Shown here: positions 1 to 64,000 of the stretch, one piece after another
Numbering within the stretch: the stretch's first letter is position 1
How the letters are laid out: the number at the start of each line of letters is the position of its first letter
From: a virus
Taxonomy: Duplodnaviria > Caudoviricetes
Direction: 5' to 3' (one strand)
Length of the DNA: 64,000 bases
Virus record (IMG/VR): IMGVR_UViG_3300037067_004608
Location: 59,840 to 123,839 of that record
Translations under genes and position numbers: made by a program
The notes under the pieces: model-generated
Told to the model about the DNA's origin: nothing
The model's database searches: none
The model's input: the letters and a program-made list of their open reading frames with translations, nothing else

Positions 1-1
1 G

Positions 2-1102
2 AGAATAAAGTCACGAGGAAGATATAAGACAGATACAAAGACAGGAACAAGAGTTGCTACAGGATGTAAGACTACAGCTGCAATAAAAGAACTTAGTTCA
101 AGATATAGATGGGCAATAACAGGAACTCCTATTGAGAATAGCATAATTGATATGTTCTCTATTCTTGAGTTCTTAGACCCGATGATATTTGGTTCTATTG
201 CAGCATTCAAAAAGAGATATATGAAACAGACTCCATGGGGTTCCCAAACTGGAACCTCACAGAGTGAAGAACTGAAGCGGAAACTTGCGCCCATAGTTCT
301 AAGACGTGAAAAGGCACTTGTCCTTCCATGGCTTCCACCATGTACAGAAAATGAAGAACCTTGCGAACTTGTTGGAGATCAAAGGCGTCTATATCAGGAA
401 TTTGAAGATGAGACACTAGAAGCTCTAAATGCTATATCAAATAAGCAAGGGAAAGAAAGACAGCAGGCTCAGTTTGAAATAGTAGCAAAGATGGTTTATC
501 TCAGAGAGATTTGTGATTCACCAGAGCTAATAGATCCAAACATAAAAGAATCAGGAAAACTATCTTCACTACTTGCAATACTAGAAGATTTGCCAATAGG
601 CAAAGTATTGATATTCTCTCAATTTGAGAGAATGACAGCAATTATTGAAAGAGAGATTGAAGCAAGATTTGGAATGGCTCTACAGCCATTTAGAATACAT
701 GGTGGAGTAGATTCACACACAAGAAATAACATAAAAGACATATTCAATCTAATTGATAGACCTGTTGCTCTAGTAACTACAGACTGTTCAAAATATGGAG
801 TTAATATGCAGGCAGCAAGGTGGGTATTTAATTATGATCTCCCTTATAATCCTGCTATAATCTCACAGAGAATAGGCCGTGCACACAGAGATGGTATGGA
901 TGAAGTAGAAAGGCTTGGTGATGATAACAATGTAACAGTAATAAACCTAACTGTAGCAAACACAATTGAAGATAGAGTCAAAAAGATAATTAACACAAAA
1001 AGACTAATCTTCAATGATATAATGACTGACAACCAGATACTTCACAAGTTCTCTCTTGATGAACTAAGATACATTCTAACGGGGCGCGAAGTCGCCGCGT
1101 AA
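2..1102 (+). CDS. SNF2/DEAD-like helicase, 5'-truncated by window edge
   Basis: Frame is open from nt 2 and includes motif III (WAITGTPIEN), then LRREK, SGKL, VLIFSQF, GVNMQAA and QRIGRAHR (motif VI). Confidence 0.93.
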   Translation, partial: RIKSRGRYKTDTKTGTRVATGCKTTAAIKELSSRYRWAITGTPIENSIIDMFSILEFLDPMIFGSIAAFKKRYMKQTPWGSQTGTSQSEELKRKLAPIVLRREKALVLPWLPPCTENEEPCELVGDQRRLYQEFEDETLEALNAISNKQGKERQQAQFEIVAKMVYLREICDSPELIDPNIKESGKLSSLLAILEDLPIGKVLIFSQFERMTAIIEREIEARFGMALQPFRIHGGVDSHTRNNIKDIFNLIDRPVALVTTDCSKYGVNMQAARWVFNYDLPYNPAIISQRIGRAHRDGMDEVERLGDDNNVTVINLTVANTIEDRVKKIINTKRLIFNDIMTDNQILHKFSLDELRYILTGREVAA

Positions 1103-1136
1103 GACGGAATCGAGGGTTTGCGACCTACTTTTAAGC

Positions 1137-1178
1137 GTGAATTCACGCGAATGCACCGCCTCTCGGATACTAGACGGG
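1137..1178 (+). repeat. Dispersed element copy 1 (GTGAATTCACGCGAATGCA-N15-TAGACGGG)
   Basis: Exact 19-bp core shared with five other intergenic sites. Confidence 0.9.
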
Positions 1179-1236
1179 TTTTAATACTCGTTTCCTAAGT
1201 AAAGAGGGTGCAATGACATAATAACAGGAGAAGATA

Positions 1237-1665
1237 ATGGTAGTGGACAGTAAACAATATGCCGTTGGTTTAACTAGGATATATTTCTATTGTTTCGAGT
1301 GTGGACCAGATATAGATGATCCTAGTGCACCAGGCAAGAAAAAGAAAGACACTCCTGGCCAGAGAGTTATGAAAGCTGAATGGAGAAAAGATTCCAGAGT
1401 ATATTGTCCACGCTGTAAAAGACTTATGATCTTTGATGGTGATGCATTATATGACAATGTAACAGGAAATGCTCATTTTTGGATAGAGAGACCAGATGGA
1501 CTCATAGTCCCAAGAGGTCACCTATTCAGATACGACCTAAAAGGTGAAGGATATGTTTCACCAAGATACATTTCACCAAAACCAGGAGATGGTGTAAACA
1601 TAGACTTTGTAAAAGAATATGATAGGCTGAATGGAGGAAACAGTGCAGTGCAACAGATGCCCTAA
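1237..1665 (+). CDS. Hypothetical Zn-ribbon protein
   Basis: CFEC...CPRC; AGGAG RBS. Confidence 0.7.
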   Translation: MVVDSKQYAVGLTRIYFYCFECGPDIDDPSAPGKKKKDTPGQRVMKAEWRKDSRVYCPRCKRLMIFDGDALYDNVTGNAHFWIERPDGLIVPRGHLFRYDLKGEGYVSPRYISPKPGDGVNIDFVKEYDRLNGGNSAVQQMP

Positions 1666-1915
1666 TACTTTCCCAAAAGATGCAGTCCACGATCTTCATC
1701 TTGATATAGAAGAAGGAGTCATGATACATGTTTCCTTCCCTATAAATCAAGTTGATGGAGAAGTAATTTCTCTGTGTAAAGATTGTCTACAGTCAACTTT
1801 CCAAGAGTTCATGGACAATCTTAATCCAGCACAAAAGCAATTCATGAGAGACCAAGCAAGAAAACAAGCGATTGATGTATCAATATTATCGCTTGTAGCA
1901 GATATGGAAGAATAA
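1631..1915 (+). CDS. Hypothetical Zn-finger protein
   Basis: CNRC...CKDC; fits operon tiling. Confidence 0.65.
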   Translation: MEETVQCNRCPNTFPKDAVHDLHLDIEEGVMIHVSFPINQVDGEVISLCKDCLQSTFQEFMDNLNPAQKQFMRDQARKQAIDVSILSLVADMEE

Positions 1916-1919
1916 AAGG

Positions 1920-1989
1920 GTGGGTAGGGTCAACTGACCATCGAGCGGATATTTGTCCCTCTAGGTTTATCAGTCAAGACCCTACCCAC
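1920..1989. other. Long stem-closed hairpin (possible leader or sRNA)
   Basis: 12-bp arms GTGGGTAGGGTC/GACCCTACCCAC with inner ACTGA/TCAGT and GAG-GGA/TCC-CTC pairings. Confidence 0.6.
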
Positions 1990-2020
1990 ATATACCACCG
2001 ACCACACAAGGAGCAAATAA

Positions 2021-2743
2021 ATGTCTTTTGTAGAAGTCCCAATACTAAGAGGTTTCACAGAAGTTGAACCTCTATTCAACCTTTCTTCTAACATAGCATA
2101 CATTTGTGGAGGCTATGCTAGATATTGCTGTTCTCAAAACAAGAAAGTAACTCCTGCCCAAGATTGTGATGTTTTCCCAACAACTGAAACCTCATATGAA
2201 ACTCTCAAAGCTGCTCTTGTAGAAAAGATAGGCTTTGAGGTATCTTATGAAAATGGAGTCTGTCTCACTTTAAGAGTTCCAAAGAAAGTTCCTGACTCCA
2301 TGAGCCTCAGATGGAAACACTGCCCACAAATACAGCTTATCAAACCTGTTGTAGAAGGCAGGGTTGTCACAGTCGGTTCTATAGAAGATATACTAGGGAA
2401 CTTTGACTTCACGATAACAAGGGCTGCAATCATTCGACCTGACGCTTGTCTAGTAGATGAAAACTTCATTAAAGATGAAAGTAATCACCTTCTTAGACTT
2501 GAAACAATCCACTGTCCGATCTCATCTTTGCTTAGGTGTATAAAGTATGGTAGAAAAGGTTATTGGATGAGACCTTCAGAAGCTCTCAATTTATTCCTTG
2601 ATTGGGATAATAGAGGTCAGAAGTATAAAGATGAAATCATAGAGTTGTTCAAAACATCTATGATGAAAGACGATCAAGGAAAACAAATAAAGATGGAGCA
2701 GCAAGAAATTGATCGTCTTGAAACTATGCTTAGGAGAGACTAA
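2021..2743 (+). CDS. Nucleotidyltransferase (CCA/poly(A)-polymerase head-like)
   Basis: YICGGYAR...DCDVF...FDFTITRA motif pattern; AAGGAG RBS. Confidence 0.7.
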   Translation: MSFVEVPILRGFTEVEPLFNLSSNIAYICGGYARYCCSQNKKVTPAQDCDVFPTTETSYETLKAALVEKIGFEVSYENGVCLTLRVPKKVPDSMSLRWKHCPQIQLIKPVVEGRVVTVGSIEDILGNFDFTITRAAIIRPDACLVDENFIKDESNHLLRLETIHCPISSLLRCIKYGRKGYWMRPSEALNLFLDWDNRGQKYKDEIIELFKTSMMKDDQGKQIKMEQQEIDRLETMLRRD

Positions 2744-3120
2744 TGAATCACGAAGATCAAGGATCAGGATATGATCCTAAAGCATGTGGTTACGAACTTC
2801 AAGGAAGAAAATCCAAACCTAATTTTCAGATTAGACATTCTGAACTTGGTATCTTTCAAGGTCAATGTATGGGAATGGGATTCTGGCACCCAACCTCTGA
2901 TATGCCTGAGCAGGGTCTTGCTAGATACTTAACAATAGAAGATGCTCAAAGAGATATAGACTTCATGTGTTCAGATGCTTGTTCTGACCCGGGCACATAT
3001 AGAGGTAAGCTATCAATAGAACCATATGATGAGTGCCTCAACGACCTATGTGCAGAGCATATGAAAAAGCTAAAAGAAGCTGGACTTACAGAATGCGAGG
3101 TTATCAATGAAACTCACTAA
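2743..3120 (+). CDS. Hypothetical protein
   Basis: TAATG coupling to upstream gene. Confidence 0.6.
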   Translation: MNHEDQGSGYDPKACGYELQGRKSKPNFQIRHSELGIFQGQCMGMGFWHPTSDMPEQGLARYLTIEDAQRDIDFMCSDACSDPGTYRGKLSIEPYDECLNDLCAEHMKKLKEAGLTECEVINETH

Positions 3121-3565
3121 AAAAATAGAAGCACACACTTGGAGAGAGATTCTAGCAGCAGCAGATATAGGAGATTCAGAAATAATCTGCGACAAATGCC
3201 ACGAACCAATTCTCTGTGAGAAAGGTGAATTTCCTGGCGTCATTATACTAGGGAATATTTATGCTGCAAATAAAGATTTTGCTCATAATTTATGTGGGAT
3301 AATTGGCAACAACTTCCCACACTGGTCTGATGATGGGCAGCCAGAAGTGACTGTTGAAACACTTGGCACTGAATTTAAGTTATCTTGGCTAGAAGTAAAA
3401 GCCAATGCTTATCATGTCACATGTCTAACAGAACTTCTTATGGAACCATTCAATGAAGAATATCCACCTTGTCCACAAAATTGTGGAGGAAGAATGATAA
3501 TGTCTGGTGACCATATTCATCACCACTGCAATAAGTGTGGATATGACAAAAGAATGGAGGATTAA
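3107..3565 (+). CDS. Hypothetical Cys-rich protein
   Basis: Several CxxC pairs; GAGG RBS. Confidence 0.6.
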   Translation: MKLTKKIEAHTWREILAAADIGDSEIICDKCHEPILCEKGEFPGVIILGNIYAANKDFAHNLCGIIGNNFPHWSDDGQPEVTVETLGTEFKLSWLEVKANAYHVTCLTELLMEPFNEEYPPCPQNCGGRMIMSGDHIHHHCNKCGYDKRMED

Positions 3566-3566
3566 C

Positions 3567-4037
3567 ATGGGAGTAACATTTAACTTTAGCACAGCATTCA
3601 AAAATTTTGATTTCAAGAAGTGTATAGAAATGTATGGACTCAAAATACGAGTTGCTGTGCCAATAATGAATCCAGGTCTAATGGAAGTCCTTAGCCGTTC
3701 ACATCTAACACAACTAGATGTTATAGATATATTTCACGAGAACCATCCTAAACTTGGTCCAAACATGGGATTTATATTCCCAGAAAGATTCCTTACTCCG
3801 CCACAGAGAAGAAGATTCATACAAGCTATTGTTTCTCACCCACAGACAAAAATAGGTAATCTAAAATCAGTCGATATAATAACTCACGACGATTTTATTC
3901 TTGTAGATTGTATACCTCAAATAGTTAGAATAATAAGATTCACAGAAGATGGATTCTACAAGAATGCTGAGAGGATGCCTATATCACCTTTTGCAGCAAA
4001 TAGAGATCAAATATATAGTGCTATATGGCAATCGTGA
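3567..4037 (+). CDS. Hypothetical protein (weak resemblance to ABC-ATPase C-terminal half)
   Basis: ATG 3567 after GGAGG; FPERFLTP...IITHDDF resembles EPExxLHP...ITTHS; no Walker A. Confidence 0.55.
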   Translation: MGVTFNFSTAFKNFDFKKCIEMYGLKIRVAVPIMNPGLMEVLSRSHLTQLDVIDIFHENHPKLGPNMGFIFPERFLTPPQRRRFIQAIVSHPQTKIGNLKSVDIITHDDFILVDCIPQIVRIIRFTEDGFYKNAERMPISPFAANRDQIYSAIWQS

Positions 4038-4044
4038 CTGAGAG

Positions 4045-4170
4045 TCAGCGGTTCTTTCGTCTGCTCTCGTGTGACATCTTCCTTTTTGCTTTGTCCTTGC
4101 TATAGTTCCTTTGTTTCTTTGATCCTGTGTGCTTTGTTCCACGAGAAAAGATATTGAACATTCCAGCCAT
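4045..4170 (-). CDS. Small basic protein, 41 aa (not in ORF track)
   Basis: AAGGAGCAAATA-ATG, nearly identical to the RBS of ORF 2021; MAGMFNIFSRGTKHTGSKKQRNYSKDKAKRKMSHESRRKNR. Confidence 0.65.
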   Translation of the reverse strand: MAGMFNIFSRGTKHTGSKKQRNYSKDKAKRKMSHESRRKNR

Positions 4171-4416
4171 TATTTGCTCCTTTGTTCTGTTGAATCTGCG
4201 TTAATGTGTCTCAGTCGCCTCCCTCGATTACACACTACGTGTGTAATTCGCGCGCGCGAATGTGACGGCCCTAAGATACAATCAAGGAAATATGTAAAGA
4301 GGAATAAGATAGGATTTACTATAGGGAACACCCCAGCACCTCACCCCCTACCCCCTATCCTCTCCCCTTTATACTCGATTCGATACCGTGCAGACGGTCG
4401 GAAAGGATGGATCATT

Positions 4417-4689
4417 ATGGAAAAGAGTTATCTGATTACTCTCAGCATATGTGCGCTCTTTATTATAGCATTATCAATTGTGATTGCTATATCAAGGAAC
4501 CGTATGCTATTTAGACGAGAAGTTGATATATACTTCAATTACATATATGACCTATGGAGCAATGGTGTTCCACAATCTCAGTGGAGAAAACCTCTGCCAA
4601 CTTGCTTAGGTCTTGGATATGGAGAAAAGCAAATAAGAGAAGCTGCAATCAAAAGATTGAGAGAGGTGACAAATGAGAACATTAGATGA
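4417..4689 (+). CDS. Hypothetical membrane protein
   Basis: Likely start MEKSYLIT after AAGGA; N-terminal TM helix. Confidence 0.6.
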   Translation: MEKSYLITLSICALFIIALSIVIAISRNRMLFRREVDIYFNYIYDLWSNGVPQSQWRKPLPTCLGLGYGEKQIREAAIKRLREVTNENIR

Positions 4690-4936
4690 CACTAAAGATG
4701 AGACTATAAACGGAGTTGAAGTCTCAGTATCACTTATCCCAGTCAAAGGGAATAGAACAGAAGTGAGGCTATCAGGATATAAGTTTGGCGAACATAGAGG
4801 ATACATCTGCCGAAAGATTATGAAAGAAGAATCAATTGGCTCTATACTTGCTGGCTTCAAAAAGAAGTTGGAAGTTGATGTTCAGACTTGTCAGGCTATG
4901 ATAGAATATATTGAGAGGAAAGAGAAAGATGGATAA
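4673..4936 (+). CDS. Hypothetical protein
   Basis: GAGGTG RBS; operon tiling. Confidence 0.6.
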   Translation: MRTLDDTKDETINGVEVSVSLIPVKGNRTEVRLSGYKFGEHRGYICRKIMKEESIGSILAGFKKKLEVDVQTCQAMIEYIERKEKDG

Positions 4937-5288
4937 GAGACTGCTTGCAAAACAATTGTTTCAAAAAGCAAGAGAGATTCACTATCTAAATACAGATATA
5001 TCTAACATGCTTGATGAAGTGGTAACACCAGGATCAGAGCTTCACCTACTTTTGATAGAGGTAGCTCAGCATAAGATCGGAGATTCACAAAAGATAAAGA
5101 CAGCTGGTATGAATAACCTACCAGATGATGATGATACTAGCATGACTCTTCTTAAGAAACTGGAAGAGTTTGGCTTTGTAGTAGAGTTCTACGATGATGG
5201 AGACCACCGTATAGACCTTCTCAGATTTAGGATTCCAGAGAAGGAAGAAGCTACAACTCTATGCCAATTAGAACTGGAGAATATGTAA
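4929..5288 (+). CDS. Hypothetical protein
   Basis: Overlapping start and stop with neighbours. Confidence 0.6.
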   Translation: MDKRLLAKQLFQKAREIHYLNTDISNMLDEVVTPGSELHLLLIEVAQHKIGDSQKIKTAGMNNLPDDDDTSMTLLKKLEEFGFVVEFYDDGDHRIDLLRFRIPEKEEATTLCQLELENM

Positions 5289-5506
5289 TGGGATTCACAA
5301 CTACATTTAGAGATCAGAGAGAAAGCAAGTCTGTCATCCTAGATATTCGTGATAACGGAATACTTGTAAAAACTGCATTTGGTGATAGCAGAGAAATTGC
5401 TCTTGCCAGAGCGATTGGAGAACTAGAAGAACAAGTCGAGCGTGGAAAGAAAGCAGCAGAAACAGTTAGGTTTCTTAAAACTGTAGATCCAAACTCTGAT
5501 AAGTAA
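5288..5506 (+). CDS. Hypothetical protein
   Basis: TAATG coupling, GGAG RBS. Confidence 0.6.
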   Translation: MGFTTTFRDQRESKSVILDIRDNGILVKTAFGDSREIALARAIGELEEQVERGKKAAETVRFLKTVDPNSDK

Positions 5507-5542
5507 ATAGACATAGCAACCAAGCAATCCTCCTTACCCCGT

Positions 5543-5570
5543 TTGCCAGAGTAGCCGGAAGGCGTATAGA
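5543..5570 (+). promoter_or_regulatory. Sigma70-like promoter of replication operon
   Basis: TTGCCA-N16-TATAGA upstream of the replication genes. Confidence 0.5.
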
Positions 5571-5610
5571 TAAGCGGGAACGACGTTCGGAAGTGATTTT
5601 GGTTTCAAGT

Positions 5611-5675
5611 ATCCTGCCTGAAAGTGCTCTCCGCTGCCATCAACTTCGGACGCTTTCCCAGCTTTCAGGCAGGAT
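5611..5675. other. Stem-closed hairpin in leader of replication operon
   Basis: Perfect 14-bp arms ATCCTGCCTGAAAG/CTTTCAGGCAGGAT. Confidence 0.6.
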
Positions 5676-5697
5676 TTTCTTTATCTTGGAGACAACC

Positions 5698-6159
5698 ATG
5701 ACTGCGCACTCATTTGAAGAAGATATTTTTGGAGAAGGATATGTCTCTCCAAGGACTCAGCAAAAGAAGCCAAAAAATGATCTTATAAATACATGGAAAC
5801 ATATCTACCTTAAAGTTTATGAGGTAGAGTTTGATAGGATGAGCGACCCTAGCCTTTTTGTTGCCTGCACCGACCTAGCCCGCTTCTGTAAAACACACAA
5901 CCTCGATATAGAAGAATACGTAACTTGGGCAATGTCATCATTTGACGTATTCAGTCCCCGAAGAATAACAACTGAGAAGTTCCTCTCTGCGTTCCTGAGC
6001 AGCCGAGTCCCTGTTGATGCATCAGGAGGCTACTTCATCATAGAAACAGGAGAAGTAGTCCCTATGGTTTTCCAGGAAAACGGTCAAGTAGCTCTTGAAC
6101 TACCTTCAGACGGCCAGGTCTTTGTAGATGGTAAGCTTGTCCATGCCAAAAGGGTGTGA
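5698..6159 (+). CDS. Hypothetical protein, positional replication-initiator candidate
   Basis: ATG after GGAG; first gene before helicase loader and helicase. Confidence 0.55.
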   Translation: MTAHSFEEDIFGEGYVSPRTQQKKPKNDLINTWKHIYLKVYEVEFDRMSDPSLFVACTDLARFCKTHNLDIEEYVTWAMSSFDVFSPRRITTEKFLSAFLSSRVPVDASGGYFIIETGEVVPMVFQENGQVALELPSDGQVFVDGKLVHAKRV

Positions 6160-6776
6160 CGAGCATGGGAAGTCTTGAATACGATTTAGTAGAAGAACTA
6201 AAGGCCAAAAACGCTCCTCCAAGGGATAGAGCTTACGCAGCTGCTAACATCCCTCAAGAGTTTTGGGATATAACCCGAAACGATATAGAAGTAACTCAAA
6301 AGAACAAACCTGTATATGATTTTGTCACAAGCTATGTTGACAACTTGCATACCAGGATTAAAGAGGGAAAAGGTTTAACACTAATTGACGTAGCAAAGTC
6401 TGGAAAGACATTATTTGGCTGCGCAATAATAAAGTCAGCTGCTATAGACCCAGCAACTCTGAGACGCGAATATAGAATACATAGAGTCAACTATGATACT
6501 ATCATAGAAGATTTCTCTCATATTCGCAATGAGCAAGATACTTATATGCAATTGAGGAATAGTTTAGCCAGAGATGATATTCTATTTATAGATAGTATAT
6601 CATACACTAGCCCTCCAGGTATTTTGCTATCAATAGCAAGAACAAGAAGAGACTTTAGAAAGTCAACAATACTGGCTACTTCTCTTGCTCCAATTCAATT
6701 AGAGCAAGCAAGATCAAGAGAGTTGATAGATATATTCAAAGATGTAAATGATCAATATTCGGTGAGCAGGAAGTGA
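6156..6776 (+). CDS. DnaC/IstB-like helicase loader (AAA+)
   Basis: ANIPQEF N-terminus, GKGLTL..KSGKT Walker A, ILFIDS Walker B, TILATSL; precedes DnaB. Confidence 0.8.
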   Translation: MTSMGSLEYDLVEELKAKNAPPRDRAYAAANIPQEFWDITRNDIEVTQKNKPVYDFVTSYVDNLHTRIKEGKGLTLIDVAKSGKTLFGCAIIKSAAIDPATLRREYRIHRVNYDTIIEDFSHIRNEQDTYMQLRNSLARDDILFIDSISYTSPPGILLSIARTRRDFRKSTILATSLAPIQLEQARSRELIDIFKDVNDQYSVSRK

Positions 6777-8212
6777 TCGAACTATCAGATGTTCAGCTTG
6801 AGAGACAATTAGTTAGTTCTATGTTCCATGATGAACGAGTTCTAACTGATCTCATAGTGCCTTGGGAATCTAAAAGAGGGAAAGACTGGTTCACTCAGAC
6901 AGAGCTTAGATGGATAGCTGTAAAGGTAATGAGAAATTACAGGACTTACGGTTGTATTCCATCTAAACAACTGCTGCTATCAGCTTTGCGAGATGAGACT
7001 GCTAAAGCAGGAAGAGAAGAAGAAGCAAGAGAAGCTATACATGAACAATATGACATTCTTATAGATAGACTTATTCAAGGAGAATCGTCATCAAGAGAAG
7101 TATGTTCAGCAATCTCTGATCGTCTCATAAAGCTGCTAACAAATAGAGAAATTGCAAACTCTGGAGAAAAGTTTGCATCTTTGCTTGAATCAGGAGATAT
7201 TGAAGCAGGATATAATGATCTAAAATCTCACATTCTAGCTATTGATGAACTTAAAGCTCCAAGCTCTATAATAACTGGAGATATATTCGATCTTGAAGAA
7301 GAGATTGAATATATCAGAAGGCGACGAGAAAATCCTGAATTATTCAAGGGTATACCAACTGGCATTTCAGTTTTTGATAATGAAACTCAAGGTATACACA
7401 ATGGAGAAACAGGATTTATTGTTGGACCATCTGGTAGAGGAAAGACAACTCTCGCATGCGAGATAGGATATAATGGACTTAGAGCAGGTTTTAATGTATT
7501 ACAGTTTACAATAGAATCTGCTCTTCAGCTAATAAAGTTCAAATACTATGCTCGCATATCACAGATACCATATAACTATTTCAAATTTGCAGCACCTGGA
7601 GAACCAGACAATGATTGGATGGAAGAATGGCTTGCATCCATGGGTCGTCTTGGAGAAAAGATTGATTCAAGACTAAAGATTGTTGATATACCAGAAGGCT
7701 GCACTCCTTCTCTCATAGAAGATATATGTATGCACAGATTCGGGAGTTGGAGACCTGATTTAGTTATAATAGATCATCAAGGTTTGCTTAATCCCGATGC
7801 TGGTCAGATGGGGAAAGGCAAATTAGGATGGGATACACAGGGAGAGATTTCTCAAACACTTATGGGCAAAGCCCGTATGATGAGAAACTCAAAAGGTGAA
7901 AGAGGAATTGGATTATGGGTTCTTGCCCAAGGTCATCCTTCTCTGCTGAAACGCAAAGCTGAAGACATATCAGTAGCAGATGTTGGACTTAGTTATCTAA
8001 TTGCTCAACCTGCTCATTATATTATACATATAATACGTGATGATATAATGGCTGCAAATGACGAGGCAATTTTGAAACTAACAAAAGTTAGAGATGGTAG
8101 AGATGGTCTAATAGCTTATGTCAAGACTAACTTTGCTACTTCTACATTTATAGCACGAGAAGAAGCATCAGGAACTATGGCAGAAGTCCAAGAAAGTAGA
8201 GTTCTGTTCTAG
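6773..8212 (+). CDS. dnaB: Replicative DNA helicase, DnaB-like
   Basis: GIPTG..FD, GPSGRGKT Walker A, FTIE, VIIDH, KVRDG. Confidence 0.92.
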   Translation: MIELSDVQLERQLVSSMFHDERVLTDLIVPWESKRGKDWFTQTELRWIAVKVMRNYRTYGCIPSKQLLLSALRDETAKAGREEEAREAIHEQYDILIDRLIQGESSSREVCSAISDRLIKLLTNREIANSGEKFASLLESGDIEAGYNDLKSHILAIDELKAPSSIITGDIFDLEEEIEYIRRRRENPELFKGIPTGISVFDNETQGIHNGETGFIVGPSGRGKTTLACEIGYNGLRAGFNVLQFTIESALQLIKFKYYARISQIPYNYFKFAAPGEPDNDWMEEWLASMGRLGEKIDSRLKIVDIPEGCTPSLIEDICMHRFGSWRPDLVIIDHQGLLNPDAGQMGKGKLGWDTQGEISQTLMGKARMMRNSKGERGIGLWVLAQGHPSLLKRKAEDISVADVGLSYLIAQPAHYIIHIIRDDIMAANDEAILKLTKVRDGRDGLIAYVKTNFATSTFIAREEASGTMAEVQESRVLF

Positions 8213-8221
8213 GAGATAGCA

Positions 8222-8422
8222 ATGAACTTTAATTTTACACCAAATAACACAATGGATGTTGTTAGATACCTTATGTCTGAATATGATGTAACAGAAGCTG
8301 AAGGCGCTAGACTTGTTGAGACATATAACTACATCTATTCAGAAGGTGTTGATTGCGGTAGTTTTGTATACTACATAGGTGATGAGATAGCAAAGGCAGA
8401 TATGATCAAGAAAAAGTCGTAG
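8222..8422 (+). CDS. Hypothetical protein
   Basis: AGGAG RBS. Confidence 0.6.
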   Translation: MNFNFTPNNTMDVVRYLMSEYDVTEAEGARLVETYNYIYSEGVDCGSFVYYIGDEIAKADMIKKKS

Positions 8423-8434
8423 TGAGGTGATAAT

Positions 8435-9087
8435 GTGGAGCACTCATTTGAGGATTTTAACATAATAACTCCTGATCCTCATCTCTTGCTCCATAGTAAT
8501 ATACCAAAGCCATTACACGAGGTAAATCCAAGAACTATTAAAGGAAGGAATTGGTGGGACGAGCAGAGAAGGAGAATATATAGCGAGCAGGGTGACCGTT
8601 GTGCAGCTTGTGGAGTTCATAAGAGTCAAGCCAAAGGCAAGAAGAAATGGCTTGAGTGCCATGAAATCTATGAGATAGATTGGAAACGTGGAACAGCAAA
8701 GTTCATAAAGTTAATTGCTCTGTGTCCATATTGTCATATGTTTATTCACAATGGCAGAATGCAGGCACTTTATGATCAAGGAGAAATAAGCACTAGACAA
8801 ACTTTGCTGTTATCAAACATGGAACAGAACTTCTCGATAAAGCTGGTATTAGAAGTCAGTGGGAGCATAGGCATGATGCTTGTAATTATTCTCCAAATTG
8901 GAATAAATGGAGACTAATATTTGAAGGAAAGAAATATAAACCAAAGTTCAAATCATATGATGAATGGCTTAAACACTTTGGATATAAAATAGATATGACA
9001 CCAAAGGCAAGTCCATTCTTCAATAATGCAAGAATATCTGATGTTCTTGATGAATATGATACATACGAAGAACTTTTTGGAAACTAG
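8435..9087 (+). pseudogene. HNH endonuclease with an internal frameshift near 8795-8805
   Basis: CAAC..LECHE..LCPYCH..HNG HNH core; the -1 frame from ~8800 stays open to TAG 9087 and fills the gap before ORF 9096. Confidence 0.7.
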
Positions 9088-9095
9088 GAGATAAG

Positions 9096-9323
9096 ATGCC
9101 GATATACGAGTTCTATTGTGTAAATTCAGGATGTCCTGGATTCAATTCTATTATAGAAGAAACCCAGAGAATGAATGATGAGCACAAAGCACAATGCCAA
9201 TTCTGTGGTGGAGATATGAAAAGGAAGTTTGGGAACTTCATAGATCAATATAAAGGTGAAGGATTTACCAGATCAGCAGATGCGAAAGAGGAAGTTGATG
9301 TGTGGAAATCAAAAGGAGAATGA
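9096..9323 (+). CDS. FmdB-family zinc-ribbon protein
   Basis: MPIYEFYC...C..CGG.MKR...YKGEGF signature. Confidence 0.85.
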   Translation: MPIYEFYCVNSGCPGFNSIIEETQRMNDEHKAQCQFCGGDMKRKFGNFIDQYKGEGFTRSADAKEEVDVWKSKGE

Positions 9324-9564
9324 GTGCGAACAAGAAGTTTGTGAGTTCTGTCTTTATTATACTATTGAAGAAAAGAAATGTGATAATAGAGATGAGTCAC
9401 CAATAGACCCTGATGACAGCTGTGAGATGATCATCAGTATGAGATGTACAACATGTAAACAGAAACGTGGCGAGCCTAGAATAGACAATGGTATAAAAGC
9501 AGGAGTTCATTGTGATGAGTGTTGGAATAAAATGTTAATAGACTGTAGAAAGAGAAGCTGGTAA
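9256..9564 (+). CDS. Hypothetical Cys-rich protein (start uncertain)
   Basis: Multiple CxxC; TAATG coupling to primase. Confidence 0.55.
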   Translation: MKDLPDQQMRKRKLMCGNQKENECEQEVCEFCLYYTIEEKKCDNRDESPIDPDDSCEMIISMRCTTCKQKRGEPRIDNGIKAGVHCDECWNKMLIDCRKRSW

Positions 9565-10616
9565 TGGCAAGAATAAAGGTTAAAGATCAGCATATTGATA
9601 TTGATCTTATGCAGTTGATGACTGATTATGGCATCAAAGGCAAGAAGATCGGTAATGAGTATGTTGCTTTTTGCCCTTTCCATGATGATAATTCTCCAAG
9701 TTGGTCTCTAAAGCTCGAAGGAGATAGAGCTGGTCTATGGCATTGTATGTCCTCTAGTTGTGAGTTAAAAGGAAATATAATAACACTCATAACTATGATG
9801 GAAAATTGCGGTTATAAAGAAGCAATTGCATCACTAACTGCTATAGAATCAGAAATAAATGTATACCAAAAAGATTTAGATTCACTAGTTAATAGACTGC
9901 TATCAATAGGAATAGACACTAGGCAGTCTAGCCTCAGATACAAAGTTCCACCAGACTGTAGTAAATCATACGTTCAAACCTTCTTCACAAATCCAAAAGA
10001 AAAAGGAGGTAGAGGATATTCAAAAGAAGAGTTTGAACAATTGATTGTTGATGATGTAGTATATTGTGAATCAGGTTTCTTCAGGAATAAGATCATAGTT
10101 CCAATCTACAATGAATCGGGCGAGCAAATCTCGTTTGTAGCAAGAACTCTTGATCCAAATGTCATGGAGAAATACAGATACCCAAAGGGCTGGATGAAGA
10201 ATCTCTTTGTTTACAGAATGGAAGCTAATCCATCTGAGCCTCCGGTTATATGTGAAGGAATATTTGATGGCAAGCATATACAAGGTATCTGGAATAGAAC
10301 TGCATTAGTAGTCTTTGGCAGTTCTCTTACTACAGCGCAAATAGCGTGGATAGCAAAAAGATACGACAAAGTAACATTTAGCCTTGACGGAGATAAGGCA
10401 GGAAGGAAGGGAACCTATCACGGTATAAAAAGCATGCAACAATTTGGAACTGATATCACTGTTATGGAGCTACCCGATGGCTTCGACCCTCCTGGAGTTT
10501 CAAGGACGGAAATGACTAATCTAGTATTGATGGCAGCAAAGGACTATGGAGAGAAATGGGAGAGAAGTCATATGTTGAGCAGATTCTCGATGACTGGCAT
10601 CCGAGGATCAAAATGA
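9564..10616 (+). CDS. dnaG: DNA primase (CHC2 Zn finger + TOPRIM)
   Basis: CPFHDDNSPS..WHC..C, SFVART, ICEGIFD, DGDKAG. Confidence 0.93.
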   Translation: MARIKVKDQHIDIDLMQLMTDYGIKGKKIGNEYVAFCPFHDDNSPSWSLKLEGDRAGLWHCMSSSCELKGNIITLITMMENCGYKEAIASLTAIESEINVYQKDLDSLVNRLLSIGIDTRQSSLRYKVPPDCSKSYVQTFFTNPKEKGGRGYSKEEFEQLIVDDVVYCESGFFRNKIIVPIYNESGEQISFVARTLDPNVMEKYRYPKGWMKNLFVYRMEANPSEPPVICEGIFDGKHIQGIWNRTALVVFGSSLTTAQIAWIAKRYDKVTFSLDGDKAGRKGTYHGIKSMQQFGTDITVMELPDGFDPPGVSRTEMTNLVLMAAKDYGEKWERSHMLSRFSMTGIRGSK

Positions 10617-11110
10617 TGATTGCCCGCTGCGGCTTTGGCGCAGAGGACAAAGAATTGTTAGAGAATGAGCTACTTGAGAAAGTAGTAACGTGTATCGAAG
10701 AATACGACACATCATACGATGCAAAGTTCGATACATTCACCAATAGATGTTTAATGAATCATATTCAGGTTCATCTAAGAGGTGAGAAAAGAAAGAAGCA
10801 CTCATTTATATCGAACTCAATGTCCTTGGATTACACAATTGATGAGGGAGATACAATCTCAGAACTTATCGCTGATCCAAAGGCAATATCTGCAGATACC
10901 ATTATTTTCAACATAACTTTGAGTGAAATAATGAATCTGCTTCCTGATGTTTGCAAAGAGATAGTAAGCCTTCTTTGCGCAGGTTTGAGTGAGTCAGAAA
11001 TAGCAAGAATTATTGGAGAAGAATCTCGACTAGTAAGAGGATATATCGAGGAATGTATACAGCCTTTAGTGGTAGAACTACTTCTTTGTGAGGAAAGAAA
11101 TGACGGATAA
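10556..11110 (+). CDS. Phage sigma-70 family sigma factor
   Basis: YD...DAKFDTF region 2, SLD, region-4 HTH GLSESEIARIIG. Confidence 0.82.
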   Translation: MGEKSYVEQILDDWHPRIKMMIARCGFGAEDKELLENELLEKVVTCIEEYDTSYDAKFDTFTNRCLMNHIQVHLRGEKRKKHSFISNSMSLDYTIDEGDTISELIADPKAISADTIIFNITLSEIMNLLPDVCKEIVSLLCAGLSESEIARIIGEESRLVRGYIEECIQPLVVELLLCEERNDG

Positions 11111-11390
11111 GCAGGAAACCAAAATTGTACCAGAGAAGCCATGCAAAATGGATTATCCAGCAAAGGAAGAGTTCGTAGCTCTTGGTATCAAAGAAGTTGC
11201 AGCAATAATTGCAGCAGCTCTTGAAATAAAAGCAGGAAATAGCATAGCTATAATTGAAGGTGCAAAGTTTGATTCTCTGAGACCCAAGCAGGCGATCTTT
11301 GTTCCAGGAAAACATGTTCCTGCAGTTCCTTGTGTTGTCCTCAAACTTAAATGGGAAGAGGAGAAGAAAAATGAGATTACAGTATCCTAA
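11100..11390 (+). CDS. Hypothetical protein
   Basis: GAGGA RBS; operon tiling. Confidence 0.55.
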   Translation: MTDKQETKIVPEKPCKMDYPAKEEFVALGIKEVAAIIAAALEIKAGNSIAIIEGAKFDSLRPKQAIFVPGKHVPAVPCVVLKLKWEEEKKNEITVS

Positions 11391-11988
11391 TAATGTTTGT
11401 GACTGCGCTCTCTGTGAAACTAGAAGTGTAGCAAAGCAGGTAGTTCCTGGATTTGGAAATCCTAATGCAGATATAATGATAATTGGACAGAATCCAGGTA
11501 GAGAAGAAGATGCTCAAGGAAAGCCATTTGTTGGTAAATCAGGAGATTGGCTTGATAGAATCCTCAAGTCAATCTGTCACAAAAGAGAAGAGGTATTTAT
11601 CACAAATACTGTTAAATGCCTAACTCCTAACAATAGACTTCCAGAGCCACAAGAAATAGAGAAGTGTGCTTATTGGTTGATACAGGATGTTAAAGCTGTA
11701 AACCCGTCACTAATAATCCCTCTCGGAGCTTGTGCTCTTCAAGCAGTTACCTGTGCTCCTCCTGATACTAGGATAACAGAGTATGCAGGAAGGACTATCA
11801 ATAGTCCTGTGGAAGTTTTCAAGGACAAACTGATCTTTCCATTGATGCATCCTGCAACATTAGCATACAATTTCAGTAGGAATTATCCTCCATATTGTAC
11901 ACATGTTGCAAATCTTTTTGCTCTTCTCATAGAGCTTGGTATATTAGAGCCGAGTTCAGAAAACTGGAGAGATGACTTCAAGTTTTAA
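11371..11988 (+). CDS. Uracil-DNA glycosylase family 4
   Basis: CDCALC Fe-S cluster, GQNPGREED..GKPFVGKSG, TNTVKC, HPA. Confidence 0.92.
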   Translation: MRLQYPNNVCDCALCETRSVAKQVVPGFGNPNADIMIIGQNPGREEDAQGKPFVGKSGDWLDRILKSICHKREEVFITNTVKCLTPNNRLPEPQEIEKCAYWLIQDVKAVNPSLIIPLGACALQAVTCAPPDTRITEYAGRTINSPVEVFKDKLIFPLMHPATLAYNFSRNYPPYCTHVANLFALLIELGILEPSSENWRDDFKF

Positions 11989-12048
11989 GTGCTGATAACT
12001 ATAAGAAGTCGTATAAAGAACTATACGACTACTAGAAAAGGCGTATGT

Positions 12049-12747
12049 ATGGAGCATAGTTTTGATGATGAGTTAGAGGAACATGGAGGAAGTGTTGTTG
12101 GAACATTAGAATCCAACAATTTTCCTATTGGACCAGAAGAACTCTTACAGATAGAAGTAGTTTTGCCTAACCTTGGTAAAAAGGTAAAGCACGACATATT
12201 CAATACTCTTCATAATAAAGCTCTTGAAGACCCTTGGAGCTTATCAGAAGAAATGGATAAAGCTCCTGTCTGGTATGCATACTATGGAAACCTAAGCGCC
12301 GAAGCTGATGCTGCAGTCTCTGAAGCTGAGCAGGAGTATGATGAATGGTATGCTCTTGCGTATGAGGTAGCAAAAGACTATCTTGATGGCAAATATGACA
12401 AAGTTACAGAGACTATGATTAAGACAACAATACCAGGGATGTTTAGAGAACCTGGTAATTGGAAAATCGCTACTGGTGAATTTGACGGTAAAGAGTATCT
12501 CAGTGAAGAGGTTCACTTAATGTCATTTTCAGAAATACGTAGCAAAAAGAGGGAGGCAGAGAAGAAAGCAAATCTAATGAGGGTATATGCTAATTCTTTG
12601 AGATATAAGATACAGCTTCTACCATCTCAGATGAGTCTTGCACGCTCGTTACTTGAGAATCCAGAAATGCGAAGTCTCAAACGGACAAACACAGGAGTGA
12701 TAAGCTCCAGCGAATCAAAACTAAGTAAGGAGACAGCGGAAAAATGA
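12049..12747 (+). CDS. Helical protein, UvsY-like recombination mediator candidate
   Basis: Coiled-coil with KVTETMIK segment; directly upstream of SSB. Confidence 0.5.
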   Translation: MEHSFDDELEEHGGSVVGTLESNNFPIGPEELLQIEVVLPNLGKKVKHDIFNTLHNKALEDPWSLSEEMDKAPVWYAYYGNLSAEADAAVSEAEQEYDEWYALAYEVAKDYLDGKYDKVTETMIKTTIPGMFREPGNWKIATGEFDGKEYLSEEVHLMSFSEIRSKKREAEKKANLMRVYANSLRYKIQLLPSQMSLARSLLENPEMRSLKRTNTGVISSSESKLSKETAEK

Positions 12748-13646
12748 CAGACAAAGATTCAGACACCATCGTAAAAGGAGAGGAAGTTGACGAATCTCAA
12801 GGCATAGGCTTTGATGATGAGTATGAAGACTTTCAATCTGAGTGGGAACGCGACCACCAATCTATCGGGCGTGCAGGTAATATTCTGCGCCAGCAGGATT
12901 TGAAGCTCGGCGAAACAAGAGTCAGAATCGTTGACCCTTGTAAGTATTTCTCGTGTTTTGTCCACAGTATGCAAGACACACATGGTAAATGGAAGAGACT
13001 CGTTTGCCATGGAGAGAAAGAGATCATGCTCGACAAGAGCAGAAAACCTCCGATGGACCCTGAACACTGCCCAATATGCGAGCACATACTCGCAAACAAC
13101 TTGAAGCAGGGATTCCCAAAAAGGAACTTCTACTTCAGAGTTATAAGCAGACAGAGGCAAGCTGAATGCACAGAGCAGGGAATCCCAAATGAGATTCTCA
13201 TTCTTCAATGTGGTCCGCAGCTGTTCGATTCGATGTATGATATTGCGACAACTGCAGACTACAAGGAGGATCTGTTTGAGGATGATGGAACAACTCCAAA
13301 GATGGATCCAAGAAAGCCAGGAGTGCAGGCATCGAGAATCAATCTAACCCTCTTTGACTTCATCATAAAGAAGGAAAAGACAGGCAATGCTGATGTCGAT
13401 GTTCAATATTCTGCCCAGGCTGCATGGAAAGGTAGAGGCCCTCTTACTGATGAGGAAGCGAAGCTCATTGCGGAAGGACTACCATCTGTCGACAATCTGA
13501 TCAAGCCTTCTTCTGAAGAGAAGATCAAGGCTGTTCTCTTTGGAGAAAGTGATGGTAGCGAATCAGAGCCAGATGAGCCTCGTGGTAGAAGGACAGCAAA
13601 ATCTCCTAGTTCTGATTCTGGCGATGTTCCTTTCGATAAAGAATGA
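12744..13646 (+). CDS. Single-stranded DNA-binding protein (T4 gp32-like)
   Basis: H..C..CPIC Zn site, DFIIKKEKTG...YS, acidic C-tail ending DVPFDKE. Confidence 0.82.
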   Translation: MTDKDSDTIVKGEEVDESQGIGFDDEYEDFQSEWERDHQSIGRAGNILRQQDLKLGETRVRIVDPCKYFSCFVHSMQDTHGKWKRLVCHGEKEIMLDKSRKPPMDPEHCPICEHILANNLKQGFPKRNFYFRVISRQRQAECTEQGIPNEILILQCGPQLFDSMYDIATTADYKEDLFEDDGTTPKMDPRKPGVQASRINLTLFDFIIKKEKTGNADVDVQYSAQAAWKGRGPLTDEEAKLIAEGLPSVDNLIKPSSEEKIKAVLFGESDGSESEPDEPRGRRTAKSPSSDSGDVPFDKE

Positions 13647-13670
13647 CAGTCGGTCTAGCCGTCGTATAGA
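13643..13670 (+). promoter_or_regulatory. Sigma70-like promoter of the RNA cluster
   Basis: ATGACA-N16-TATAGA; shares CGTATAGATA with the promoter at 5563. Confidence 0.45.
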
Positions 13671-13672
13671 TA

Positions 13673-13964
13673 GTTAGCCGAACGGTTCGAGAGAACCGTG
13701 TAGTTTGGTTAGCAGGAGAAGGAGTAAGCGAACTGCCGAAGGCCAAGGTTCTGGTTGCTAGGATGCCAGACTCCTGCGGGGAATGCTTGTAGGAAAGATC
13801 AAAGGCTTGACCAGAGATCGTAAGCACAGAGGCCCATGATAACCTTGTGTTATGTAGACTGGAGTTGTGCCCAGAGCGGTATTCCCTAGAGCCTAAGTTG
13901 TTGAAGTAAAAGCAGTAAGCAGCTTAGGTAGAAGGGGATTCTTTGGAAGCAAGGAATCCCCTTC
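13673..13964 (+). ncRNA. Unclassified highly structured RNA upstream of tmRNA
   Basis: No credible ORF; nested stems GTTAGCCGAAC/GTTTGGTTAGC, ACGGTTC/GAACCGT, GCAGGAG/CTCCTGC, GGGAATGC/GTATTCCC, GCCTAAGTTGTT/AGCAGCTTAGGT, and a 15-bp terminal hairpin; G-U pairs favour the + strand. Confidence 0.6.
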
Positions 13965-13987
13965 ATTGTTCTTTGATATTTTAATAT

Positions 13988-14336
13988 GGGGCCGAAATGG
14001 TTTCGACAGAGGGCAGACGAAGCATACTGCGAGCCGAGATGACTGTAGGACTCGTGAATCAGTCAAACAATAAAAGCGAATACAGACACACTCTCTTCCA
14101 TCGCTGGCAGAAATGCCGACATGGAAGTAATGGCTGCCTAGCGTAGCCTGTCTCTCATTCTGACTCCGATATGATGAGAGGCTCAAATTATCGGACTGGC
14201 AAGCTGAACCACAATATGACGATAGTGGGAGGGGTCACCTCCAGCTCTAATCGTGGAAGAAAAGATGGTGACTACGCTCGTAGACGTTTGTTAGAAAACC
14301 TTTTGGACAGGGGTTCGATTCCCCTCGGCTCCACCA
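13988..14336 (+). ncRNA. ssrA: tmRNA
   Basis: 5' GGGGCCGAAATGGTTTCGAC; 3' GGACAGGGGTTCGATTCCCCTCGGCTCCACCA with G3-U pair; tag frame 14076-14141 ANTDTLSSIAGRNADMEVMAA*. Confidence 0.96.
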
Positions 14337-14430
14337 TTAGGCTGTTAGGTAGCGGTTCCGTGAGTTCACCGCCATCCTAGGTATCAGCGAGAAATATCAA
14401 TATCGGTTCATAATGCTTCTAACAGCCTAA
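14337..14430 (+). ncRNA. Stem-closed ~94-nt RNA module 1 after tmRNA
   Basis: 12-bp closing stem TTAGGCTGTTAG/CTAACAGCCTAA starting right after the tmRNA CCA. Confidence 0.5.
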
Positions 14431-14444
14431 CCTTTTCAACAATT

Positions 14445-14545
14445 TAGCAATCGAACACTACATGCTGCACTTCGGTCGGGAGAGCATTGTTCCTGTAAGG
14501 CCCAGGTAATACTGATTGTAAAGGAACTGTCGTAGAAGATTGCTA
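14445..14545 (+). ncRNA. Stem-closed ~100-nt RNA module 2
   Basis: TAGCAATC/GATTGCTA closing stem; inner CTAC/GTAG, ATGCT/AGCAT, GTTCCT/AGGAAC suggest a junction. Confidence 0.45.
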
Positions 14546-14571
14546 TTCTATGGCTTTTAATAGTCATAGAA

Positions 14572-14655
14572 AACCAGGGACATTGGGTTACCCTGTGGGA
14601 CGCCACAAGGGGCCTGGGGCCATAAGCAAACTTCTCATTGGCAATGTTCCTGGTT
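14572..14655 (+). ncRNA. Stem-closed ~84-nt RNA module 3
   Basis: 14-bp closing stem AACCAGGGACATTG/CAATGTTCCTGGTT (one G-U); inner CCCTGTGG-GACG-CCACAAGGG hairpin. Confidence 0.5.
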
Positions 14656-14677
14656 ATTTCACAAAGAAGGAAATGAA

Positions 14678-15658
14678 GTGATTATTAGTCAAACTCCTCT
14701 AAGAATCAGTTTTGCTGGAGGTGGAACTGATTTCAAGAGATACTATACAATTGGTGGCGGTAAAGTTGTATCTACTGCTATTGATAAGTTTGTCAAAGTT
14801 ATTATACAAGAACGCTTTGATGATCTTATTGTTGTATCATACTCTAAGACAGAAGTAGTACACTCTGTAGAAGATATAAAGCATGATCTTGTAAGAGAAG
14901 CTCTTTTGATGACAGGAATCAAAAAGGGAATCGAAATCAAGACAATGTCTGATGTGTCTTCTGAAGGTTCTGGTCTTGGATCATCAAGTGCAATAACAGT
15001 TGGTCTACTAAATGCCTTCTTCACCTATCAGAACAAGAATGTCTCTTCAGATGATCTAGCAAGATTAGCTTGTATCATTGAGATAGACTATCTTGAAAAC
15101 CCAATTGGGAAGCAAGATCAATATATAGCTGCTCATGGTGGAATAGCTGCAATTGATTTTGCTAGAAGTGGAGAAGTTTCTGTAGAGCAGATTCCTCTAT
15201 CTGAATCAGACAGGTCTCTTCTTTCTGAGAACCTAATGCTGTTTTATACAGGTATGACCAGAAAGTCATCAGAGGTTCTATCTGACCAGTCGGCAAAGAT
15301 AGTTGATAATATAGATGTGCTAAATCAGATGAAAGATCAAGCACAACTTCTTCACAGTAGTCTCAACAATGGAAATATAAATGCTGTTGGAGAGGCTTTA
15401 CGAGACGGATGGGAACTCAAGAAGAAATTATCTGATAAAATATCAGTGAATATACTAGAAAGTCTAATTGGCGAAGCTATGAATGGCGGAGCTACAGGCG
15501 CTAAAATAGCAGGCGCTGGAGGTGGAGGTTTTCTACTTTTATATGTTCCACCAGAGAACAGAAGATCAGTTAGGGAAGCTCTAAAAGAATTGAAAGAACT
15601 TCCAATAACAATTGGTCAAGATGGAAGCAAGATAATTTTCAACTCTAGGAGAAGATGA
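14678..15658 (+). CDS. hddA: D-glycero-alpha-D-manno-heptose-7-phosphate kinase (GHMP family)
   Basis: TPLRISFAGGGTD, GSGLGSSS, IGKQDQY, GAKIAGAGGGGF. Confidence 0.88.
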   Translation: MIISQTPLRISFAGGGTDFKRYYTIGGGKVVSTAIDKFVKVIIQERFDDLIVVSYSKTEVVHSVEDIKHDLVREALLMTGIKKGIEIKTMSDVSSEGSGLGSSSAITVGLLNAFFTYQNKNVSSDDLARLACIIEIDYLENPIGKQDQYIAAHGGIAAIDFARSGEVSVEQIPLSESDRSLLSENLMLFYTGMTRKSSEVLSDQSAKIVDNIDVLNQMKDQAQLLHSSLNNGNINAVGEALRDGWELKKKLSDKISVNILESLIGEAMNGGATGAKIAGAGGGGFLLLYVPPENRRSVREALKELKELPITIGQDGSKIIFNSRRR

Positions 15659-15909
15659 TGACAAAAGTAAAACTTACTTACTTCAAAGAAAGTGGTAAGT
15701 ATTATAGTGATGGAGAATATGAAACTGACCTCCAGGAATGGCATGATGTTATAAAGGACATCAAGATAAAGCAAGAAGAAGGAAATCTACCAGGACTTGT
15801 TGAAGGTGGCGGTCAGGAGTTTATGATTCTGGTAAATACAGAGGGAATCGGGACTGCAGATGTTCCTCATATTATACACCCTATTCCTCCCGAAAACCGG
15901 AGATACTAA
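15655..15909 (+). CDS. Hypothetical phage protein
   Basis: YFKESGKYY; AGGAG RBS. Confidence 0.65.
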   Translation: MMTKVKLTYFKESGKYYSDGEYETDLQEWHDVIKDIKIKQEEGNLPGLVEGGGQEFMILVNTEGIGTADVPHIIHPIPPENRRY

Positions 15910-15911
15910 AC

Positions 15912-15953
15912 CCCGTCTAACGATTGGAAGGCCCTGCAATCGCGTGAATTCAC
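15912..15953 (-). repeat. Dispersed element copy 2
   Basis: Reverse strand reads GTGAATTCACGCGATTGCA-N15-TAGACGGG. Confidence 0.9.
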
Positions 15954-16003
15954 TCGCCTTTTCCGCCCCGAAACGACCGAAACGACCGAAGGAGGAAAGG
16001 AAT

Positions 16004-16588
16004 GTGAAACTATCTATAATAGTAGTGCTATCACTAGTATTAGCATCAGATTGCTATGGGGAGAAGTTCAGAGTAACAAACTATGATGGCCCAACAACAA
16101 AAACTGCTAGTGGGCACAGAGCCAGATATGGAATCTGTGCAGCAGATTGGAAGCATCATCCTCCAGGGACAATAATCAAGTTAGATACTGGAGAAAGACT
16201 TGTAGTAGCAGATGTAGGCCCTGCAGTAAAAGGAAGACATCATATAGATAGATTCAACCCTTCTCACAAAATATTCCCAACAGTATCAAGGGGATATGTA
16301 GTGAGTAGAGGTGGACCTCACAGGAATAGAAAAGAGATTTATCAGTCTGTTCTTAAAGGTCTTGAGAAGAAAAAGCAATTAGACAAAGAGGCAAAGAAGA
16401 GATATTATGAACAGCTCAGAGAAAAAAGTTGTGATTCTCGGAGGGGGAATAGCAGGATTACTAGCTGCCCTAGAAATGAGCGAAAGGATAAACCCAAGCC
16501 AAATAACAGTATTAGCAGCAAAGATAATGCTAGAAAAGCAGGGTCTACATTATCTACACGAAACACAAGAAACAAAAAGCCTAATTGA
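16004..16588 (+). CDS. Secreted 3D-domain protein (cell-wall binding / lytic transglycosylase-like)
   Basis: GTG after GGAGGAAAGG, signal peptide, VTNY..TASG..ICAAD..PGT..VADVGPAVKG..IDRF. Confidence 0.8.
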   Translation: MKLSIIVVLSLVLASDCYGEKFRVTNYDGPTTKTASGHRARYGICAADWKHHPPGTIIKLDTGERLVVADVGPAVKGRHHIDRFNPSHKIFPTVSRGYVVSRGGPHRNRKEIYQSVLKGLEKKKQLDKEAKKRYYEQLREKSCDSRRGNSRITSCPRNERKDKPKPNNSISSKDNARKAGSTLSTRNTRNKKPN

Positions 16589-17456
16589 AAGATTGGGAAT
16601 AAACTATAACAAGATAAAAGTAAAAGGAGCATTAGTAGACAGTGTTGGTATAATTAGGCCATTCTCAGAGAATAGTCTTTCCATACAAGAACTCATAGAT
16701 GCTGTCAAATCACACAATCTGAAGACAACTGGCATCCCTTGGTCTGGATCAGCAAGGTCTATGAATAGTATCATAGATATAAACTTCAGCAAGAAGCAGC
16801 AGTATATGCTAGATCATAGCATTGAAGAAATAACAGAAGAACTCCTAAAAGTCATAGAAGCAAATGGAGTTAAAGTAATAATTGGGATGTCAGAGTTAAT
16901 TCTACCAGGTAATAAGCGCATTCAATATGAGGCAAAGAGCCTATTAGAGTCTCTACCTTATGATTATTTAATAAGCACTATTCCTCTTATAAAGCTGGTA
17001 GAACAAATTGTGTGGTCAAGTGAAGAACTCCCGTGTGTAGATCGTGGTTATTCAAATCTAAAGTCAGCTCCGATCTATACTAGACTTGTTGAGGGTGATA
17101 AAGTTCAGCCTGATCTACTAGAATATGACTTTGTATATAACCCATATGGATCAGGCTGGTATAGAGCATCAAGAATAACTATGAACAAAAGTAGATATGT
17201 TCAATTTGAATTCTCTAGTAAATTATATGCTAATGATTTCAGAAGGATACCTGCTGAGTCAGAATTCAATTCATATGGACATATATACGCTCCAGACCCT
17301 AAGCCCGTTCTTACTATATTAGATCAGCTTGAGCGAAAGAGTATATATTGTATTGGAAGAGCGGGTAGATGGAATACTGGAGCTTTGGTGCAGCAAACAT
17401 CAAAAGAAGCAAAAAGGACAGCAGAATGTATAGCGAATCAAATCAAGGATGAATAA
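16407..17456 (+). CDS. FAD-dependent oxidoreductase (protoporphyrinogen-oxidase / UDP-galactopyranose-mutase-like fold)
   Basis: VVILGGGIAGL Rossmann motif, GLHYLH, YDYLISTIPL, CIGRAGRW. Confidence 0.82.
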   Translation: MNSSEKKVVILGGGIAGLLAALEMSERINPSQITVLAAKIMLEKQGLHYLHETQETKSLIERLGINYNKIKVKGALVDSVGIIRPFSENSLSIQELIDAVKSHNLKTTGIPWSGSARSMNSIIDINFSKKQQYMLDHSIEEITEELLKVIEANGVKVIIGMSELILPGNKRIQYEAKSLLESLPYDYLISTIPLIKLVEQIVWSSEELPCVDRGYSNLKSAPIYTRLVEGDKVQPDLLEYDFVYNPYGSGWYRASRITMNKSRYVQFEFSSKLYANDFRRIPAESEFNSYGHIYAPDPKPVLTILDQLERKSIYCIGRAGRWNTGALVQQTSKEAKRTAECIANQIKDE

Positions 17457-17459
17457 GAA

Positions 17460-18425
17460 TTGGATCAAGATAGACTAGATGAAATCTTTACTAGACAATC
17501 AGAGAACCAAGAATTATTCTCTGACTTTGATACACTTTCGGAAACAGAGAAGCAACTTTTAACAGAGAGACTTCTTCACCACCTATATTCCGAAGGTTAT
17601 TCTCTGCTTGAAAACCTTAATTGGAAACTCAACGTCTTAAAGAGGAAACCCCCTATTCTTTCTAATGTCCACATAGAGATAATAGACATGGCTAAATACA
17701 TCATAGCTTTGGCTATTCTATGGGGATTAACCCCTGAAGAGTTCTTTGAGCAATTTATGCTCAAATCCGATGTTGTAGAAGAGAGATTCGAGAATGAGAA
17801 AACAAGACTCAAAGGAGAACTTATCCTCGCAGTCGACATTGATGGAGTCATCGCAGATTGGTTTGGAGGACTTCTTCTCTACGCAGAACAGCACTTTGAG
17901 AGAGAGTTTCATAGAGAGATGCTTGACAATCACCACATATCCGCTGTCAAGGCTTTTGACCTCACAAAAGCAGATGAAGAAGAACTTAAATCAGGATTTA
18001 TTGAATCTGGAGGATATAGAAGTTTATTGTCCCTTGGAGGGCAAGAATCATTATGTAAGGCCAAAAGTCACGGTTACAAAATACTTCTTCTTACTTCCAG
18101 ACCTGAGCGCCGACACAGAAGAATCCACGGAGACACAATAGATTGGCTACATTCTAGTGGATACCAATATGATTTAATTTTCTTTGGTTTCAATAAGACA
18201 GATGTTATAGCAGAAGAAATTGAACCAGGGAAAATAACATACCTTGTTGAAGATAGAATTGATAATGCTATCGCAGTTGCTAAGCATTATCCAGAAACCA
18301 CCGTTCTTCTCATAAATCGCCCATACAATACTAACGTAACAGGTGATGAAAGATACACCAATATCAAAAGAGTCGATAATTGGGAAGACATCGATCACAT
18401 TATATTGGAGGAACACAAATGCTAA
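17460..18425 (+). CDS. All-alpha NTP pyrophosphatase (MazG/dUTPase-like) fused to HAD 5'(3')-nucleotidase
   Basis: N-term E..L...NWK...EIID..KY...K; C-term AVDIDGVIAD, LTSRP, LVEDR, NRPYN. Confidence 0.8.
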   Translation: MDQDRLDEIFTRQSENQELFSDFDTLSETEKQLLTERLLHHLYSEGYSLLENLNWKLNVLKRKPPILSNVHIEIIDMAKYIIALAILWGLTPEEFFEQFMLKSDVVEERFENEKTRLKGELILAVDIDGVIADWFGGLLLYAEQHFEREFHREMLDNHHISAVKAFDLTKADEEELKSGFIESGGYRSLLSLGGQESLCKAKSHGYKILLLTSRPERRHRRIHGDTIDWLHSSGYQYDLIFFGFNKTDVIAEEIEPGKITYLVEDRIDNAIAVAKHYPETTVLLINRPYNTNVTGDERYTNIKRVDNWEDIDHIILEEHKC

Positions 18426-19288
18426 TAAGTGGTAACGATGGTAGAGAAGAAGTTGTTCTAACTCCTAAACAAGAGAAGCTTGTTGTTTACATTCGTCGCT
18501 TATATGACACACTTGGTGCACAAGCTACAGATGCAATCTTTAGCAGATGTGGAATAAGAGCTTTGCTAAAGGAGAAGTCTCAGGTTGATACGCACGAAGA
18601 GAAAATGAAAAAAAGAAGAGAAAGGAAGAAAGCAAAAGAAGATGATGATCCAATAGCTGCTCTACTTGGAAGATTAACAGAAAGTGATCAAGAAGATGAA
18701 TGCAGCTGTATAGGGTGCAGAGCAAGGAGAAGTAGCACACACAATTATCTTTGGGTAACAGATTCTATCCAAGATTCGATAAGGCACGATATGGGAGATC
18801 TGTTTCTAAAGACTCCTCCTGCTCTTGGAAGAGAAGTCCTAGTTGGCATATTTACAAAGGCAATGGCACTTGGATATGTTCTAGGTAGAGATGAAAAGAA
18901 GATAACATCTGGAAAGTATGATGCAGAACTTGACCAGATAGATCGTCTGAATGCAGTAAATAACCTAGACAAAATGCTTGAGTCAACTGAAGGGATGATG
19001 AATATAGAAGGAGACTCTCCAATAGCACAAATGGTGTCGATGGCTTCTGAAGAGGCAAGAGAAGTCATAAAGATAATGAAGAAGTTTATCTTGAATGCAA
19101 TAATACCTCCTGGTGAGGTTCACCACATAGCTTCTTCTATCCAGCAAGACCATATGGCTAGTAAACTTCCCTCATTCTTAGGTGGAACAGGAGAACCATT
19201 CAGCATCACTGAGAGACTCGAAGAGTGCCTATCAGAAAGAGAGCAAAGCATAAAGCGTCTAAGGGATGCATTGGAGCAAAAACAATAA
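18419..19288 (+). CDS. Hypothetical protein
   Basis: GGAGG RBS; TAATG coupling to PHP gene. Confidence 0.65.
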   Translation: MLISGNDGREEVVLTPKQEKLVVYIRRLYDTLGAQATDAIFSRCGIRALLKEKSQVDTHEEKMKKRRERKKAKEDDDPIAALLGRLTESDQEDECSCIGCRARRSSTHNYLWVTDSIQDSIRHDMGDLFLKTPPALGREVLVGIFTKAMALGYVLGRDEKKITSGKYDAELDQIDRLNAVNNLDKMLESTEGMMNIEGDSPIAQMVSMASEEAREVIKIMKKFILNAIIPPGEVHHIASSIQQDHMASKLPSFLGGTGEPFSITERLEECLSEREQSIKRLRDALEQKQ

Positions 19289-20448
19289 TGGAGAACTTCG
19301 TCCACCTTCACGCTCACACAGAGTTTTCTGTTCTTGATGGGTTTGGTCTATTGACTAAGATTGTACAAGCAGCAAAGGAAAAGGGATTCCCTGCTCAGGC
19401 AATAACAGATCATGGAACAGCATCAGGAGTATTACAATTTCACAATCTATGTAGAAAGGCAGATATAAAACCTATTCTTGGTTGTGAGATGTATTTTGTT
19501 GATGACTGTAAAGTAAAACCAAGAACAAAAGATGAGATACAAGCCCTAACTTTGCCTTATGACAAAGAAACACAAAAAGTTATAAAGGCAAAGATCAAAG
19601 AAGAAGACAAGATAAAGAAAAAGAGAGACCATATAACAGTTCTTGTTAAGAATGAAATTGGATATAAGAACTTGATGAGTTTAGTCTCAGACTCTTTTTT
19701 GATAGGTTCAATAGAAGGTGGATTTGGAAGAATGATAGGCAGGGCAGATTGGAGCCTTCTGGATAAATATAGAGAAGGTCTTATACTAATGACTGCCTGC
19801 ACAAGTGGAATACTCGCTAGACCTCTTATTGATGTAAAAGAGGAAAATAGTAAAGAGTTCAAAGAAGCATGCTGTAGAGCAATGAGACTCAAAGATATGT
19901 TTGGCGATGACTTATACATAGAGATAATGCCATTAGATATGCCAGACCAAAAGAAGGCAAATGTTGGTCTTGTAGGCATAGCAGATCAGATGGGCATAAA
20001 AATGGTAGCAACAAATGATTGCCATTATATCTCTAAAGAAGATTATGGTTCTCACGATGTTCTTCTGTGTATACAGCAAAATAAAGCTCTTGATGATCCA
20101 GATAGATGGTCTTTTGATGTTAAAGACTTATATATGAAAACAAGAGAAGAAATGCGGAAGTCTTTCTTAGAGAGGCATCAAGATATACCAGAAAGAACTA
20201 TTGAGATAAGTCTCGACACAACTCTTGAAGTTGCAGAAAAATGCGATTTCACTTTTCCGCGATGCGAACCAAGACTACCAAACATAGAGATAAGTGAATA
20301 TCAAGATTATCCAGAGTTTAGAAATTGGCAGAATGATGGTGGAGTTCTAGGTCTAAAGGATAATCTGGATGAATTTGCTAGGAAAGTTATAGAGGAGAAG
20401 GAGCTTGAGAAGGTAGAAGAACTGTCCAAAACATCGAAAGGGGTATAA
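19288..20448 (+). CDS. dnaE: DNA polymerase III alpha, stand-alone N-terminal PHP domain
   Basis: FVHLHAHTEFSVLDG, AITDHG, GCEMY, H.TVL, TACTSG, ATNDCHY; ends shortly after EVAEKC...RLP. Confidence 0.92.
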   Translation: MENFVHLHAHTEFSVLDGFGLLTKIVQAAKEKGFPAQAITDHGTASGVLQFHNLCRKADIKPILGCEMYFVDDCKVKPRTKDEIQALTLPYDKETQKVIKAKIKEEDKIKKKRDHITVLVKNEIGYKNLMSLVSDSFLIGSIEGGFGRMIGRADWSLLDKYREGLILMTACTSGILARPLIDVKEENSKEFKEACCRAMRLKDMFGDDLYIEIMPLDMPDQKKANVGLVGIADQMGIKMVATNDCHYISKEDYGSHDVLLCIQQNKALDDPDRWSFDVKDLYMKTREEMRKSFLERHQDIPERTIEISLDTTLEVAEKCDFTFPRCEPRLPNIEISEYQDYPEFRNWQNDGGVLGLKDNLDEFARKVIEEKELEKVEELSKTSKGV

Positions 20449-20450
20449 TT

Positions 20451-20921
20451 ATGACAAAACAGAATTTGGGAATTGTCGGTGTGCTTCTTCTCGTAGCAGT
20501 AACAGGAACATATCTTGTTACTACAGGAATAACAAGAGCTTCTGCAGCACCAATCCAGCTTATGGAAGGGCTTACTGCTGAATGGCAAGACGGTGGCTGG
20601 AAAATAGTAAGCACCCTCATTGATCCTGGAACAAAAGAAGGAACACAGATAACTCTAACTGCAGAAGCAGTGTACTATCGTGATGGAAGCGAAGTCCCAG
20701 AGTTATCAGTATCAGAGCCAGTTATTCTTACTGTTGGCAAAAGCGAATATAAGAAAGTATGGATGACAAAAGAAGCCATACCATCAACACTAAAAATAGC
20801 TGCTGAAACAGAAGGCTCTGGTGGTGCAGAAATAACAACTGACGGTAAACTCAAATGGTGGGTTACAACTAACAATGATGGAACAGAAAGAAGTTTCACA
20901 TTTAAGTTAGTTTTGAAATAG
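20451..20921 (+). CDS. Secreted or membrane-anchored beta-rich protein
   Basis: Signal peptide ending ASA-A; beta-strand-rich body. Confidence 0.7.
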   Translation: MTKQNLGIVGVLLLVAVTGTYLVTTGITRASAAPIQLMEGLTAEWQDGGWKIVSTLIDPGTKEGTQITLTAEAVYYRDGSEVPELSVSEPVILTVGKSEYKKVWMTKEAIPSTLKIAAETEGSGGAEITTDGKLKWWVTTNNDGTERSFTFKLVLK

Positions 20922-20930
20922 GAGAAACAA

Positions 20931-21236
20931 ATGGGATTGATAATCTTCTGCCTTCTCGCTTCTGCATCAATGGGTCTTATGGCCAAGCAGAGAGACACAA
21001 TCCTTTGTGGAGACCTTCGTGATGCATTCCACAAACAAGGTGAATTAGTAGCAGATATGAGATCAATACTAATTCAGCTTCAAGCTGCGAAAAACGAAAA
21101 ATCAGAACTTGTCAGGAAACTCAAAGTTATAGCAGCATTCGATGAACTAGAAAAGTTTTCAAAGAAACATCCAGAAGAGGTAATCCTTTGGCCAGAACAG
21201 ATGTCTACGACAACAAAAGAGTTGACGCAAGAGTAA
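20931..21236 (+). CDS. Membrane-anchored coiled-coil protein
   Basis: AGGAG RBS, hydrophobic N-terminus. Confidence 0.65.
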   Translation: MGLIIFCLLASASMGLMAKQRDTILCGDLRDAFHKQGELVADMRSILIQLQAAKNEKSELVRKLKVIAAFDELEKFSKKHPEEVILWPEQMSTTTKELTQE

Positions 21237-24200
21237 CAAAAGAACAGTTAGCTGGAACTGAACGACTAAGTGTCAAACTTGGAGATGACCATTTAATTGG
21301 CGCTGGTAACTTTCTGGCAGAATTACCAGAAGATCAGAAAATAGCATATGATGACATGTTTGAATTTATGCTTTTTCATATAGAAAAAGGATGGTTCAGA
21401 AAACTAGAAGGGAGAGTCCCAGAGGATAGGCGAGAAGATTATATGAAAAGGCTCAAATTTGAGAGCTTTGAAATATATCGCCTTGGTTTCGTTAAATATG
21501 TTCTAATAGTCTGGGACATATGCCAATATGCCAGGAAAATGGAAATACCGTTCAATGCTAGAGGATCAGCTAACGCATCTCTAGCATTATATTGTCTTGA
21601 TATCATTAGCTTGGACCCTATGGTATCTGGTCCAGGTGGTGAGTCTCTTATATTCACGAGGTTTATATCTCCAGATAGGATTGACTATCCTGATATTGAT
21701 CTTGACTTTGCAGATATCAGGAGGCCAGAAATCAAGGAATACTTGAATATCAAGTATGGAGAAGAATGTGTAGCAGAGATAGGAACTTTCATAACAATGA
21801 AGGGTAAGCAATGTCTACAAGATATTGCTAGAGTAAGGAAGATTTCAAAAAGAGAAACATCTCAGGTTTCAGCACTTATTGTACAAAGATCAGGTGGAGA
21901 TGCAAGAGCGGACTTTACAATTATGGATGCTTTTACAGCATTCCCTGCCTGTATATCATACCGAGAACGATACCCAGAAGCAATAGAGGATGCTGTTAAA
22001 TTAGAAGGACAGATACGAGGGCAGGGAGTTCACGCTTCAGGAGTTGTTGTAAGCAATAGACCATTAAGAGAAGATATACCACTTGGTGTAAAGAAAGATG
22101 GAACAAAGGTAGCAGGATTCGAGATGAAAGACACAGACTCTATGGGTCTGTTAAAACTCGATATTCTTGGCCTGAGAACACTAAGGGTTATAGCAGAAAC
22201 AGTTAAGTTAGTCAAGAATAGACACGACTTCACAATTTGTACATGCCAAGGGTGCAAAAAGGTAAATGAGATAGCAGAAAAGAAGAAACTTAGGATACAG
22301 AGTTTGCTTTCTCATATGTCTACTACAGATCCAATGCGAGCATATTGGGAAGAAGAACTCAAAAATGTCAAGCCTAATCTCGATGTCTGGTTTGAGGATA
22401 TAGACTACGATGATCAGGAAGTATTCAAACTCTTCCAGGAAGGATATACTCTTGGGATATTCCAATTTGAATCTAAAGGTTTCCAAAAGCTCTCAAGACG
22501 AGCTAAACCGAGGTCGGTCATTGACCTCGCAGACCTTAATGCGCTCCATCGCCCTGGCCCAATTCGGTCAGGAATTATGCATGAGTGGTTACTTAGACGA
22601 TCAGGGAAAAGCGATAATGTCCCAGTACATCCCTTCTACGATAAAGCCACCTTGGGAACCCAAGGTCTTATGCTCTACCAAGAACAAATAATGGGAATTG
22701 TCCACGATGTAGGTGGATTTGTCTGGTCAAAGACAGATATTATGCGCAAAGCTATATCAAAGTCTGTTGGCGAAGAGTTCATGAGAAGATTCAAAGTAGA
22801 CTTTGTAGCAGGTGCTGTAGAGAGAGGTATGGCAGAAGCAGACGCTGGTAAAGTATTTGACCAGATAATATCATTTGGATCATACTCATTCAACATGGCC
22901 CACGCTTCAGCTTATGCATACTTAGCATATCGCTGTGCTTTCCTAAAAACGTATTATACAACAGAGTTTCTACTTTGCGAAATCAATTCCCTTGGCTCCA
23001 CTGATGACAAGATTCACAATCTAATACAGGAAGCAAGGCGTGTTGGAGTTCCTGTACATCTTCCTGATATAAATAGAAGCAATGTTACATACTCTCTTGG
23101 GCAAAAAAGCATGAGAGCAGGATTCAGCTCTATAAAAGGAGTTGGACCAAAAGCAGCACAAAATCTTATAGACAATCAGCCATACAAAGACTGGAATGAC
23201 TTCAGAGAAAGAATAAACAGAAGACAAGTAAATAGCGGAACAATTTCAGCTTTAGTATCTTCTGGAGCATTCAAGAGTATGTATCCAAATACAAGAGTCC
23301 TTCTTGAGAACCTCCCTGTTCTACTTGGAGGAAAGCAAGAGATGATAGATTCAATACTTGAGATAGCTCAGCACACTGATCTTGAAGCATATCCACCTTA
23401 CACTGAAAGGGAAGAAACAGAACTTCAAATGGGAGTTCTTACTCTTCCAACAGAAGTAAATCCTCTTGACTTCTATAAAGATGTCTACGAAGCTATTGAT
23501 GACAGCCTTACTATAACTCCAATATCAGAATTGGATACAGAAACAAAAGGCTCTGTAATTCTGAAGGCAGTTATGAACAGTGTTAGTTATGGCTATCGGC
23601 AAGCAGGCAAAAAGGGAGATAATGAGGATGATGTTGATGAAGAATATAAAGGTGGCGCCTATGTAAATCTTGATGATGGAACAGACTTCATAATGGGAGT
23701 ATTCAATCCTGCTGTTTATGAGAGATACAAAGTATTTCTTGAAACAGCAGAAGGGTCGGCAGTTCTTGTAAAAGCTCGGAAAGGAAAGAATTCAGACAAA
23801 ATAGACATAGATGATGTAACTGTCCTTTCAGAGTTTCAAGAGAATTTGAAAGCAGGAAAGCACTCGAAGTTTGAACAATACTTATTGAATCCTCCTCTAA
23901 AGAAATACAAAGACTTAATTGAGTCTATGAAACTTTCTTCTATTGGAGATGTTGTAGACTCTCTTCCAAATGCTAAGAAAAGTGAACAAATGCGATTTGT
24001 CGGAGTCATCTCAAATCTTAGAGAACATAGAACTAAACATGGCGGACTAATGGCATTTGTTGCACTTGATGACAATCAAGATAGTGTTGAGCTTCTCGTT
24101 TGGCCAGAGGGATATGCAAAGTTCAAAAAGCACATAGTTCTAGGAGAACCCGTAGCAATAAAAGCTCACAAACTCGATCCAATGCCAGGAGGAAAAGACT

Positions 24201-24292
24201 ACAAGCTGCAACTATCTGCAGACCAAGAAGATAAGGTGTATTCTTTATCTGCTATACAAGAATACAATGAGAGAAAGGCAAGTGGACAATAA
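21188..24292 (+). CDS. dnaE: DNA polymerase III alpha, catalytic part (palm, fingers, HhH, OB)
   Basis: RGSANASL, PDIDLDF, HASGVV, KLDILGL, GIFQFES, YQEQIM, SFNMAHA; TTG start with GAGGT RBS. Confidence 0.93.
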   Translation: MARTDVYDNKRVDARVTKEQLAGTERLSVKLGDDHLIGAGNFLAELPEDQKIAYDDMFEFMLFHIEKGWFRKLEGRVPEDRREDYMKRLKFESFEIYRLGFVKYVLIVWDICQYARKMEIPFNARGSANASLALYCLDIISLDPMVSGPGGESLIFTRFISPDRIDYPDIDLDFADIRRPEIKEYLNIKYGEECVAEIGTFITMKGKQCLQDIARVRKISKRETSQVSALIVQRSGGDARADFTIMDAFTAFPACISYRERYPEAIEDAVKLEGQIRGQGVHASGVVVSNRPLREDIPLGVKKDGTKVAGFEMKDTDSMGLLKLDILGLRTLRVIAETVKLVKNRHDFTICTCQGCKKVNEIAEKKKLRIQSLLSHMSTTDPMRAYWEEELKNVKPNLDVWFEDIDYDDQEVFKLFQEGYTLGIFQFESKGFQKLSRRAKPRSVIDLADLNALHRPGPIRSGIMHEWLLRRSGKSDNVPVHPFYDKATLGTQGLMLYQEQIMGIVHDVGGFVWSKTDIMRKAISKSVGEEFMRRFKVDFVAGAVERGMAEADAGKVFDQIISFGSYSFNMAHASAYAYLAYRCAFLKTYYTTEFLLCEINSLGSTDDKIHNLIQEARRVGVPVHLPDINRSNVTYSLGQKSMRAGFSSIKGVGPKAAQNLIDNQPYKDWNDFRERINRRQVNSGTISALVSSGAFKSMYPNTRVLLENLPVLLGGKQEMIDSILEIAQHTDLEAYPPYTEREETELQMGVLTLPTEVNPLDFYKDVYEAIDDSLTITPISELDTETKGSVILKAVMNSVSYGYRQAGKKGDNEDDVDEEYKGGAYVNLDDGTDFIMGVFNPAVYERYKVFLETAEGSAVLVKARKGKNSDKIDIDDVTVLSEFQENLKAGKHSKFEQYLLNPPLKKYKDLIESMKLSSIGDVVDSLPNAKKSEQMRFVGVISNLREHRTKHGGLMAFVALDDNQDSVELLVWPEGYAKFKKHIVLGEPVAIKAHKLDPMPGGKDYKLQLSADQEDKVYSLSAIQEYNERKASGQ

Positions 24293-24540
24293 TGAGTTCA
24301 GAGACTCCTAAACCAAGAGAGTTTCCATTACCAAATGGTTGTACTTTATTTGTTGTAGATAACAAAGAAGTTGGAGGTAGACAATATATCTCTGATGAGA
24401 TTGGAGGAGGAGTCCCTGTCTGGAATACAGCACTTGTAGATTCATCCACTTTGATAGCTGCACTAAACGTAGAGAACACAATTGAAATAGAGGAGTTACA
24501 TGAAAAAAGAAAAAATGAAGCTAGAACCGACCCTAGCTAA
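24292..24540 (+). CDS. Hypothetical protein
   Basis: TAATG coupling. Confidence 0.65.
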   Translation: MSSETPKPREFPLPNGCTLFVVDNKEVGGRQYISDEIGGGVPVWNTALVDSSTLIAALNVENTIEIEELHEKRKNEARTDPS

Positions 24541-25570
24541 TATGATGTGCCATGAAGTTCCATCTGGAGAGACTTGGGACAATAAAGTCAGAATAGATGT
24601 TGGCTGTGGACTCAAAAAAAGACCTGGATATATAGGTCTTGATAAGGATGAAATCTGCAAACCAGATATAATTCATAATATCGAATATGGAGCAATTCCA
24701 ATAGAAGATAGTGTTGTAGATATTATATATACTTCGCACACTCTTGAACATCTTGAACCAGCAGGATATATCAATGCTATGAATCAGTTCTGGAGAATAC
24801 TTAGAACTGGTGGAACAATAGAGATCGTTGTACCATATTTCAGGACAAAAGTTGCAGTTCAAGACCCTGGACACAGAATGCAATTCTGTGAGGATTCATT
24901 CAAATATCTCGATCTAACCTCAAATCCACATCAGCATTATACTATTGAAGGATTTAAGTGCAACTTTGGCATAGTAGAAAATGAAATAAGAGGCAAAGAT
25001 TTTGAACATCTTATGCTACATGTAACTCTTGTAAAGAAAGAGATGCCACTTACAGAAGTTGATGGATTTGGAATGCACACAGATAAAGATCATACAAGAG
25101 GACATTTCCATGTAGGAGAACAAGAAGAATTCATGAATACTTCTCTTGGAATACAACACGAGTTTATTGAACTTATAGAGAAATATCCTGAGTTATTCAA
25201 TGTTGCAGCTGAATGTGCACAGCTAAGGGATGTACATGCAAAAGTAGCATTTAATGTCTTAGGAGAAGATGGCTTCATACAAGAAGTCCTTAATGTTCAA
25301 CGAAAGATGATACGAGTATATGGTATGGCTCTCAGTGGAGAAGGAACTGTTGAAATATGGAAACTAAGAAAGAACATGTTCGACCTTGTGAACTATTCTA
25401 TTGCAGCTCTTGAGACTCTTGATAAAGAGATAGAGAAAGGAAAGGTAGCTTTGACAAATATGGTTCCTGTAAATGGGAATCTAAACCATATGATAGAAGC
25501 TGCTATAAGGGACTCAGGAGGGTATCCCGAAGGCACTGTCATCAACCCCAAACTACTTTCGACTAGATGA
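24500..25570 (+). CDS. Class I SAM methyltransferase fused to a C-terminal helical DUF1599-like domain
   Basis: IDVGCG, SHTLEHL, RILRTGG, QDPGH; C-term RKMIR...FDLVNYSI. Confidence 0.75.
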   Translation: MKKEKMKLEPTLANMMCHEVPSGETWDNKVRIDVGCGLKKRPGYIGLDKDEICKPDIIHNIEYGAIPIEDSVVDIIYTSHTLEHLEPAGYINAMNQFWRILRTGGTIEIVVPYFRTKVAVQDPGHRMQFCEDSFKYLDLTSNPHQHYTIEGFKCNFGIVENEIRGKDFEHLMLHVTLVKKEMPLTEVDGFGMHTDKDHTRGHFHVGEQEEFMNTSLGIQHEFIELIEKYPELFNVAAECAQLRDVHAKVAFNVLGEDGFIQEVLNVQRKMIRVYGMALSGEGTVEIWKLRKNMFDLVNYSIAALETLDKEIEKGKVALTNMVPVNGNLNHMIEAAIRDSGGYPEGTVINPKLLSTR

Positions 25571-25622
25571 TAAATAACGAGGGTAGTATAAATATCTAGT
25601 CGAAAGAGAATCTTCCCCTAAA

Positions 25623-25925
25623 ATGGAAATACTCAGTTTCACACATTGGGCATCAGAATATATATCTGAGAAGGGATGGCGTGTCCCAGTGCTGATCTGC
25701 CAAGGTGGGTATATCAGGATTGGTATAGAAGTTTCATCCTTTTCAAGAATGAAGACATATGATGATTACCCTGTGGATTCTATAATAAAAGCTGATACGC
25801 CAGAGAAAGAGGCTAAACTCAAGATGCTAGTAAAAGTAAATCTTGATAGATTATACACTAGTCTCAAAGCTCTACATAGGCAAGAAGAAATGAAAGACGA
25901 GGTAAGAAAACAGCTTGGATACTGA
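25623..25925 (+). CDS. Hypothetical protein
   Basis: Operon tiling. Confidence 0.55.
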   Translation: MEILSFTHWASEYISEKGWRVPVLICQGGYIRIGIEVSSFSRMKTYDDYPVDSIIKADTPEKEAKLKMLVKVNLDRLYTSLKALHRQEEMKDEVRKQLGY

Positions 25926-26682
25926 TACTCCTAAAGTTCACCTAATTTCTGCAACTCCTAATCCCCGATCAATTCTTTCATTTTGTTGGTCGATAATCAA
26001 TGAACCAGGATTCCCAATAAATACTGATATCATTGATATGACAGAACTTGGAGAAGCAATAACATTTATTGACCCTGTTTCTGGTGCTGCTGGAGAGAAT
26101 ATAGAGACCATAGTTAGAGAGTTTCTCAAATCTGGTCTTGGCGGTCCACTAGAGATGATCAACTTTGTCTTTGGCTTTGAGGGAGTAACAAGAGCTTTTA
26201 CTCACCAAATGGTAAGAACAAGACTTGCAAGTTATATGCAGCAAAGCCAGAGATTCACAGACTTCGACGGAAATCTACCTGTTAAAATGCCTGATTCCAT
26301 CAAGAGTGATAACTGTGACGACAGTAGAGCTGAAGTTCTCTGGGAATCTGCTATAGGTAAAATAGAGTTTGTTTGCAAGGAGCTAAAGGCTCTTGGAATA
26401 CCAACACAAGATATTCGTGGATTATATCCTACAAATATAAAAACGAATATCATACAATGTATTGATTACAACGCTCTGAGACGGATGATGTCTCATAGAC
26501 TTTGTACACAAGCCCAGCAAGGTGAGTGGGCACCTGTAGCAGCACAGATAAAGCAAATAGTTACAAATTATGATCCTATTCTTGGGGAAGGTCTTGTAGC
26601 TGCGTGTCAGCTAACTGGCAAATGCGCATTTGATACTGTGCTAGATAGGGAATGCCCAAATAGAGAAGCCCTCAAAAAGTAA
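25915..26682 (+). CDS. Divergent ThyX-like flavoprotein
   Basis: GVTRAFTHQMVRTRLASYMQQSQRF (RTR in place of RHR), QDIRGLYP, RLCTQAQ.EW, C-terminal Cys cluster. Confidence 0.85.
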   Translation: MDTDTPKVHLISATPNPRSILSFCWSIINEPGFPINTDIIDMTELGEAITFIDPVSGAAGENIETIVREFLKSGLGGPLEMINFVFGFEGVTRAFTHQMVRTRLASYMQQSQRFTDFDGNLPVKMPDSIKSDNCDDSRAEVLWESAIGKIEFVCKELKALGIPTQDIRGLYPTNIKTNIIQCIDYNALRRMMSHRLCTQAQQGEWAPVAAQIKQIVTNYDPILGEGLVAACQLTGKCAFDTVLDRECPNREALKK

Positions 26683-26684
26683 AG

Positions 26685-26727
26685 TTTCCCTTGGCTGCCT
26701 CTGTGGCCGGAAGGTAGTCAAGGGAAA
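26685..26727. terminator. Long hairpin after ThyX-like gene
   Basis: TTTCCCTTGGCTGCCT/AGGTAGTCAAGGGAAA; no clear U-tract on the + strand. Confidence 0.4.
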
Positions 26728-26761
26728 TAACGCAGTAAATATATTGAAAGGTGGAAAACAG

Positions 26762-28567
26762 ATGAAGTTTGCAAACAGACTCGTTCTTGTGTTAGCACTA
26801 ATTTTGTGCTGCACAGTGGCATTCTCTGCCACTTACTATGTGAAATGGGATTCTCCCATTAATGGTCCTGGTAATGATCTTGACCATGCATACCATACTA
26901 TTGCTGCTGCAATAACTGCTTCAAGCAACGGGGATACAATATATGTATATGGTCCTCACTCATATGCAGAATCCCTAGACTTGAATAAGCAACTGACGGT
27001 TACAGGAGTAAATGGGCCGACTATAGATGCTTCTTCCACTGGTTACGGAATTATAATCAGTGCGGCATCTAACTTACAATACTTCACTGTTCTTGGAGGA
27101 CATTTTAATGCAATAAGCATAAAGAATGCTGCAACAGGAACAATGGTAAAAGGCTGTACAGTAAATGTATACCAGTATGGTAAAGGTATCTATATTGGAT
27201 ATGACAGTGCATCAGCATCAGCATCTGCTAGAATTGACAATAACATAATCTCCGGTGGTTCCTGGAAATCAGAGGGAATATTTGGCTGTATAATTTCTTG
27301 GGGAGGTAACTCGATTATAACAAGTAACCTCATCAAGAATGGTGCTCTTGGAATATTCTTATATGGAAGTGGATCACCGTCTATTTACAATAACACAATT
27401 GTTGGATGCAACAATGTAGCAACTGGTTCAAATCCTCCTGCAACAAAAGGTGGAGGAATATACATAACTCACTATAGTTGGCCACTTATTGAAAATAACA
27501 TAATTGCCAACAATAACGCTGATTATGGTGGAGCCTATTACATAGACCTAACAGGTGGTGGCTCTGTTCAGGATATGGGGTGGAACACATTCTATGGAAA
27601 TACTTCAAATATTTCTGGATATGTTTACTACCCAACACAAGCCAATTTTGGAACAATTGGTGTAGATGGAAATAACGAAGATAATCCAGTATTTGTTGGA
27701 AGTTCTGATTACAGACTACAATATAACTCAACATGTATAGGAACTGGAAACAATAACTATGCTGGCGGAGAATGCTGCTGGAAAGATATAACAGGACTTC
27801 CTCGTGTATTGCCAGCAGCGGGAACTGTTGACAGAGGATGTTATGAAGGTGCATCTGTACTAACAAATACAAGAACTGTGGGCGACTGGGTAGAGCTAAG
27901 ATCAAAACCTGTAACTGGTAACTTTACAGATATGTTCTATGTTGAAGAGCCAAGTAGAGTTAATGGAGTAAAGATACTATCTACAAGTTCTGCAGTTGCT
28001 GGAGATTTAGCAACAATAGATGGACAGTATGTTACAAATGAAAATGAGTTATCTATTCAGCCAACAAGTGTTTCTATAACTTCTGGAAGCTCTTCAAATA
28101 TACCAGGGACTCTTGGAATGCCAAACCGATCTCTTGGAGGAATAAACATAGGACTCCTTGTTAGAGTTTGGGGAAAGATAACTTCAGCAGCAGCTGGCGT
28201 ATACCTAATAGATGATGGTTCTGGTATAAACAGCACTGTTCTCTGGTATGGAACTCCCTACAACGTTAATGACTACATAGCTGTAACAGGGGTAAGTTGT
28301 TATGGTTGTGTAAGAGCAACTTCTGTTGACTATATAACAACAATAGAAGGTCAGCAGATGATGTCTATGGGAATGTCCTCAAGTTCTCTATCTATTGATA
28401 AGAGTTCATCTAAATATGAATCCATTCTCAGATGGCAGCAGTTCTTACAGGACAACTTAGATGAGCTTGCAAAGCACGAGAAATTAACCGCTTCACAGAT
28501 AAGCTGGAAGAATCTTATTGAGATACTTATGAAGCAGGCCCAAGAGCAACTATCCAGCTATAAGTAA
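26762..28567 (+). CDS. Secreted right-handed beta-helix protein with choice-of-anchor-Q-like and C-terminal OB-like repeats
   Basis: Signal peptide, TIAAAI, NN-ladders, DYRLQYNS.CIGTG..DITGLPR..VDRGCYE, FYVEEPSR..GV, GLLVRVWGKIT..IDDGSG. Confidence 0.8.
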   Translation: MKFANRLVLVLALILCCTVAFSATYYVKWDSPINGPGNDLDHAYHTIAAAITASSNGDTIYVYGPHSYAESLDLNKQLTVTGVNGPTIDASSTGYGIIISAASNLQYFTVLGGHFNAISIKNAATGTMVKGCTVNVYQYGKGIYIGYDSASASASARIDNNIISGGSWKSEGIFGCIISWGGNSIITSNLIKNGALGIFLYGSGSPSIYNNTIVGCNNVATGSNPPATKGGGIYITHYSWPLIENNIIANNNADYGGAYYIDLTGGGSVQDMGWNTFYGNTSNISGYVYYPTQANFGTIGVDGNNEDNPVFVGSSDYRLQYNSTCIGTGNNNYAGGECCWKDITGLPRVLPAAGTVDRGCYEGASVLTNTRTVGDWVELRSKPVTGNFTDMFYVEEPSRVNGVKILSTSSAVAGDLATIDGQYVTNENELSIQPTSVSITSGSSSNIPGTLGMPNRSLGGINIGLLVRVWGKITSAAAGVYLIDDGSGINSTVLWYGTPYNVNDYIAVTGVSCYGCVRATSVDYITTIEGQQMMSMGMSSSSLSIDKSSSKYESILRWQQFLQDNLDELAKHEKLTASQISWKNLIEILMKQAQEQLSSYK

Positions 28568-28610
28568 AGCGTATATACGATAGCGGAGGAGTTCCGATAG
28601 CGTTTTAAGC

Positions 28611-28652
28611 GTGAATTCACGCGAATGCAATCGGTTCACGCGGTTAGACGGG
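28611..28652 (+). repeat. Dispersed element copy 3
   Basis: GTGAATTCACGCGAATGCA-N15-TAGACGGG; also shares upstream TTTTAAGC with copy 1. Confidence 0.9.
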
Positions 28653-28708
28653 TAAAAGAGTCGATACCGCTTTATTCCGAATATATACAGGGAGGAGGTG
28701 ATAACAGA

Positions 28709-28879
28709 ATGTCTGGTGATGAAGAGAAGAAGGTAGAGACCACTGAGGAGGAGCCTGAGACTGAAGAGACTGAAGAGGTTGAGGAAGCAGAGGAAACCGA
28801 AGAAGTCGAAGAGTCTGAGGAAACCGAGGAGGGGTCGGAAACTGAAGAGGATGATCATGAAGAGGAACCTGAAGAGTAG
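28709..28879 (+). CDS. Extremely acidic 56-aa protein
   Basis: GGAGGAGGTG RBS then ATG; about 34 of 56 residues are D/E in xEE repeats. Confidence 0.7.
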   Translation: MSGDEEKKVETTEEEPETEETEEVEEAEETEEVEESEETEEGSETEEDDHEEEPEE

Positions 28880-28902
28880 TTGACGACCACCTGTATGAAG
28901 TT

Positions 28903-28930
28903 CTGGGAGGGATACTCTCCCTCCCAGTTT
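28903..28930 (+). terminator. Intrinsic terminator candidate
   Basis: CTGGGAGGGA/TCCCTCCCAG followed by TTTA. Confidence 0.55.
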
Positions 28931-28935
28931 ATAAT

Positions 28936-29190
28936 ATGATAATAATTAGTGAATCAATATTTCAATATAAAGGAAGAAAGACATTTCATTTAAGCTCTAC
29001 AGAGAGTTTAGATGAGCTGTTTGAATTTGCTAATAAGATAGGTCTGAGGCGCGAATGGTTTCAGGACAAAAGATTTCCTCACTTTGATATTTTTGGAAAC
29101 AAGATTGACATTGCAAGAGTATCAGGAGCAAAGGAAATATCTTCAAAGGAATTCATTGAAACAGCAATAAACAAAGGGAGAATACAATGA
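28936..29190 (+). CDS. DUF4031-like protein
   Basis: HL....LDELFEFA..IGLRREWFQ...PHFDI. Confidence 0.8.
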   Translation: MIIISESIFQYKGRKTFHLSSTESLDELFEFANKIGLRREWFQDKRFPHFDIFGNKIDIARVSGAKEISSKEFIETAINKGRIQ

Positions 29191-29771
29191 CTGTAACAAG
29201 AGAAGAAATACTTTCTATCCTTACTCCAGGAGATATGGTTGGTCTGTTAAGAAATTACAGACCAAAGATCAAATGGGTCCCTGTACACCCAGATGCTGTA
29301 GAGCCTAAGTATGCGCACATAAACGACTCTGGAGCAGACCTGATCTCAGTTATGGAAGGAGATGTATTTCCTGGAGAGACAGTCCTTTTCGACACAGGGC
29401 TTGTCATAGCTCTCGAAGAAGGATGGGAACTACAAGTAAGATCAAAAGGAGGTCTTGCTGCTAAGTCTATCTGGATAGCAAATAGTCCTGGAACTGTAGA
29501 TGAGGGCTATCGGGGAAGAATCTTCGCAGAAGTTCACAACGGTAAAACTTCTGAAACCATACACATAAGCAAAGGACAGAAAGTAGCTCAAGCTGTAGTA
29601 GCTATGTTCTGGCAAGCTGACTATGAGATGGAAACAGATTATCAACTTCTGACTGAAGGTATATCGGAAGGTGATAATCTTGAAGAGGTAGTGATGAATA
29701 GAGCAATTGATATCCTACCAAAGTCCAGATCAAGTAGAGGAGTTGGTGCTCTTGGAAGTACAGGAGTGTAA
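29187..29771 (+). CDS. dut: Trimeric dUTPase
   Basis: DSGADL, QVRSKGG, GTVDEGYRG, AQAVV, RGVGALGSTG. Confidence 0.93.
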   Translation: MTVTREEILSILTPGDMVGLLRNYRPKIKWVPVHPDAVEPKYAHINDSGADLISVMEGDVFPGETVLFDTGLVIALEEGWELQVRSKGGLAAKSIWIANSPGTVDEGYRGRIFAEVHNGKTSETIHISKGQKVAQAVVAMFWQADYEMETDYQLLTEGISEGDNLEEVVMNRAIDILPKSRSSRGVGALGSTGV

Positions 29772-30087
29772 AGTAGCTGCTGAATATAAGTTTGTCTGTA
29801 GTTCTTGTAACAGAGTAATTGAAGTCTGGTTGCAATATAGCAAAAGTAAGCCAGGGACATTTGACAAATACGTCAAATGTAAAGAATGCGGACAAACTTA
29901 TATGATACGATTTGAGCCAAATCGCTTCGGATGGGCTGCGTTCAAATCTGAGAATATAGAAGGCTCATATCTCTGTATAGATAACACTGAAAGTGGAGAA
30001 GAGATTCTAGTAAGACATATGCTAACTACAGAGAAAAGAGCTACACCAAAATACCCTAATGAGGATGATTGGTGGGAGATAGCATGA
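29707..30087 (+). CDS. Hypothetical Zn-ribbon protein (start uncertain)
   Basis: CSSC...CKECG. Confidence 0.55.
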   Translation: MISYQSPDQVEELVLLEVQECKVAAEYKFVCSSCNRVIEVWLQYSKSKPGTFDKYVKCKECGQTYMIRFEPNRFGWAAFKSENIEGSYLCIDNTESGEEILVRHMLTTEKRATPKYPNEDDWWEIA

Positions 30088-30242
30088 AGTGCCCATACTG
30101 TAACAGAGTAATAAGAGATATGCCAGATCATTTAAGAGCAAGCTCGAAGTGTTCAGAGAAACACAAAGCAAAGCTACGCAATGATATGAGAATCTCAAAA
30201 GAAATGTCACAGAGAGGTCTAAGCGGATATAGAGGTCAATAG
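30084..30242 (+). CDS. Small Zn-finger protein, 52 aa (not in ORF track)
   Basis: GGGAG RBS, ATGA overlap; MKCPYC...DHL....KC. Confidence 0.6.
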   Translation: MKCPYCNRVIRDMPDHLRASSKCSEKHKAKLRNDMRISKEMSQRGLSGYRGQ

Positions 30243-30246
30243 CTAG

Positions 30247-31356
30247 ATGTCAAAACTACGAGTAGCATTGTGTAATGGACTATATATTTTGGGAGGACCA
30301 ATTTCTTACACAAGATGTGTAAACGAGACTCTAAAGGATTCAGAGATTATATCTCCAGATATGTTCGTTTGGAAATCAAAATACAAACTGATCAATGGGG
30401 CAAATAATATAGCAAAGCTGAATCCAAGAGAGATTGCTGACTTTCTAAACTCTAGTTATGACTTAGTGTGGTTTACCTTCGCTAGTCAAGAGAAAAGACA
30501 TACATTCAAGAGTGAACCTCCTCCTGTAATGCAAGTAATGTCCCTCCTCGACATACCATTCATTATGACTATCCATAGAGATGATGAGATAACAAATCTC
30601 AAAAACCGTGGATGGAGTCCATGGGAATGGCAGCAGGCAGGATTAAAGAATCTATCAGGAATAATAGTAATAAGTCAGCAACTTGAAAGGAAAGTGAAAG
30701 ACCTTCATATAGTTGATGATAATAAGGTATTCAGGACTCCTCTTGTTTACCCAGACCCTATACGAACTTCTGATCACAGATCAAAAAGAATAACTTCACT
30801 TTCAAGACTGGCATCAGACAAAAGGCAGGAAAAAGTCGCTGAATTAGCAGACTATATTTCCAAGGATATAGAAGTGTATATACATGGTAGGACTAATCTG
30901 TTCAATCATAGCTTCTATCAGCCTTGGATTGATAAGGGTAGAACTGTCTGGCCCGGAGAGTTCTACCCTTCAGATGTTTGGAATATTCTATCAGATACAG
31001 AGATAGGAGCTGATTTTGATGCTCAAGAGATAGGAGATAAACTTCAAGGCGTAACTCTTGAGTTTATGCTTTCTGGAGCAGTTCCTTTGCTTATAGAAAC
31101 TACTGGAATAAGCGAATTGAGATGGCCAACTCTTATACACGAAAAGAACTGTATTAAGATTTGGGAAGATGAGCTTGTATCAGAAGTAGGTCTAAAAAGG
31201 GCAGCAGGAAGAGTCGATGGATTTTTTGAAAATCCAGATAGACTAGAAGAGATTAGACAAAATAACTACAAACTTGTCGAACAGTTTAGACCTCCTGTGG
31301 TTCGACCAATTCTTGAAGATGTGCTAATGAGGATAGTCAATGGAAATAACAGATAA
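30247..31356 (+). CDS. GT-B fold glycosyltransferase
   Basis: GGP N-term, MTIH, IVIS, LSRLASDKR, TLEFMLSGAVP. Confidence 0.75.
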   Translation: MSKLRVALCNGLYILGGPISYTRCVNETLKDSEIISPDMFVWKSKYKLINGANNIAKLNPREIADFLNSSYDLVWFTFASQEKRHTFKSEPPPVMQVMSLLDIPFIMTIHRDDEITNLKNRGWSPWEWQQAGLKNLSGIIVISQQLERKVKDLHIVDDNKVFRTPLVYPDPIRTSDHRSKRITSLSRLASDKRQEKVAELADYISKDIEVYIHGRTNLFNHSFYQPWIDKGRTVWPGEFYPSDVWNILSDTEIGADFDAQEIGDKLQGVTLEFMLSGAVPLLIETTGISELRWPTLIHEKNCIKIWEDELVSEVGLKRAAGRVDGFFENPDRLEEIRQNNYKLVEQFRPPVVRPILEDVLMRIVNGNNR

Positions 31357-31960
31357 ATCTAAACAGTTGCTTAAAGCAATTGGAGCCAAAGAGATAACAT
31401 TTTCTGGATTACAAAAGAAAATGGGAGAGGATACTCAAATTGGTGCCAATGTAAGCCTATTAACTCAAATTGGAGCAATAGAAGATGTAGATGGCTATCT
31501 TAGTCTAACTGACTTTGGTTTACAAATAGCAGTTCTCGAAGGTTCGGAGATACCAGAAGAACTTGAAACTGCGCTTTCAGAAGCTAACAAAATTGCTTCA
31601 GAAATAAAGATAGACAAAAAAGGAGAAGCTGCTAGAGCCTTCAACAAAGGAAAAGGGAAAACAGACAAACCTCTGTCTATAGCCAAAGAGAAATATCAAC
31701 AAGGACTTAGCCGAAGGTCTGAAACTGCTAAGTCTAAGCAACCTATTGCTAATCATGGCGAAGAAGATGAAACTGTTCTTGAGGGTGCCGAGGAAGGAAA
31801 AGAACCAGAAGATACTGGAATCATAGAAGTGAAGTCAGCTGGTAGCAATCATTGCCCAGTTTTTGGTAACTGTAGTCTCAATTTCTGTATAACTATGTGC
31901 GCAGGATGGGATAATGGTTGCAGCATTACAGATAAAATGGCAGAGAGGCTTAGACCATAA
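31340..31960 (+). CDS. Hypothetical protein (winged-helix-like N-term, Cys-rich C-term)
   Basis: L...G.IE....LSLTDFG; CPVFG.C...C...C. Confidence 0.6.
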   Translation: MEITDKSKQLLKAIGAKEITFSGLQKKMGEDTQIGANVSLLTQIGAIEDVDGYLSLTDFGLQIAVLEGSEIPEELETALSEANKIASEIKIDKKGEAARAFNKGKGKTDKPLSIAKEKYQQGLSRRSETAKSKQPIANHGEEDETVLEGAEEGKEPEDTGIIEVKSAGSNHCPVFGNCSLNFCITMCAGWDNGCSITDKMAERLRP

Positions 31961-32526
31961 TGTTCTATCTTTCGCTCTCAAAGATAAGACCATTTGCTAT
32001 GTGCTCAAAGGGGCCAGAGATAATCAGATACTTTGAGGCAAGATTTGACGAAGAAGCAGTTCTACCATTGCAAATAGTCCTTGATGTTTGGGGAGAGACT
32101 CACGCAGTATTTTGCCTTAGAGCTGTAGAAGGAGGCCCTGAATTTGCTCTAACCTATGCTACAGACTGTGTAGATAGAGTTAGAGATATATTCAATACAG
32201 AGTTTGTAGATAATCCTCTATTTGATGAGTGTCTACAAACTGTTCTTGAAAGAGAATCTGGTAGTTCTATGAAGGAAGCAGGACATAATATAGAATCGTT
32301 CTGCTTATCAAATACCAGCGCTGAAAGGGATAAAGCAATAAAGGCAGGATTATCTGCCTCAAAGCTATCCTATGCAGCATATACTCTAAGCCAGCCTCAC
32401 GCTTCAGTAGATTTTTCACTAGGAGCAGTAGAAGATGCTTGCCAAGCAGCTAAGAATCCAGTATTAGAAAACTGTTGGCAAGAGATTCATTTCAAGGAAC
32501 TTCTATTATCACACAGAGATGAATAG
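31960..32526 (+). CDS. Hypothetical helical protein
   Basis: TAATG coupling. Confidence 0.6.
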   Translation: MFYLSLSKIRPFAMCSKGPEIIRYFEARFDEEAVLPLQIVLDVWGETHAVFCLRAVEGGPEFALTYATDCVDRVRDIFNTEFVDNPLFDECLQTVLERESGSSMKEAGHNIESFCLSNTSAERDKAIKAGLSASKLSYAAYTLSQPHASVDFSLGAVEDACQAAKNPVLENCWQEIHFKELLLSHRDE

Positions 32527-32815
32527 AAAACTAATAATTCCAGTAAAGAAAACTGAAAATGGAATGAGATGCTTAAAGCTAATCATGTCAAAAGAAGATT
32601 ATGATGTAGCAGTAGCATGCGACCTAGACTGGCTGCATAGAGCAGCAGTAAGCAATACTGATGAGAATGCAAATGTTAACCTAGTTTGGGATAACAGATT
32701 GCAGACATACAAGCTCAGACTAATCTTAAAAGAACTCATAGAGGAGACACTAGATGGTATCAACGGATGCAAAAAGGAAGGCGATAGATGCCGCAGTAAA
32801 AAACCTAAACAATAG
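32519..32815 (+). CDS. Hypothetical protein
   Basis: Operon tiling. Confidence 0.5.
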   Translation: MNRKLIIPVKKTENGMRCLKLIMSKEDYDVAVACDLDWLHRAAVSNTDENANVNLVWDNRLQTYKLRLILKELIEETLDGINGCKKEGDRCRSKKPKQ

Positions 32816-33809
32816 GTTTGGTGCTAATACTGTAATACATCTAAACGATAAGATGCCAGTAAGGGGAGAGGTCATCCCAAGTAGTGTAATGCTATTCAAT
32901 GTTGCCCTTGGCATCGGAGGAATACCAAGAAAGAGAATAACAGAGATATATGGACCAGAATCAGGAGGGAAAACAACACTAGCTCTTGATTTTGTTGCAA
33001 ATTGTCAAAGACTCGGAGGAGTTGCTGCATTTGTAGATGCTGAACACGCACTAGACAAAGAATACTCTGCAAATCTTGGAGTTAATATAGAAGATCTGTT
33101 GTTGTCACAGCCAGACACTGCTGAAGATTGCCTAGAGGTTGTCGAAGCATTAGTCAGGGCTGGGACTGATCTTGTAGTTCTTGACTCTGTTGCAGGAATG
33201 GTTCCTAAAGCAGAAATTGAAGGAGATATGGGAGCTTCTCACATGGGTCTAATGGCGAGACTTATGTCACAAGGACTCCGAAAGATTGGCGGTGCTGTAG
33301 ACACAAGCAATTCCTGTGTTATCTTCATAAATCAGATTCGAGAGAAAATTGGAATTGCTTTTGGTAATCCAGAGACAACACCTGGAGGTCGAGCACTAAA
33401 GTTCTGGTCGTCAGTTAGAATAGAAGTAAGATCAAGCACTCTTGATTCTGGAGCATATGCAAAGAATGGCTCCAGACAAAAGATAACTATCAAGAAGAAT
33501 AAAGTTGCACCGCCATTCAGAAAAGCAGAAGCAGATTTGATATGGGGAGAAGGATATGATTCCTTCGCAAACCTTATGGAAGCAGGAGTTCTATATGGAC
33601 TAATAACAAAGGGTGGTGGAGGATACTATAACTTTGGAGAGACAAAGTTCAGAAGAGATACTTTTGATTCTGATATGGAAGAAGTCATAGCCCCTCTTAT
33701 CCTTGATATAATAAATAACGACATAGGAGTTACAGTAGCAGCTGGAGCAGATGTTGATACAGACAAAGAATCTGCTGGTGAAAGTTTTGATCCTGAGGAG
33801 CACGTATGA
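32754..33809 (+). CDS. recA: RecA recombinase
   Basis: EIYGPESGGKTT, DAEHALD, SQPD, ARLMSQGLRK, FINQIREKIG, PGGRALKF, KNKVAPPF. Confidence 0.97.
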   Translation: MVSTDAKRKAIDAAVKNLNNRFGANTVIHLNDKMPVRGEVIPSSVMLFNVALGIGGIPRKRITEIYGPESGGKTTLALDFVANCQRLGGVAAFVDAEHALDKEYSANLGVNIEDLLLSQPDTAEDCLEVVEALVRAGTDLVVLDSVAGMVPKAEIEGDMGASHMGLMARLMSQGLRKIGGAVDTSNSCVIFINQIREKIGIAFGNPETTPGGRALKFWSSVRIEVRSSTLDSGAYAKNGSRQKITIKKNKVAPPFRKAEADLIWGEGYDSFANLMEAGVLYGLITKGGGGYYNFGETKFRRDTFDSDMEEVIAPLILDIINNDIGVTVAAGADVDTDKESAGESFDPEEHV

Positions 33810-34237
33810 TACAATATGTAGTTTGTCTACCATTCAACGAATCTAAAAGCCACGTAGTTCTAATTGAGAAAACACATCCTAAGTGGCAAGCAGGGAAGTG
33901 GAATGGTCCAGGAGGTCACATAGAACCTGGAGAGGAAATAAATCAAGCTGCTCAGAGAGAATGTGCTGAAGAGGTAGGACTAACTACATCGCCTGAAGAC
34001 TGGAGACATTTCCTAACTTTATTCAACTTCAAAAATGATTGGGAAGTGTACTTTCTTTCTACTTTTATGGATATAGAAGTAGCAAAGACACTAACAGATG
34101 AGAGAGCTGTGATAACCCCTGTCAGAGCTTTATGGTTTAAGCCAATAATACCAAATCTACGCTGGATAATACCATTAGCTCTTGATGAAACAGGACTTTC
34201 ACTTCCTATAGAGATTGAAGATAGAGGAGAGATATAA
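33806..34237 (+). CDS. Nudix hydrolase
   Basis: GGHIEPGEEINQAAQRECAEEVGL Nudix box. Confidence 0.92.
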   Translation: MIQYVVCLPFNESKSHVVLIEKTHPKWQAGKWNGPGGHIEPGEEINQAAQRECAEEVGLTTSPEDWRHFLTLFNFKNDWEVYFLSTFMDIEVAKTLTDERAVITPVRALWFKPIIPNLRWIIPLALDETGLSLPIEIEDRGEI

Positions 34238-34725
34238 TGTCAGACTCAATAGAAGTTTACACTGATGGCAGTGCACACAATCTAGGAGATGGAGAATATG
34301 CCAAAGCTGCATCTGCTATACATTCTATTGATCTTGGTATAACCAAAGGTTACTACCTTGGTGATGGAGTATCAAGCAATATGGCAGAGTATGAAGCCAT
34401 AATTGCAGCTATGAAAATAGCAATAAATAAAGATGTCAAGAATCTAACTATTGTAAGCGATTCAGAACTTTGTGTTAGACAAATCCTAAAGAATTGCTTA
34501 GGTAGACCTGGATATGCCTGTTCAGATCATAAGCTAATTCCAAGATTAGCTATAGTCAAAGAACTCATTGGATACTTTGCTTTCTTTGACATAGTACATA
34601 AGAAAAGAGAATTCAACTCTGAAGCTGATAAGGCCGCAGAGATAGCTGTAAAGGGTAGAAATATTGTTCCTTTGCCTAGCACCTGGTCACAGGATGATGT
34701 TTCTACTAAGATAGAGAAGGAATAA
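34237..34725 (+). CDS. rnhA: Ribonuclease HI
   Basis: VYTDGS, SNMAEYEA, SDSEL, REFNSEAD. Confidence 0.9.
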   Translation: MSDSIEVYTDGSAHNLGDGEYAKAASAIHSIDLGITKGYYLGDGVSSNMAEYEAIIAAMKIAINKDVKNLTIVSDSELCVRQILKNCLGRPGYACSDHKLIPRLAIVKELIGYFAFFDIVHKKREFNSEADKAAEIAVKGRNIVPLPSTWSQDDVSTKIEKE

Positions 34726-34730
34726 CTACA

Positions 34731-35888
34731 ATGATTATGAACTTCCTGCACACAGCAGATTTCCATTTTGGAGGTATTCCTGCTATCGGTAGAATAACTC
34801 CAATGGGAATCCGAGAAAGAGAATATGATCTAATTCGCTCTCTTGAAAATATCAAAGAAATAGCCAGAAGCGAAACGACTGATGTGCTATTTGTTGCAGG
34901 AGATATATTTGACATAAGCAATCCTGACTCGACAACAAGAGTGTGCTGGTCACAATTCCTCATATCTCTAATAAAGGGAGATGTCCCATCTCTCAAAAAA
35001 GTGTACATTGTTCTCGGAAACCATGATAAGCCAAATAACGATATAAAGGCAGTATCTCTAGGGGTTGATGGAGAATATATAGCAGGACTAAACTCTACAC
35101 ACGTTGATATAAAGATATCATCAGAAATAGAGTTTGAAATGTATAATGGCCACGGAATAATACTTGTTCCTTACAAAGATGATCCAGATCTTGTAAGGAG
35201 TTGTGTATCAGAGATATATAAAGAACATGAAAATGAATGCAACAACTTTGTTCTTGTTGGACATATAGAGATAAAGGAAGCTGAACTTGGAGCAAATGAT
35301 AGAAAACTCAAGTGTGGATTCTCATATAAAGATGAGATATTCTCCCTTCCAAAGCTAAAATATGCTGCCTTAGGTCATATACATAAGCCACAGTCCTTCA
35401 TAAATCCAAATAGTAATGCAATCATAGCTTACTCTGGTTCTCCAATAAGCAAAGATTTCAATGAAGCCTCAGATTGGAGAAGAGTAATAATTGGTTCAAT
35501 AAGTGACTTAGGAGAACTTCAATATGATGAAGTTCAGGTACAAGATCGAGACTTCATAACAATAGAAAATGGGAAAGGTCTTGATGATTTAACTTCAGAT
35601 GTTGTAAATGGAAGTATAATAAAACTGAAGTTCAAAGGAACTCTTGAGTATCTACAGACCTTTAATACAACAGCAATAATAAGTAGACTCGAAGGAATGG
35701 GAGCTTTACAAGTAAAGGTAGATAGAGTCATCATAAAAGAAATCAAGACTGACGAGCGTAATGATTTCAGAGAATCTACAAGTATAAGAACTGCATGTAG
35801 AACCTACATAGAAAGATTTGCGCCAAAGAGTCTTGATAAAGAGCTTCTCCTTACAATGGCAGATGCTAGAGTGAAAGGAATTAACTAA
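34731..35888 (+). CDS. sbcD: SbcD/Mre11 nuclease
   Basis: LHTADFH, AGDIFD, GNHD, LGHIH, YSGSP..F.E. Confidence 0.92.
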   Translation: MIMNFLHTADFHFGGIPAIGRITPMGIREREYDLIRSLENIKEIARSETTDVLFVAGDIFDISNPDSTTRVCWSQFLISLIKGDVPSLKKVYIVLGNHDKPNNDIKAVSLGVDGEYIAGLNSTHVDIKISSEIEFEMYNGHGIILVPYKDDPDLVRSCVSEIYKEHENECNNFVLVGHIEIKEAELGANDRKLKCGFSYKDEIFSLPKLKYAALGHIHKPQSFINPNSNAIIAYSGSPISKDFNEASDWRRVIIGSISDLGELQYDEVQVQDRDFITIENGKGLDDLTSDVVNGSIIKLKFKGTLEYLQTFNTTAIISRLEGMGALQVKVDRVIIKEIKTDERNDFRESTSIRTACRTYIERFAPKSLDKELLLTMADARVKGIN

Positions 35889-38116
35889 TGCAATTAATGA
35901 AACTCAGCATAGAAGGTCTATTCTCTTATCAAGAGAAGAGTTCATTATGGCTAGATAAGCCAGGGCTTATCCTAGTAGATGGAGAAGTAGATAATGATAA
36001 TGATAGCTCCAATGGAGCCGGAAAGACATCTATTATAGATGCAATATGCCTATGCTTATTCAAATGTACAACAAGAGGGACTGAGAATGACGATGTTGTC
36101 AATGATGAAATGGATTCTGGCTGGGCAGCATTGACATTCATAGCTGGTCAGGAATCTTATCAAGCTCAATATGAGAGAGATAAGAAACTAAGAAAGACAA
36201 TATGGAAAATATATCACAATCAAGAAGGAAGGCTTATTGATATAAGTGGTAGAGGCCAGGCTGAAACGCGAGAGATAATTCAATCAATAATAGGTGTTGA
36301 TTATAATACATTCTCTAACAGCGTTCTATTCGGCCAGGGCCTTGTTAGCCTATTCCTTGCTAAAGGAGAAGGTGACGCATCAAGGAAAAGATTGTTCACA
36401 CAGATACTTGATCTCGATGTTCTTGATGGAGCCTTACAAGAAACAAGAGACTCGATTAAGGAAATTGAGAAAAGGCAAACTGCACTAGAGCAGGAAAGAA
36501 AGACACTAGAAGACAAAATAGGTCTTGAGCCTGCTATAAAAATGGAGCATGGAGTTATTCAGGCTCAGATTGGAAGCATCAATAAACAGATAGCTTCTAT
36601 AAATGAAAATATAAAAGCTCTTGAGAAAGTAGCAGCTCTATTAGAAAAACAGACTTCTATAGCAGATAAAGTAGTAGCAGCAGAAGAAGCTGTAAAAGAT
36701 ATAGAAGAAAGAGAATCAGCAGAAGAAACTTCAAGGAGTCAAAGGCAGGCTAACTGTGATCAGGAAATAAAAACTGCAGAATGCCAGCTAGAAGAAATTG
36801 AGAAGGGAAGTGCTGATCTTGAAGGAGTGGAAGAACTTCTTAACAAGGTTGAAGAAGGTGAGAAGGCAAAAATCACCTTTGAAGCCAAATCCAGGGAACT
36901 TAACCATACGGTGGCAGTTGCGAAATCGGAGATCAAACAGAAAAGAAAAACAATAGCTGATATTAAAGAAATGGAGTCTCAGCTTGATAATTGTGACGGT
37001 AAAGACAATTGCCCTTATTGTGGTCAGAGTCTTGATGATGATAGCAGAAAAAGAGTCCATCAGAAAGTAGAAATGGAAGTTGCAGAGATAGAAGGGCAAA
37101 TCGATGATCTTAACTTTGAAGTTGAGACAGCAGAAAAGAGTCTTGAAGACTTACATAAAGAGTATGCCTACTTGTCTGATCTTCTACAAAATGGCAAAGC
37201 CAGAGTCGATCTAACAAATAGACAGCAGAAGATAAAGACAGCTATAGAAAGTAGAGGAGTATGGGAAGAGCAGATAAAGAGACTAAAGAAATCAAAAGAA
37301 TCAATAGATGCTGAATGTAAAGCAAATATTGATTCTTTAGAAACGAAGAAAAAATCTGCACAAGAAGAACTAGACAAGTCAAATAAAGAACTTGAGTCTA
37401 TTAACATAGAACTAAAGGGTGCATACATTCCTGAGAGTTCTAAGGAGCAACTTGAATCAGATCTCAGATCTTGTACAAAAGAGAGAGATAGGCAGAATAT
37501 TGCTCTTGGAATGAAGACACAAGTCCTTGGTGAAATAGAGAATGCTAAAATGGCAAGGGTAGAAGTAGTCAAATCTCTTGGGGAGATAGATCATTCTCTA
37601 AAACATGAAAGATTCATAGAAGAGATGTTCGGAGCAGATGGAATCAAGTCTCTAATAATAATGTCTGTAACTCCTCGATTAACAGATTTGGCTAATCGCT
37701 ATCTAGCAGAACTTTCTGATAGGCCAATATCTGTAGACTTTGTTACAAGTTATGAAGGCAAGACAAAGACAATTGAGGACTTCAAGATTCTTGTTACAAG
37801 AGGATTGAAGACATCTGATATTAAATCTTTCTCTGGCGGAGAAAGAAAGACAATAGAGTTCGCTGTTCACTTTGCAATAAGTGATATAGTAAGAGAAAAG
37901 TCTGGCTGTAATATAAGCACACTATTCCTAGACGAGCCATTCGATTCTCTTGATGAGAGTAAGATAAATAGATGTGTTAGACTCTTGCGAAGTCTAAATG
38001 AACAATTCCCTACGATCTTTGCTATGTGCCATATAGCCTATGCAAAGGAACAATTTGATAGGGTTATAACAGTAAAAAATGTAGGTGGGTGTTCCACAAT
38101 AATTAACGGAGAGTGA
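35888..38116 (+). CDS. sbcC: SbcC/Rad50 ATPase
   Basis: NGAGKT, Q-loop, CPYCGQ Zn hook, FSGGE, FLDEPF. Confidence 0.93.
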   Translation: MQLMKLSIEGLFSYQEKSSLWLDKPGLILVDGEVDNDNDSSNGAGKTSIIDAICLCLFKCTTRGTENDDVVNDEMDSGWAALTFIAGQESYQAQYERDKKLRKTIWKIYHNQEGRLIDISGRGQAETREIIQSIIGVDYNTFSNSVLFGQGLVSLFLAKGEGDASRKRLFTQILDLDVLDGALQETRDSIKEIEKRQTALEQERKTLEDKIGLEPAIKMEHGVIQAQIGSINKQIASINENIKALEKVAALLEKQTSIADKVVAAEEAVKDIEERESAEETSRSQRQANCDQEIKTAECQLEEIEKGSADLEGVEELLNKVEEGEKAKITFEAKSRELNHTVAVAKSEIKQKRKTIADIKEMESQLDNCDGKDNCPYCGQSLDDDSRKRVHQKVEMEVAEIEGQIDDLNFEVETAEKSLEDLHKEYAYLSDLLQNGKARVDLTNRQQKIKTAIESRGVWEEQIKRLKKSKESIDAECKANIDSLETKKKSAQEELDKSNKELESINIELKGAYIPESSKEQLESDLRSCTKERDRQNIALGMKTQVLGEIENAKMARVEVVKSLGEIDHSLKHERFIEEMFGADGIKSLIIMSVTPRLTDLANRYLAELSDRPISVDFVTSYEGKTKTIEDFKILVTRGLKTSDIKSFSGGERKTIEFAVHFAISDIVREKSGCNISTLFLDEPFDSLDESKINRCVRLLRSLNEQFPTIFAMCHIAYAKEQFDRVITVKNVGGCSTIINGE

Positions 38117-38724
38117 TGATGGATAGAATAGAAGTCTTTGAAAAAGAACTAAACTTAATATCAGAACCAAAGATCAGAGAACTCACAGAGTTTGCTCTCA
38201 AATCTACAGAAGCTAAGTTCTTCGTTGCTCCAGCATCAAGTAGTGGAAAGTATCACACTGTTGATTCAAGAACTGTTGGATCAATGGAAGGACTTAATAA
38301 TATCATAGTTCCTGGTGGACTAGTAAATCACACAAAGGATGTTGTCAAACTCGCATACGAAGGAATAGCCAAGCTATTCTGTGTAGATGATCTAATGATA
38401 GCAGAGAAGGATGCAATAATCTGTGCATCAATTCTACATGATATAACCAAATATGGTATACCGTGTAGACTACACACAATAGCAGAACATGGAGAACTTG
38501 CTGCTAAATGGCTAGAGAAGATAGCAGGAGATAAACTATCTTCTCTTGGAGAACATTGGGCAAATGTTCCAAATATAATACTTGAAGGAATAGCTCTCCA
38601 TATGGGTAGATGGGCACCAAGCAAGAATAAGCCTATCTTCGAGACAACAGGACTCATACACGAAGCAGACTATTGGGCTAGTAGAAAGTTCATAAAGATT
38701 GATCGGAATAACGATGGAAGATAA
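38113..38724 (+). CDS. HD-domain phosphohydrolase
   Basis: APASSSGKYH, GGLVNHT, LHDITK, HMGRW, HEADY. Confidence 0.87.
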   Translation: MMMDRIEVFEKELNLISEPKIRELTEFALKSTEAKFFVAPASSSGKYHTVDSRTVGSMEGLNNIIVPGGLVNHTKDVVKLAYEGIAKLFCVDDLMIAEKDAIICASILHDITKYGIPCRLHTIAEHGELAAKWLEKIAGDKLSSLGEHWANVPNIILEGIALHMGRWAPSKNKPIFETTGLIHEADYWASRKFIKIDRNNDGR

Positions 38725-39208
38725 GTCATTAGAATCTATTATTGATACTGTGAATTCTGGTAGATTCGACACAGCAACTGATGCTGTAAAGTTTCTTCTT
38801 CTTGATGAGAACCCTGCAAAGATAAGAGACATAGAATATAAATATGTTATAGCAGGAAGTCATCAGCAATTTGAATATTGGAGAAATCATTGGAAGATAC
38901 CTCGTGATAAAATAAAATACATAGGTGATACTTATCATATACGAGGAATAAACTTATTTAAGTCATATATCTTCTTTTGGGGATTGTGGTATGAAAGCCC
39001 TGTGCTAGAGCATGAAAGAGAATATCTTGAGTTCGCATGTTCTATGATAGCTCATTATTCTCTTGGAGCTAGTGTCAAACTTGATTATGAGTTTCTCACA
39101 TTCTGTGCTAGATATAACATACAAGTCTCTGAAGAGAGTGTGGTTTGTTACTTTGCTAGACATTCAAATCCAAATGAGGAATTGACAAATGTCAAAGACT
39201 ACAAATAA
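38714..39208 (+). CDS. Hypothetical protein
   Basis: Operon tiling. Confidence 0.55.
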   Translation: MEDKSLESIIDTVNSGRFDTATDAVKFLLLDENPAKIRDIEYKYVIAGSHQQFEYWRNHWKIPRDKIKYIGDTYHIRGINLFKSYIFFWGLWYESPVLEHEREYLEFACSMIAHYSLGASVKLDYEFLTFCARYNIQVSEESVVCYFARHSNPNEELTNVKDYK

Positions 39209-39530
39209 CTTCACATGTCCATTCTATATGACTTGTGATGAGATATGTGACGTAGTATCAGATGATTTCCTATCATCATCTAAATTACTTGATGAGTATC
39301 AAGTAGCACTTATGAATGGAGAGAATCCTGATAGGCAATCATTTATAGATCGCTGTCCTGAAAGTGAGAGGCAAGACTTTGATGAGCTTCTTAAAGTTTC
39401 TGACTCTCTACATGTCTATTATAGCACACAAGTGAGCCAAGAAACTGTAGACAAAGCAATTGCAAGAATAAAAGAGATCAGAGACGCTAATAAGGTTAAT
39501 TCAGTAGAATCGGTAGGAAAACGAGAGTGA
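39189..39530 (+). CDS. Hypothetical protein
   Basis: GAGGA RBS; its TGA stop lies inside element copy 4. Confidence 0.6.
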   Translation: MSKTTNNFTCPFYMTCDEICDVVSDDFLSSSKLLDEYQVALMNGENPDRQSFIDRCPESERQDFDELLKVSDSLHVYYSTQVSQETVDKAIARIKEIRDANKVNSVESVGKRE

Positions 39531-39566
39531 ATTCACGCGATTGCAAGGGGTTTGCAATAAGACGAA
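39527..39566 (+). repeat. Dispersed element copy 4
   Basis: GTGAATTCACGCGATTGCA then degenerate AAGACGAA. Confidence 0.88.
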
Positions 39567-39680
39567 TAGTTTTACTCGTAAACGAGGGTAAAATCGTCTT
39601 TCACGCTTGCAAGCAGATGGAACGCGAATTAGCGGTTTATAGGCGTAAAAGAATAGTAGAAACTCGTGAAAGGAGACGAT

Positions 39681-40088
39681 ATGCAGACTTTTCTTCCATA
39701 TCCTGACTTTAAGAAGTCAGCAGATGTGCTAGACTATCGCCGACTTGGAAAGCAACGAGTAGAAGCTAAAGAGATTCTTGATATCCTCAGAGGTAAAGAC
39801 AGCTCTTGGAAGAATCACCCAGCTGTTAAAATGTGGATTGGATATGAAGATGCACTAATCCTCTATATGAACACTATGATAGAGGAATGGAAAGCGAGAG
39901 GCTATAACAACACAATGGAGATTCTTGATTGCAAAGAAGATCCAGAAATGCCTTTGTGGATTGGCAAAGATGAGTTCCATATCTCTCACCAATCTAATCT
40001 TGTAAGAAAGTATCCAGAATATTATGAAGTTTTCTTTCCGGGTGTAAGCCCAGATATTCCATACTATTGGCCATCTCACCATGTTTGA
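39681..40088 (+). CDS. Pyrimidine-dimer glycosylase-like protein (MSMEG_6728 family)
   Basis: MQTFLPY.DF..SA..LD.RRLGKQRVE...W.NHPAVKMW.GY...HQSNL.RK...Y.WP. Confidence 0.88.
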   Translation: MQTFLPYPDFKKSADVLDYRRLGKQRVEAKEILDILRGKDSSWKNHPAVKMWIGYEDALILYMNTMIEEWKARGYNNTMEILDCKEDPEMPLWIGKDEFHISHQSNLVRKYPEYYEVFFPGVSPDIPYYWPSHHV

Positions 40089-40287
40089 TGATAAAGATAT
40101 TGATCTTTATATAAGAGCTATACAAGGAGATCAAGAAGCTAAAGATGAGCTTAGATTTCAGATCGAGAAAAGCATACTTAGATCTGATGAGCTTGCAGAA
40201 GCTCACAATGAACAAATAAGAATTGATCTCATTGCTATGCAGGCATTCGGCCTTTATACTGGAGATCAGGAAGTTTTCGACCTATGA
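40081..40287 (+). CDS. Hypothetical protein
   Basis: Operon tiling. Confidence 0.5.
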   Translation: MFDDKDIDLYIRAIQGDQEAKDELRFQIEKSILRSDELAEAHNEQIRIDLIAMQAFGLYTGDQEVFDL

Positions 40288-40607
40288 CAGATATAACAGA
40301 TTCAATAGTTATTGAGAAACACACAGCAGTTGGAAAGAGCGAATTGCTGCTTAATCAAGGTGTATTCTGGCATATGTCAACAAACTGGAACACTGGCAAA
40401 AGCATGTTATATGTCAAGGATAGAGAAGACAATATAATGTTATTCTCAACACCTTGGTTTATAGAACAAGATCTTCAGTTCTATACAGAAATTACACGAC
40501 GTGTAATAAATATGTTCAACGCTGCTTTGCGTAAGGAGACACTAGATGTCCAAATACAAACTTCCAGGCCACCTGGCCAAAAAGAAGTTACTCAACAAGT
40601 CATATAG
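40284..40607 (+). CDS. Hypothetical protein
   Basis: ATGA overlap. Confidence 0.5.
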   Translation: MTDITDSIVIEKHTAVGKSELLLNQGVFWHMSTNWNTGKSMLYVKDREDNIMLFSTPWFIEQDLQFYTEITRRVINMFNAALRKETLDVQIQTSRPPGQKEVTQQVI

Positions 40608-40872
40608 AAAAAAGGTATATGAAAGTGTTGAAAAACTTCTAAGAGATTTAATTCTTGATCCAGAGTTTCCTCTTGTTGAAGTAGAAGGCTGTGTAGAGCA
40701 GGGAATTACAAAATCATTTGATACATTTCCTGCTACTGACTCTAGCATATCCCCGAACGGAACATTCACTCTAACATTGAAGATCAATGGAGGAGCACAG
40801 AACATAGAAGAAAATGAATCAATAATATTAGTAAAGCCGAAAGGGTTATTCAATGGACATAAGAAATGTTGA
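40546..40872 (+). CDS. Hypothetical protein
   Basis: AAGGAG RBS. Confidence 0.55.
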   Translation: MSKYKLPGHLAKKKLLNKSYRKKVYESVEKLLRDLILDPEFPLVEVEGCVEQGITKSFDTFPATDSSISPNGTFTLTLKINGGAQNIEENESIILVKPKGLFNGHKKC

Positions 40873-41473
40873 AATAATAAGTTATACTCCTAATCCAGAG
40901 GAGCTGATTGAAAGGGCTGGAAGAATATGCCACCAATCAGATATAAACAGTGACACAAGAGAAAAGTTCATCAAAAATGTTCTGATAAAACGTGAGCACT
41001 TTAGTGTTCTTGAACACGCATCAGTAACATTTCAATTGACAAATATGTCAAGGGCATGCAGCCACCAACTAGTCAGGCACAGGATTGCATCTTATTCTCA
41101 GAGAAGTCAAAGGTATACAAAAATTGTAAAGCCAGAAGATTTTGTTATACCTGATAGTATAACTGATCCTGCTATAAGAAATGAATTTACATATATGTAT
41201 GGAGAATCCCTTGGTATGTATCATAGACTTCTTGGAAAAGGAGTCAAGCCTGAAGACGCAAGATACATACTACCAGCAGGAACTATAACAAGCATCATAA
41301 TGACAATGAACTTTTCATCTCTAAGGCACTTCTTCAAGATGAGACTAGCAAAGAAAGCCCAGCAAGAGATAAGAAGTTATGCCGAAGAAATGCTTAGACA
41401 AGTGTTAGAAATAGCTCCTGCAGTGTTCACAGACATTGATGAAGGATACAAAAATGATAAGAAATGGTGGTAG
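40853..41473 (+). CDS. thyX: FAD-dependent thymidylate synthase (canonical)
   Basis: HFSVLEHA, SRACSHQLVRHRIASYSQRSQRY, EDARYILP, R....AQ.EIR. Confidence 0.95.
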   Translation: MDIRNVEIISYTPNPEELIERAGRICHQSDINSDTREKFIKNVLIKREHFSVLEHASVTFQLTNMSRACSHQLVRHRIASYSQRSQRYTKIVKPEDFVIPDSITDPAIRNEFTYMYGESLGMYHRLLGKGVKPEDARYILPAGTITSIIMTMNFSSLRHFFKMRLAKKAQQEIRSYAEEMLRQVLEIAPAVFTDIDEGYKNDKKWW

Positions 41474-41491
41474 GAGACAATAGGAGATAGC

Positions 41492-41860
41492 ATGGAAGTT
41501 CCGAGTAGCTGGATGGAACGAGTAGGGTTCCGTCAATATGGAGTTGATTCAATAGTAGCATCAGAGGTTGTTTTCCCGCCAAAGTTGCTATTAGTTATGC
41601 AAGAATGGAGGGACTCATATAGAAGTGTATTTGAAACACTAATGTTGATAACAAATTGTGGTCAATATGGAATACTAATAACTGGACCAGAACTTCATAA
41701 AGTAGCAAAGGTATCTGTTCCAGCAGTATTCATAGCTACAAAGTTCCTGGAAGAACAGCAATGGGTTATAAAAGAGAAGAACAATGCTCCTGGTAACCCA
41801 AATATATACTTCGTTAACACAGACAAGATAAAAGAGTATGCTGGAGATGCAAAAGTATGA
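41492..41860 (+). CDS. Winged-helix DNA-binding protein
   Basis: ELHKVAKVSVPAV..ATKFLEEQQWVIK...NIYFVN. Confidence 0.65.
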   Translation: MEVPSSWMERVGFRQYGVDSIVASEVVFPPKLLLVMQEWRDSYRSVFETLMLITNCGQYGILITGPELHKVAKVSVPAVFIATKFLEEQQWVIKEKNNAPGNPNIYFVNTDKIKEYAGDAKV

Positions 41861-42426
41861 TAGATGAAGAAAAACCGATGCTCTTTGCTGGGTGTGATCC
41901 TGGAGTATATAGCACAACAGTTGCAATTATAGATAGCTGCTGCAATCTTATAGAATGGCTTCAGATATACGAATCTGAAGCTGACTATCCAAGGACTGCA
42001 AAGGCAAATAGAAAGAAGGGTCAAAGATTCTTTGATCCAATTCCCGAAAAGATAGCAGATGATCACTACAAATTCATGATAGGAATATTCTCAAAATATG
42101 ACCTACAAGGAATAGCAACTGAGAAGATGGAGTGGTCTGCTAGTCATTCAGATACACAAGGCTGGGTTCATCACAATAGAGGAATAATGCACGCTTATTG
42201 TATTTCTCAAGAATGTCCTTTCCATATGATAAACCCACAGCAGATAAAGAAGACAGTAACAGGAAAGGGGAATGCAAGCAAAGATGAAGTTGTATACTCG
42301 ATATACAAAAGATATGAAGATAGATTCCCCTCCTATAAGTTCTTGTCAGACAACAACCACATTGCTGACTCAATTGGTGCAGCAATACACCTAGTAAGAC
42401 AGCAGTTAGGATATTTGGAGGAATAA
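41857..42426 (+). CDS. ruvC: RuvC-like Holliday junction resolvase
   Basis: GCDPG, ATE, PQQIKKTVTGKGNASKDEV, HIADSIG. Confidence 0.88.
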   Translation: MIDEEKPMLFAGCDPGVYSTTVAIIDSCCNLIEWLQIYESEADYPRTAKANRKKGQRFFDPIPEKIADDHYKFMIGIFSKYDLQGIATEKMEWSASHSDTQGWVHHNRGIMHAYCISQECPFHMINPQQIKKTVTGKGNASKDEVVYSIYKRYEDRFPSYKFLSDNNHIADSIGAAIHLVRQQLGYLEE

Positions 42427-42999
42427 ATGCTAGAACTTAGAAGTTCACTTAGAGACTACAACAAGGCTTTGACACATGCCATAGACTCGATAGACTGCGT
42501 TCTACTTGAGGATGTAATAGAACTACTTCGAGAGAATATTGTCTGTGAGAGCATATTTATCATAGGCAATGGTGGAAATGCTTCTACAGCATCTCACATT
42601 GCCTGTGATTTACAGAAGGGACTGTGGCAAAATATTGAAACATCTTGGTCGAATGTTTCTTCACTATCAGACAATATTGCCTTATTCACAGCATGGGCAA
42701 ATGACTATGATTTTGAGAGTGTATATAGCAGACAACTAGAACAAATAGCAACTGAAGGCGACATACTTATTGCTCTAAGTGCTAGTGGAAACTCTCACAA
42801 TATAGTCCACGCCGTTGGCCAAGCCATTCTTATGAATATTGATACAATAGGAATATCTGGATTCAATAGCACTCCTTTATCTAGGAAAGTGAAATATCCA
42901 ATAATCATAGAATCAGAAGATATGCAGATAATTGAAGATGCTACTTTGATTATTGGACATTTTATATTCAAGGAGTTGTCAAGAAGAATTGCACAATGA
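42427..42999 (+). CDS. gmhA: Phosphoheptose isomerase (SIS)
   Basis: IGNGGNASTASHIACDL, TAWAND, GDILIALSASGNS.N, QIIED. Confidence 0.88.
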   Translation: MLELRSSLRDYNKALTHAIDSIDCVLLEDVIELLRENIVCESIFIIGNGGNASTASHIACDLQKGLWQNIETSWSNVSSLSDNIALFTAWANDYDFESVYSRQLEQIATEGDILIALSASGNSHNIVHAVGQAILMNIDTIGISGFNSTPLSRKVKYPIIIESEDMQIIEDATLIIGHFIFKELSRRIAQ

Positions 43000-43056
43000 T
43001 GAATAGAAAATGAAAATAGCGTCTATTCCTCTTAAACCTAGAAAACGTATAAATAG

Positions 43057-43097
43057 GCGGCCTAACCGATAGAAGGGGTGCAATCGCGTGAATTCAC
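43057..43097 (-). repeat. Dispersed element copy 5 (contains perfect 16-bp palindrome CGCGTGAATTCACGCG)
   Basis: Reverse strand reads GTGAATTCACGCGATTGCA-N14-TAGGCCGC. Confidence 0.9.
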
Positions 43098-43152
43098 GCG
43101 TTAAAAGTGTATCCAAACGAGCTTAGAGGTAAGCGGGAGAGATCGGGAAACG

Positions 43153-43188
43153 AGAAAACCCTGGAGGGCATAATCTCCAGGGTTTTCT
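43153..43188. terminator. Bidirectional terminator between convergent arms
   Basis: AGAAAACCCTGGAG/CTCCAGGGTTTTCT with A and T tracts. Confidence 0.75.
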
Positions 43189-43204
43189 TGTCCAGGTAGG
43201 CAGG

Positions 43205-43543
43205 TCAGAGCTTATTAGATCGCAGAAGAGCAGTTGTTTGCTGTTGCAATCCTAGTGCGTCTTTTGTAGCAGCCCAAGCTACTAAAAGAAGTGGGCCAAT
43301 AGCAATTGCTTGCCCTGCTATCTTTGCAGCTATAAGCGTAGTTGCCAATGCACATATATGTACTACAACTACAGTAGTAAAGCCCGACAAGACTTTCTTC
43401 GGATAGACATACTGTGCAAATCCCTTAACCAAAGGGACCAAGATAAGTTTCAGAAACGTTCCTAGTCCAGCAACAGTCAAAAGGACTTGCACATTTGGAT
43501 CTGCTATGAACTTTAGAAACGCTTCCCACCAATTAGCATCCAC
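43205..43543 (-). CDS. Holin-like membrane protein
   Basis: About 3 TM segments; AGGAGGTGATC RBS. Confidence 0.6.
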   Translation of the reverse strand: MDANWWEAFLKFIADPNVQVLLTVAGLGTFLKLILVPLVKGFAQYVYPKKVLSGFTTVVVVHICALATTLIAAKIAGQAIAIGPLLLVAWAATKDALGLQQQTTALLRSNKL

Positions 43544-43573
43544 TGGTGATCACCTCCTGTCACAAAATAGGGA

Positions 43574-43609
43574 CTATCCGCCTCCACCTTTCTTTTTCTT
43601 ACAGCCCAT
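43574..43609 (-). CDS. Micro-ORF MGCKKKKGGGG
   Basis: TAAGGAGGTGATC (13-nt anti-SD complement) ending 3 nt before ATG; fills the intergenic gap. Confidence 0.5.
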   Translation of the reverse strand: MGCKKKKGGGG

Positions 43610-43622
43610 CTGGATCACCTCC

Positions 43623-43901
43623 TTAGAGCTTCATTGCAACAACAACTGGCAGAAGATCGAGAACAGCATCAATCAATAGAGCAATCTGATGCTGTGCCTC
43701 CTCTCCCTGGGCCTCAAGCTGTACAATAAATGGAGCAAGCTCTGAATACCTTGGATCATTTTCGAGCTTGTCGAAGAATCCATCGAGATCAAGTTTGGCC
43801 TCAATGTCTTCAGGAGTTACATCGGTTGCAATTTGCGAGAGTTTTGCAACAATCACAGGCTTGAGAATAGCGAGCATAACATCCTTAATAGAAGATGCCA
43901 T
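43623..43901 (-). CDS. Hypothetical protein
   Basis: AGGAGGT RBS. Confidence 0.65.
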   Translation of the reverse strand: MASSIKDVMLAILKPVIVAKLSQIATDVTPEDIEAKLDLDGFFDKLENDPRYSELAPFIVQLEAQGEEAQHQIALLIDAVLDLLPVVVAMKL

Positions 43902-43906
43902 TTGGC

Positions 43907-44320
43907 TTAACCTCCTTTCTGTATTCGTTCTAGCTCTTTAACACGAACTTCAAGTTTTTCTCTTTCTGACTCAAGGAAAGTGTTCTGTTTAGTGAGTCTG
44001 TTTATCTCTCTAGCTTGCTCCTCATTTTTACCTCGTAGCCTAGTAACATCTTCCTCAAGATCAAGTTTCTCTTTTCTGAGACGGTCCACATCGTTGCGAA
44101 GATCAGCAACTTCTTGGCGAAGGTCTTTTATTGTATCGTGCAGTTCAGCTCTAAAGTTAGATGTAGCATCATTAAACTCCTTCTGCCAATCTAGTTCTAA
44201 CTTCTTCTCATCAGTATCAGACTGCCTAGACGCTTTATATCTAACTATTGCAAAATTGAGGACTTGCGAGACGATTCCTCCGACAACTCCTCCAACAGCA
44301 ACCAATTCAGCAGCAGTCAT
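43907..44320 (-). CDS. TM-anchored coiled-coil protein (lysis-associated candidate)
   Basis: N-terminal TM plus long heptad repeat. Confidence 0.65.
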   Translation of the reverse strand: MTAAELVAVGGVVGGIVSQVLNFAIVRYKASRQSDTDEKKLELDWQKEFNDATSNFRAELHDTIKDLRQEVADLRNDVDRLRKEKLDLEEDVTRLRGKNEEQAREINRLTKQNTFLESEREKLEVRVKELERIQKGG

Positions 44321-44375
44321 AAACGGTCTCCAAAAATAAGCTATTATTATATACTACAAAACAGCACACCAGCAA

Positions 44376-44561
44376 TTACGTATTGCGAGGGAGTATTTGA
44401 CCAGTTAGAGGTCTTGCTGCACCACTAGTTACTCTAACACCAATATCAACTGTGCGTACTGTTTGTATCAAAAATGCATAGTTTAACTCTGCGCCAATCT
44501 TTCCTCTTGTGTATTTTGGTGTCTTATTTGCAGAATCATTACCGTCGCATTTATATGCCAC
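44376..44561 (-). CDS. Small tail-associated protein candidate
   Basis: Stop/start overlap; C-term RPLTGQILPR. Confidence 0.5.
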   Translation of the reverse strand: MAYKCDGNDSANKTPKYTRGKIGAELNYAFLIQTVRTVDIGVRVTSGAARPLTGQILPRNT

Positions 44562-45424
44562 TATTCACACCTCACCATCATATTACAGTTTGTAACTGCA
44601 TTAACTGCAGTTCCTAAAGATTCAACAATAATATAAACATGGTTAGACCCATATAGACTTATTGTTATAAAAGTTCCTACACCAACCATCTCTGTAGTAA
44701 CATATACAAGTCCACCAAGATCAGGATTTCCTGCATACCCTCTATTTGGATAAACAGGAAAGAATCCTATATTCTCATTATATGTAGATCCAACAGAAGT
44801 TAGTGCACATTGAATACGTGTTGGTGCAGAAGGATATTTAACAGCACTAGCTGGTAATGTCTGTGATGCTGATGATTGATATCTTGAAGCAGAATCAAAA
44901 GCAGAAACAATATTTACACCCTCAGCATTTGGAGTCCCGTCAGAGTCCTTAAATCTCTCTATCCAAAATACATTTGCATTTGATGACGATCCAAGCCATA
45001 ATGCTAAATTGATTCTTCCTCCATCACTACTTATATATGAAGGATATTCTGTTGCAGAACCAGCAGAAGAGGCTATATAGAAATATGACGATACATTTCC
45101 TGTAAGAGTCCCAGCTCCATCTGATGCGCTACCAACTGTTATTCTTATTCCTGGTCTTTGGTTACTTGTTGAAGATGACCCATACTCCAGTTTTACTATA
45201 ACAGGATTTGTAGCTTGTAAACCATCTGTAAACTGTCGTATTTCATATCCCATTATTTCATTTGCAGTTGTTGGTGCAAGAACAGTTACCCAATCTATTT
45301 GTCCTGTATCTGCAGTTTTTGTAAATCCGAGAGCTTCCATAGCAGCTGTTATTTTACTTCCCCAAAGACGGAAAGCAGCATCAGTTACTTGATACGGTGC
45401 AGACATTACAAGTTGATAAGACAT
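44561..45424 (-). CDS. Virion protein paralog 3 of 3
   Basis: FRLWG...GFTKTADTGQIDW..V shared with neighbours. Confidence 0.75.
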   Translation of the reverse strand: MSYQLVMSAPYQVTDAAFRLWGSKITAAMEALGFTKTADTGQIDWVTVLAPTTANEIMGYEIRQFTDGLQATNPVIVKLEYGSSSTSNQRPGIRITVGSASDGAGTLTGNVSSYFYIASSAGSATEYPSYISSDGGRINLALWLGSSSNANVFWIERFKDSDGTPNAEGVNIVSAFDSASRYQSSASQTLPASAVKYPSAPTRIQCALTSVGSTYNENIGFFPVYPNRGYAGNPDLGGLVYVTTEMVGVGTFITISLYGSNHVYIIVESLGTAVNAVTNCNMMVRCE

Positions 45425-46278
45425 TATTCATACCTCAGCGCCAGACTTTTTGCTCCGCCGTTTCCATTAACATTACCAATTGACCCAGCCATAGTCTTAA
45501 ATGTGTGACTTGCTCCAAGTATTGTAAGTGTAACATCTGTTTCTGCTGCAATATCAGCAGTAAAATATACACAAGCCCCAAGACTTGGATTATCAGCATA
45601 TCCTCTGTTTACAAATATTGGAAATAATCCAATATCACTACCATATGTTCCAGCACCAGAATATGGACAAGCACAGCAAAGAGCACTAGAAGCTAACACT
45701 GCTGGAAATCCTATTCCCTTATTTGGAAAATACTGCTGATAATTTCCAGATGTTCGTATGCCAACAGAATCTATACCATCAGCAGTATCTGCTCCACTTG
45801 CATTTTTTGTTCTTTCCACATAGAACATAAATATATATGATGAATTAACAAATAATGCAAAACTAACTCTATTTGATGCACCACTAATATATCCATTATA
45901 TGCCGTTGTGCTACTTGATGAATTAGTAAGCTCAAATGCAGTAGTAGTTTCTCCAACAAAGTTTCCTGCGCCATCAGTTGCTCTGCCAATCTGTATCTTT
46001 AGAGCACAGTTATTTGCTGATCCACTTGCTGATCCAAAGCTAAACTTAACAATGATAGGATTAGTAGATTGCAAAGCATCTGAGAAGGCTCTTATCTCAT
46101 ATCCCTGATACGTGCTAACTGCTGGAGGTTTTGCAACAGTTGCCCAATCTATTTGCCCTGTATCTGCAGTTTTTGTAAATCCAACTGCAGTCATTGCATC
46201 AGATAACTTCTTTCCCCAATCACGGAAATAAGCATCAGAACTATTTGATGGAGAGCAACTTATTGATTGGGTTGCCAT
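45424..46278 (-). CDS. Virion protein paralog 2 of 3
   Basis: FRDWG..LSDAMTAVGFTKTADTGQIDW; ends LRYE. Confidence 0.75.
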   Translation of the reverse strand: MATQSISCSPSNSSDAYFRDWGKKLSDAMTAVGFTKTADTGQIDWATVAKPPAVSTYQGYEIRAFSDALQSTNPIIVKFSFGSASGSANNCALKIQIGRATDGAGNFVGETTTAFELTNSSSSTTAYNGYISGASNRVSFALFVNSSYIFMFYVERTKNASGADTADGIDSVGIRTSGNYQQYFPNKGIGFPAVLASSALCCACPYSGAGTYGSDIGLFPIFVNRGYADNPSLGACVYFTADIAAETDVTLTILGASHTFKTMAGSIGNVNGNGGAKSLALRYE

Positions 46279-47138
46279 TATTCATACCTCAAAGCAACAC
46301 AGATTGTTCCTGTGCCATTACCATTAATTGTTCCTGTTAAAACATGACATATAACATAGTCATGATTAACACCAAATATAGATACAGTTATAATAGACCC
46401 AACAGAACCAACAACTGCTGAATCGTATACAATAGCTGCAAGATTTGGATTTGCTATATATCCAATATTTGTATATACTGGAAATAATCCAAGTTTACCA
46501 GCGTATGAAATAGTTCCAGAATATGGATAAAGGCAAGGAAGTCCTGCTACTGCAGTTATTGGGAATTGTAGTCCTTTCTGTGGAAAGAAAACTTGATACA
46601 ACGAAGAACCTGTCTTACAGCACAGATCAATACCATCATCTGTATTAGCTCCTGAATCATCTTTAATCCTTTCTATCCAAAAAGAAAAAGAATAAGTTGA
46701 TGAATCAGCAAAAAGAGCAGCTTCTATTCTATCTGTAGATCCACTAACAAAGCAAGGTTGTGATGATGTTCCTTGAGAACCTTTATAAGCCTGAATAGCA
46801 GAAGTCACTTCACCTACAAAGTTTCCTGCACCATCTGTAGCTCTACCTACAGTTACACGAATACCAGGATATGTAGCTGATCCTGCACCTGAACCGTATT
46901 CAATTTTTACTATAACAGGATTTGTAGATTGTAAAGCATCTGAAAACGCTCTTATCTCATATCCTTGGAATGTTGATGCAGTAGCAGGTTTTGCAACAGT
47001 TGTCCAATCTATCTGACCTGTGTCTGCTGTTTTTGTAAAACCAACAGCTGTCATTGCATCTGACAGCCCTTTACCCCATAACCGGAAATCAGCATCAGCA
47101 GTATTATTTGACGCAGCCCAAAAAATAGATTTAGACAT
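46278..47138 (-). CDS. Virion protein paralog 1 of 3
   Basis: Likely start MSKSIFW at 47138; ends LRYE. Confidence 0.75.
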   Translation of the reverse strand: MSKSIFWAASNNTADADFRLWGKGLSDAMTAVGFTKTADTGQIDWTTVAKPATASTFQGYEIRAFSDALQSTNPVIVKIEYGSGAGSATYPGIRVTVGRATDGAGNFVGEVTSAIQAYKGSQGTSSQPCFVSGSTDRIEAALFADSSTYSFSFWIERIKDDSGANTDDGIDLCCKTGSSLYQVFFPQKGLQFPITAVAGLPCLYPYSGTISYAGKLGLFPVYTNIGYIANPNLAAIVYDSAVVGSVGSIITVSIFGVNHDYVICHVLTGTINGNGTGTICVALRYE

Positions 47139-47139
47139 A

Positions 47140-47889
47140 TTATCCCTCAAATCTAACAAACGTAAGAGTAACAATAACAGAGCCAGTTGCAGCATCAAGA
47201 TTAGTAACTGTTGCACACACAGTATCTAATACTGCATAATCAGCACTAAAGACTAGAGCAGCAGGAGCGAGATTGAGAGATAAGTTATCCGCTGTAGTTA
47301 TACACTCAAGGAGAACCCCGTGCTCACCTACTGGATCTTCGGTTTGTGCTCTTCCAGCATCTGCTGCCTGTGCTTCAACAGATGAGTAAACTCTTACCCA
47401 AGCTGGTTTATTAGTTGCTAGTTTTAGAACTGCACAGCATTTACCACAATCAAATAGTTTTGTAGAATCTGATGTCCCATATGCAAGTGATGACGTTGTT
47501 ATTGTATCTGTATTTCTAGGAGAACCGATACTACTTGTCCCAGGTGGATCTTGTGCTCTCCATTTACCAGATGCATCATTGTATGTTAGAAGTTGACCAT
47601 CATCAGGAGTTGGGACTTCAACATCAGAAAGGTCATCAAGCGCTGACACTGGAGCAGCTTGATCTTGTGCAGTCCATTTACCAGATGGTGTATCATATGC
47701 AAGAACTTGGTCATTTGTTGGAGATGGAACATTTACATCAGTAAGTTCTGAGAGGGCTGACGCTCCAGATTCTATAAGTGGACCGTTTCCATCTGTTCCA
47801 TCGTGCGTATGACCAGTTGTACCATCAAATGGTTCATCTTCAATCTGAGTTTTTCTGATTTTAGTTTCTGCCATTATGAACCAACCCAA
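47140..47889 (-). CDS. Tail fibre-like protein
   Basis: HTHDG plus two ALxxLxDVxVPxPxxxQxLxYxxxSGKW repeats. Confidence 0.7.
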   Translation of the reverse strand: MGWFIMAETKIRKTQIEDEPFDGTTGHTHDGTDGNGPLIESGASALSELTDVNVPSPTNDQVLAYDTPSGKWTAQDQAAPVSALDDLSDVEVPTPDDGQLLTYNDASGKWRAQDPPGTSSIGSPRNTDTITTSSLAYGTSDSTKLFDCGKCCAVLKLATNKPAWVRVYSSVEAQAADAGRAQTEDPVGEHGVLLECITTADNLSLNLAPAALVFSADYAVLDTVCATVTNLDAATGSVIVTLTFVRFEG

Positions 47890-48431
47890 CTAGTTGTATA
47901 TTCAACTATGAATCTATCTCCTGCTATACCATTAACCATAATAGATGATCCAGATATGGTAAAGTCATATCCTGCACCTTCGTATAATCTAATACCATTT
48001 TTCCACACCTTAGCTGATATGATAGGATGAGGGACATCTACCTGAGTTACTGTTGTACCAGGAATATACTGAACTGTATACCAAGGCTTTAGCAGTAGAA
48101 GCTGATCTTCTACTGCATCAACTCTTGGTATCAATAGTATCATGAAATCATCAAGATTATCAGATCGTTCTGCACCAGTAGCAAACTCTGTATCCTGAGT
48201 TGGAGGACTTGTGCTATAGTCAACTCCAATTTCTGAATCAGCAGAAGATACAGGATTCGTTTCAGGAGATAAATCTGGATTATCAGCAAGCTGTGTAATT
48301 ACTATTTGACTCTTAGATAGATTGGAAACTTCTTCTTTTACACTAAGTAAACCAGAAGAAATTAGCTTCTTCTCCATCTGAGTATCTATTGAATCATGTA
48401 GAGTCTGTCTTGGACGCCCAATTATTCTCAT
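47874..48431 (-). CDS. Hypothetical tail protein
   Basis: C-term VWKNGIRL..G.DFTISG beta domain. Confidence 0.6.
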   Translation of the reverse strand: MRIIGRPRQTLHDSIDTQMEKKLISSGLLSVKEEVSNLSKSQIVITQLADNPDLSPETNPVSSADSEIGVDYSTSPPTQDTEFATGAERSDNLDDFMILLIPRVDAVEDQLLLLKPWYTVQYIPGTTVTQVDVPHPIISAKVWKNGIRLYEGAGYDFTISGSSIMVNGIAGDRFIVEYTTSWVGS

Positions 48432-48447
48432 ATCTTATGCATCCATA

Positions 48448-51400
48448 TCAACTTCCTGTTAGCTCTCTATATGGAACTAACCGAGCATTGACCTCTCCAC
48501 CACGTTTATGACTAATTTCCTCTATAACATATAACATACCATTTACCTTATCTGTAGATAGAATTGAGTTTTTATATCTAACAGTGTGTCCTATCTGCGC
48601 ATAAGGATTTATGTCTCCTACTGCAAGAGGATCATATAGTCTATACACCTCACGAAGAACATTTAGAGCATAAGCCTGAGCTTCATCCAAGTTTGTTAAA
48701 TATGGATTCTTGTCAGATATGTTAAGTGCTCTTACTCTATATTTATCCATAAGAATCTGATCAGCTGCAGTATTAAATGGAGGAGTAGTCCCAAGAATTG
48801 CACTAGCATAAACAGGTTCGGTAGCAGCTATTCCTTCTGCTATTATATTGTAAACTATGCAAGCAACAGAATAAGAATAAGCAGCTGTGTGGCTCCACCT
48901 TTTTCTCTCATTTATAGGAGCAGGAACATCAAGATGGAATCGTATATATTTTACACTAGGAAGATTTGGATCAGCATCTTGTGTAAAATCAAAACTCTTT
49001 ATATCCCTCATATCATTTGTTCCAGAAACCTTGCTCAAAGCACTTACCCAAGGAGAACCAGGAGCTTCTGCTCTAACTGATATGCTATATGTACAAGGAT
49101 ATATTCCATGTCCAGATACTCTTGCTGATATCCTATACAGCTTAATCTCCTGTGGCAAGGTTATAAAGAAAAGATCACGATCTGTTAATGCTGGTGTATT
49201 ACCATCTCCAGGCATTGGCTTTGTTCTCGTATCTCCACTTGGTCTACCCTTCCCACTTCCAAAGTGCCAGAATCCACAAGAAGTTAGACTCTGATCTATA
49301 GCAAAATCAGGATCATATATCCCGCCACAAGTTGCAACCATATCATCTTGATCATATGTGTATCCATTTCCAGGATTATAATCATAGTCTACTTTCAAAT
49401 CTTCTTCTGGTGATCCAGGATTAACATATCCTGAATGACACAAAGTAGCACCATTCATAGATTTTGCCCAATCAATCAAAGAATCTCTTCCTGTATCCTC
49501 AGATAACTTTACATTGACTTGGGTGTATATCTGAGAGTCGTCTCTTTCACGAGAGACACTGAAATCATTTATTATCTCATAAGCAGCAGTGGCTTGCTGT
49601 GTAATATATGCAGTATCTACATCTCCATGCTCATTTATCTGTAGATAATAATTTGGAGGAGCAAACTTGCCCAACCACTCATCTATAACTTCAAGGTGAT
49701 TCTTATTATCCCATATTCTTACAATATTGGTGTCATTGTCTGAAGGCAATACGACCAGTTCCTTACCAGCAAATCTATGAAGCTCTATAGCAGAAGATGG
49801 AGCAACTACACATCTAGCTCTCATCCAGAATCCAGCAGGGTCAGTTGTTACTGGAACGTCACCATCAAGAGTGTGTAAATCAACTACAGACCAAGTCTGC
49901 AAATCTGCCTCATTGAAAGCAACAATTCCATTTGATTCAAAAGTGGATGCTGAATCATCTTGATCATATGCCCATCTACTATCTTGCCAGCACCTTCTAA
50001 GCCAATTATCAAGATATTCTTCCTTCTCTGTCCAAGTAGCAAAAGTATACGCTTCAGACGGAATAGGATTAACAGCAACCCAAGAAGAACCATTGTAAAC
50101 TTCCCATACAATAGTTCCTCCAACTCCTACTGTTCTAAGATTCATATATAGATGTGTAAATCTATGATTCAGATTTGATAGCATAAAATATAGCATTTCT
50201 CCAGGGGCTACCATAACTACCATATCAGGATCATAGCTTTTTGGCGTATCAGTTTCCTGCTGAACTTTTGGATCTCCAATTGTTCCTGTTATATCTACAT
50301 ATTCCATAGGACCACCATAAGTTCGTCCTGTGTATATATAGTTATAAACTCTATCAAAAACAAAGTCTGTCAGAACAGGAAGACAGTTTTTGATATAATT
50401 AACAGCAGATGAATCAACATGCTGATATCCTGCATCTTGAAGAACTTCATTTATTACTTGGTGTAGAGCATTGCAATCTTCAGAATCATCAACAGGAGTT
50501 TTCCATCTTGTATAAGTAGCATAAATGTGTGCTGGAGATCCAAATCCACCTTCTGCTACAGAGGTATTATATGCTTGTGTGCTCATATACAATGCTCCTT
50601 CTCCATAAACAACAAAGAGCACACCATCCTTTAATGTAAATGCAGACTTGTTATTTTGAGCATCATAAGTATATATACCAGGAGGTATGTTTTGGTTCCA
50701 GTTATACGAGTATTCTCCATTAGAAAGAAGATGCTTATAAATCCTAAAATCTCCTGTAGATTCAACAAGCGTTAATTCACACTCAGCAACCTCAACAAGT
50801 CCTGCTTCCCATTTTCCTGAACACGCAGTAAGTAGACCATACTTAGCACAACTTCTAGCTGTAATTCTCATAGAAGGAATTGAAGATTCTACATCCTCAG
50901 GATCAGAGTCAATTACAAAAGTCCCCTTCTTGATAAAGCAGTTTTGAGTTGTAACTCCACTTACTCTTTCATATATTACTATCACATCCATTGGATTCCA
51001 ATAGTTTGTGTACAGACCAGACTCATCATCTATTACATCAAGAGTTAAAGTATCAGCTAGATCAGATCTACTCTGTTCAATAGCATACTCAACAACAAGA
51101 TCAGTAACATCTATATAATTCTTGAGTCTCGGTATCCCTGTAGCAAGAGTATAAGAAGGAACTTGTCCACTAGAAGCTAGAGTATAATCTGCCTTGAATA
51201 CTCTAAACTCTGATGCAAGCGGGTTCTCAGTTAATGGCTGAATGAGTTTAACATAGTTGTCTGTAGTCTGCATAATCAACTGAGGATTGCGACGATCATC
51301 ATCATCTGTATCATTACATCTAGTTGATCTAAATTGCTGCTCTGTGTCTAATTCTGTTGCGACAAACATAAACCCATAATAAGGTCTTATTCCTGCTATT

Positions 51401-52233
51401 GCTTCCTTAATAGCAAGTCGTAGCTCACTTATTGATTGTCCAACATAACTTACCCATCCTGCTCCATCAACTGTAAACTCTAATAAAGGATCAACATCTT
51501 TATCACCACCAGGAGTTGTCCAAGCAATCCCAGTCTTACGATTATTCCATGTTACTTGATCTTGATCCCAATCAGAAGTAACCCAATACACTGCTATATT
51601 TACATTAGTAGCTGCAAGGAGAGAATGGAACTCAAACCAAACATCATCAAGGTCCCACTTAGCGTCATATTTATCGAGAGGGAACATTATGAGGCTTCTC
51701 TTCTCAGCGGTTCCAGCAGCATCAAGACTGATTTTAAGCACCTCTGGATCAGAAACACCATAAGCTGTTGTTGGTGCTGAACTTGATATATAGGCACTTT
51801 CTAATCTTGGATACGGCTGTGTGAACATTGTTGAAAACCTCTCGTTTTCCAAATCATGCCCGACAAAGTCAACTATCGGACTCTCTATCTGCATCTCAGT
51901 ATGTAGATCAAGAATATATCTAACATACTCAACTTTATCCTCGTAGTCATATATTGTTCCATATGTGAAATCAGACCACACATCAGAGTCTTCAAGCTGA
52001 AGCTCTACATGAATTTGATAAGTGCTACCAGTCTGATATGCCTCAATGACTATCTCTCTAAAAAGCAAATCCCATTCACTAACATCCCATGGGATTTTCA
52101 TTGGCCTAGATATAAATTGTGTGTCCTGTTCAGTCACAGGTATTGGAAGTTGCGGGAGAGTGTATCCTAACCACTCAGCATCCCCAACAGTTCCTACTGA
52201 ATCTACCCAAGTATTTGACTGAGGGACTGCCAT
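48448..52233 (-). CDS. Large tail/baseplate hub-like protein with DNRLRE-like domain
   Basis: RSLIMF..W...VTWNN.....WTTPGGD; C-term hub-like IGHTV...YVIEEISH; position after distal-tail genes. Confidence 0.65.
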   Translation of the reverse strand: MAVPQSNTWVDSVGTVGDAEWLGYTLPQLPIPVTEQDTQFISRPMKIPWDVSEWDLLFREIVIEAYQTGSTYQIHVELQLEDSDVWSDFTYGTIYDYEDKVEYVRYILDLHTEMQIESPIVDFVGHDLENERFSTMFTQPYPRLESAYISSSAPTTAYGVSDPEVLKISLDAAGTAEKRSLIMFPLDKYDAKWDLDDVWFEFHSLLAATNVNIAVYWVTSDWDQDQVTWNNRKTGIAWTTPGGDKDVDPLLEFTVDGAGWVSYVGQSISELRLAIKEAIAGIRPYYGFMFVATELDTEQQFRSTRCNDTDDDDRRNPQLIMQTTDNYVKLIQPLTENPLASEFRVFKADYTLASSGQVPSYTLATGIPRLKNYIDVTDLVVEYAIEQSRSDLADTLTLDVIDDESGLYTNYWNPMDVIVIYERVSGVTTQNCFIKKGTFVIDSDPEDVESSIPSMRITARSCAKYGLLTACSGKWEAGLVEVAECELTLVESTGDFRIYKHLLSNGEYSYNWNQNIPPGIYTYDAQNNKSAFTLKDGVLFVVYGEGALYMSTQAYNTSVAEGGFGSPAHIYATYTRWKTPVDDSEDCNALHQVINEVLQDAGYQHVDSSAVNYIKNCLPVLTDFVFDRVYNYIYTGRTYGGPMEYVDITGTIGDPKVQQETDTPKSYDPDMVVMVAPGEMLYFMLSNLNHRFTHLYMNLRTVGVGGTIVWEVYNGSSWVAVNPIPSEAYTFATWTEKEEYLDNWLRRCWQDSRWAYDQDDSASTFESNGIVAFNEADLQTWSVVDLHTLDGDVPVTTDPAGFWMRARCVVAPSSAIELHRFAGKELVVLPSDNDTNIVRIWDNKNHLEVIDEWLGKFAPPNYYLQINEHGDVDTAYITQQATAAYEIINDFSVSRERDDSQIYTQVNVKLSEDTGRDSLIDWAKSMNGATLCHSGYVNPGSPEEDLKVDYDYNPGNGYTYDQDDMVATCGGIYDPDFAIDQSLTSCGFWHFGSGKGRPSGDTRTKPMPGDGNTPALTDRDLFFITLPQEIKLYRISARVSGHGIYPCTYSISVRAEAPGSPWVSALSKVSGTNDMRDIKSFDFTQDADPNLPSVKYIRFHLDVPAPINERKRWSHTAAYSYSVACIVYNIIAEGIAATEPVYASAILGTTPPFNTAADQILMDKYRVRALNISDKNPYLTNLDEAQAYALNVLREVYRLYDPLAVGDINPYAQIGHTVRYKNSILSTDKVNGMLYVIEEISHKRGGEVNARLVPYRELTGS

Positions 52234-53228
52234 TACAACCTCGACAAAGTTATTCTAACTGTTAAATCTAGCTGTTTTGTGTCGTCTTTTGCTATTACAG
52301 CATTGAAAGTGTGACGAGCCATCAAAACACTATTTGATGAATGGCATACCTCTCCTATATTACCATTTCCCTGATAACTCATAAATGAATAAAGACCATC
52401 CCTATAAAAGTCTGGAGGACCAGAGACTCCTGCACTAAACACAACAGATTCACTTGTCCCTAAATTACTTCCTTGGATTGCAGTCTGCGTTGGTGCAGGA
52501 TCAACATTACTTGTTCCAGCTGTTAAATATCGAGAAGAAGTATTCCACCACTCAGAACCAGTAGCTGTCGATCTTACTGCAGTTTGTAGTCCATCATTTA
52601 GAATTATTCCTTTGACGGTCCTTCCATCAAGAGTAACAGAATATGGAGTATCAGATGTTCTCTGTATAGTTGTTTTACATAGTACAGTGAGAATATCTGA
52701 TGATGTTTTTGTAACAGTTATTGGATTTCCAGCTTCATCCCTGAACAGGTTCCTGCTCCAAAGAACTCCTCCACTAGATGATTCACAAAGAGCAACTTCC
52801 TTTAAGTCACCATTACCTTCAGAAGTCCCCCATTGAGCACCAGCAATAAAATACGGAGCAGATGCAGTAGCAAAACTATATGTAGAAAGTGTAGAATTAT
52901 ATATCTTTCTTGAAATTTCAGCTCCCAAAGTTGTATCAGTTGTTGCTGGTGCTGTATTAGATGTTCCTATTGCAATATACTTAAACAATGTTGGAGCACT
53001 GTAATACATAAAGTTTGATGAAGACACAAGTCTCCTGTTCAGCCCTGCATCTAATATTGTATTCTTGTGCCATGGGAGATGTAGTTTTACCCTTCCTGTC
53101 TTAGCATCAGTCAGAGTAACTTGCCACTCTGACTTAAATCCTATACCGAAGTTAATGACAGGACGGTTATCTGGCAAGTACAGACCAGACCTTCGTCTGG
53201 TGAATTCACATTGTTGTTTGAAGTCCAT
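52233..53228 (-). CDS. Virion protein with internal duplication
   Basis: ILDAGL..IAIGTSNTAP..T and ILNDGL..LTAGTSNVDP..T halves. Confidence 0.65.
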   Translation of the reverse strand: MDFKQQCEFTRRRSGLYLPDNRPVINFGIGFKSEWQVTLTDAKTGRVKLHLPWHKNTILDAGLNRRLVSSSNFMYYSAPTLFKYIAIGTSNTAPATTDTTLGAEISRKIYNSTLSTYSFATASAPYFIAGAQWGTSEGNGDLKEVALCESSSGGVLWSRNLFRDEAGNPITVTKTSSDILTVLCKTTIQRTSDTPYSVTLDGRTVKGIILNDGLQTAVRSTATGSEWWNTSSRYLTAGTSNVDPAPTQTAIQGSNLGTSESVVFSAGVSGPPDFYRDGLYSFMSYQGNGNIGEVCHSSNSVLMARHTFNAVIAKDDTKQLDLTVRITLSRL

Positions 53229-54244
53229 GTTATTGCACTTATCTCCCCTTCTATATATAGAACAGGTTCACTTATTGTATAGACATCTCCACCTGCCCAA
53301 GTTATCTGGTTAATTTGCGACATAACTAGTAAAGTGTCAAATGTATCATATTCATTGTTAACTATCCATCCTATCATAGATAAATATAAATCTGTAGTAA
53401 GAACTTCATCAATTATATACTCAAGAATAGTTATCCATGATATATTAGAAATAGCATGTGATGGATAAAGAACTTCATTACTTGTTATAGACCTTGGCCA
53501 GTTATTGCTACGAACATAGTAAAGTCCATATCTTCCCTTAATTCTCTTTGATATACACAATACTATAGCCGCAGATTCCCATTCTTCAGTTCCACCAACT
53601 ACAAATGCATCATCAATATATAGCTCACCAGTAAGTCCTGTTATTACTATTGTGTTTTCTGTATCCCATACAGTAGTATAAGGAGGAGCACTTCTTGCTC
53701 TCCAGCATAGAACATCATCAGACCTCTTGTAAAATATAAGCAAATCCTGGTCTCTATCTGATAATACTACTGGACACCTTCCATTTGTTACCTTCTGTAT
53801 GAATGGAGTTACGACAATACCAATTAGTCTTTCATCATAAACCCAAACTTCAGAAGAAAGCTCAGTTGGCCAATATTCATATCCTATACAAATATTACCC
53901 TGAGCATCTATTGTTATAAAAGGGTTCCTTATTTTACCAGTGTGACTCTCTGGAACAAGAGAAACAGCCCAAGTAGATTCCCAATCAGAATCATCAGCAA
54001 GAGCAATCCCTGCTTTTAGTATACCATTTTCATCAACAAAAGTCCCATATATTCTTCCAGTAACAGGTGATGCTGCCATACGAGGTTGAGTTCTTATTAC
54101 AGCATCTGTTTTTTCAATGTATCCCTCATTTGTCTGACCAAGACTTTTATTGAAATGATATATCCTCTCATCATCAATAGGATTAGTGAACTTCACATTA
54201 TACCTCTTTGAGTATGATGACAGGAGTAAATCTAGGCTCAGCAA
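53141..54244 (-). CDS. Beta-propeller-like tail protein with C-terminal ~23-aa Trp repeats (start uncertain)
   Basis: Repeats ISNISW / LSMIGW / INQITW / ISAITW. Confidence 0.6.
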   Translation of the reverse strand: MLSLDLLLSSYSKRYNVKFTNPIDDERIYHFNKSLGQTNEGYIEKTDAVIRTQPRMAASPVTGRIYGTFVDENGILKAGIALADDSDWESTWAVSLVPESHTGKIRNPFITIDAQGNICIGYEYWPTELSSEVWVYDERLIGIVVTPFIQKVTNGRCPVVLSDRDQDLLIFYKRSDDVLCWRARSAPPYTTVWDTENTIVITGLTGELYIDDAFVVGGTEEWESAAIVLCISKRIKGRYGLYYVRSNNWPRSITSNEVLYPSHAISNISWITILEYIIDEVLTTDLYLSMIGWIVNNEYDTFDTLLVMSQINQITWAGGDVYTISEPVLYIEGEISAITWTSNNNVNSPDEGLVCTCQITVLSLTSV

Positions 54245-54851
54245 ATCTTTGGCCAGTTACAGGTCTTGGATCACAATTAAGAATTGCTACTTTTGGCCTC
54301 CAAACAAAATGCATAGCAACCTTATCGTTGTTATCTAACTCTGTGGTAAATGATATTTTCCCATCTTCATAATCTATTGTAAATCCTGTAGTGACAAGAG
54401 CATCATTTACCCACACTTTTGTCAGTGATGCATCATCATTAGACAGATTTCTATAAGGAGTGAAATAATCATAATAAGATGCATCTCCCTTTGGCCAGCA
54501 TTCAACAGCTCCAGAAGATGATGCCTTTACTGAATCGTATTTTGCATCAAATTGCCAAAGACGCAAGTATATAGTCTGTCCAAAATATCTTGTGAAGGTA
54601 TTAAGAATATCAACACCTTCTTTTTTCATCTTAGAATAAGCCAGCTGCATCTTATGATAGCGAATAAGTCTTGGATCACCATATTTCTTCCGGTATACAA
54701 CTTTATCTTCAAAGTTGTTAGTCTTGTATTCTGTATATTCTGGCTGTCCTTCAAGCAGTGTGAACTCAACAGGATTGTTTGATAAGTATTTATCAACTTC
54801 TGTAGCAGAATAATATGGATTAGATGAGAATATCCACGATGCTCTTGCCAT
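54198..54851 (-). CDS. Distal tail protein candidate (DUF2460-like)
   Basis: VWVND....FTIDYEDGKISF; follows tape measure. Confidence 0.6.
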   Translation of the reverse strand: MARASWIFSSNPYYSATEVDKYLSNNPVEFTLLEGQPEYTEYKTNNFEDKVVYRKKYGDPRLIRYHKMQLAYSKMKKEGVDILNTFTRYFGQTIYLRLWQFDAKYDSVKASSSGAVECWPKGDASYYDYFTPYRNLSNDDASLTKVWVNDALVTTGFTIDYEDGKISFTTELDNNDKVAMHFVWRPKVAILNCDPRPVTGQRFAEPRFTPVIILKEV

Positions 54852-54858
54852 ATCTTAC

Positions 54859-54987
54859 CTACCTTGTTCCTGAGTTTCTAACTGCTACTTTATATGTTGA
54901 GAGTTCACCTGGTGGAAGTTTCTTTTTCATCTTGCCACCGATAATAACTCTTGACTTCTGATTTACTATTACTACCTTCTTTTTCAC
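54859..54987 (-). CDS. Small basic protein, 42 aa (not in ORF track)
   Basis: AAGGAAGG RBS, GTG start, MKKKVVIVNQKSRVIIGGKMKKKLPPGELSTYKVAVRNSGTR. Confidence 0.45.
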   Translation of the reverse strand: MKKKVVIVNQKSRVIIGGKMKKKLPPGELSTYKVAVRNSGTR

Positions 54988-55086
54988 TATATAACCTTCC
55001 TTTTAGAAGAAGTAAACTATAATAGACGTATTCCACGTATCTAGGATAAGTGAATCTAATAGGATAGTATCTAATCCTAATAAGAA

Positions 55087-55126
55087 CCCGTCTAGGAATC
55101 TACGCTCTGCATTCGCGTGAATTCAC
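55087..55126 (-). repeat. Dispersed element copy 6
   Basis: Reverse strand reads GTGAATTCACGCGAATGCA-N13-TAGACGGG, abutting the tape-measure stop. Confidence 0.9.
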
Positions 55127-58100
55127 TTACCTAGAGCTTGGAGAAGCACTTATCTGACTTGCCAATACCTTTGCCGGCCCTTCAGATACTCCAGCTACAA
55201 AATCTGCACCAGCAGATCTTGGATCAGCAGAAACAATTTCTATTCTAGCAAAGTGTACATTAACATTAGAGTTAATATTAGCATTATTTGCTCTTGTCCC
55301 AAGGCTAAGTGGAAGTCCTTCTCTGCCACCTTCTGCTGCTCTACGAATATATTTCTTAGTTGACCACTGTATATCTTCAGGTCCTTGCATTTGCTGCAAT
55401 TCAACTGGCTGAGGAGCGGCAGCTTTCTTTCTTTTGCCTTTACCAAGAAATCCACCGAGAATAGTAGAACCAACACCAATAAGTCCACCAATTGGACCAC
55501 CAGTAGCAAAACCTGTTATTGCATTCATCGCAATATTGCCACCAGTTGCACCCTGAGAGTAGCCAGACATAAACCCGCCAGCGCCAGTCATTATATTACC
55601 AAGACCACTTGCCTTGGCTCCCATTGCACCTTTTAGACCACCTGGACGAGATACAAGCTGTGATAGAGCACCCATCCAAGGGTCTCCAGTTACAACAGAA
55701 CCTGCTGCTCCTAGACCATATAGAATAGACTCTGTTCCTGTCATTTTATATGGTGCAAGTGCTCCACCAACACCAGTCCCAATTCCCGCTCCACCTGTAG
55801 AAACTGCTCCTAGTGGAACTGCAGCATTACCAACACCAGCTGTGGTCCCTGGCATTCTATCTTTGTGTATAGCAGCGCCAACACCTATTGCAACTCCAGC
55901 TGCAATAACAGCAGTAGATGCAGACTTACTAGCTGTATCTGGCATTGTAAGACCAGAAGCTAGAGTTGGTATTTGTCCTTCTACACCAGGAAGAGTTGAA
56001 AAGCCAGACACTACCTGCCCTAGATTATTAACAGCATTATTGAATACATCGACACCAGATCTAAATGTATCCATTGCTATCTGTTCTAGGTTCTGTATAT
56101 CTTTCCTATAATTTATCATTGAAAGATCATGGTTCATCTGATCTTGCAATGCTTTCTGTTGAGGTGTCTGGAAAGCAGGTCCGAGAGCTGGCATTATGAC
56201 TTCATCTGTAAGCCAATTTGCCATAGCATCTTTATAAGCATCTGCTATCTTTATACCAAAGTTCTCAAGAGCATTTCCTTCTCCAAGATCACCAGATATA
56301 GCACTCTTAAAGGCATCTGACCACCCAGACTTAACAGTTTCCTGGAAAGTTATCATAGGCTCCATTATGTCTTTAAGGTTCTGCTGTGCCGCTTCTACAA
56401 CCTCATCACCAAGGAATAGTCCTTTTTCAATAAACTCATTCCTTATCTCTGTGACCTTTTTTCTAGGAAGATCAAGAAGATCCATGTAGAAGTTTATCTT
56501 CTGCTTATCTTTCTCTATAGCAGTAGATATATAACCAAGAAGAATTGAAGCCCTTTCTTCAGGACTTTTTCCAGCTTTTGCAAGAAGATCGTCATAAATC
56601 TTAGCAAAAGTCATAAGACTCTGTGTTGCCCTTGGAGTTATATCTGTAACACCAGGAAGTGTATCACTTGGCTTCTGTAAGAATGCAGCTCTATTAGAAG
56701 CTCCATATAGCTTTTCAGCTAGATTCATTCCAGCTTCTACTTGCTGTAAAGCAGCATCTCTTTGTTCTTGAAGAGATTTTTCAACTATAGACTTTTCTTG
56801 AGCAGCAAAGAGTTTTCGCTTATTTATTCTCTGAGTCTCTGTCTGCATCTCGTCGTCTGCAGTTCTCTCATAAGCCTCTCTTTGCGCTTTAAGTTCAGCA
56901 AGCTGTATATCTGTTTCTTGCTGTATAAGTGAAATCCTATGACTAAAAGACGCATCAGTTATAGATGACAAGTCTCTATATAACTCAAAGTTTGCAACTC
57001 TAAGCTCATTATATCCTGCCATCTCTGCATCGAACGTCTTGTTAGCACTGGCTCTGATTTTCTTATTCTTCTCATCTTCAGCATTGACAAGTTCTTGATT
57101 TCTAGTCTTGCTGATTGCATCAAGAGACTTCTGTACATCATCTCCTACAATCTCTTTTTTTGTCATCTTCTGCTGACGATCAAGAAGAGCCTGCTGATAC
57201 TTCTCTTCTATTGAATCTCTCTTATCAAGATATTCACTCTTGATAATATCAAGTTCTGTTGCAGCAGATGTAGCTGTTATAGTCAGATGCTCTCTCTGAG
57301 CTTGCCTATAACTCTGATTTAGAGAGTTGTTATACTTAATTGTATCAAGAGCATCTTGTGCTTTCTGTAAGCTAACCTTCCTCTCTTCTTCACGAGTTAT
57401 TCTAGCCTTTTCAGCAACTGCTCTAGCATCAATCTCTTTCTCTTGCTGAGCCTCAAGAACCTTTGCTCGTTTTCTTTGTGCAGCAGTATCACCAGTTTGC
57501 TTAAGCTCAAGAGCTAACTTCTCTCTAGCATCTGCCTTCTGATTTGCTGCTCTCTCATCTGCTTCTCTTCGATCAGCTTCAGCTGCTTTCCTTATAGACT
57601 CAACAGCTGTCGCCTGCTCTGGATTTCTAAGTCCGGCAACTTCAGCAGCAGATCTTTCCTGTCTTATCTGTTTCCTAAGAGTATTGATATAACTATCAAG
57701 AGTTCTCTTATTCTTGCTTCCTGCTTCTAAGTCCTCACCAGGAAGAATATCTGCTCCGGGTGCAGCAAATGCTCCTTGCATAATCTTCTGATACGCAGCT
57801 TCTGTCTTAACTACATAATATGGTTGCTTGAAACCGCCTGTAAATTGAGTAAGATTTCTACCTGCTCCTCTATATCCAACGGTTCCTTTTTTGCCAGGAG
57901 CAGGAGTCTCTATTATCTTTCCAGATGCTCCTACAGTTCCTATATGCCCAGGAGTTATAACCCTACTTCCAGGTGTAGCTTCACCACCTAGAGTTATATC
58001 ACCAACTGAAGCGGCTAGTGCAGCAGCTGCTCTCTTGAATAGAACTCCACCAGCAGCATCAACACCAGGTAGAGCTGTGCCAGAAACAGCTTGGTCAAGA

Positions 58101-61100
58101 AGTCTTGTAGCTTTTGAACATTCTCCTGCTACAGTATTAAATACAGCAGGAGTAACTTTTGACTTGAATAATTGCCTAAACTTTCCAGGGTCTGTAGCTG
58201 CTATATCAGCTGCAACAGCAAGTTTAGCAGTCGCTCTATCTAATCCTGAACTTACAATATTCTCAACATCTCTTTGATATTGTTCTTGTATCCTTCTTTG
58301 CTTTCCAGCAGAGAGCTGTCTAGTATATTCAGCACCCATAGCTTCTCTGCCAAGAGTAACACTAGCTGTGTTACCATAGAATAATACTGCTTGCCTTCTT
58401 GTTGCTCTAATCTGTTTATTCAGTTGTTCTACAGTTAGGGTGCTTTCAAGCCCTTTTGCACCTAGAGCTTTCTGTAAATCATTTATTGCAGAAGGACCAG
58501 TTCCCATGAACCCAGTCCCTCTCTCCATAGGACTTCCAGCAGGAATAGCCAGAATAAGGTCTCTCCAGACTTTTTTCTGCCCACCTTGTATTTGATTACG
58601 AACTTTTACAAGAGCATTAAGCTGATCTTGTAATATCTTTCCTTGCCCTGTTGTATCTTGAAGCTCTGGTGTTGCAGCTCTACTTCCTTTACCGCCAAAG
58701 AACAAATAATCTGCCCAAGTCTCAAGTGTTCCTCTTGTCTGTGCCATCTTAGAACTAGCATTGGCAACAGCATCAGAGAACTGGTCAACTGAAATCTTTC
58801 CTGCTCTGAATGCCTTTATTGCAGCATCCATGGACATAGGAACACCATTGATCTCCAGTTTCAGACCGGCATATTTACTTCTAAGTGCATCAATAACTTT
58901 CTCTTTCTTCTTAAATTCATCAGAGGTAGTTAATGAAGCAGAACCAACTATCCTAAGACTGGATGCTAGGTTTAGACCTTCTTGTCCAAATTTCTGTGCA
59001 GCAACAGCATCTTTATTAAGCCAATCATTTATAGCAGAACCTATCCACCACCCAGCTGCAGCAGCGGCTAAAATTAGACCACCTCTAAGCATAAGAGCTG
59101 ATCCTGTTGCAGTTTCCATTCCCCTAGAAACAGCTAGTGCAGAACCTTCGACTTTACGAAGATCATTTGCCATCCTAAATAGCTCAAGTGATACTAATGC
59201 TCCTCTTAAAGAATAAGCAACACCAACAGCACGAGCTAATACAGATGCAAACTTCATTCCTCCAAAGGCTAAGCCACCAAAACCTGCAACACCTATTGCT
59301 GTGTAGGTTATGAATGATTCCATGCCATAAGCGTTCTTATCAATTGCCTTGGCTAATTTCTCTAAATCCTTAACAGCTACTGATATGGCACCTTTTACTA
59401 CAGGAGTATCACCAATAGAGATAAGCAGCTTAACAAAGTTATTCTTGAGAAGAGTTAGCTTATCCTCTATATTATCAGTAGCAGTGTCAAATGCAGCTTG
59501 CATAGCCCCTGTACTATTGCTAACACCATCAACTAGAGTCTTAAACTGACTATAGCTCATTATAAGAGAAGCTATGCCTCTAAGACCAGTAGCATCTGAA
59601 AATGCTTTATTGAGTTTAGAAGTAGAAAGAGATCCATCATCAACTTTCTTCCTTAACTCTCCAATTATAGTAACAAGGTCTTTGTATCTCCCTGTCGCTT
59701 TATCAACTACTTCAACACCAGTAAACTCTTTGATCTTTGATCGCTTACTGGTTATATCAGACATTACTCTTGCAAGAGACATACCTGCTAAACGAGGAGT
59801 ATACCCCATTCTTGTTAATTGAGCAAGTGCACCATATGCTGTAGGTATGCTCTGACCTGCAAGTCTAGCTGATGTTTCTACTCTTGAAAGAATAGGCTGG
59901 AAGTCTTTATATCTACCAATACCATAATCAACAAGTTTGAATTGATAATCAAGAACCTTGTTGAAATCACTCATAGGCATCTGGAACGAATTAAGAGTTC
60001 CTATTCCAGCCTTAGTCGCAGTTTCAAGATCTGTTTGACCTGCTGCTGCAGCCTTCGCTGAAAGACTAAGAACTTGCATTGAGTGTGCTACAGGAACACC
60101 TGATGATACAACATTGTATAGACCATTTGTAAGATCATCAAGTTGTTTTACAGGTAAATCACCAAATAGTCCGAGAACTTGTTTCTTTGCCGATGCAAAC
60201 TGCACATCAGAATATTTGGCAATAGAATTGACTTCTGCCATCTTTTTGCCAAAGTGAGAAGCCTGATAACTAGCAACACCCAAGAAAGCTACTGAAGCAC
60301 CAGCTGCAACACCAAATTGATTTGCAACAGAACCAATATCAGATGATATACGTCTAGCTTGCATACCAAGAGTAGTATAGTGGCTTTCAGCAGTCTTCAA
60401 TACCTTATTAAGATATTCATACCTCTTGATTGCTTCTACAGGAAGAAGAGTTGTTCCACCTTGGAATGCCTTACTCTGAAGAGCTGGCATATTCTTTAGT
60501 GCATATTGAGTCTGTTTCAGTTCATCAGCTGCTGCCTTGATGGAAGCTATTCTAGCAGTTGAAAGAGTGTCTGGCTTACTAAGAAGAGTCTCTCTCTTCC
60601 TCATATCAGCTATTTGCTGATTAACACTAGTAAGCTGTGCTTTCTTACTTTCTACTGTTCTTGTATATCTTGGACCAACATTTGCTGCGCCTTGCTTATT
60701 AAGGGATAAAAGTTCTGCTTCAAGAACCTTAGCCTTTTCAGCAGCTTTAACCAAATCTTTTTGTAGATTTGTAAGGTCTTTCTGCTGTGCAGAACTTATA
60801 AGATCTGGTTTTCCAAGACCTCGTAGTTCTGCTTTTAGCGTAGCAACTCTTGATGTTAGATAATCAAAGTGTTTTGTATACGCATCAATATTTACAGTAG
60901 GTATCTTGAGTTGTGCAGAATTGAATTGCTTCTCAGTTGCATCAAGCTCCTTGCGTATTCGAGCCAACTGAGCAGCATATCCAGCCTTTGATCTTCCAGT
61001 GGCAGATGCAACTTTTGCTTCATACGAAGCATATTGAGATTGGAGAGCCTTCAGTCTAGTAGATAATGTATTTACATCTGCTATCTCACTCTTTATACCA

Positions 61101-61261
61101 AGAGAGAGATTTTTACTATTTAGCTTGTCAACGAGTTTTTGTGTATGTACTAACTTTCCATCAAGTGTGGTGACATCACCAGAGGCTTTTACTACATCTT
61201 TCCTCCAGTTTTCCCATCCTCTAAATGATACACGCCATACAAGATCGTCAACTATAGGCAT
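55127..61261 (-). CDS. Tail tape measure protein (TP901-type core)
   Basis: 2044 aa, Ala/Gly-rich helical; MAEVNSIA..GLYNVVSSG..AKAAAAG segment; follows chaperone pair. Confidence 0.92.
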   Translation of the reverse strand: MPIVDDLVWRVSFRGWENWRKDVVKASGDVTTLDGKLVHTQKLVDKLNSKNLSLGIKSEIADVNTLSTRLKALQSQYASYEAKVASATGRSKAGYAAQLARIRKELDATEKQFNSAQLKIPTVNIDAYTKHFDYLTSRVATLKAELRGLGKPDLISSAQQKDLTNLQKDLVKAAEKAKVLEAELLSLNKQGAANVGPRYTRTVESKKAQLTSVNQQIADMRKRETLLSKPDTLSTARIASIKAAADELKQTQYALKNMPALQSKAFQGGTTLLPVEAIKRYEYLNKVLKTAESHYTTLGMQARRISSDIGSVANQFGVAAGASVAFLGVASYQASHFGKKMAEVNSIAKYSDVQFASAKKQVLGLFGDLPVKQLDDLTNGLYNVVSSGVPVAHSMQVLSLSAKAAAAGQTDLETATKAGIGTLNSFQMPMSDFNKVLDYQFKLVDYGIGRYKDFQPILSRVETSARLAGQSIPTAYGALAQLTRMGYTPRLAGMSLARVMSDITSKRSKIKEFTGVEVVDKATGRYKDLVTIIGELRKKVDDGSLSTSKLNKAFSDATGLRGIASLIMSYSQFKTLVDGVSNSTGAMQAAFDTATDNIEDKLTLLKNNFVKLLISIGDTPVVKGAISVAVKDLEKLAKAIDKNAYGMESFITYTAIGVAGFGGLAFGGMKFASVLARAVGVAYSLRGALVSLELFRMANDLRKVEGSALAVSRGMETATGSALMLRGGLILAAAAAGWWIGSAINDWLNKDAVAAQKFGQEGLNLASSLRIVGSASLTTSDEFKKKEKVIDALRSKYAGLKLEINGVPMSMDAAIKAFRAGKISVDQFSDAVANASSKMAQTRGTLETWADYLFFGGKGSRAATPELQDTTGQGKILQDQLNALVKVRNQIQGGQKKVWRDLILAIPAGSPMERGTGFMGTGPSAINDLQKALGAKGLESTLTVEQLNKQIRATRRQAVLFYGNTASVTLGREAMGAEYTRQLSAGKQRRIQEQYQRDVENIVSSGLDRATAKLAVAADIAATDPGKFRQLFKSKVTPAVFNTVAGECSKATRLLDQAVSGTALPGVDAAGGVLFKRAAAALAASVGDITLGGEATPGSRVITPGHIGTVGASGKIIETPAPGKKGTVGYRGAGRNLTQFTGGFKQPYYVVKTEAAYQKIMQGAFAAPGADILPGEDLEAGSKNKRTLDSYINTLRKQIRQERSAAEVAGLRNPEQATAVESIRKAAEADRREADERAANQKADAREKLALELKQTGDTAAQRKRAKVLEAQQEKEIDARAVAEKARITREEERKVSLQKAQDALDTIKYNNSLNQSYRQAQREHLTITATSAATELDIIKSEYLDKRDSIEEKYQQALLDRQQKMTKKEIVGDDVQKSLDAISKTRNQELVNAEDEKNKKIRASANKTFDAEMAGYNELRVANFELYRDLSSITDASFSHRISLIQQETDIQLAELKAQREAYERTADDEMQTETQRINKRKLFAAQEKSIVEKSLQEQRDAALQQVEAGMNLAEKLYGASNRAAFLQKPSDTLPGVTDITPRATQSLMTFAKIYDDLLAKAGKSPEERASILLGYISTAIEKDKQKINFYMDLLDLPRKKVTEIRNEFIEKGLFLGDEVVEAAQQNLKDIMEPMITFQETVKSGWSDAFKSAISGDLGEGNALENFGIKIADAYKDAMANWLTDEVIMPALGPAFQTPQQKALQDQMNHDLSMINYRKDIQNLEQIAMDTFRSGVDVFNNAVNNLGQVVSGFSTLPGVEGQIPTLASGLTMPDTASKSASTAVIAAGVAIGVGAAIHKDRMPGTTAGVGNAAVPLGAVSTGGAGIGTGVGGALAPYKMTGTESILYGLGAAGSVVTGDPWMGALSQLVSRPGGLKGAMGAKASGLGNIMTGAGGFMSGYSQGATGGNIAMNAITGFATGGPIGGLIGVGSTILGGFLGKGKRKKAAAPQPVELQQMQGPEDIQWSTKKYIRRAAEGGREGLPLSLGTRANNANINSNVNVHFARIEIVSADPRSAGADFVAGVSEGPAKVLASQISASPSSR

Positions 61262-61264
61262 TTG

Positions 61265-61594
61265 CTATTCCTCGTCTGCAAGGACAGGCTCAGTTTCCAG
61301 ATCATACATATCTCTGCTGTCACCAAATAGCTCAAAGAGGTCCATATCATCTTCATTTATAGAGAAATGAGAAATAACTCTTTTGCCATCTCCTGACTCA
61401 AGCTGTCTTCTCATTTCTCTTTTCTTTTCAAGATAGACTTCATATAGAGTATCTGTAACAACCAAATTCCTTACAGGGAGATTGTGGTATATTTCTATGA
61501 CTCTAGGATGAAGCGCATCTAGTTTGAGCCATCCTCCGATGAGCTTTTGGAGTCCCCAGCGCCCAGAGCGGACAATAACCTTAGCAAAAAATCC
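61265..61594 (-). CDS. Tail assembly chaperone, -1 frameshift extension (GT-like)
   Basis: -1 frame open from the slippery site at 61586-61594 into ORF 61265..61465. Confidence 0.75.
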   Translation of the reverse strand, partial: GFFAKVIVRSGRWGLQKLIGGWLKLDALHPRVIEIYHNLPVRNLVVTDTLYEVYLEKKREMRRQLESGDGKRVISHFSINEDDMDLFELFGDSRDMYDLETEPVLADEE

Positions 61595-62373
61595 TGACTG
61601 TTCACCTCATTCTGGTAGCTAGAATATGCCATTTCGACATAACCAACTATTGCAGGATCAGCTGCAGCAAACTCCTCTGGAGTTTTCCAGTATCTTGTGA
61701 ACTTCATTTCTCTATCATTTATCTTTTCGCCAAGTTCAGTGACGCTCTGTATGATCCTCCGATTCCGAGTTTTACCTGCTCTATATTCAGCAGTATGGAT
61801 TACAAGATTCGCAAACTCAGTTCTCTGAAGACAATCCATCAAAGCTGCTGTTTTCTCAAATGGACCAATCTCTGTGTCAGAGAGTATATCTTTGAGGCTA
61901 GAGCACCCCTCATCAGGGATTGGCTCTGGAGCCTCTATTACTTCTGGCTTCTTTGCCTTAGGACTTGTTTTCTTTTCCTCTTCCCAAGCAAGAAGCATTG
62001 TCTTGTTAGCTTCGATTGTGTCCTCAATATCTTTCTGATTGATTATTGTCCTTTCTCGTTTTCCAAACGTATCAGGATTATCAACCATAGTTAGGACTTC
62101 ACGAGCAACTTGAGCAATATAAGGCAGACCATCTGTCTTGTGACACTTGAACAGAGTCATAGAATAAACCTGTTCAGACATTTCAGACTCGCCCTGGGTA
62201 GGAGGTCTTATAAATATAACACTACCATCAGGCATCTCGACAGCTCGACGACCTTGTAAGTCAACTATTTCTTCAACAACCTTGTCAGCTTCATGCTCAG
62301 TGAGTTTTTCTGGATCTCTTTCCTCAACCTGCTTATCAATATCAGCTTGAGTCATTTCTTTCTTTTCCACCAT
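61519..62373 (-). CDS. Tail assembly chaperone (G-like)
   Basis: Upstream of tape measure; GGAGG RBS; G GAT TTT TTG near the 3' end. Confidence 0.78.
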   Translation of the reverse strand: MVEKKEMTQADIDKQVEERDPEKLTEHEADKVVEEIVDLQGRRAVEMPDGSVIFIRPPTQGESEMSEQVYSMTLFKCHKTDGLPYIAQVAREVLTMVDNPDTFGKRERTIINQKDIEDTIEANKTMLLAWEEEKKTSPKAKKPEVIEAPEPIPDEGCSSLKDILSDTEIGPFEKTAALMDCLQRTEFANLVIHTAEYRAGKTRNRRIIQSVTELGEKINDREMKFTRYWKTPEEFAAADPAIVGYVEMAYSSYQNEVNSQDFLLRLLSALGAGDSKSSSEDGSN

Positions 62374-62389
62374 GGGAATCTAGTTCCTC

Positions 62390-63325
62390 CTATGTTATTC
62401 TATCCGATGCTATTCCTGCTCCAATAGCTGAACTATCTAAATCTCTTGGTTTCCAAAATGGATCAACATACATCTCATCACCACAATTAGGGCATTTAAC
62501 AGTTATGTCTTTCCACCTTTTACCAAGTTTAGTAGACCAGCCACAAGAACAAGTCACAGTTAGACCAATTGAAGGGACAGGATTGGTAGATACAGCACTA
62601 CCATCTTCCTGTATATGCAGAGGTGCAACACGAGGGTTTATCCACAATTGATAGCCATTCTTCTTTGCTTCCAAATAGAAATAGCCATCTTCTCCAATAC
62701 CATACTTATCCACATAAAAATCATCCCAATTTATCTTCTCAAAAACTTTTCTGTGGATAAGAGTACAATCAAGCCCTGACCAGTCTGCCTTGAATGGTTC
62801 ACAAGATTCAAGATTGACATCATCATATGACCACGAACCATCGTTGAAGCTCAAAGCCAGAGGCTTCATTTGGATTCTACTTATATATAATCCAGAAACT
62901 ATTTCATTATCAACTTGCAAAAGTTGATTAAGAGAGTTTGGTTCAAGAACTATGTCACTTCCAACAGAAAATATATATTCTACATCATCAAGAAGATCAA
63001 CCACAAAATGACTATATAAGTTCCTTAGTTTAGCAGCAAATCTAGCTCTTGTCTGCCAAGGTATTATATCAGTACATTTTGGATCATTACCAAGTAAAGT
63101 TGTTGTAATAACATGGCAATTATCCTGATATGGCCAAAGTTCTATGAACTTTCCTATCTTCTTCTCAACTTCACTTGCACCAAAATCATCCAAAGCAAAG
63201 ACTATGATGAGTCTCTCCTTTGGATAATCAAGTTCATACACTCCTCTAGCAAAATCCATAAAGCAATAACTTTTAGATTCTGAAATAGGAATGCATAGAG
63301 CAATCATAGGATATTGGGACTCCAT
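62390..63325 (-). CDS. GT-A (GT2-like) glycosyltransferase in tail module
   Basis: Start MESQYP after AGGAG; CIPI..LDYP, RN, IFSVGSDIVL, SGLDCTLIHRKVF, GEDGYF, H; C-term Zn ribbon. Confidence 0.8.
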   Translation of the reverse strand: MESQYPMIALCIPISESKSYCFMDFARGVYELDYPKERLIIVFALDDFGASEVEKKIGKFIELWPYQDNCHVITTTLLGNDPKCTDIIPWQTRARFAAKLRNLYSHFVVDLLDDVEYIFSVGSDIVLEPNSLNQLLQVDNEIVSGLYISRIQMKPLALSFNDGSWSYDDVNLESCEPFKADWSGLDCTLIHRKVFEKINWDDFYVDKYGIGEDGYFYLEAKKNGYQLWINPRVAPLHIQEDGSAVSTNPVPSIGLTVTCSCGWSTKLGKRWKDITVKCPNCGDEMYVDPFWKPRDLDSSAIGAGIASDRIT

Positions 63326-63350
63326 GGCCCTCATACTCCTTGCACCTCTA

Positions 63351-64000
63351 CTACGTAGTAGCGCCAGGCCACGTTGTGGTTTCAAGAACAGAAGTATACG
63401 GGTAGTAAACCAGTATCTTGTTGCTCTCAACAAACACAGTTCCGTCTGCCCTAGCCACGACAACACTAGCAGAAGTCGAAGAAACGACCGTCAGCTCTGT
63501 CCAGTCATATTCCACTGGAGTTCCGCCAAGGGACACTTTCTCAACACATCCGAGGACATAGTTGTTCGAGAAAACTCTGGACAACTGCAAAGCTGTCTTT
63601 GACAGAGTAAGGGTAAGCTGAGTTTCCCCAGCTTGAACGCCAGATACTGTAAAGACATCAATTGCTACTGCCTTGTTCGGAAGTCTCGTTGCCCTTGCCG
63701 CACCAAATTCAAGACGCATCATCATAACGTCGTTGACTGCAGTGGTGAAAGGCTGGTTAGAGAATGTCGGTCTTTTCACGAACTCAGAACTAATGTACTT
63801 CGTTCGCTTTTTGTTCCATACGTTCACTGCGATCCACGGAGAACCGAAGTTCGCAATGTCGCTGTCTACGAGTTCAGCATCGGTTGCACGACCTTGAAGA
63901 GCACGGAAGAGTTCCATTTTCTCAGAGTCAATAACTTCTATGAAGCCATTATTCTCTGGAACCTGTGTATCAACAACCTGCTCATCAGAGTCATACTCGC
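63351..64000 (-). CDS. Probable major tail (tube) protein, 5'-truncated by window edge
   Basis: Frame open to the window end; position upstream of chaperones and tape measure. Confidence 0.55.
   Translation of the reverse strand, partial: EYDSDEQVVDTQVPENNGFIEVIDSEKMELFRALQGRATDAELVDSDIANFGSPWIAVNVWNKKRTKYISSEFVKRPTFSNQPFTTAVNDVMMMRLEFGAARATRLPNKAVAIDVFTVSGVQAGETQLTLTLSKTALQLSRVFSNNYVLGCVEKVSLGGTPVEYDWTELTVVSSTSASVVVARADGTVFVESNKILVYYPYTSVLETTTWPGATT

Follow-up and report, generated by a model that had tools for sequence, protein, structure and literature searches.

The 64,000-nucleotide stretch of Caudoviricetes DNA analysed here (the window) carries six exact copies of an oriented 19-bp element, each of which may be the upstream recognition module of a ~120-bp transcription-control (promoter) cassette private to one phage clade; judging from sequence, we rate this reading at slightly below an even chance. 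The core, GTGAATTCACGCGAWTGCA, occurs without mismatch at 1137+, 15935-, 28611+, 39527+, 43079- and 55108-, the sites given in a first-pass annotation of the window, as against 0.02 occurrences expected by chance, and none of 100 shuffled sequences gave six. Successive copies are separated by 14.8, 12.7, 10.9, 3.55 and 12.0 kb. Scanning the whole 123.8-kb contig yields 13 copies that represent 12 unique sites in ~113 kb, and no other k-mer of the genome is nearly as over-represented as the 19-mer. It comprises a 10–14-bp palindrome centred on AATT and an asymmetric arm, GCGAWTGCA, and is also legible as a tandem pair of G-Y-G-A-A-T-K-C-A units at a 10-bp interval. In over 60 sites, 17 of the 19 positions are invariant; copies 1, 3 and 6 have A at position 15, and copies 2, 4 and 5 have T. 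Relevance of the EcoRI site as such was rejected: GAATTC is not avoided (27 copies, 14 within the motif), and many other 6-bp palindromes are absent.

A related phage with only 65–72% nucleotide identity carries 12 copies, 11 of them at matching map positions. Orthologous 19-mers are 97% identical, compared with 58–64% for their flanks and 71% for the segment from +35 to +55, and no degenerate copy with up to three mismatches was found in 575 kb of relatives. These results bear out the proposal of a genome-wide, oriented cis-acting element, one that is very strongly selected and keeps its position in related phages, and some sequence-specific factor almost certainly reads it. The first-pass annotation had allowed that the motif might be a scattered host repeat or be missing from relatives, and neither is the case. 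A host interspersed repeat (REP or uptake sequence) is ruled out by a search of 185,579 species genomes, which returned three single chance matches, all in unrelated sequence that lacks the flanking boxes of the phage element. Terminase-based scans for distant relatives with a co-evolving motif yielded close kin only, cultured phages offer nothing related to the phage DnaE at above 33% identity, and no account of the motif was found in the literature searched.

All six copies in the window sit at gene boundaries, and two touch stop codons. Copy 1 (family C, GTGAATTCACGCGAATGCA, 1137..1155, plus strand; orthologs at G001:83034+ and in L011) belongs to a cassette spanning ~1087-1206, with a GC-rich box, TAGACGGGT, at 1171-1179, an AT-rich box, TTTAATACT, at 1180-1188 and the ATG of the first gene at 1237 (+101). 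Copy 2 (family B, 15935..15953, minus strand, boxes at 15902-15919) lies between the TAA (15907-15909) of an 84-aa gene and the RBS and GTG (16004) of the next plus-strand gene. It is antisense to both neighbours and has no gene downstream in its own direction, and its orientation is kept at G001:101860- and in L009, L050, L051 and L099. Copy 3 (family J, 28611..28629, plus strand) is followed by boxes, TTAGACGGGTAAAAG, at 28644-28658 and by an RBS (GGAGGAGG) and an ATG at about +100 to +108. Positions 2-4 of copy 4 (family K, 39527..39545, plus strand) are overlapped by the TGA stop of ORF 39189-39530; a degenerate box, AAGACGAAT, follows at 39559-39567, and a long leader with TTCAC...ATGGA at 39600-39621 precedes a gene start at about +155. 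Copy 6 (family D, 55108..55126, minus strand) abuts the TAA of the 2044-aa tape-measure gene and is followed by TAGACGGGT at 55085-55093, a leader hairpin (TTCAC...GTGGA, ~55032-55054) and a GTG start at about +140; a paralogous second-strain copy lies at contig 2053-.

Copy 5 (family F, 43079..43097, minus strand, degenerate box TTAGGCCGCCT at 43055-43065) occupies the convergent gap, as first described, and likewise has no gene downstream in its own direction. About 55 nt upstream of it, a canonical bidirectional intrinsic terminator (AAAA-CCCTGGAG...CTCCAGGG-TTTT; 43153..43188, minus strand, z = -4.6) ends the minus-strand arm. The orthologs of copy 5 are at G001:17686- and in L010, L075 and L105, and the terminator-then-site arrangement recurs in G001 and L010 with covarying stems, so that copy 5 and its orthologs stand 45–55 nt past a terminator. 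These copies therefore cannot depend on upstream transcripts, which favours an element that acts as DNA.

In the cassette, an A-tract (-9 to -5) precedes the 19-mer, and a variable GC-rich arm of 13–15 nt comes after it. Next is a GC-rich box, (T)AGACGGGT, whose distance is fixed, and then, at +43 to +51, an AT-rich box. Beyond these lie a leader hairpin, an RBS and the gene that heads a functional module. A box resembling AGACGGGT stands at +36 or +34, the two being 14 or 16 nt apart, in about 25 of 34 sites. The companion sequence noted earlier, TAGACGGG, indeed follows copies 1, 2 and 3 after 15 nt and copy 6 after 13 nt, with degenerate forms in copies 4 (AAGACGAA) and 5 (TAGGCCGC). Five of the six AGACGGG occurrences in the contig adjoin a 19-mer. 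The AT-rich box reads TTCTAATAC, CTAGAATAC or TTTTAC, and AT content reaches 80% at +43 to +47 and 72% at +46 to +50, compared with 34% in the adjoining GC-rich box. Ten of 12 sites are followed by an RBS and start codon (+74 to +155), and at 10 of the 12 unique sites the element points along the genes. The modules that begin after sites are terminase-portal-protease, tail genes, post-tape-measure tail genes, ligase, DnaB-primase-sigma and dUTPase-UvsX-SbcCD. The leader of the K site is kept although the upstream neighbour gene differs between genomes, which likewise favours action as DNA. Another site, E, adjoins a mobile HNH gene and a 9-kb cluster that is peculiar to this contig.

A bipartite promoter for a phage sigma factor was among the roles first suggested. 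It is the best fit among them, since two conserved boxes with a fixed spacing, followed by an AT-rich box, precede a gene at 10 of 12 sites; copies 2 and 5 do not conform. Since these two copies are conserved yet lack a downstream gene, a plain mRNA promoter is an incomplete explanation. The candidate reader is a phage sigma-70-family factor of 184 aa (10556..11110, plus strand; PHROG sigma families, ~4e-8). It matches TIGR02937 at 3.8e-9, below the curated cut-off, over residues 37-173 (model positions 33-163 of 165), shows weak likeness to SigH, SigK and SigE and weak Sigma70_r2 and r4_2 matches, and has regions 2 and 4, the -10 and -35 reading regions of a sigma factor. Other candidate binders (41492, 31340, 5593 and two paralogs with H1-like tails) gave no informative Pfam or NCBIfam matches. 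The lineage is almost devoid of recognisable regulators.

In the mechanism we propose, a phage-encoded protein would bind the 19-mer as duplex DNA, the sigma-70-family factor being the candidate, possibly together with a dimeric activator on the palindrome. The bound protein would place host RNA polymerase, the AT-rich box would melt, and transcription would start at about +47 to +57. Nearly every gene module, in either arm, would thereby have about one copy as a middle/late promoter belonging to the phage itself, and early genes would be left to promoters of host type in the divergent region (near 35 kb of the contig). Antisense or non-coding transcripts would arise from copies 2 and 5, and the hairpin-forming context in some families may also stabilise or weakly terminate read-through RNA. 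Private promoters would be needed because sigma-70-type promoters are not above chance in the window (69 versus 57.5 ± 7.6), no phage RNA polymerase was detected, and host-type promoters (TTGACT-17-TAAGAT, TTGACA) occur only at the divergent region. A housekeeping sigma-70 promoter was itself rejected for the sites, which have no TTGACA/TATAAT-like pair 16–18 bp apart in addition to this lack of a window-wide excess.

Phage promoters that use a sigma factor or activator (SPO1 gp28 and gp33-34, T4 MotA middle, phiEco32 gp36) are among the nearest parallels. They too are short, gene-oriented repeats upstream of modules, bipartite with fixed spacing and absent from the host, and the phage encodes a sigma-70-family factor. 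In contrast, the present element is far longer and stricter (19 bp, 17 invariant) and contains a perfect palindrome, its boxes match no published consensus that we found, two copies face no gene, and its surroundings are free of CA/TG. The boxes fit no sigma consensus that we can name: they have no consistent sigma-A-like -10 (TAnnnT), the AT-rich box often lacking A2 or T6 of the -10 (e.g. TCTAAT, TAATAC), and seem to show no consistent match to the ECF, SigH, SigB, SigF or SPO1 consensus sequences. Further points against a promoter are that the sites lie in both the replication and the structural arms, which is odd for a single temporal class, that the sigma gene lies 9.4 kb downstream of a site, and that the invariance is stricter than sigma-dependent promoters usually show.

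Such invariance is more typical of single-subunit polymerase promoters, nucleases and recombinases. Promoters of the T7-group polymerases are similarly ~19–23 bp long, near-invariant, present in about a dozen copies per genome, located directly after upstream genes and oriented with transcription. Unlike the present element, T7 promoters are not palindromic, and no such polymerase was found here: PF00940 gave no match, in a search whose control was likewise empty everywhere, and no DxDGD-type candidate was found among the large ORFs, which encode the tape-measure protein, DnaE, SbcC, a helicase, the portal, a protease and a CBM-bearing tail protein.

The same all-or-none invariance, with no degenerate copies, would suit a DNA site that acts outside transcription, namely a nicking or HNH target, a replication or clamp-loading site, or a genome-organising site, whose orientation would follow replication from the divergent region to the convergent junction. 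We regard such a role as improbable. All sites except copy 2 do point from the divergent region (~35 kb) to the convergent junction (~103 kb), in agreement with the GC-skew switch, but this orientation is confounded with transcription. The sites are fairly evenly spaced (4–15 kb), copy 5 works without upstream transcription, and the phage encodes its own DnaB, primase, DnaE, SbcCD and at least one HNH endonuclease; however, the sole HNH gene recognised is mobile, of homing type, and lies at different places in the two genomes. A nicked site would leave localised single-strand interruptions of the kind known from T5, phiKMV and tf, and nick-site consensus sequences exist in other phages. Strict intergenic placement, fixed-distance boxes and a constant RBS distance would not be needed for any of these roles. 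The parS-like option raised at first is not supported by the profile search for ParB_N (PF02195), which found no match in the contig and detected the domain in 11 of 14 control genomes.

Nor do the sites sit well with stoperator-like roadblocks, at which a phage repressor would stop polymerase in one orientation and silence the genome module by module, a possibility from the first-pass annotation that we now consider very unlikely. Many asymmetric copies in short intergenic spaces near stop codons, oriented with transcription, are hallmarks of cluster-A mycobacteriophage stoperators. Those sites, however, are 13–14 bp long, vary among copies, have no fixed-distance companion boxes and belong to temperate phages with an immunity repressor, whereas the present element is invariant and boxed. 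The contig has no match to the tyrosine-integrase profile PF00589, and the gene content (DnaE, DnaB, primase, SbcCD, tmRNA) looks lytic. A roadblock would also be unneeded at copy 5, which follows a terminator.

The arms that flank the 19-mer are complementary and covarying in families H, A, C, I, J and D, which hints at an RNA or single-stranded-DNA form and counts against the promoter reading. The 19-mer could accordingly be a hairpin apex (GCGUG-AAUU-CACGC with an internal loop) in polycistronic RNA, read by a phage RNA-binding protein or nuclease as a regulated terminator or antiterminator target, a processing site like those of T7 RNase III, or a 3'-end stabiliser at module borders. We think this unlikely. 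Family H has 17 pairs (90.6% paired, three of them compensatory), 3 of 500 shuffles doing as well, and U-G wobbles fall on the sense strand; over all sites, cognate arms pair better than non-cognate arms (p ~0.0015; in a second comparison, 16.55 versus 15.61 ± 0.45). Many of the minimum-energy folds take the shape of a long hairpin tipped by AATT, and the element lies just past stop codons, co-directional with transcription. On the other hand, copy 5 and its orthologs follow a strong canonical terminator and copy 2 is antisense, and neither would be expected in sense transcripts; the position of copy 5 in particular weakens simple terminator and RNA-processing readings. Enclosing stems are missing in families E, F and K, and mismatches in the arms show no strand bias (G-T, i.e. 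G-U, 52 versus A-C 67), so a hairpin specific to sense RNA was rejected. An intrinsic terminator was also rejected: a consensus scan gave no excess, and the sites are no match for one; family H and a few others alone come close. There is no consistent U-tract (family D, for example, has none), the total stem is short for RNase III, and no Rfam family matches, tmRNA being the sole match in the window and nothing appearing at E<=1 around copies 1 and 4. An RNA role also leaves the fixed-distance downstream boxes unexplained.

T7 RNase III sites resemble the element as about ten co-oriented intergenic hairpins per genome with an internal loop, and differ from it in that its stems are short and not universal, with one copy past a terminator and one antisense. 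T4-type PeSL cassettes, the name reportedly denoting promoter-early stem-loop in work by Arbiol et al. in 2010, are also repeated intergenic stem-loop-then-promoter units at module borders with insertion differences; PeSL promoters are ordinary sigma-70 early promoters, whereas the present element has no sigma-70 consensus and an invariant apex.

Returning to the promoter cassette, one feature of it is not accounted for by a promoter. CA/TG steps are nearly missing from -50 to +70 around each copy, a zone of ~120 letters, with 7 observed and ~140 expected at +30 to +59. We know of no system that explains such a zone, and both it and the strict invariance are, to our knowledge, foreign to every promoter class. 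They suggest shaping beyond ordinary sigma recognition, perhaps by the context of DNA modification, by a stiffness imposed on the DNA or by a nucleoprotein complex. It is conceivable, if quite improbable, that the 19-mer is the centre of a ~120-bp landing pad purged of CA/TG in a phage whose DNA is hypermodified at TpG. Control regions would then be kept without modifiable sites, except that the 19-mer would hold four precisely placed TG/CA steps; these would be read by a factor of the phage itself, possibly in modified form, and promoters would fire only on the phage's own modified DNA. In a variant, transcription would be coupled to replication through the same pad, as a site-specific nick or clamp-loading enhancer. 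A subclass of phage T-dioxygenases with NTG preference is known (PMC13229309). Tet/JBP genes, sought in support of modification, were not found.

If the sites are the clade's private promoters, the 19-bp word and its two boxes would give the whole transcription map of an uncultured 113-kb lineage, and true promoters of this kind would provide a portable, highly specific promoter/factor pair. Some metagenome contig ends fall at sites, and these are probably assembly breaks rather than transcript ends.

The six copies of an oriented 19-bp element described in the first-pass annotation are confirmed in both coordinate and strand: GTGAATTCACGCGAWTGCA matches exactly at window positions 1137(+), 15935(-), 28611(+), 39527(+), 43079(-) and 55108(-) (copies 1 to 6), against 0.02 matches expected from shuffled sequence, three mismatches allowed included. 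Its account of a downstream TAGACGGG box, and of the gene-boundary positions, spacings and orientations of the copies, also held on re-check. The entire 123,839-bp IMG/VR phage contig, of which the window covers positions 59840-123839, carries 13 copies, one with TGTA in place of TGCA, and the 19-mer is the most over-represented word of the genome. Contig positions 1-10945 and 112937-123839 (window 53098-64000) are 83% identical across 10.9 kb, and the probable cause is a circular assembly that wrapped through a second, co-occurring strain, not a true terminal repeat. The unique genome comprises ~112.9 kb with 12 unique sites, the copies at contig 2053(-) and 114947(-) being one site in two strains, and its size agrees with that of a 113,031-bp relative. 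Its leftward arm, with genes from ~35 kb wrapping round to 103 kb, encodes terminase, portal, protease, tail genes and a 2044-aa tape-measure protein. The rightward arm, from 35.7 to 102.8 kb, encodes ligase, helicases, DnaB, primase, a sigma factor, a tmRNA (window 13988-14336, + strand; Rfam 141.8 bits; tag ANTDTLSSIAGRNADMEVMAA), split DnaE, dUTPase, UvsX and SbcCD. No DNA-level relative was found among cultured phages, and DnaE shares <33% identity with that of any cultured phage.

The relative (IMGVR_UViG_3300033889_000069, here G001) is collinear but permuted at 65-72% nucleotide identity and contains 12 copies of the 19-mer, nine exact and three differing at position 1. Eleven of these lie at the same gene junctions as in our contig, including copy 2, which is antisense to both neighboring genes, and copy 5, which sits in a convergent gap. 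Viral and metagenome scans returned ~45 further phage-type sites besides ~20 obvious chance matches. Across all sites, the 19-mer varies solely at position 1, where C or A rarely replaces G, and at position 15, which is A or T, and no copy with up to three other mismatches occurs in 575 kb of related DNA. Ortholog identity is 97% within the 19-mers, 71% from +35 to +55 and 58-64% in the flanks. The first-pass annotation had considered that the motif might be a known host repeat or absent from related phages; neither holds. A host repeat is rejected, as 185,579 species genomes yield three single matches, all chance occurrences in sequence that is unrelated and has none of the boxes flanking the element.

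In coordinates where the 19-mer's first G is position 1, each cassette carries an A-tract at -9 to -5 (74% AT) followed by xGxGC. Within positions 1-19, GTGAATTCAC forms a perfect palindrome, lengthened to GCGTGAATTCACGC in seven of the 13 contig copies; together with GCGAWTGCA it makes two G-Y-GAAT-K-CA units in tandem, 10 bp apart. The stretch at positions 20-34 is variable and GC-rich, ending mostly in TTTCA, TTGCA or TTCCA. There follows a GC-rich box, (T)AGACGGGT or (T)AAGACGAC, that begins at +36 in the majority of sites and at +34 in site families D, K and part of E (letters denote groups of sites; copies 1 to 6 belong to C, B, J, K, F and D, respectively). Five of the six AGACGGG occurrences in the contig adjoin a 19-mer, and the GC-rich box is therefore not an independent element. 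The AT-rich box at +43 to +50 (TTCTAATAC, CTAGAATAC, TTTTAC or TTATAC) is 72-80% AT and flanked by GC-richer stretches; the leader downstream of it contains a small hairpin, often with ACCTCC at its start, and a strong ribosome-binding site and start codon occur at +74 to +155 in 10 of 12 sites. A long-leader subclass (families D, E and K; 11 of 56 non-redundant sites) displays TTCAC-N10-14-(G/A)TGGA at exactly +73 or +74, seen at window 39600-39621 and 55032-55054. This motif repeats the palindrome's half-site words (ATTCAC, GTGGAAT) in reversed order. An odd site pair (contig 37103(+) and G001 59622(-)) combines a 19-mer, with TGTA in one and CTG in the other, with a partial copy, CGTGAATTCAG, 50-55 nt further on that can pair with its 19-mer over 12-13 bp; the two stand in opposite orientation, in a region without conserved ORFs.

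The best-supported reading, which we hold tentatively, takes the element for a promoter cassette specific to the phage. In it, the 19-mer would be the upstream module that a phage factor recognizes and binds in duplex form; the candidate is the phage sigma factor, perhaps joined by a dimeric activator at the palindrome. The promoter core would consist of the GC-rich and AT-rich boxes, with transcription predicted to start at about +47 to +57; a start at +47 would place the palindrome center at -41.5, a classical activator position. A 184-aa sigma-70-family protein containing regions 2 and 4 is encoded in the window (10556-11110), and no candidate for a phage RNA polymerase gene was seen among the large ORFs. 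A consensus scan detected no excess of housekeeping-type promoters in the window. Good examples, conserved in both genomes, lie at a divergent region near contig 35.6 kb (~35,560-35,620, outside the window) and near 58.0 kb in the relative (G001 ~57,910-57,990), with TTGTCT or TTGACT-17-TAAGAT and TTGACA; those in the contig open the rightward arm, and they are the likely early promoters. SPO1, T4, phiEco32 and T7 have private promoters, and the PeSL cassettes of T4-type phages couple a stem-loop to a promoter. The element appears alike in kind to both by analogy, and by sequence it falls outside all of these families, differing in its invariant, half-palindromic 19-bp word, its conserved copies without a gene and a 120-bp surround purged of CA/TG steps. 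A promoter does not explain the near-absolute invariance, the two gene-less copies or the CA/TG-free zone. On this reading, copies 2 and 5 would produce antisense or non-coding RNAs.

In several site families, the stretch ahead of the A-tract can pair with positions 20-27, and orthologs show covariation of these pairs, as in family H (GCCCTGCA/TGCAGGGC versus GGGCTG/CAGCCC) and family A (GGGC/GCCC versus GCCC/GGGC), and also in families C, I, J and D. Such arms would suit an RNA hairpin that a phage protein reads to bring about antitermination, processing or stabilization, an explanation we consider unlikely. The family H hairpin has 17 pairs; across five divergent sequences it is 90.6% paired and includes three compensatory pairs. 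Only 3 of 500 shuffles are as good, and slid controls are 19-46% paired. Over all sites, cognate arms outperform non-cognate arms with a modest signal (p ~0.0015), and a broader alignment test of the arms gives 16.55 versus 15.61 ± 0.45. The stem is missing in families E, F and K, and G-T and A-C arm mismatches are about equally common (52 versus 67), so neither strand is favored. The universal features are the 19-mer and the boxes at fixed distance; the hairpin is frequent without being obligatory.

A textbook bidirectional terminator (z ~-4.4), composed of an A-tract, a 12-15 bp GC stem of covarying sequence and a U-tract, precedes copy 5 and its two orthologs by 45-55 nt. Copy 5 thus cannot depend on RNA from upstream. 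The phage evidently uses ordinary terminators where needed, so the 19-mer element is something else. A stoperator-like roadblock is highly improbable. At least six divergent genomes have copy 2 in antisense orientation, with its boxes kept.

In 56 non-redundant sites, hardly any TG or CA occurs between -50 and +70 outside fixed places, namely within the 19-mer, around +27 to +29, near -18 and at +76. Expectations were derived from the base composition of each alignment column, and box conservation therefore cannot explain the depletion. From +30 to +59, 2 TG and 5 CA are seen against 64 and 76 expected; from -50 to -21, 29 and 47 against 97 and 94. CG and TA are raised in their place, and frequencies return to normal past +71. 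In the window, the zones span ~1087-1206, 15884-16003, 28561-28680, 39477-39596, 43028-43147 and 55057-55176, each centered on a 19-mer. CA/TG content is a normal 12-13% around chance 18-mer matches in other organisms; in this phage's intergenic segments it is 12.2% without a site versus 6.9% with one. The same rule governs ~500 bp of non-coding DNA beside a large non-coding RNA (contig 42,500-43,000), so it marks certain non-coding control DNA of this phage and is not confined to the element. The two strands are depleted alike, a symmetry that speaks for duplex DNA or completely paired hairpins and against an avoidance of start codons in one RNA. A phage thymine dioxygenase that depends on ParB shows a preference for NTG (PMC13229309). 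By analogy, a TpG-context modification could make TG/CA steps unfavorable in DNA to which proteins bind; in the contig, however, neither a Tet/JBP nor a ParB_N domain was detectable. That the rule links DNA modification context to promoter recognition, or marks a nick-based enhancer, is very unlikely; either would be new.

A DNA site with a non-transcriptional role, such as a nick, replication or organizing site, is distinctly unlikely. Neither a tyrosine integrase nor ParB was found. Site K keeps its long leader although its upstream neighbor differs between the two genomes, while site E has the same upstream gene in both and differing DNA downstream. In the contig, this DNA is a 9.3-kb block (13,800-23,100, outside the window), absent from the relative, that encodes two glycosyltransferase-like proteins and one methyltransferase-like protein and resembles an accessory module that was inserted at the element border. 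In the relative, site E is directly followed by a gene for a 155-aa HNH_3 + HTH homing-type endonuclease (G001 44020-44484, - strand); its contig counterpart (42028-42495, - strand, outside the window) lies 19 kb from site E behind the CA/TG-free tract, and the gene looks mobile. Separately, some 6-bp palindromes are extremely avoided in the contig (TCTAGA, 0 versus 35 expected; GAGCTC, 0 versus 20; CTCGAG, 0 versus 14, and 0 versus 44 in G001; TTCGAA, 0 versus 14, and 0 versus 40 in G001). This fits strong restriction pressure, and the sets of avoided palindromes differ between the two genomes.

Follow-up and report, generated by a model that had tools for sequence, protein, structure and literature searches.

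Does the replication and nucleotide region of an uncultured 124-kb phage hold a pathway for a modified DNA base, and which of its genes belong together? In the window, the 64,000-nucleotide stretch analysed here (bases 59840–123839 of a 123,839-bp IMG/VR virus record), the original prediction had taken five genes at 16407–31356, an FAD oxidoreductase, a pyrophosphatase–nucleotidase fusion, a methyltransferase, a divergent ThyX, and a glycosyltransferase, as one dispersed base-modification set. This was supported in part: the gene identities stood, except for one proposed domain, and a recurrent module emerged, but the genes were not one co-occurring set, as only three of the five were found beyond the phage's own lineage. 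A classical hydroxymethylase is indeed absent, as no PF00303 (ThyA-family) gene was found in the phage genome. The polymerase does lie within the set, split over two genes, a PHP-domain part of DNA polymerase III alpha (19225–20448; Pfam PHP, E 1.3e-39; phrog_405) and a DnaE-type core (21188–24292; DNA_pol3_alpha, finger, HHH_6, and OB domains).

A flavoprotein and a fused nucleotide hydrolase form a fixed gene pair

The first gene of the set (16407–17456; all genes described here are on the plus strand) encodes a flavoprotein, as predicted, which profile and fold matches refined to the UDP-galactopyranose mutase (UGM)/PPOX-like type. The protein has a GxGxxG motif at residues 12–17 and gave weak Rossmann matches in Pfam (E about 2e-3) and no match to Pfam GLF. 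A profile of its 32-member family matched UGMs in the PDB (E 9e-12), and the best Foldseek match of its AF2 model (pLDDT 88) was the T. cruzi UGM (4dsh; E 1e-17, TM 0.71). Retained as in UGMs are the Rossmann motif, a GR...W C-terminal motif, and the 'FYR' Arg that binds the diphosphate, which is invariant in the family. Unlike true UGMs, the family is short (250–350 aa), has a reduced helical domain, and is always partnered with the nucleotide-hydrolase fusion and not with glycan genes.

This fusion (17460–18425) joins a dimeric-dUTPase-like all-alpha NTP pyrophosphatase (residues about 1–120) to an NT5C-type HAD 5'-deoxynucleotidase (about 122–318), in agreement with the original prediction. 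The NT5C match (E 3.6e-9) exceeds the Pfam cut-off; the N-terminal 120 residues had no direct Pfam match, and PF08761 (dUTPase_2) and PF06941 were found in homologs that share about 30% identity. The metal and nucleophile residues E45, E73, D76, D126, and D128 are invariant, and both domains keep their catalytic residues. The fusion family comprises 452 clusters at E<=1e-30. As the phage has a separate trimeric dUTPase (29187–29771; dut, E 3.9e-27; motifs 3 and 5 seen in the sequence), the dimeric-type domain of the fusion need not serve dUTP.

Among 79 IMG/VR contigs holding the fusion, 66 also had a 16407-like gene, which in 61 of these 66 lay directly upstream on the same strand within 200 bp, often with an overlap of 4–12 bp, and one natural protein (P0205) joins both parts (hhalign 98.7%). 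In other lineages, the module is found next to RNR, dCMP deaminase, DnaE, short-chain dehydrogenase (SDR), and PF07659 genes, the last named 'Nucleotide modification associated domain 1' in Pfam. The methyltransferase, the 30247 glycosyltransferase, and two heptose-type genes recurred only in the phage's own lineage. Close relatives are all colinear genome-wide, and finding the genes together within the lineage therefore says little, which is a point for the view that the five genes are unrelated auxiliaries sharing the early/middle block of a colinear phage lineage, as is the failure of two of the five to recur elsewhere. However, 16407 is paired with 17460, and the pair is linked to ThyX, in many unrelated lineages whose polymerases differ. 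This view is already contradicted for three genes and would stand only for the methyltransferase, glycosyltransferase, and heptose genes; as an account of the whole set it is very improbable.

Since the flavoprotein is UGM-like, a role in nucleotide-sugar metabolism is a live rival. The pair would then act on UDP- or dTDP-sugars (ring mutase, diphosphate cleavage, phosphatase) together with SDR/epimerase proteins and glycosyltransferases, for an unusual glycan or for pyrimidines harvested from the host's large UDP-sugar pool, and the ThyX genes would be mere neighbours in the nucleotide block. Besides the UGM matches and the invariant 'FYR' Arg, the genes beside the pair are in line with such a role (RmlD/epimerase-like genes, 23 loci; short-chain dehydrogenases, 20 loci), and so are nearby glycosyltransferase clusters in four other records (G002–G005), with GT-B genes 6–10 kb from the ThyX-like genes, a row of glycosyltransferase, ThyX, GDP-mannose-dehydratase-like, and GHMP kinase genes in G009, and the heptose genes of this phage. 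Yet the flavoprotein family is shorter than true UGMs and lacks the GLF match, dUTPase_2 and NT5C are nucleotide and not sugar enzymes, the pair is always in a replication/nucleotide block (DnaE in 48 loci; RNR, dCMP deaminase), and most loci have no glycosyltransferase within 10 kb of it. We regard the nucleotide-sugar role as rather improbable.

A ThyX paralog without the stacking residues accompanies the pair

The gene at 25915–26682 had been called a divergent ThyX, which its Thy1 match (E 2.5e-28) and its loss of active-site residues confirmed; its TIGR02170 score (74 bits) is under the cut-off of 87.9. With T. maritima-type ThyX it shares the Thy1 fold and, as a member of type B, the residues Q75, R78, R80, S88, R90, R147, and R174, among them the Arg and Ser residues of the dUMP site, whereas the residue table shows the exchanges H53L, H59M, H79T, and Y91F. 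In ThyX, His53 and Tyr91 form a hydrogen bond with one another and stack on the flavin and on the pterin of the folate (PMC11940539). Every divergent ThyX type lacks both residues, and types D and E have lost R78, R80, and R174 as well. The second ThyX of the phage (40853–41473; Thy1, E 6.5e-63) is canonical and has both His53 and the complete RHR...S...SxR motif.

A ThyX-family gene was present within 10 kb in 55 fusion loci, nearly all of divergent types. In eight genomes, namely this phage (G000), its relative G001, and six more records with the module, a canonical-type ThyX is present as well, which points to a function of the module beyond plain dTMP synthesis. On the other hand, 10 of the 18 long module-bearing records have no TS-family gene besides the divergent ThyX, and the same holds for the cultured phages Kyle, XcP1, and Sadboi, in which it might be nothing more than the thymidylate synthase; this occurrence as the only such gene in many complete phages counts against a DNA-modifying module. 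It fits ordinary pool upkeep, in which the divergent ThyX would be a flavin thymidylate synthase of a phage type, its active site altered but its dUMP-binding residues retained, the UGM-like protein its reductase or helper, and the fusion an enzyme that clears dUTP and trims dNMP, while the glycosyltransferase, methyltransferase, and heptose genes would serve to modify proteins of the virion or the envelope of the host and not DNA. We consider this unlikely on balance, though with a real chance of being correct: besides the eight genomes with both ThyX forms, His53 and Tyr91 were lost together, the arginine losses of types D and E go further still, a pyrophosphatase with a nucleotidase attached would waste dUMP, a trimeric dUTPase is already there, and no UGM-like enzyme is known as a flavin reductase.

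A precedent for a ThyX with another product is PolB of polyoxin biosynthesis, a ThyX paralog that acts on UMP and dUMP and represents a second ThyX copy recruited for a C5-modified uracil nucleotide (PMC5954106). PolB itself belongs to a Streptomyces antibiotic pathway.

The sugar and methyl transfer genes are specific to the lineage

The methyltransferase (24500–25570) was correctly recognised as such; it is a class I SAM enzyme (Methyltransf_11, E 1.2e-4; phrog_6636, E 1.8e-14) of the small-molecule class and not the DNA-methylase class, a point that suits pool upkeep. It is 59% conserved in G001 and has an uncharacterised C-terminal domain of 170 residues; the DUF1599-like tail proposed for this part was not supported (no hmmsearch match; hhalign probability 2.6%).

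The predicted GT-B at 30247–31356 gave a weak Pfam match (E 1.4e-3), and its AF2 model (pLDDT 82) identified it as a GT-B/GT4 glycosyltransferase, with Foldseek matches including PimA, BshA, MshA, and T4 alpha-glucosyltransferase (AGT). The DNA glycosyltransferases made by RB69, DLP3, and RL38J1 are reported to resemble the same GT4 structures (PMC13326640). The family is very small (9 homolog clusters), and its closest member outside the lineage lies in an early region that has no ThyX, again in line with pool upkeep.

Two further sugar genes lie outside 16407–31356. An HddA-like (heptose-7-phosphate kinase-like) GHMP sugar kinase (14678–15658; Pfam GHMP_kinases_N and _C), 60% identical in G001, has HddA as its best NCBIfam match (E 6e-45; 154 bits, cut-off 600), and a GmhA-like SIS-domain sugar-phosphate isomerase (42427–42999; SIS_2) matches TIGR00441 gmhA (E 1.1e-25, 90 bits against 209). 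These best matches resemble the GDP-D-glycero-alpha-D-manno-heptose pathway (GmhA, HddA, GmhB, HddC), but both genes are far under the equivalog cut-offs, and no dedicated GmhB was identified in this phage. In G001, an HddC-like NTP_transferase (sugar-1-P nucleotidyltransferase) gene follows the uracil-DNA glycosylase (UDG) gene, which in our phage is located at 11299–11988 (Pfam UDG, E 1.2e-34); the nucleotidyltransferase gene was not found in this phage genome. The incomplete heptose pathway counts against the reading preferred below, as does the fact that the methyltransferase, glycosyltransferase, and heptose genes do not accompany the module outside the lineage.

The intervening genes include a lineage-specific protein (18380–19288) that is 36% identical in G001, had no family match in profile searches, and in the IMG/VR loci comparison had homologs only in the phage's own lineage. 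A small ORF adjoining the ThyX paralog upstream (25623–25925), also without a family match in profile searches, is kept in G001, L015, L016, L018, and L107, and the variable parallel beta-helix gene downstream (26744–28567; NosD and beta-helix repeat matches) is present in L015 and L107 and missing from G001, L016, and L018. A DUF4031 protein (28936–29190; Pfam, E 3.9e-15) precedes the dUTPase, and two conserved proteins after the glycosyltransferase (31340–32526; 45% and 57% identical in G001) gave no family match in profile searches.

Comparison with known modification systems

In T4, 5-hydroxymethyl-dC is made by the gp56 dCTPase, gp42, the gp1 kinase, and alpha- and beta-glucosyltransferases. 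Our phage shares the logic of pool-clearing pyrophosphatase, TS-type enzyme, and GT-B, but lacks both a ThyA-fold enzyme and a dNMP kinase. The hmU and uracil phages SPO1, SP8, and PBS2 exclude thymine by a dTTPase/dUTPase and a dTMP nucleotidase, so that a triphosphatase and then a 5'-nucleotidase fully remove the canonical pyrimidine nucleotide; these are separate proteins, in phages that either have a ThyA-type dUMP hydroxymethylase or lack a synthase. The fusion unites the same two steps in one protein; unlike those phages, ours retains a canonical ThyX, dUTPase, and UDG, all confirmed by profile matches.

A further parallel is the glycosylated 5-hydroxycytosine pathway of RB69, DLP3, and RL38J1, in which a TS-type enzyme, a ThyA homolog with a D169N signature, uses flavin chemistry to place a hydroxyl handle on a pyrimidine mononucleotide (PMC13326640). 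Shared features are a TS-type flavin enzyme, a dNTP pyrophosphatase, an SIS isomerase, an HAD phosphatase, a sugar kinase, and GT4-like glycosyltransferases in a replication block, and the RL38J1 pathway even includes a UGM (PMC13326640). In contrast, the candidate here is a ThyX paralog, the extra nucleotide kinase was not found, and the sugar genes point to heptose instead of arabinose or galactose, with the nucleotidyltransferase missing.

A possible pyrimidine-altering module with a sugar layer

Our preferred reading, which we put somewhat short of an even chance, is a conserved module that alters pyrimidine nucleotides, combined with a lineage-specific sugar layer. Points in its favour include the nucleotide-type neighbours of the module in other lineages, the GT-B genes near ThyX-like genes in G002–G005, and the likeness of the GT-B model to the GT4 structures named for RB69, DLP3, and RL38J1. 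We infer that the ThyX paralog would bind dUMP and that its flavin would put a group other than the folate methyl on the pyrimidine. The translationally coupled fusion would take the competing canonical pyrimidine dNTP to dNMP and on to the nucleoside. The role envisaged for the UGM-like enzyme is to provide, or to process, an intermediate bound to flavin N5 or to a nucleotide. Decoration of the resulting base after replication could then fall to the GT-B, the methyltransferase of small-molecule type, and the two heptose-type enzymes (HddA-like and GmhA-like). As the canonical ThyX still makes dTMP, any replacement would be partial.

No thymidylate-kinase-family gene or small P-loop kinase, as a dedicated dNMP kinase, was found in this phage, which counts against the preferred reading and favours pool upkeep. 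Likewise, the phage shows strong avoidance of palindromic restriction sites (median observed/expected ratio of 6-mers 0.70, compared to 0.96 in T4), which suits pool upkeep and argues against a fully shielding modification. As M6 and PaMx11, which have hypermodified T, also avoid restriction sites, partial modification of the DNA may nevertheless be compatible with this avoidance.

The UGM-like flavoprotein, the pyrophosphatase–nucleotidase fusion, and the divergent ThyX are thus a recurrent, widespread, and uncharacterised phage module, and in this lineage the three proteins may, together with the lineage-specific sugar enzymes, make an unknown modified DNA base.

Co-occurrence of the genes across phages

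A conserved, uncharacterised phage nucleotide module exists. It comprises a gene for a flavoprotein resembling UDP-galactopyranose mutase (UGM), the adjoining gene for a pyrophosphatase–nucleotidase fusion, and a ThyX-family gene, which in our phage (genome G000) are 16407, 17460, and the divergent ThyX paralog 25915, named by their starts in the window. A scan of IMG/VR with an alignment of the fusion, whose family comprises 452 clusters (E<=1e-30), yielded 79 loci. Iterated profiles revealed a 16407-like gene in 66 of these, at most 200 bp upstream of the fusion and on the same strand in 61 of the 66, frequently with an overlap of a few bases, and a ThyX-family gene was found within 10 kb of the fusion in 55 of the 79 loci. 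On three distant contigs with different polymerases, the fusion has a homolog of 16407 and a gene of the Thy1 family beside it. The relative G001 and the contig loci L015, L016, L018, and L107 have the same gene order as G000, but this co-occurrence within the lineage carries little weight because the genomes are colinear throughout. Mere coincidence, which the distant contigs speak against, is in our view very improbable. We found no paper describing such a three-part module.

Recurrence is confined to the phage's own lineage for the methyltransferase 24500, the glycosyltransferase 30247 (whose family has nine clusters only), the GHMP kinase, the SIS protein, and 18380. The expectation of the original prediction that its genes co-occur in relatives was thus borne out beyond the lineage for 16407, 17460, and ThyX, and within the lineage only for 24500 and 30247. 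The gene 18380 was rejected as the conserved neighbor of the fusion, as that neighbor is the 16407 family.

Elsewhere, the pair is neighbored by DnaE, RNR, DnaB, dCMP deaminase, RecA, and nucleases, and in 12 loci by PF07659, named "Nucleotide modification associated domain 1" in Pfam. We consider ordinary upkeep of thymidylate or the nucleotide pool by the module rather unlikely. Among 18 long records, six had a canonical-type and a divergent ThyX, ten had divergent ThyX only, and none had ThyA. Altogether, eight genomes, including G000 and G001, retain both kinds of ThyX, which speaks against redundancy of the divergent copy.

Sugar-related genes are also found near the pair, namely an RmlD/epimerase-like gene in 23 loci and short-chain dehydrogenases in 20 loci. 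GT1-family genes occur in 7 of the 18 records, and the module-bearing records G002-G005 have a glycosyltransferase cluster 6-10 kb past the ThyX-like pair. In a further fusion-bearing phage (L109, G009:C1:5000-17000, positions 933-8511), the gene for a canonical-type ThyX stands in one row with those for a GT2, a GT1, a GDP-mannose-4,6-dehydratase-like enzyme, and a GHMP kinase, which makes G009 a second case of ThyX genes amid sugar genes. A role of the module in nucleotide-sugar metabolism could draw on these neighbors and appears unlikely to us.

The conserved pair 16407 and 17460

The gene 16407 had been read as an FAD oxidoreductase, and the flavoprotein type was correct but can be given more precisely. 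The protein begins with a GxGxxG motif, and its Pfam Rossmann matches are weak. An alignment of 32 family members matched UDP-galactopyranose mutases of the PDB (E 9e-12) outside the Rossmann part, including the "FYR" arginine. With the AlphaFold2 model (pLDDT 88), the UGM of T. cruzi was the best Foldseek match (E 1e-17, TM 0.71), followed by protoporphyrinogen and amine oxidases, and a language-model atlas was concordant. The Pfam family GLF (PF03275) did not match 16407, the family members have 250-350 residues vs about 380-510 in the matched UGM chains of the PDB, and the full-size uridine-binding helical domain that marks membership in the UGM family is missing. Judging from profile and model, 16407 is UGM-like in fold and profile, and a mutase activity is predicted at most. 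A tblastn search of cultured phages gave no match to 16407.

The assignment of 17460 as a fusion of a probable NTP-pyrophosphatase with a HAD nucleotidase held. The HAD part matched NT5C (PF06941) with 37.2 bits, above the cut-off of 24.8, and D126, D128, K246, and D265, which include the DxD nucleophile motif, are invariant. The N-terminal part (residues 1-125) had no direct Pfam match, but full-length homologs with 28-32% identity have both PF08761 (dUTPase_2) and PF06941. The acidic residues E45, E73, and D76 of this part, invariant in 32 sequences, are presumably equivalent to the metal ligands of the C. jejuni dUTPase. Single-sequence searches of the PDB with 16407, 17460, and 24500 gave nothing useful. 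The "HAD" and "oxidoreductase" genes of the phages Kyle and XcP1 were ruled out as orthologs of 17460 and 16407, as there was no BLAST similarity, and genes of Gordonia phages matched 17460 weakly and in the HAD domain only.

In the natural triple fusion P0205 (649 aa), a 16407-like domain and the pyrophosphatase-HAD fusion are joined in one protein. The glycines of the GxGxxG motif are substituted in P0205 (ILWSWISW), which points either to a degenerate flavin site or to a read-through artefact in the protein call.

The ThyX paralog 25915 and its relatives

The assignment of 25915 as a divergent ThyX also held. Its Thy1 domain (PF02511) is clear (E 2.5e-28, 99.6 bits vs a cut-off of 24.8), but the score for the thyX equivalog TIGR02170 (74 bits) is below the cut-off of 87.9. 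The ThyX motif RHRxxSxxxxSxR reads RTR..S....S.R in 25915, with the central histidine replaced by threonine, and the wider divergent clade has glutamine or threonine at this position. In 25915 and all 13 of 13 full-length subfamily members, His53 is exchanged for Leu and Tyr91 for Phe, whereas the canonical ThyX 40853 has both His53 and Tyr91; in comparison to this canonical copy, 25915 and its close relatives also have the exchanges His59 to Met and His79 to Thr. E58, Q75, R78, R80, S88, R90, R147, and R174 are retained in the group. In ThyX, the reduced flavin and the folate pterin are both stacking partners of His53, which also hydrogen-bonds Tyr91, and R78 stabilizes the flavin N1 (PMC11940539). 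As the group keeps the residues listed and has lost His53 and Tyr91, the nucleotide site of 25915 seems to be preserved, whereas the pair that gates folate and flavin has been lost. Identical losses run through a large clade, to which the only ThyX of each of the phages Kyle, XcP1, and Sadboi belongs.

The ThyX proteins near the pair differ in their active sites. Seven copies are canonical, type B, which includes 25915, retains S88 and R90, type C has S88 exchanged for Gly and Tyr91 for Asp, and types D and E form tandem pairs, with R78, R80, and R174 missing in type D. In a ThyX tree, 25915 fell within the type-B clade (support 0.85), types D and E were each monophyletic, and the rooting was uninformative. 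On 16 other phage contigs, degenerate ThyX-like genes overlap in tandem pairs (L036 9991-11509, L037 15834-17361, L039, L041, L043, L045, L048, L050, L054-L056, L067, L078, L079, L081, and L084). Type E retains a QRAR motif and R174. The tandem D and E proteins could assemble into a mixed tetramer in which the active sites are composite.

Methyltransferase, glycosyltransferase, and putative heptose genes

The gene set of the original prediction was largely confirmed, with the exception of the DUF1599-like tail assigned to 24500. This protein is a class I SAM methyltransferase of the Methyltransf_11 type with a 170-residue C-terminal part, and for the supposed DUF1599/NMAD1 tail (residues about 220-356) there was no Pfam match, an hmmsearch with a 12-member DUF1599 cluster was empty, and hhalign gave a probability of 2.6%.

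The GT-B fold of 30247 was substantiated by an AlphaFold2 model (pLDDT 82) with two Rossmann domains, which matched PimA (TM 0.70), BshA (0.68-0.69), T4 AGT (0.68), and also MshA. Glyco_transf_4 scored 19.1 bits, below the cut-off of 28.5, and the 30247 profile matched nothing in the PDB.

The HddA-like GHMP kinase 14678 (154 bits vs an equivalog cut-off of 600) and the GmhA-like SIS isomerase 42427 (90 bits vs 209) both lie outside the span given in the original prediction. Their best matches, at the superfamily level, suggest a heptose pathway, although both scores fall well short of the equivalog thresholds. In G001, a sugar-1-phosphate nucleotidyltransferase gene (NTP_transferase, E 1.4e-34) directly follows the UDG gene (G001:C1:95321-96010). 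G000 has no such nucleotidyltransferase, also not at the same junction (window 11988/11989), and the heptose pathway would therefore lack its activation step there.

State of the DNA

The trimeric dUTPase 29187, the UDG 11299, and the canonical ThyX 40853, on which the original prediction had based its argument against uracil-DNA, are all present. No classical hydroxymethylase had been recognized, in agreement with the absence of the ThyA family (PF00303) from G000, G001, and 18 further module-bearing records. G000 has no gene of the thymidylate kinase family (PF02223) and no small P-loop kinase, with Walker-A matches only in DnaB, RecA, and other known families.

Palindromic restriction sites are very strongly avoided in both whole genomes. 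GTAC occurs 74 times in G000 (261 expected) and 8 times in G001 (255 expected). TCTAGA (39 copies expected in G000), GAGCTC, CTCGAG, TTCGAA, and TTTAAA are missing altogether from G000 and G001, and 40-46% of the 6-mer palindromes are under half of expectation. The median observed/expected ratio of 6-mer palindromes was 0.70 for G000 and 0.96 for T4. As the phages M6 (0.16) and PaMx11 (0.62), which have hypermodified thymidine, avoid such sites too, the avoidance argues only against a full, T4-like shielding of the DNA.

Genome setting

The G000 record comprises 123,839 bp, of which the window covers bases 59840-123839, and is rated complete by CheckV. Window positions ~1-43,000 on the plus strand form a replication and nucleotide block with DnaB, primase, UDG, a split DnaE polymerase, RecA, NUDIX, RNase H, SbcCD, an HD protein, a pyrimidine-dimer glycosylase, ThyX, and RuvC, and the structural genes are on the minus strand. 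No cultured phage matched the region in a DNA megablast. The early region upstream (genome 48-60 kb) encodes a PolX-like nucleotidyltransferase with Pol beta thumb and palm, an SPFH/Band7 protein, and an ATP-dependent DNA ligase (L025 59-691, 4217-5128, and 7849-8934; genome 48-57 kb), and no sugar genes were found among its ORFs.

ARAGORN detected a phage-encoded tmRNA gene (window 13988-14336, plus strand) with the tag peptide ANTDTLSSIAGRNADMEVMAA, flanked by the replication genes and the gene for the GHMP kinase. The DnaE polymerase is encoded in two pieces (window 19225-24292), one gene for the PHP part and another for the core, and two small ORFs lie in the gap. At this split, relatives (L016 3589-8341; L018 1962-4356; L020 13436-20440) have HNH or DUF559 endonuclease genes and inteins, and mobile elements therefore seem to have fragmented the DnaE gene. 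Directly after the ThyX paralog, still inside the replication block, a parallel, NosD-like beta-helix protein of 607 aa is encoded (window 26744-28567, plus strand), which is also present in L015 and L107 and missing from G001, L016, and L018. The first 182 bases of 16407 are shared with a 242-aa ORF (window 15860-16588, plus strand). As this ORF has weak matches alone (3D domain, E 7e-4) and G001 has no counterpart, its status as a gene over the whole length is questionable.

Discussion

Of the proposed modified-pyrimidine pathway, a real and conserved nucleotide module remains, given the recurrent pair and its linkage to ThyX, while 24500 and 30247 do not recur with this module beyond the lineage. 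Judging from the sequences, we tentatively favor the view that the module alters pyrimidine nucleotides.

The closest paradigm is found in RB69, DLP3, and RL38J1, whose glycosyl-5-hydroxycytosine pathway employs a TS homolog that uses flavin, together with a dCTPase, a SIS isomerase, a HAD protein, a kinase, and GT4-like transferases, and in RL38J1 a UGM as well (PMC13326640). G000, by comparison, has a TS-type enzyme of the ThyX fold, lacks the kinase, and differs in its sugar genes. G000 also differs from the T4, SPO1, and RB69 pathways, as it has neither a ThyA-fold hydroxymethylase or hydroxylase nor a dedicated dNMP kinase, and from the 5-hmdU-derived hypermodification of thymidine (5-HMUDK and aGPT-Pplase), as it has neither a P-loop DNA kinase nor a ThyA-type dUMP hydroxymethylase. 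To our knowledge, every pre-replicative pyrimidine modification of phages that has been established by experiment begins with a ThyA-fold enzyme. The idea that the divergent ThyX is the dUMP hydroxymethylase of thymidine-hypermodifying phages was rejected, as M6 and PaMx11 have ThyA-type enzymes and no Thy1 gene. That ThyX paralogs are able to adopt other C5 chemistry is shown by PolB of polyoxin synthesis (PMC5954106).

In its most specific form, the proposal would be that in a large, so far uncultured phage group, the UGM-like flavoprotein, the fusion, and the histidine-less ThyX make a new 5-substituted deoxyuridine or another pyrimidine via flavin-N5 chemistry without a ThyA-type enzyme, and that in the G000 lineage this product then receives a heptose-derived sugar and an O-methyl group on the DNA. 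This full sequence of steps is quite doubtful. If it were true, pyrimidine-modification chemistry would have arisen a second time and independently, through a ThyX-fold enzyme whose fixed partner is a mutase-like flavoprotein, hundreds of protein clusters would join the list of DNA-modification enzymes, and there would be a bearing on restriction and CRISPR evasion, phage therapy, and sequencing artefacts in viromes. If the module instead served pool upkeep or nucleotide-sugar scavenging, the pair would still be an abundant, uncharacterised phage gene pair, and phage "ThyX" annotations would still span at least four active-site types.

Follow-up and report, generated by a model that had tools for sequence, protein, structure and literature searches.

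Exclusion of CA/TG steps around a repeated 19-base phage motif, with CpG richness as a by-product

Introduction

Regulatory DNA is usually described through conserved words. The closest described systems are the repeated phage promoters, either T7-class (~23 bp) or read by phage sigma factors (SPO1 gp28 or gp33-34), in which a near-invariant motif recurs in about a dozen intergenic copies, co-oriented with the downstream genes, in a genome that encodes its own specificity factor. The 19-base motif considered here, GTGAATTCACGCGAWTGCA, shares these traits, with a candidate sigma factor in the place of the specificity factor, but unlike phage-specific promoters it holds a palindrome. Palindromes are likewise dispersed over the IncP plasmid RK2, where 12 KorB OB sites are spread near promoters. 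The likeness includes the placement of the site at control regions throughout the replicon, with some copies apart from any obvious promoter, whereas the present site is extended in a polar manner and followed by fixed boxes. To our knowledge, exclusion of a dinucleotide step has not been described for the flanks of T7-class or phage-sigma promoters, nor do we know of a compositional zone at KorB OB sites.

With regard to composition, vertebrate CpG islands are comparable as short gene-start regions in which CpG is not depleted although the genome is CpG-poor. The phage islands are much shorter (~120 bp), have a lower G+C content and are 3- to 13-fold depleted in CA/TG; their CpG observed/expected ratio (O/E) is above the 0.6-1 that characterizes CpG islands, but they lack the expected TpG/CpA level, the raised G+C and the minimum length of 200 bp. 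Bacterial motif avoidance offers another likeness, in that signal-like sequence is removed from positions where it could disturb. The published examples concern weak depletion of particular hexamers across whole genomes, unlike the near-absence of a whole dinucleotide step from a defined 45-100 bp zone. This zone has almost no fixed sequence, yet bans one base-pair step strictly. A literature keyword search for intergenic CpG/TpG bias in phages gave nothing relevant and uncovered no earlier account of such a zone. Sought as a text string, the motif turned up in cloning primers only.

Results and discussion

Motif copies and islands

The phage genome is IMG/VR record IMGVR_UViG_3300037067_004608 (123.8 kb, rated 100% complete), and the window is the whole stretch of 64,000 nt analysed here. 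Gene calls are heuristic and were made for the present analysis. The motif occurs in 13 copies in the genome, 6 of them inside the window. At 11 of the 13 sites the core is oriented in the local gene direction (binomial p ~0.011) and, where present, an evident ribosome-binding site and start codon follow the core by ~55-135 nt. For the - strand cores at 15935-15953 and 43079-43097, a convincing downstream gene in the orientation of the core was not found. With 4 CA/TG steps in its 19 bp, the core is both the presumed binding site richest in CA/TG and the most conserved one. In a relative, the orthologous locus bears the core with one mismatch; no core-free orthologous locus was found. The six islands of the window are arranged as follows.

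1072-1209, + strand: island 1; core at 1137-1155, CA/TG-free runs at 1072-1119 and 1154-1209; the final 10 codons of the upstream ORF are without CA/TG and employ the rare codons ACG, CGC and GCG.
15877-16003, - strand: island 2; core at 15935-15953, opposing the flanking + strand genes; CA/TG-free runs at 15877-15925 and 15951-16003.
28555-28612, + strand: upstream CA/TG-free run of island 3, with 6 CpG; it comprises the final codons and the TAA stop (28565-28567) of the ORF at 26744-28567, then a 41-nt spacer, and contains CGTATATACG once and CGATAGCG twice.
28611-28629, + strand: 19-nt core of island 3, GTGAATTCACGCGAATGCA, with 4 CA/TG steps; the 14-bp palindrome GCGTGAATTCACGC spans 28609-28622.
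28630-28688, + strand: downstream exclusion zone of island 3, where the earliest CA/TG past +12 is at +59; its boxes are the half-site repeat TTCACGCG (28635-28642), TAGACGGG (28645-28652), GGGTAA and TCGATACCG.
28690-28879, + strand: gene served by island 3; ribosome-binding site GGGAGGAGG (28690-28698) and a 56-aa acidic ORF with its ATG at 28709.
39527-39667, + strand: island 4, of the long-leader class; core at 39527-39545, CA/TG-free runs at 39555-39602 and 39618-39667, and a TTTCACGC box near +57.
43011-43162, - strand: island 5; core at 43079-43097 with a full 16-bp palindrome, CA/TG-free runs at 43011-43079 and 43114-43162; + and - gene blocks converge at this site, where the cumulative GC skew also peaks.
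54985-55126, - strand: island 6; core at 55108-55126, directly past the stop codon of the tape-measure gene (2044 aa); 2 CA/TG in the downstream zone 54985-55108, with a coding upstream flank of normal composition.

Exclusion of CA/TG around the motif

Genome-wide, CpG is scarce (O/E 0.44) and CA/TG is in excess (1.13-1.15). Within 50 nt on either side of the 13 cores the relation is reversed, with 53 CA+TG and 81 CpG compared to 175±10.6 and 22.4±6.4 in random placements; mononucleotide shuffles of the same flanks gave 157±9.7 CA+TG and 64.8±6.2 CpG. The corresponding O/E values are 0.35-0.59 for CA, 0.11-0.31 for TG and 1.20-1.27 for CpG. Of the 30 longest runs free of CA/TG, about 20 are located no more than ~75 nt from a core. 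In island 3, the 130 nt from 28561 to 28690 contain 15 CpG and 6 CA/TG, the latter confined to the core and the adjoining TTCAC(G) box; among 130-nt windows of the genome, at least 14 CpG occur in just 0.09% and at most 7 CA/TG in 0.7%.

These data bear out the original prediction that CpG-rich, CA/TG-poor islands coincide with the motif. The hand counts behind it were accurate, as positions 1-600 hold 7 CpG (~6 had been claimed) and 1081-1200 hold 15, and our recounts agree that CA/TG is absent from 28561-28610 and 15954-16000 and occurs twice in 54988-55107.

The same rule is obeyed by 62 distinct motif sites gathered from related, diverged phage contigs. At positions +13 to +50 past the core, 22 CA/TG were found where 284 were expected, a 13-fold depletion, while sequence conservation over this interval is poor (0.40 bit per position). 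Beyond +12 the earliest CA/TG has a median position of +56 and lies at +41 or later in 32 of 33 sites; the same holds for 28 of 30 further metagenome sites. The zone is asymmetric, polar and of fixed length, near-absolute from +13 to ~+56 downstream and variable upstream of the core. In the zones of relatives, CA and TG are depleted equally (1.65 and 1.75 per 100 nt), implying a property of double-stranded DNA. The leftover CA/TG sit in conserved boxes, most commonly in the contexts GCAA, TTGC, TTGG, CCAA, TCAA and TCAC. Where the zone reaches into the tail of an upstream gene, it overrides codon habit at some sites, with use of the codons ACG, CGC and GCG, which make up 4-5% of the respective families.

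Origin of the CpG richness

The primary anomaly of the islands is the exclusion of CA/TG, and their CpG richness is a by-product. If C is barred before A and G after T, then CG, TA, CC and TT have to rise; a shuffle that keeps the base content and disallows CA/TG predicts 82.7±5.6 CpG, compared to 71 observed. The label "CpG-rich" is valid only relative to a depleted genome, since CpG O/E for the local base content is ~1.2.

Individual CpG steps turn over in the islands, 47% being not conserved. In coding DNA, CpG is most often replaced by TG/CA, which account for 42% of replacements in coding alignments, but for only 3% in islands, because the CA/TG exclusion prevents the usual CpG-to-TpG/CpA replacement from being fixed. 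Shielding from CpG-to-TpG decay, which the original prediction had proposed, is thus right insofar as these replacements are avoided, but shielding cannot alone give a CA/TG O/E of 0.1-0.6. CpG-bearing words common to the islands were considered as a cause and rejected, as the upstream flanks match dinucleotide shuffles in the shared-word test (z 0.4-1.0); in the downstream flanks TAGACGGG alone stands out.

DNA without the motif

Ordinary spacers without the motif resemble bulk DNA (O/E of 0.42 for CpG, 1.00 for CA and 1.09 for TG), so that the bias is indeed tied to the repeat system, as had been suggested from the islands. Comparing intergenic regions with a core (masked) and without one, CA/TG has a median of 4.5 vs 11.2 per 100 nt (Mann-Whitney p=3.5e-5), and CpG one of 5.2 vs 2.4 (p=0.004). 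The rule is, however, not exclusive to the core, as 6 of 24 non-motif spacers and a core-free 470-nt tract (G000 42,560-43,030) are CA/TG-poor as well. This tract is strand-asymmetric, with 1 TG and ~10 CA, an imbalance that is not predicted if the rule acts purely on double-stranded DNA. It contains no iterons, and its predicted fold is not significant (z -0.37).

A possible transcription-control footprint

Tentatively, we attribute the island to the footprint of a transcription-control complex on a ~100-120 bp region that heads a gene or gene group, a reading we favour while rating it at somewhat less than an even chance. The proposed layout would begin, from left to right, with a variable upstream flank and the palindrome GCGTGAATTCACGC, which is suggestive of a dimeric binder and is extended on one side by GAWTGCA. 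It would continue with a -35-like box (GGGCYTTYCAAT or TTTGCA), followed by TAGACGGG, at several sites half of an inverted repeat ACGGGT...ACCCGT, then by a TA-rich stretch (e.g. TAGAAT or TCTAAT) and by a CGT at +32. The ribosome-binding site and start codon, where evident ~55-135 nt past the core, would end it.

On this layout, a complex assembling on the core would read CA:TG-containing words. It may consist of host RNA polymerase with a phage sigma factor, of a dimeric regulator bound to the palindrome, or of both. Purifying selection would bar CA:TG on both strands, sparing the conserved boxes GTGAA/TTCAC, TGCA and TTGCA/TTCAA, which are taken as the recognition sites of the complex. The ~75 bp covered would stay blank so that no competing half-site arises, and the blank zone would also lack -35-type TTG, extended -10 TG, and ATG, GTG or TTG on either strand. 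From the start of the core to +56, these ~75 bp are as long as the footprint of RNA polymerase on a promoter. We know of no described precedent for decoy avoidance at such scale. Should the footprint of a transcription complex indeed underlie the rule, such footprints could be delimited from sequence only, and the zone would represent extreme selection against decoy signals. None of the public sequencing runs listed for the sequence is an RNA run.

A candidate reader of the element is encoded in the window.

10556-11110, + strand: putative phage sigma-70-family factor of 184 aa; profile matches below curated cut-offs.

This ORF matches sigma-factor PHROGs with E ~4e-8, and its match to TIGR02937 is below the cut-off of that model. 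Neither a simple scan nor inspection gave a canonically spaced -35/-10 pair of the sigma-70 type that would suit the element; -35-like (TTTCAA/TTGCAA) and -10-like (TAGAAT/TCTAAT, CGT) boxes are present with non-canonical spacing. A simple sigma-70 and terminator scan of 28300-28900 found nothing at island 3. A search for a T7-like RNA polymerase, run without a positive control, gave no match.

Alternative explanations

Two readings centre on base modification. In one, control regions avoid CA/TG as the context of a modified base, so that proteins meet unmodified DNA; in a variant, proteins read modified steps in the core only. A strand-symmetric exclusion at the level of the dinucleotide step, independent of sequence words, would suit such a chemistry. 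The phage also encodes enzymes of nucleotide and sugar metabolism, namely a ThyX-like enzyme, a class I methyltransferase, a weak GT4-like match, GmhA and HddA. GmhA and HddA are heptose-pathway enzymes. The original prediction had raised a possible link to modification genes, which our searches do not sustain. A profile search of the record, rated complete, found none of the five base-modifying enzyme families sought (PF00145, PF01555, PF02086, PF01702 and PF00303), and hence no C5, N6/N4 or Dam methyltransferase, no TGT/DpdA and no ThyA-type hydroxymethylase. The sole NCBIfam match of the class I methyltransferase is a weak one to an oligosaccharide methyltransferase. Moreover, modification would then extend to the main binding site, and the core, as the element richest in CA/TG, speaks against the idea of unmodified windows for protein binding. 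We therefore consider modified-context avoidance unlikely, and know of no context-specific CA/TG modification that has been described. A novel modification of this context is rather improbable too. Given the heptose-pathway and glycosyltransferase genes it could be sugar-based, with control regions written in a "modification-free alphabet" and modified steps only in the recognition boxes; a regulator or polymerase could then distinguish phage control sites from other DNA. The same step-level action, strand symmetry and word independence would fit a mechanical need for stiffness, or removal of a step that a nuclease or topoisomerase favours, T-G lying in the middle of the classical consensus for gyrase cleavage. 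Stiffness, also raised in the original prediction, is a weak case, since CG and TA, flexible pyrimidine-purine steps themselves, rise in place of CA/TG and the total falls by only ~15% (from ~23 to ~19.5 per 100 nt). For step avoidance no candidate enzyme was identified, and Chi-like sites (AGCGG and others) were checked and rejected, as no pattern emerged. These mechanical and enzymatic readings are in our view very unlikely. If the rule does reflect DNA chemistry, be it modification, nuclease or topoisomerase, it points to an unknown CA/TG-acting activity.

Biased repair or gene conversion would act through recombination at the identical cores, between copies or between co-infecting genomes, with T:G mismatches in the heteroduplex flanks repaired to C:G, so that TG/CA would gradually become CG. 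In line with this, the G+C content of the islands is somewhat raised (45-51% over 120 nt vs 40% genome-wide), and a downstream module may resemble that of another locus in this genome more than its positional counterpart; for example, the modules of L004, L015 and L018 share 85-91% identity with the 11625 module across 61-77 nt. Such similarity is equally explicable by a common functional consensus, though, and conversion tracts would be expected to yield neither a fixed polar boundary near +56 nor a near-total exclusion. A general drive to CG is also not apparent, as CpG changes to AG, CT, GG and CC at normal rates and the CpG count is slightly under the constrained expectation, so we regard this origin as distinctly doubtful. 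Avoidance of translation within leaders is improbable as well. It would explain the loss of TG, which ends all three start codons ATG, GTG and TTG, and of CA through antisense transcripts or stem partners; at short-leader sites the zone reaches as far as the ribosome-binding site and start codon or stops just short of them, and the core-free tract retains CA while lacking TG. At long-leader sites, conversely, CA/TG is back at ~+56, far upstream of the start codon. Ordinary spacers precede genes too and yet show no TG deficit, CA is depleted as much as TG, and the flanks have neither a significant single-sequence fold (z -1.95 to +1.07) nor a covarying consensus, the consensus fold consisting of the invariant core stems only. 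Finally, the islands could be of the vertebrate type or simply of neutral non-coding composition, having escaped methylation decay or codon bias. The CpG deficit and CA/TG excess of the bulk genome and the prevalence of TG/CA among CpG replacements in coding DNA are what this account would expect. Absence of decay cannot, however, produce a CA/TG O/E of 0.11-0.59, a C5 methyltransferase was not found in the phage, and the bias is not codon-driven, as the composition of the spacers is that of bulk DNA and CpG is scarce in each of the three codon phases. This account is thus barely credible, and the islands illustrate that an apparent viral "CpG island" can arise as a side effect of a different constraint.

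Related observations

The hexamer CGTATA is enriched in intergenic DNA and was considered as a general promoter -10 behind all islands; it was rejected, as its surroundings are not CA/TG-free. In phage T5 the first-step-transfer region shows no loss of CA/TG, with 8-16 such steps per 100 nt. Core matches in three bacterial MAG contigs were dismissed as a host link and attributed to chance, the flanks being unrelated and normal in composition; that chance copies lack the zone speaks for the footprint reading. An Rfam search returned tmRNA as its single match.

Core element and its copies

The core, GTGAATTCACGCGAWTGCA (19 nt), is present in 13 genome copies, including one variant with a TTGTA end, and each of them is located at a gene boundary. 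Its direction is that of the local genes in 11 of 13 cases and, where a downstream gene is evident, its ribosome-binding site and start codon lie about 55–135 nt past the core. Six copies fall within the window:

1137, plus strand
15935, minus strand, within a plus-strand gene block
28611, plus strand
39527, plus strand
43079, minus strand, at a convergent junction
55108, minus strand

No convincing gene was found in their own orientation for the cores at 15935 and 43079. Alignment of 62 distinct sites from this genome and its relatives (see below) reveals weaker boxes 3′ of the core, where +n and −n denote nucleotides downstream and upstream of it:

+1 to +12, box GGGCYTTYCAAT or TTTGCA
about +14 to +21, box TAGACGGG
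between the TAGACGGG box and CGT, TA-rich stretch
+32, CGT

At several sites the TAGACGGG box provides one arm of an inverted repeat, ACGGGT-N3-12-ACCCGT. Long-leader sites carry an additional ATTCAC-N12-14-GTGGAA at around +52 to +80, which forms a second pair of core-like half-sites in everted arrangement. Long-leader copies with the everted half-sites and/or the inverted repeat are found at:

39580–39630 of the window
L020:3053–3156, a stretch of the record outside the window
L005, L014, L016 and others, further sequences carrying the core

The variant core, at 37,103–37,190 of the whole record (L020:17103–17190), is oriented opposite to the local genes and has a degenerate inverted copy nearby. 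CA/TG is present in its flanks, and this copy may be decaying. Separately, about a dozen intergenic places across the genome carry (T)CGTATA(G/A), 20–140 nt 5′ of gene starts. Some of these display a TTG-type −35 element followed 16–17 nt on by TATAGA or TATAAT, and the sites may constitute a second promoter class.

CA/TG exclusion around the core

The genome (40% G+C) is poor in CpG but not in CA or TG, with observed/expected (O/E) ratios of 0.44, 1.15 and 1.13, respectively. The original prediction, that the cores are flanked by CA/TG-avoiding, CpG-rich islands, relied on hand counts that proved right on recount. Within ±50 nt of the 13 cores there are 53 CA+TG and 81 CpG, compared to 175 ± 10.6 and 22.4 ± 6.4 for random genomic placements. 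Mononucleotide shuffling of the flanks gave 157 ± 9.7 CA+TG, far above the observed value, whereas the 64.8 ± 6.2 CpG expected are only mildly exceeded. Of the 30 longest CA/TG-free runs in the genome, about 20 are no more than about 75 nt away from a core, and positions +13 to +50 of the 13 paralogous sites alone hold 4 CA/TG versus 59 expected.

Ordinary non-coding DNA is compositionally unlike the core flanks, tying the islands to the motif rather than to intergenic DNA at large. The O/E ratios of 13 ordinary spacers are 0.42 (CpG), 1.00 (CA) and 1.09 (TG), and CpG is low in all three codon phases (0.44, 0.32 and 0.53). Core-bearing intergenic regions, with the core masked, show a median of 4.5 CA/TG per 100 nt versus 11.2 in 24 core-less regions (p = 3.5e-5), and 5.2 versus 2.4 CpG (p = 0.004). 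Island-like composition is also seen in six short core-less spacers and in a 470-nt ORF-free tract outside the window (record positions 42,560–43,030; L021:2560–3030), which has about 25 CpG, about 10 CA, the latter mostly within CCAG or TCAG, and a single TG. Exclusion is thus focused on the element without being confined to it. This tract coincides exactly with a divergent strand switch and with the minimum of the cumulative GC skew (42,538), and no core, iterons or significant RNA fold were found in it. It may serve as an origin or an early control region under a strand-asymmetric form of the CA/TG rule.

The same composition is observed in relatives. IMG/VR contigs about 70% identical in coding DNA contributed 20 core sites, and metagenome contigs 29 further distinct sites plus one chance hit. 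The pooled counts below cover 62 distinct sites, the orthologous ones among which are not independent.

Dinucleotide content around 62 distinct core sites
+13 to +50 (2,356 nt): CA+TG 22 versus 284 expected from own base content; CpG 181 versus 118 expected
−50 to −1: CA+TG 4.0 and CpG 7.6 per 100 nt
+71 to +100: CA+TG 10.5 (near bulk, about 13.7) and CpG 3.9 per 100 nt

Positions +13 to +50 are poorly conserved (0.40 bit each), and no more than two CpG positions are shared by at least half of the sites; the compositional rule persists despite sequence drift. Bacterial MAG contigs yielded three exact matches to the core, all chance hits with unrelated flanks of normal composition.

CpG richness is secondary to CA/TG exclusion. 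Shuffles with per-flank base content fixed and CA+TG capped at the observed level predicted 82.7 ± 5.6 CpG versus 71 observed, and the remaining dinucleotides were within about 2.5 sd of expectation. In orthologous island alignments 47% of CpGs are not conserved, but replacement by TG or CA accounts for 6 of 206 cases, compared to 1,001 of 2,358 in coding alignments; AG and CT are equally frequent as replacements in the two sets. Taken together, the shuffles and the replacement pattern show that a single rule, “no CA:TG step”, covers both halves of the observation, and it must be upheld by selection or a very specific bias.

The CA/TG-free zone is polar. Once the +1 to +12 box is passed, CA/TG is first met again at a median position of +56, and no earlier than +41 in 32 of 33 sites and in 28 of 30 new ones. 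On the upstream side the median distance from the core to the closest CA/TG is 17 nt, with runs of at least 41 nt in only about one third of sites. The rule overrides codon habit in some coding upstream flanks, e.g. at window 1072–1102, where the rare codons ACG, CGC and GCG are chosen and CA/TG codons are absent, but not in others, such as the tape-measure tail.

Possible origin of the constraint

The constraint itself is shown; its purpose was approached by elimination. The originally proposed link to DNA modification, with avoidance of a modified context, lacks an enzyme: the five families of DNA-modifying enzymes sought are all absent from the phage. It also sits badly with the core, where CA/TG is denser than in any other part of the element. 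Shielding from methylation-driven CpG decay was likewise set aside as an explanation on its own. A need for stiff DNA fits poorly, as CA/TG is replaced by CG and TA and total pyrimidine–purine steps drop by only about 15%. Avoidance of start codons would fit the 470-nt tract with its TG-only asymmetry, but CA is lost equally in the islands, TG content is normal in ordinary spacers, and CA/TG returns at about +56 in long leaders. RNA structure (no covariation, no significant fold), Chi-like sites and, at least for the upstream flanks, recurrent CG-containing words were also discarded.

This leaves a constraint that acts on double-stranded DNA, with fixed length and polarity, over the ~75 bp between the start of the core and +56, in which the only CA/TG steps are those of the conserved boxes. 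We tentatively infer that this zone could be the footprint of a transcription-control complex, a reading we hold at slightly less than even chance. Such a complex would read CA:TG-containing words, and the zone would be purged of competing ones.

The core is similar to repeated phage promoters and plasmid operator networks, although to our knowledge neither features a zone barring one step. With vertebrate CpG islands the sole common trait is a local lack of CpG depletion. The first-step-transfer region of phage T5 is not purged of CA/TG (8–16 per 100 nt). A literature search for motif and phenomenon found no paper describing either.

Genome and gene content

The window makes up the final 64 kb of a virus record (123,839 bp) that originates from landfill and groundwater metagenomes; this record is linear according to IMG/VR and 100% complete according to CheckV. 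No close relative was found among deposited phage genomes. Gene calls derive from a heuristic of this analysis:

10556–11110 (window), plus strand, sigma-70-family protein, 184 aa, weak matches
13988–14336 (window), plus strand, tmRNA gene (Rfam RF00023, 141.8 bits), predicted tag peptide ANTDTLSSIAGRNADMEVMAA
14678–15658 (window), plus strand, HddA-like heptose-7-phosphate kinase
21188–24292, DnaE-type polymerase
42427–42999 (window), plus strand, GmhA-like sedoheptulose-7-phosphate isomerase
55127–61261, minus strand, tape-measure protein

The phage also encodes a primase, a ThyX-like enzyme and a RecA-like gene, the latter assigned because its DNA resembles recA genes of phages. The two heptose-pathway enzymes, HddA and GmhA, amount to a partial GDP-heptose pathway. 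The 184-aa protein has its best, albeit weak, matches among ECF, SigH and SigK-type factors, a hint of a transcription system resembling that of Firmicutes. Finally, the record start (L019:1–2600) and window positions about 53,900–55,640 (record 113,750–115,475), the tape-measure 3′-end region, both match one relative contig at ~80% identity. Each has one core and leader, with clearly similar flanks, reflecting either a diverged tail-module junction duplication or an assembly/permutation effect.
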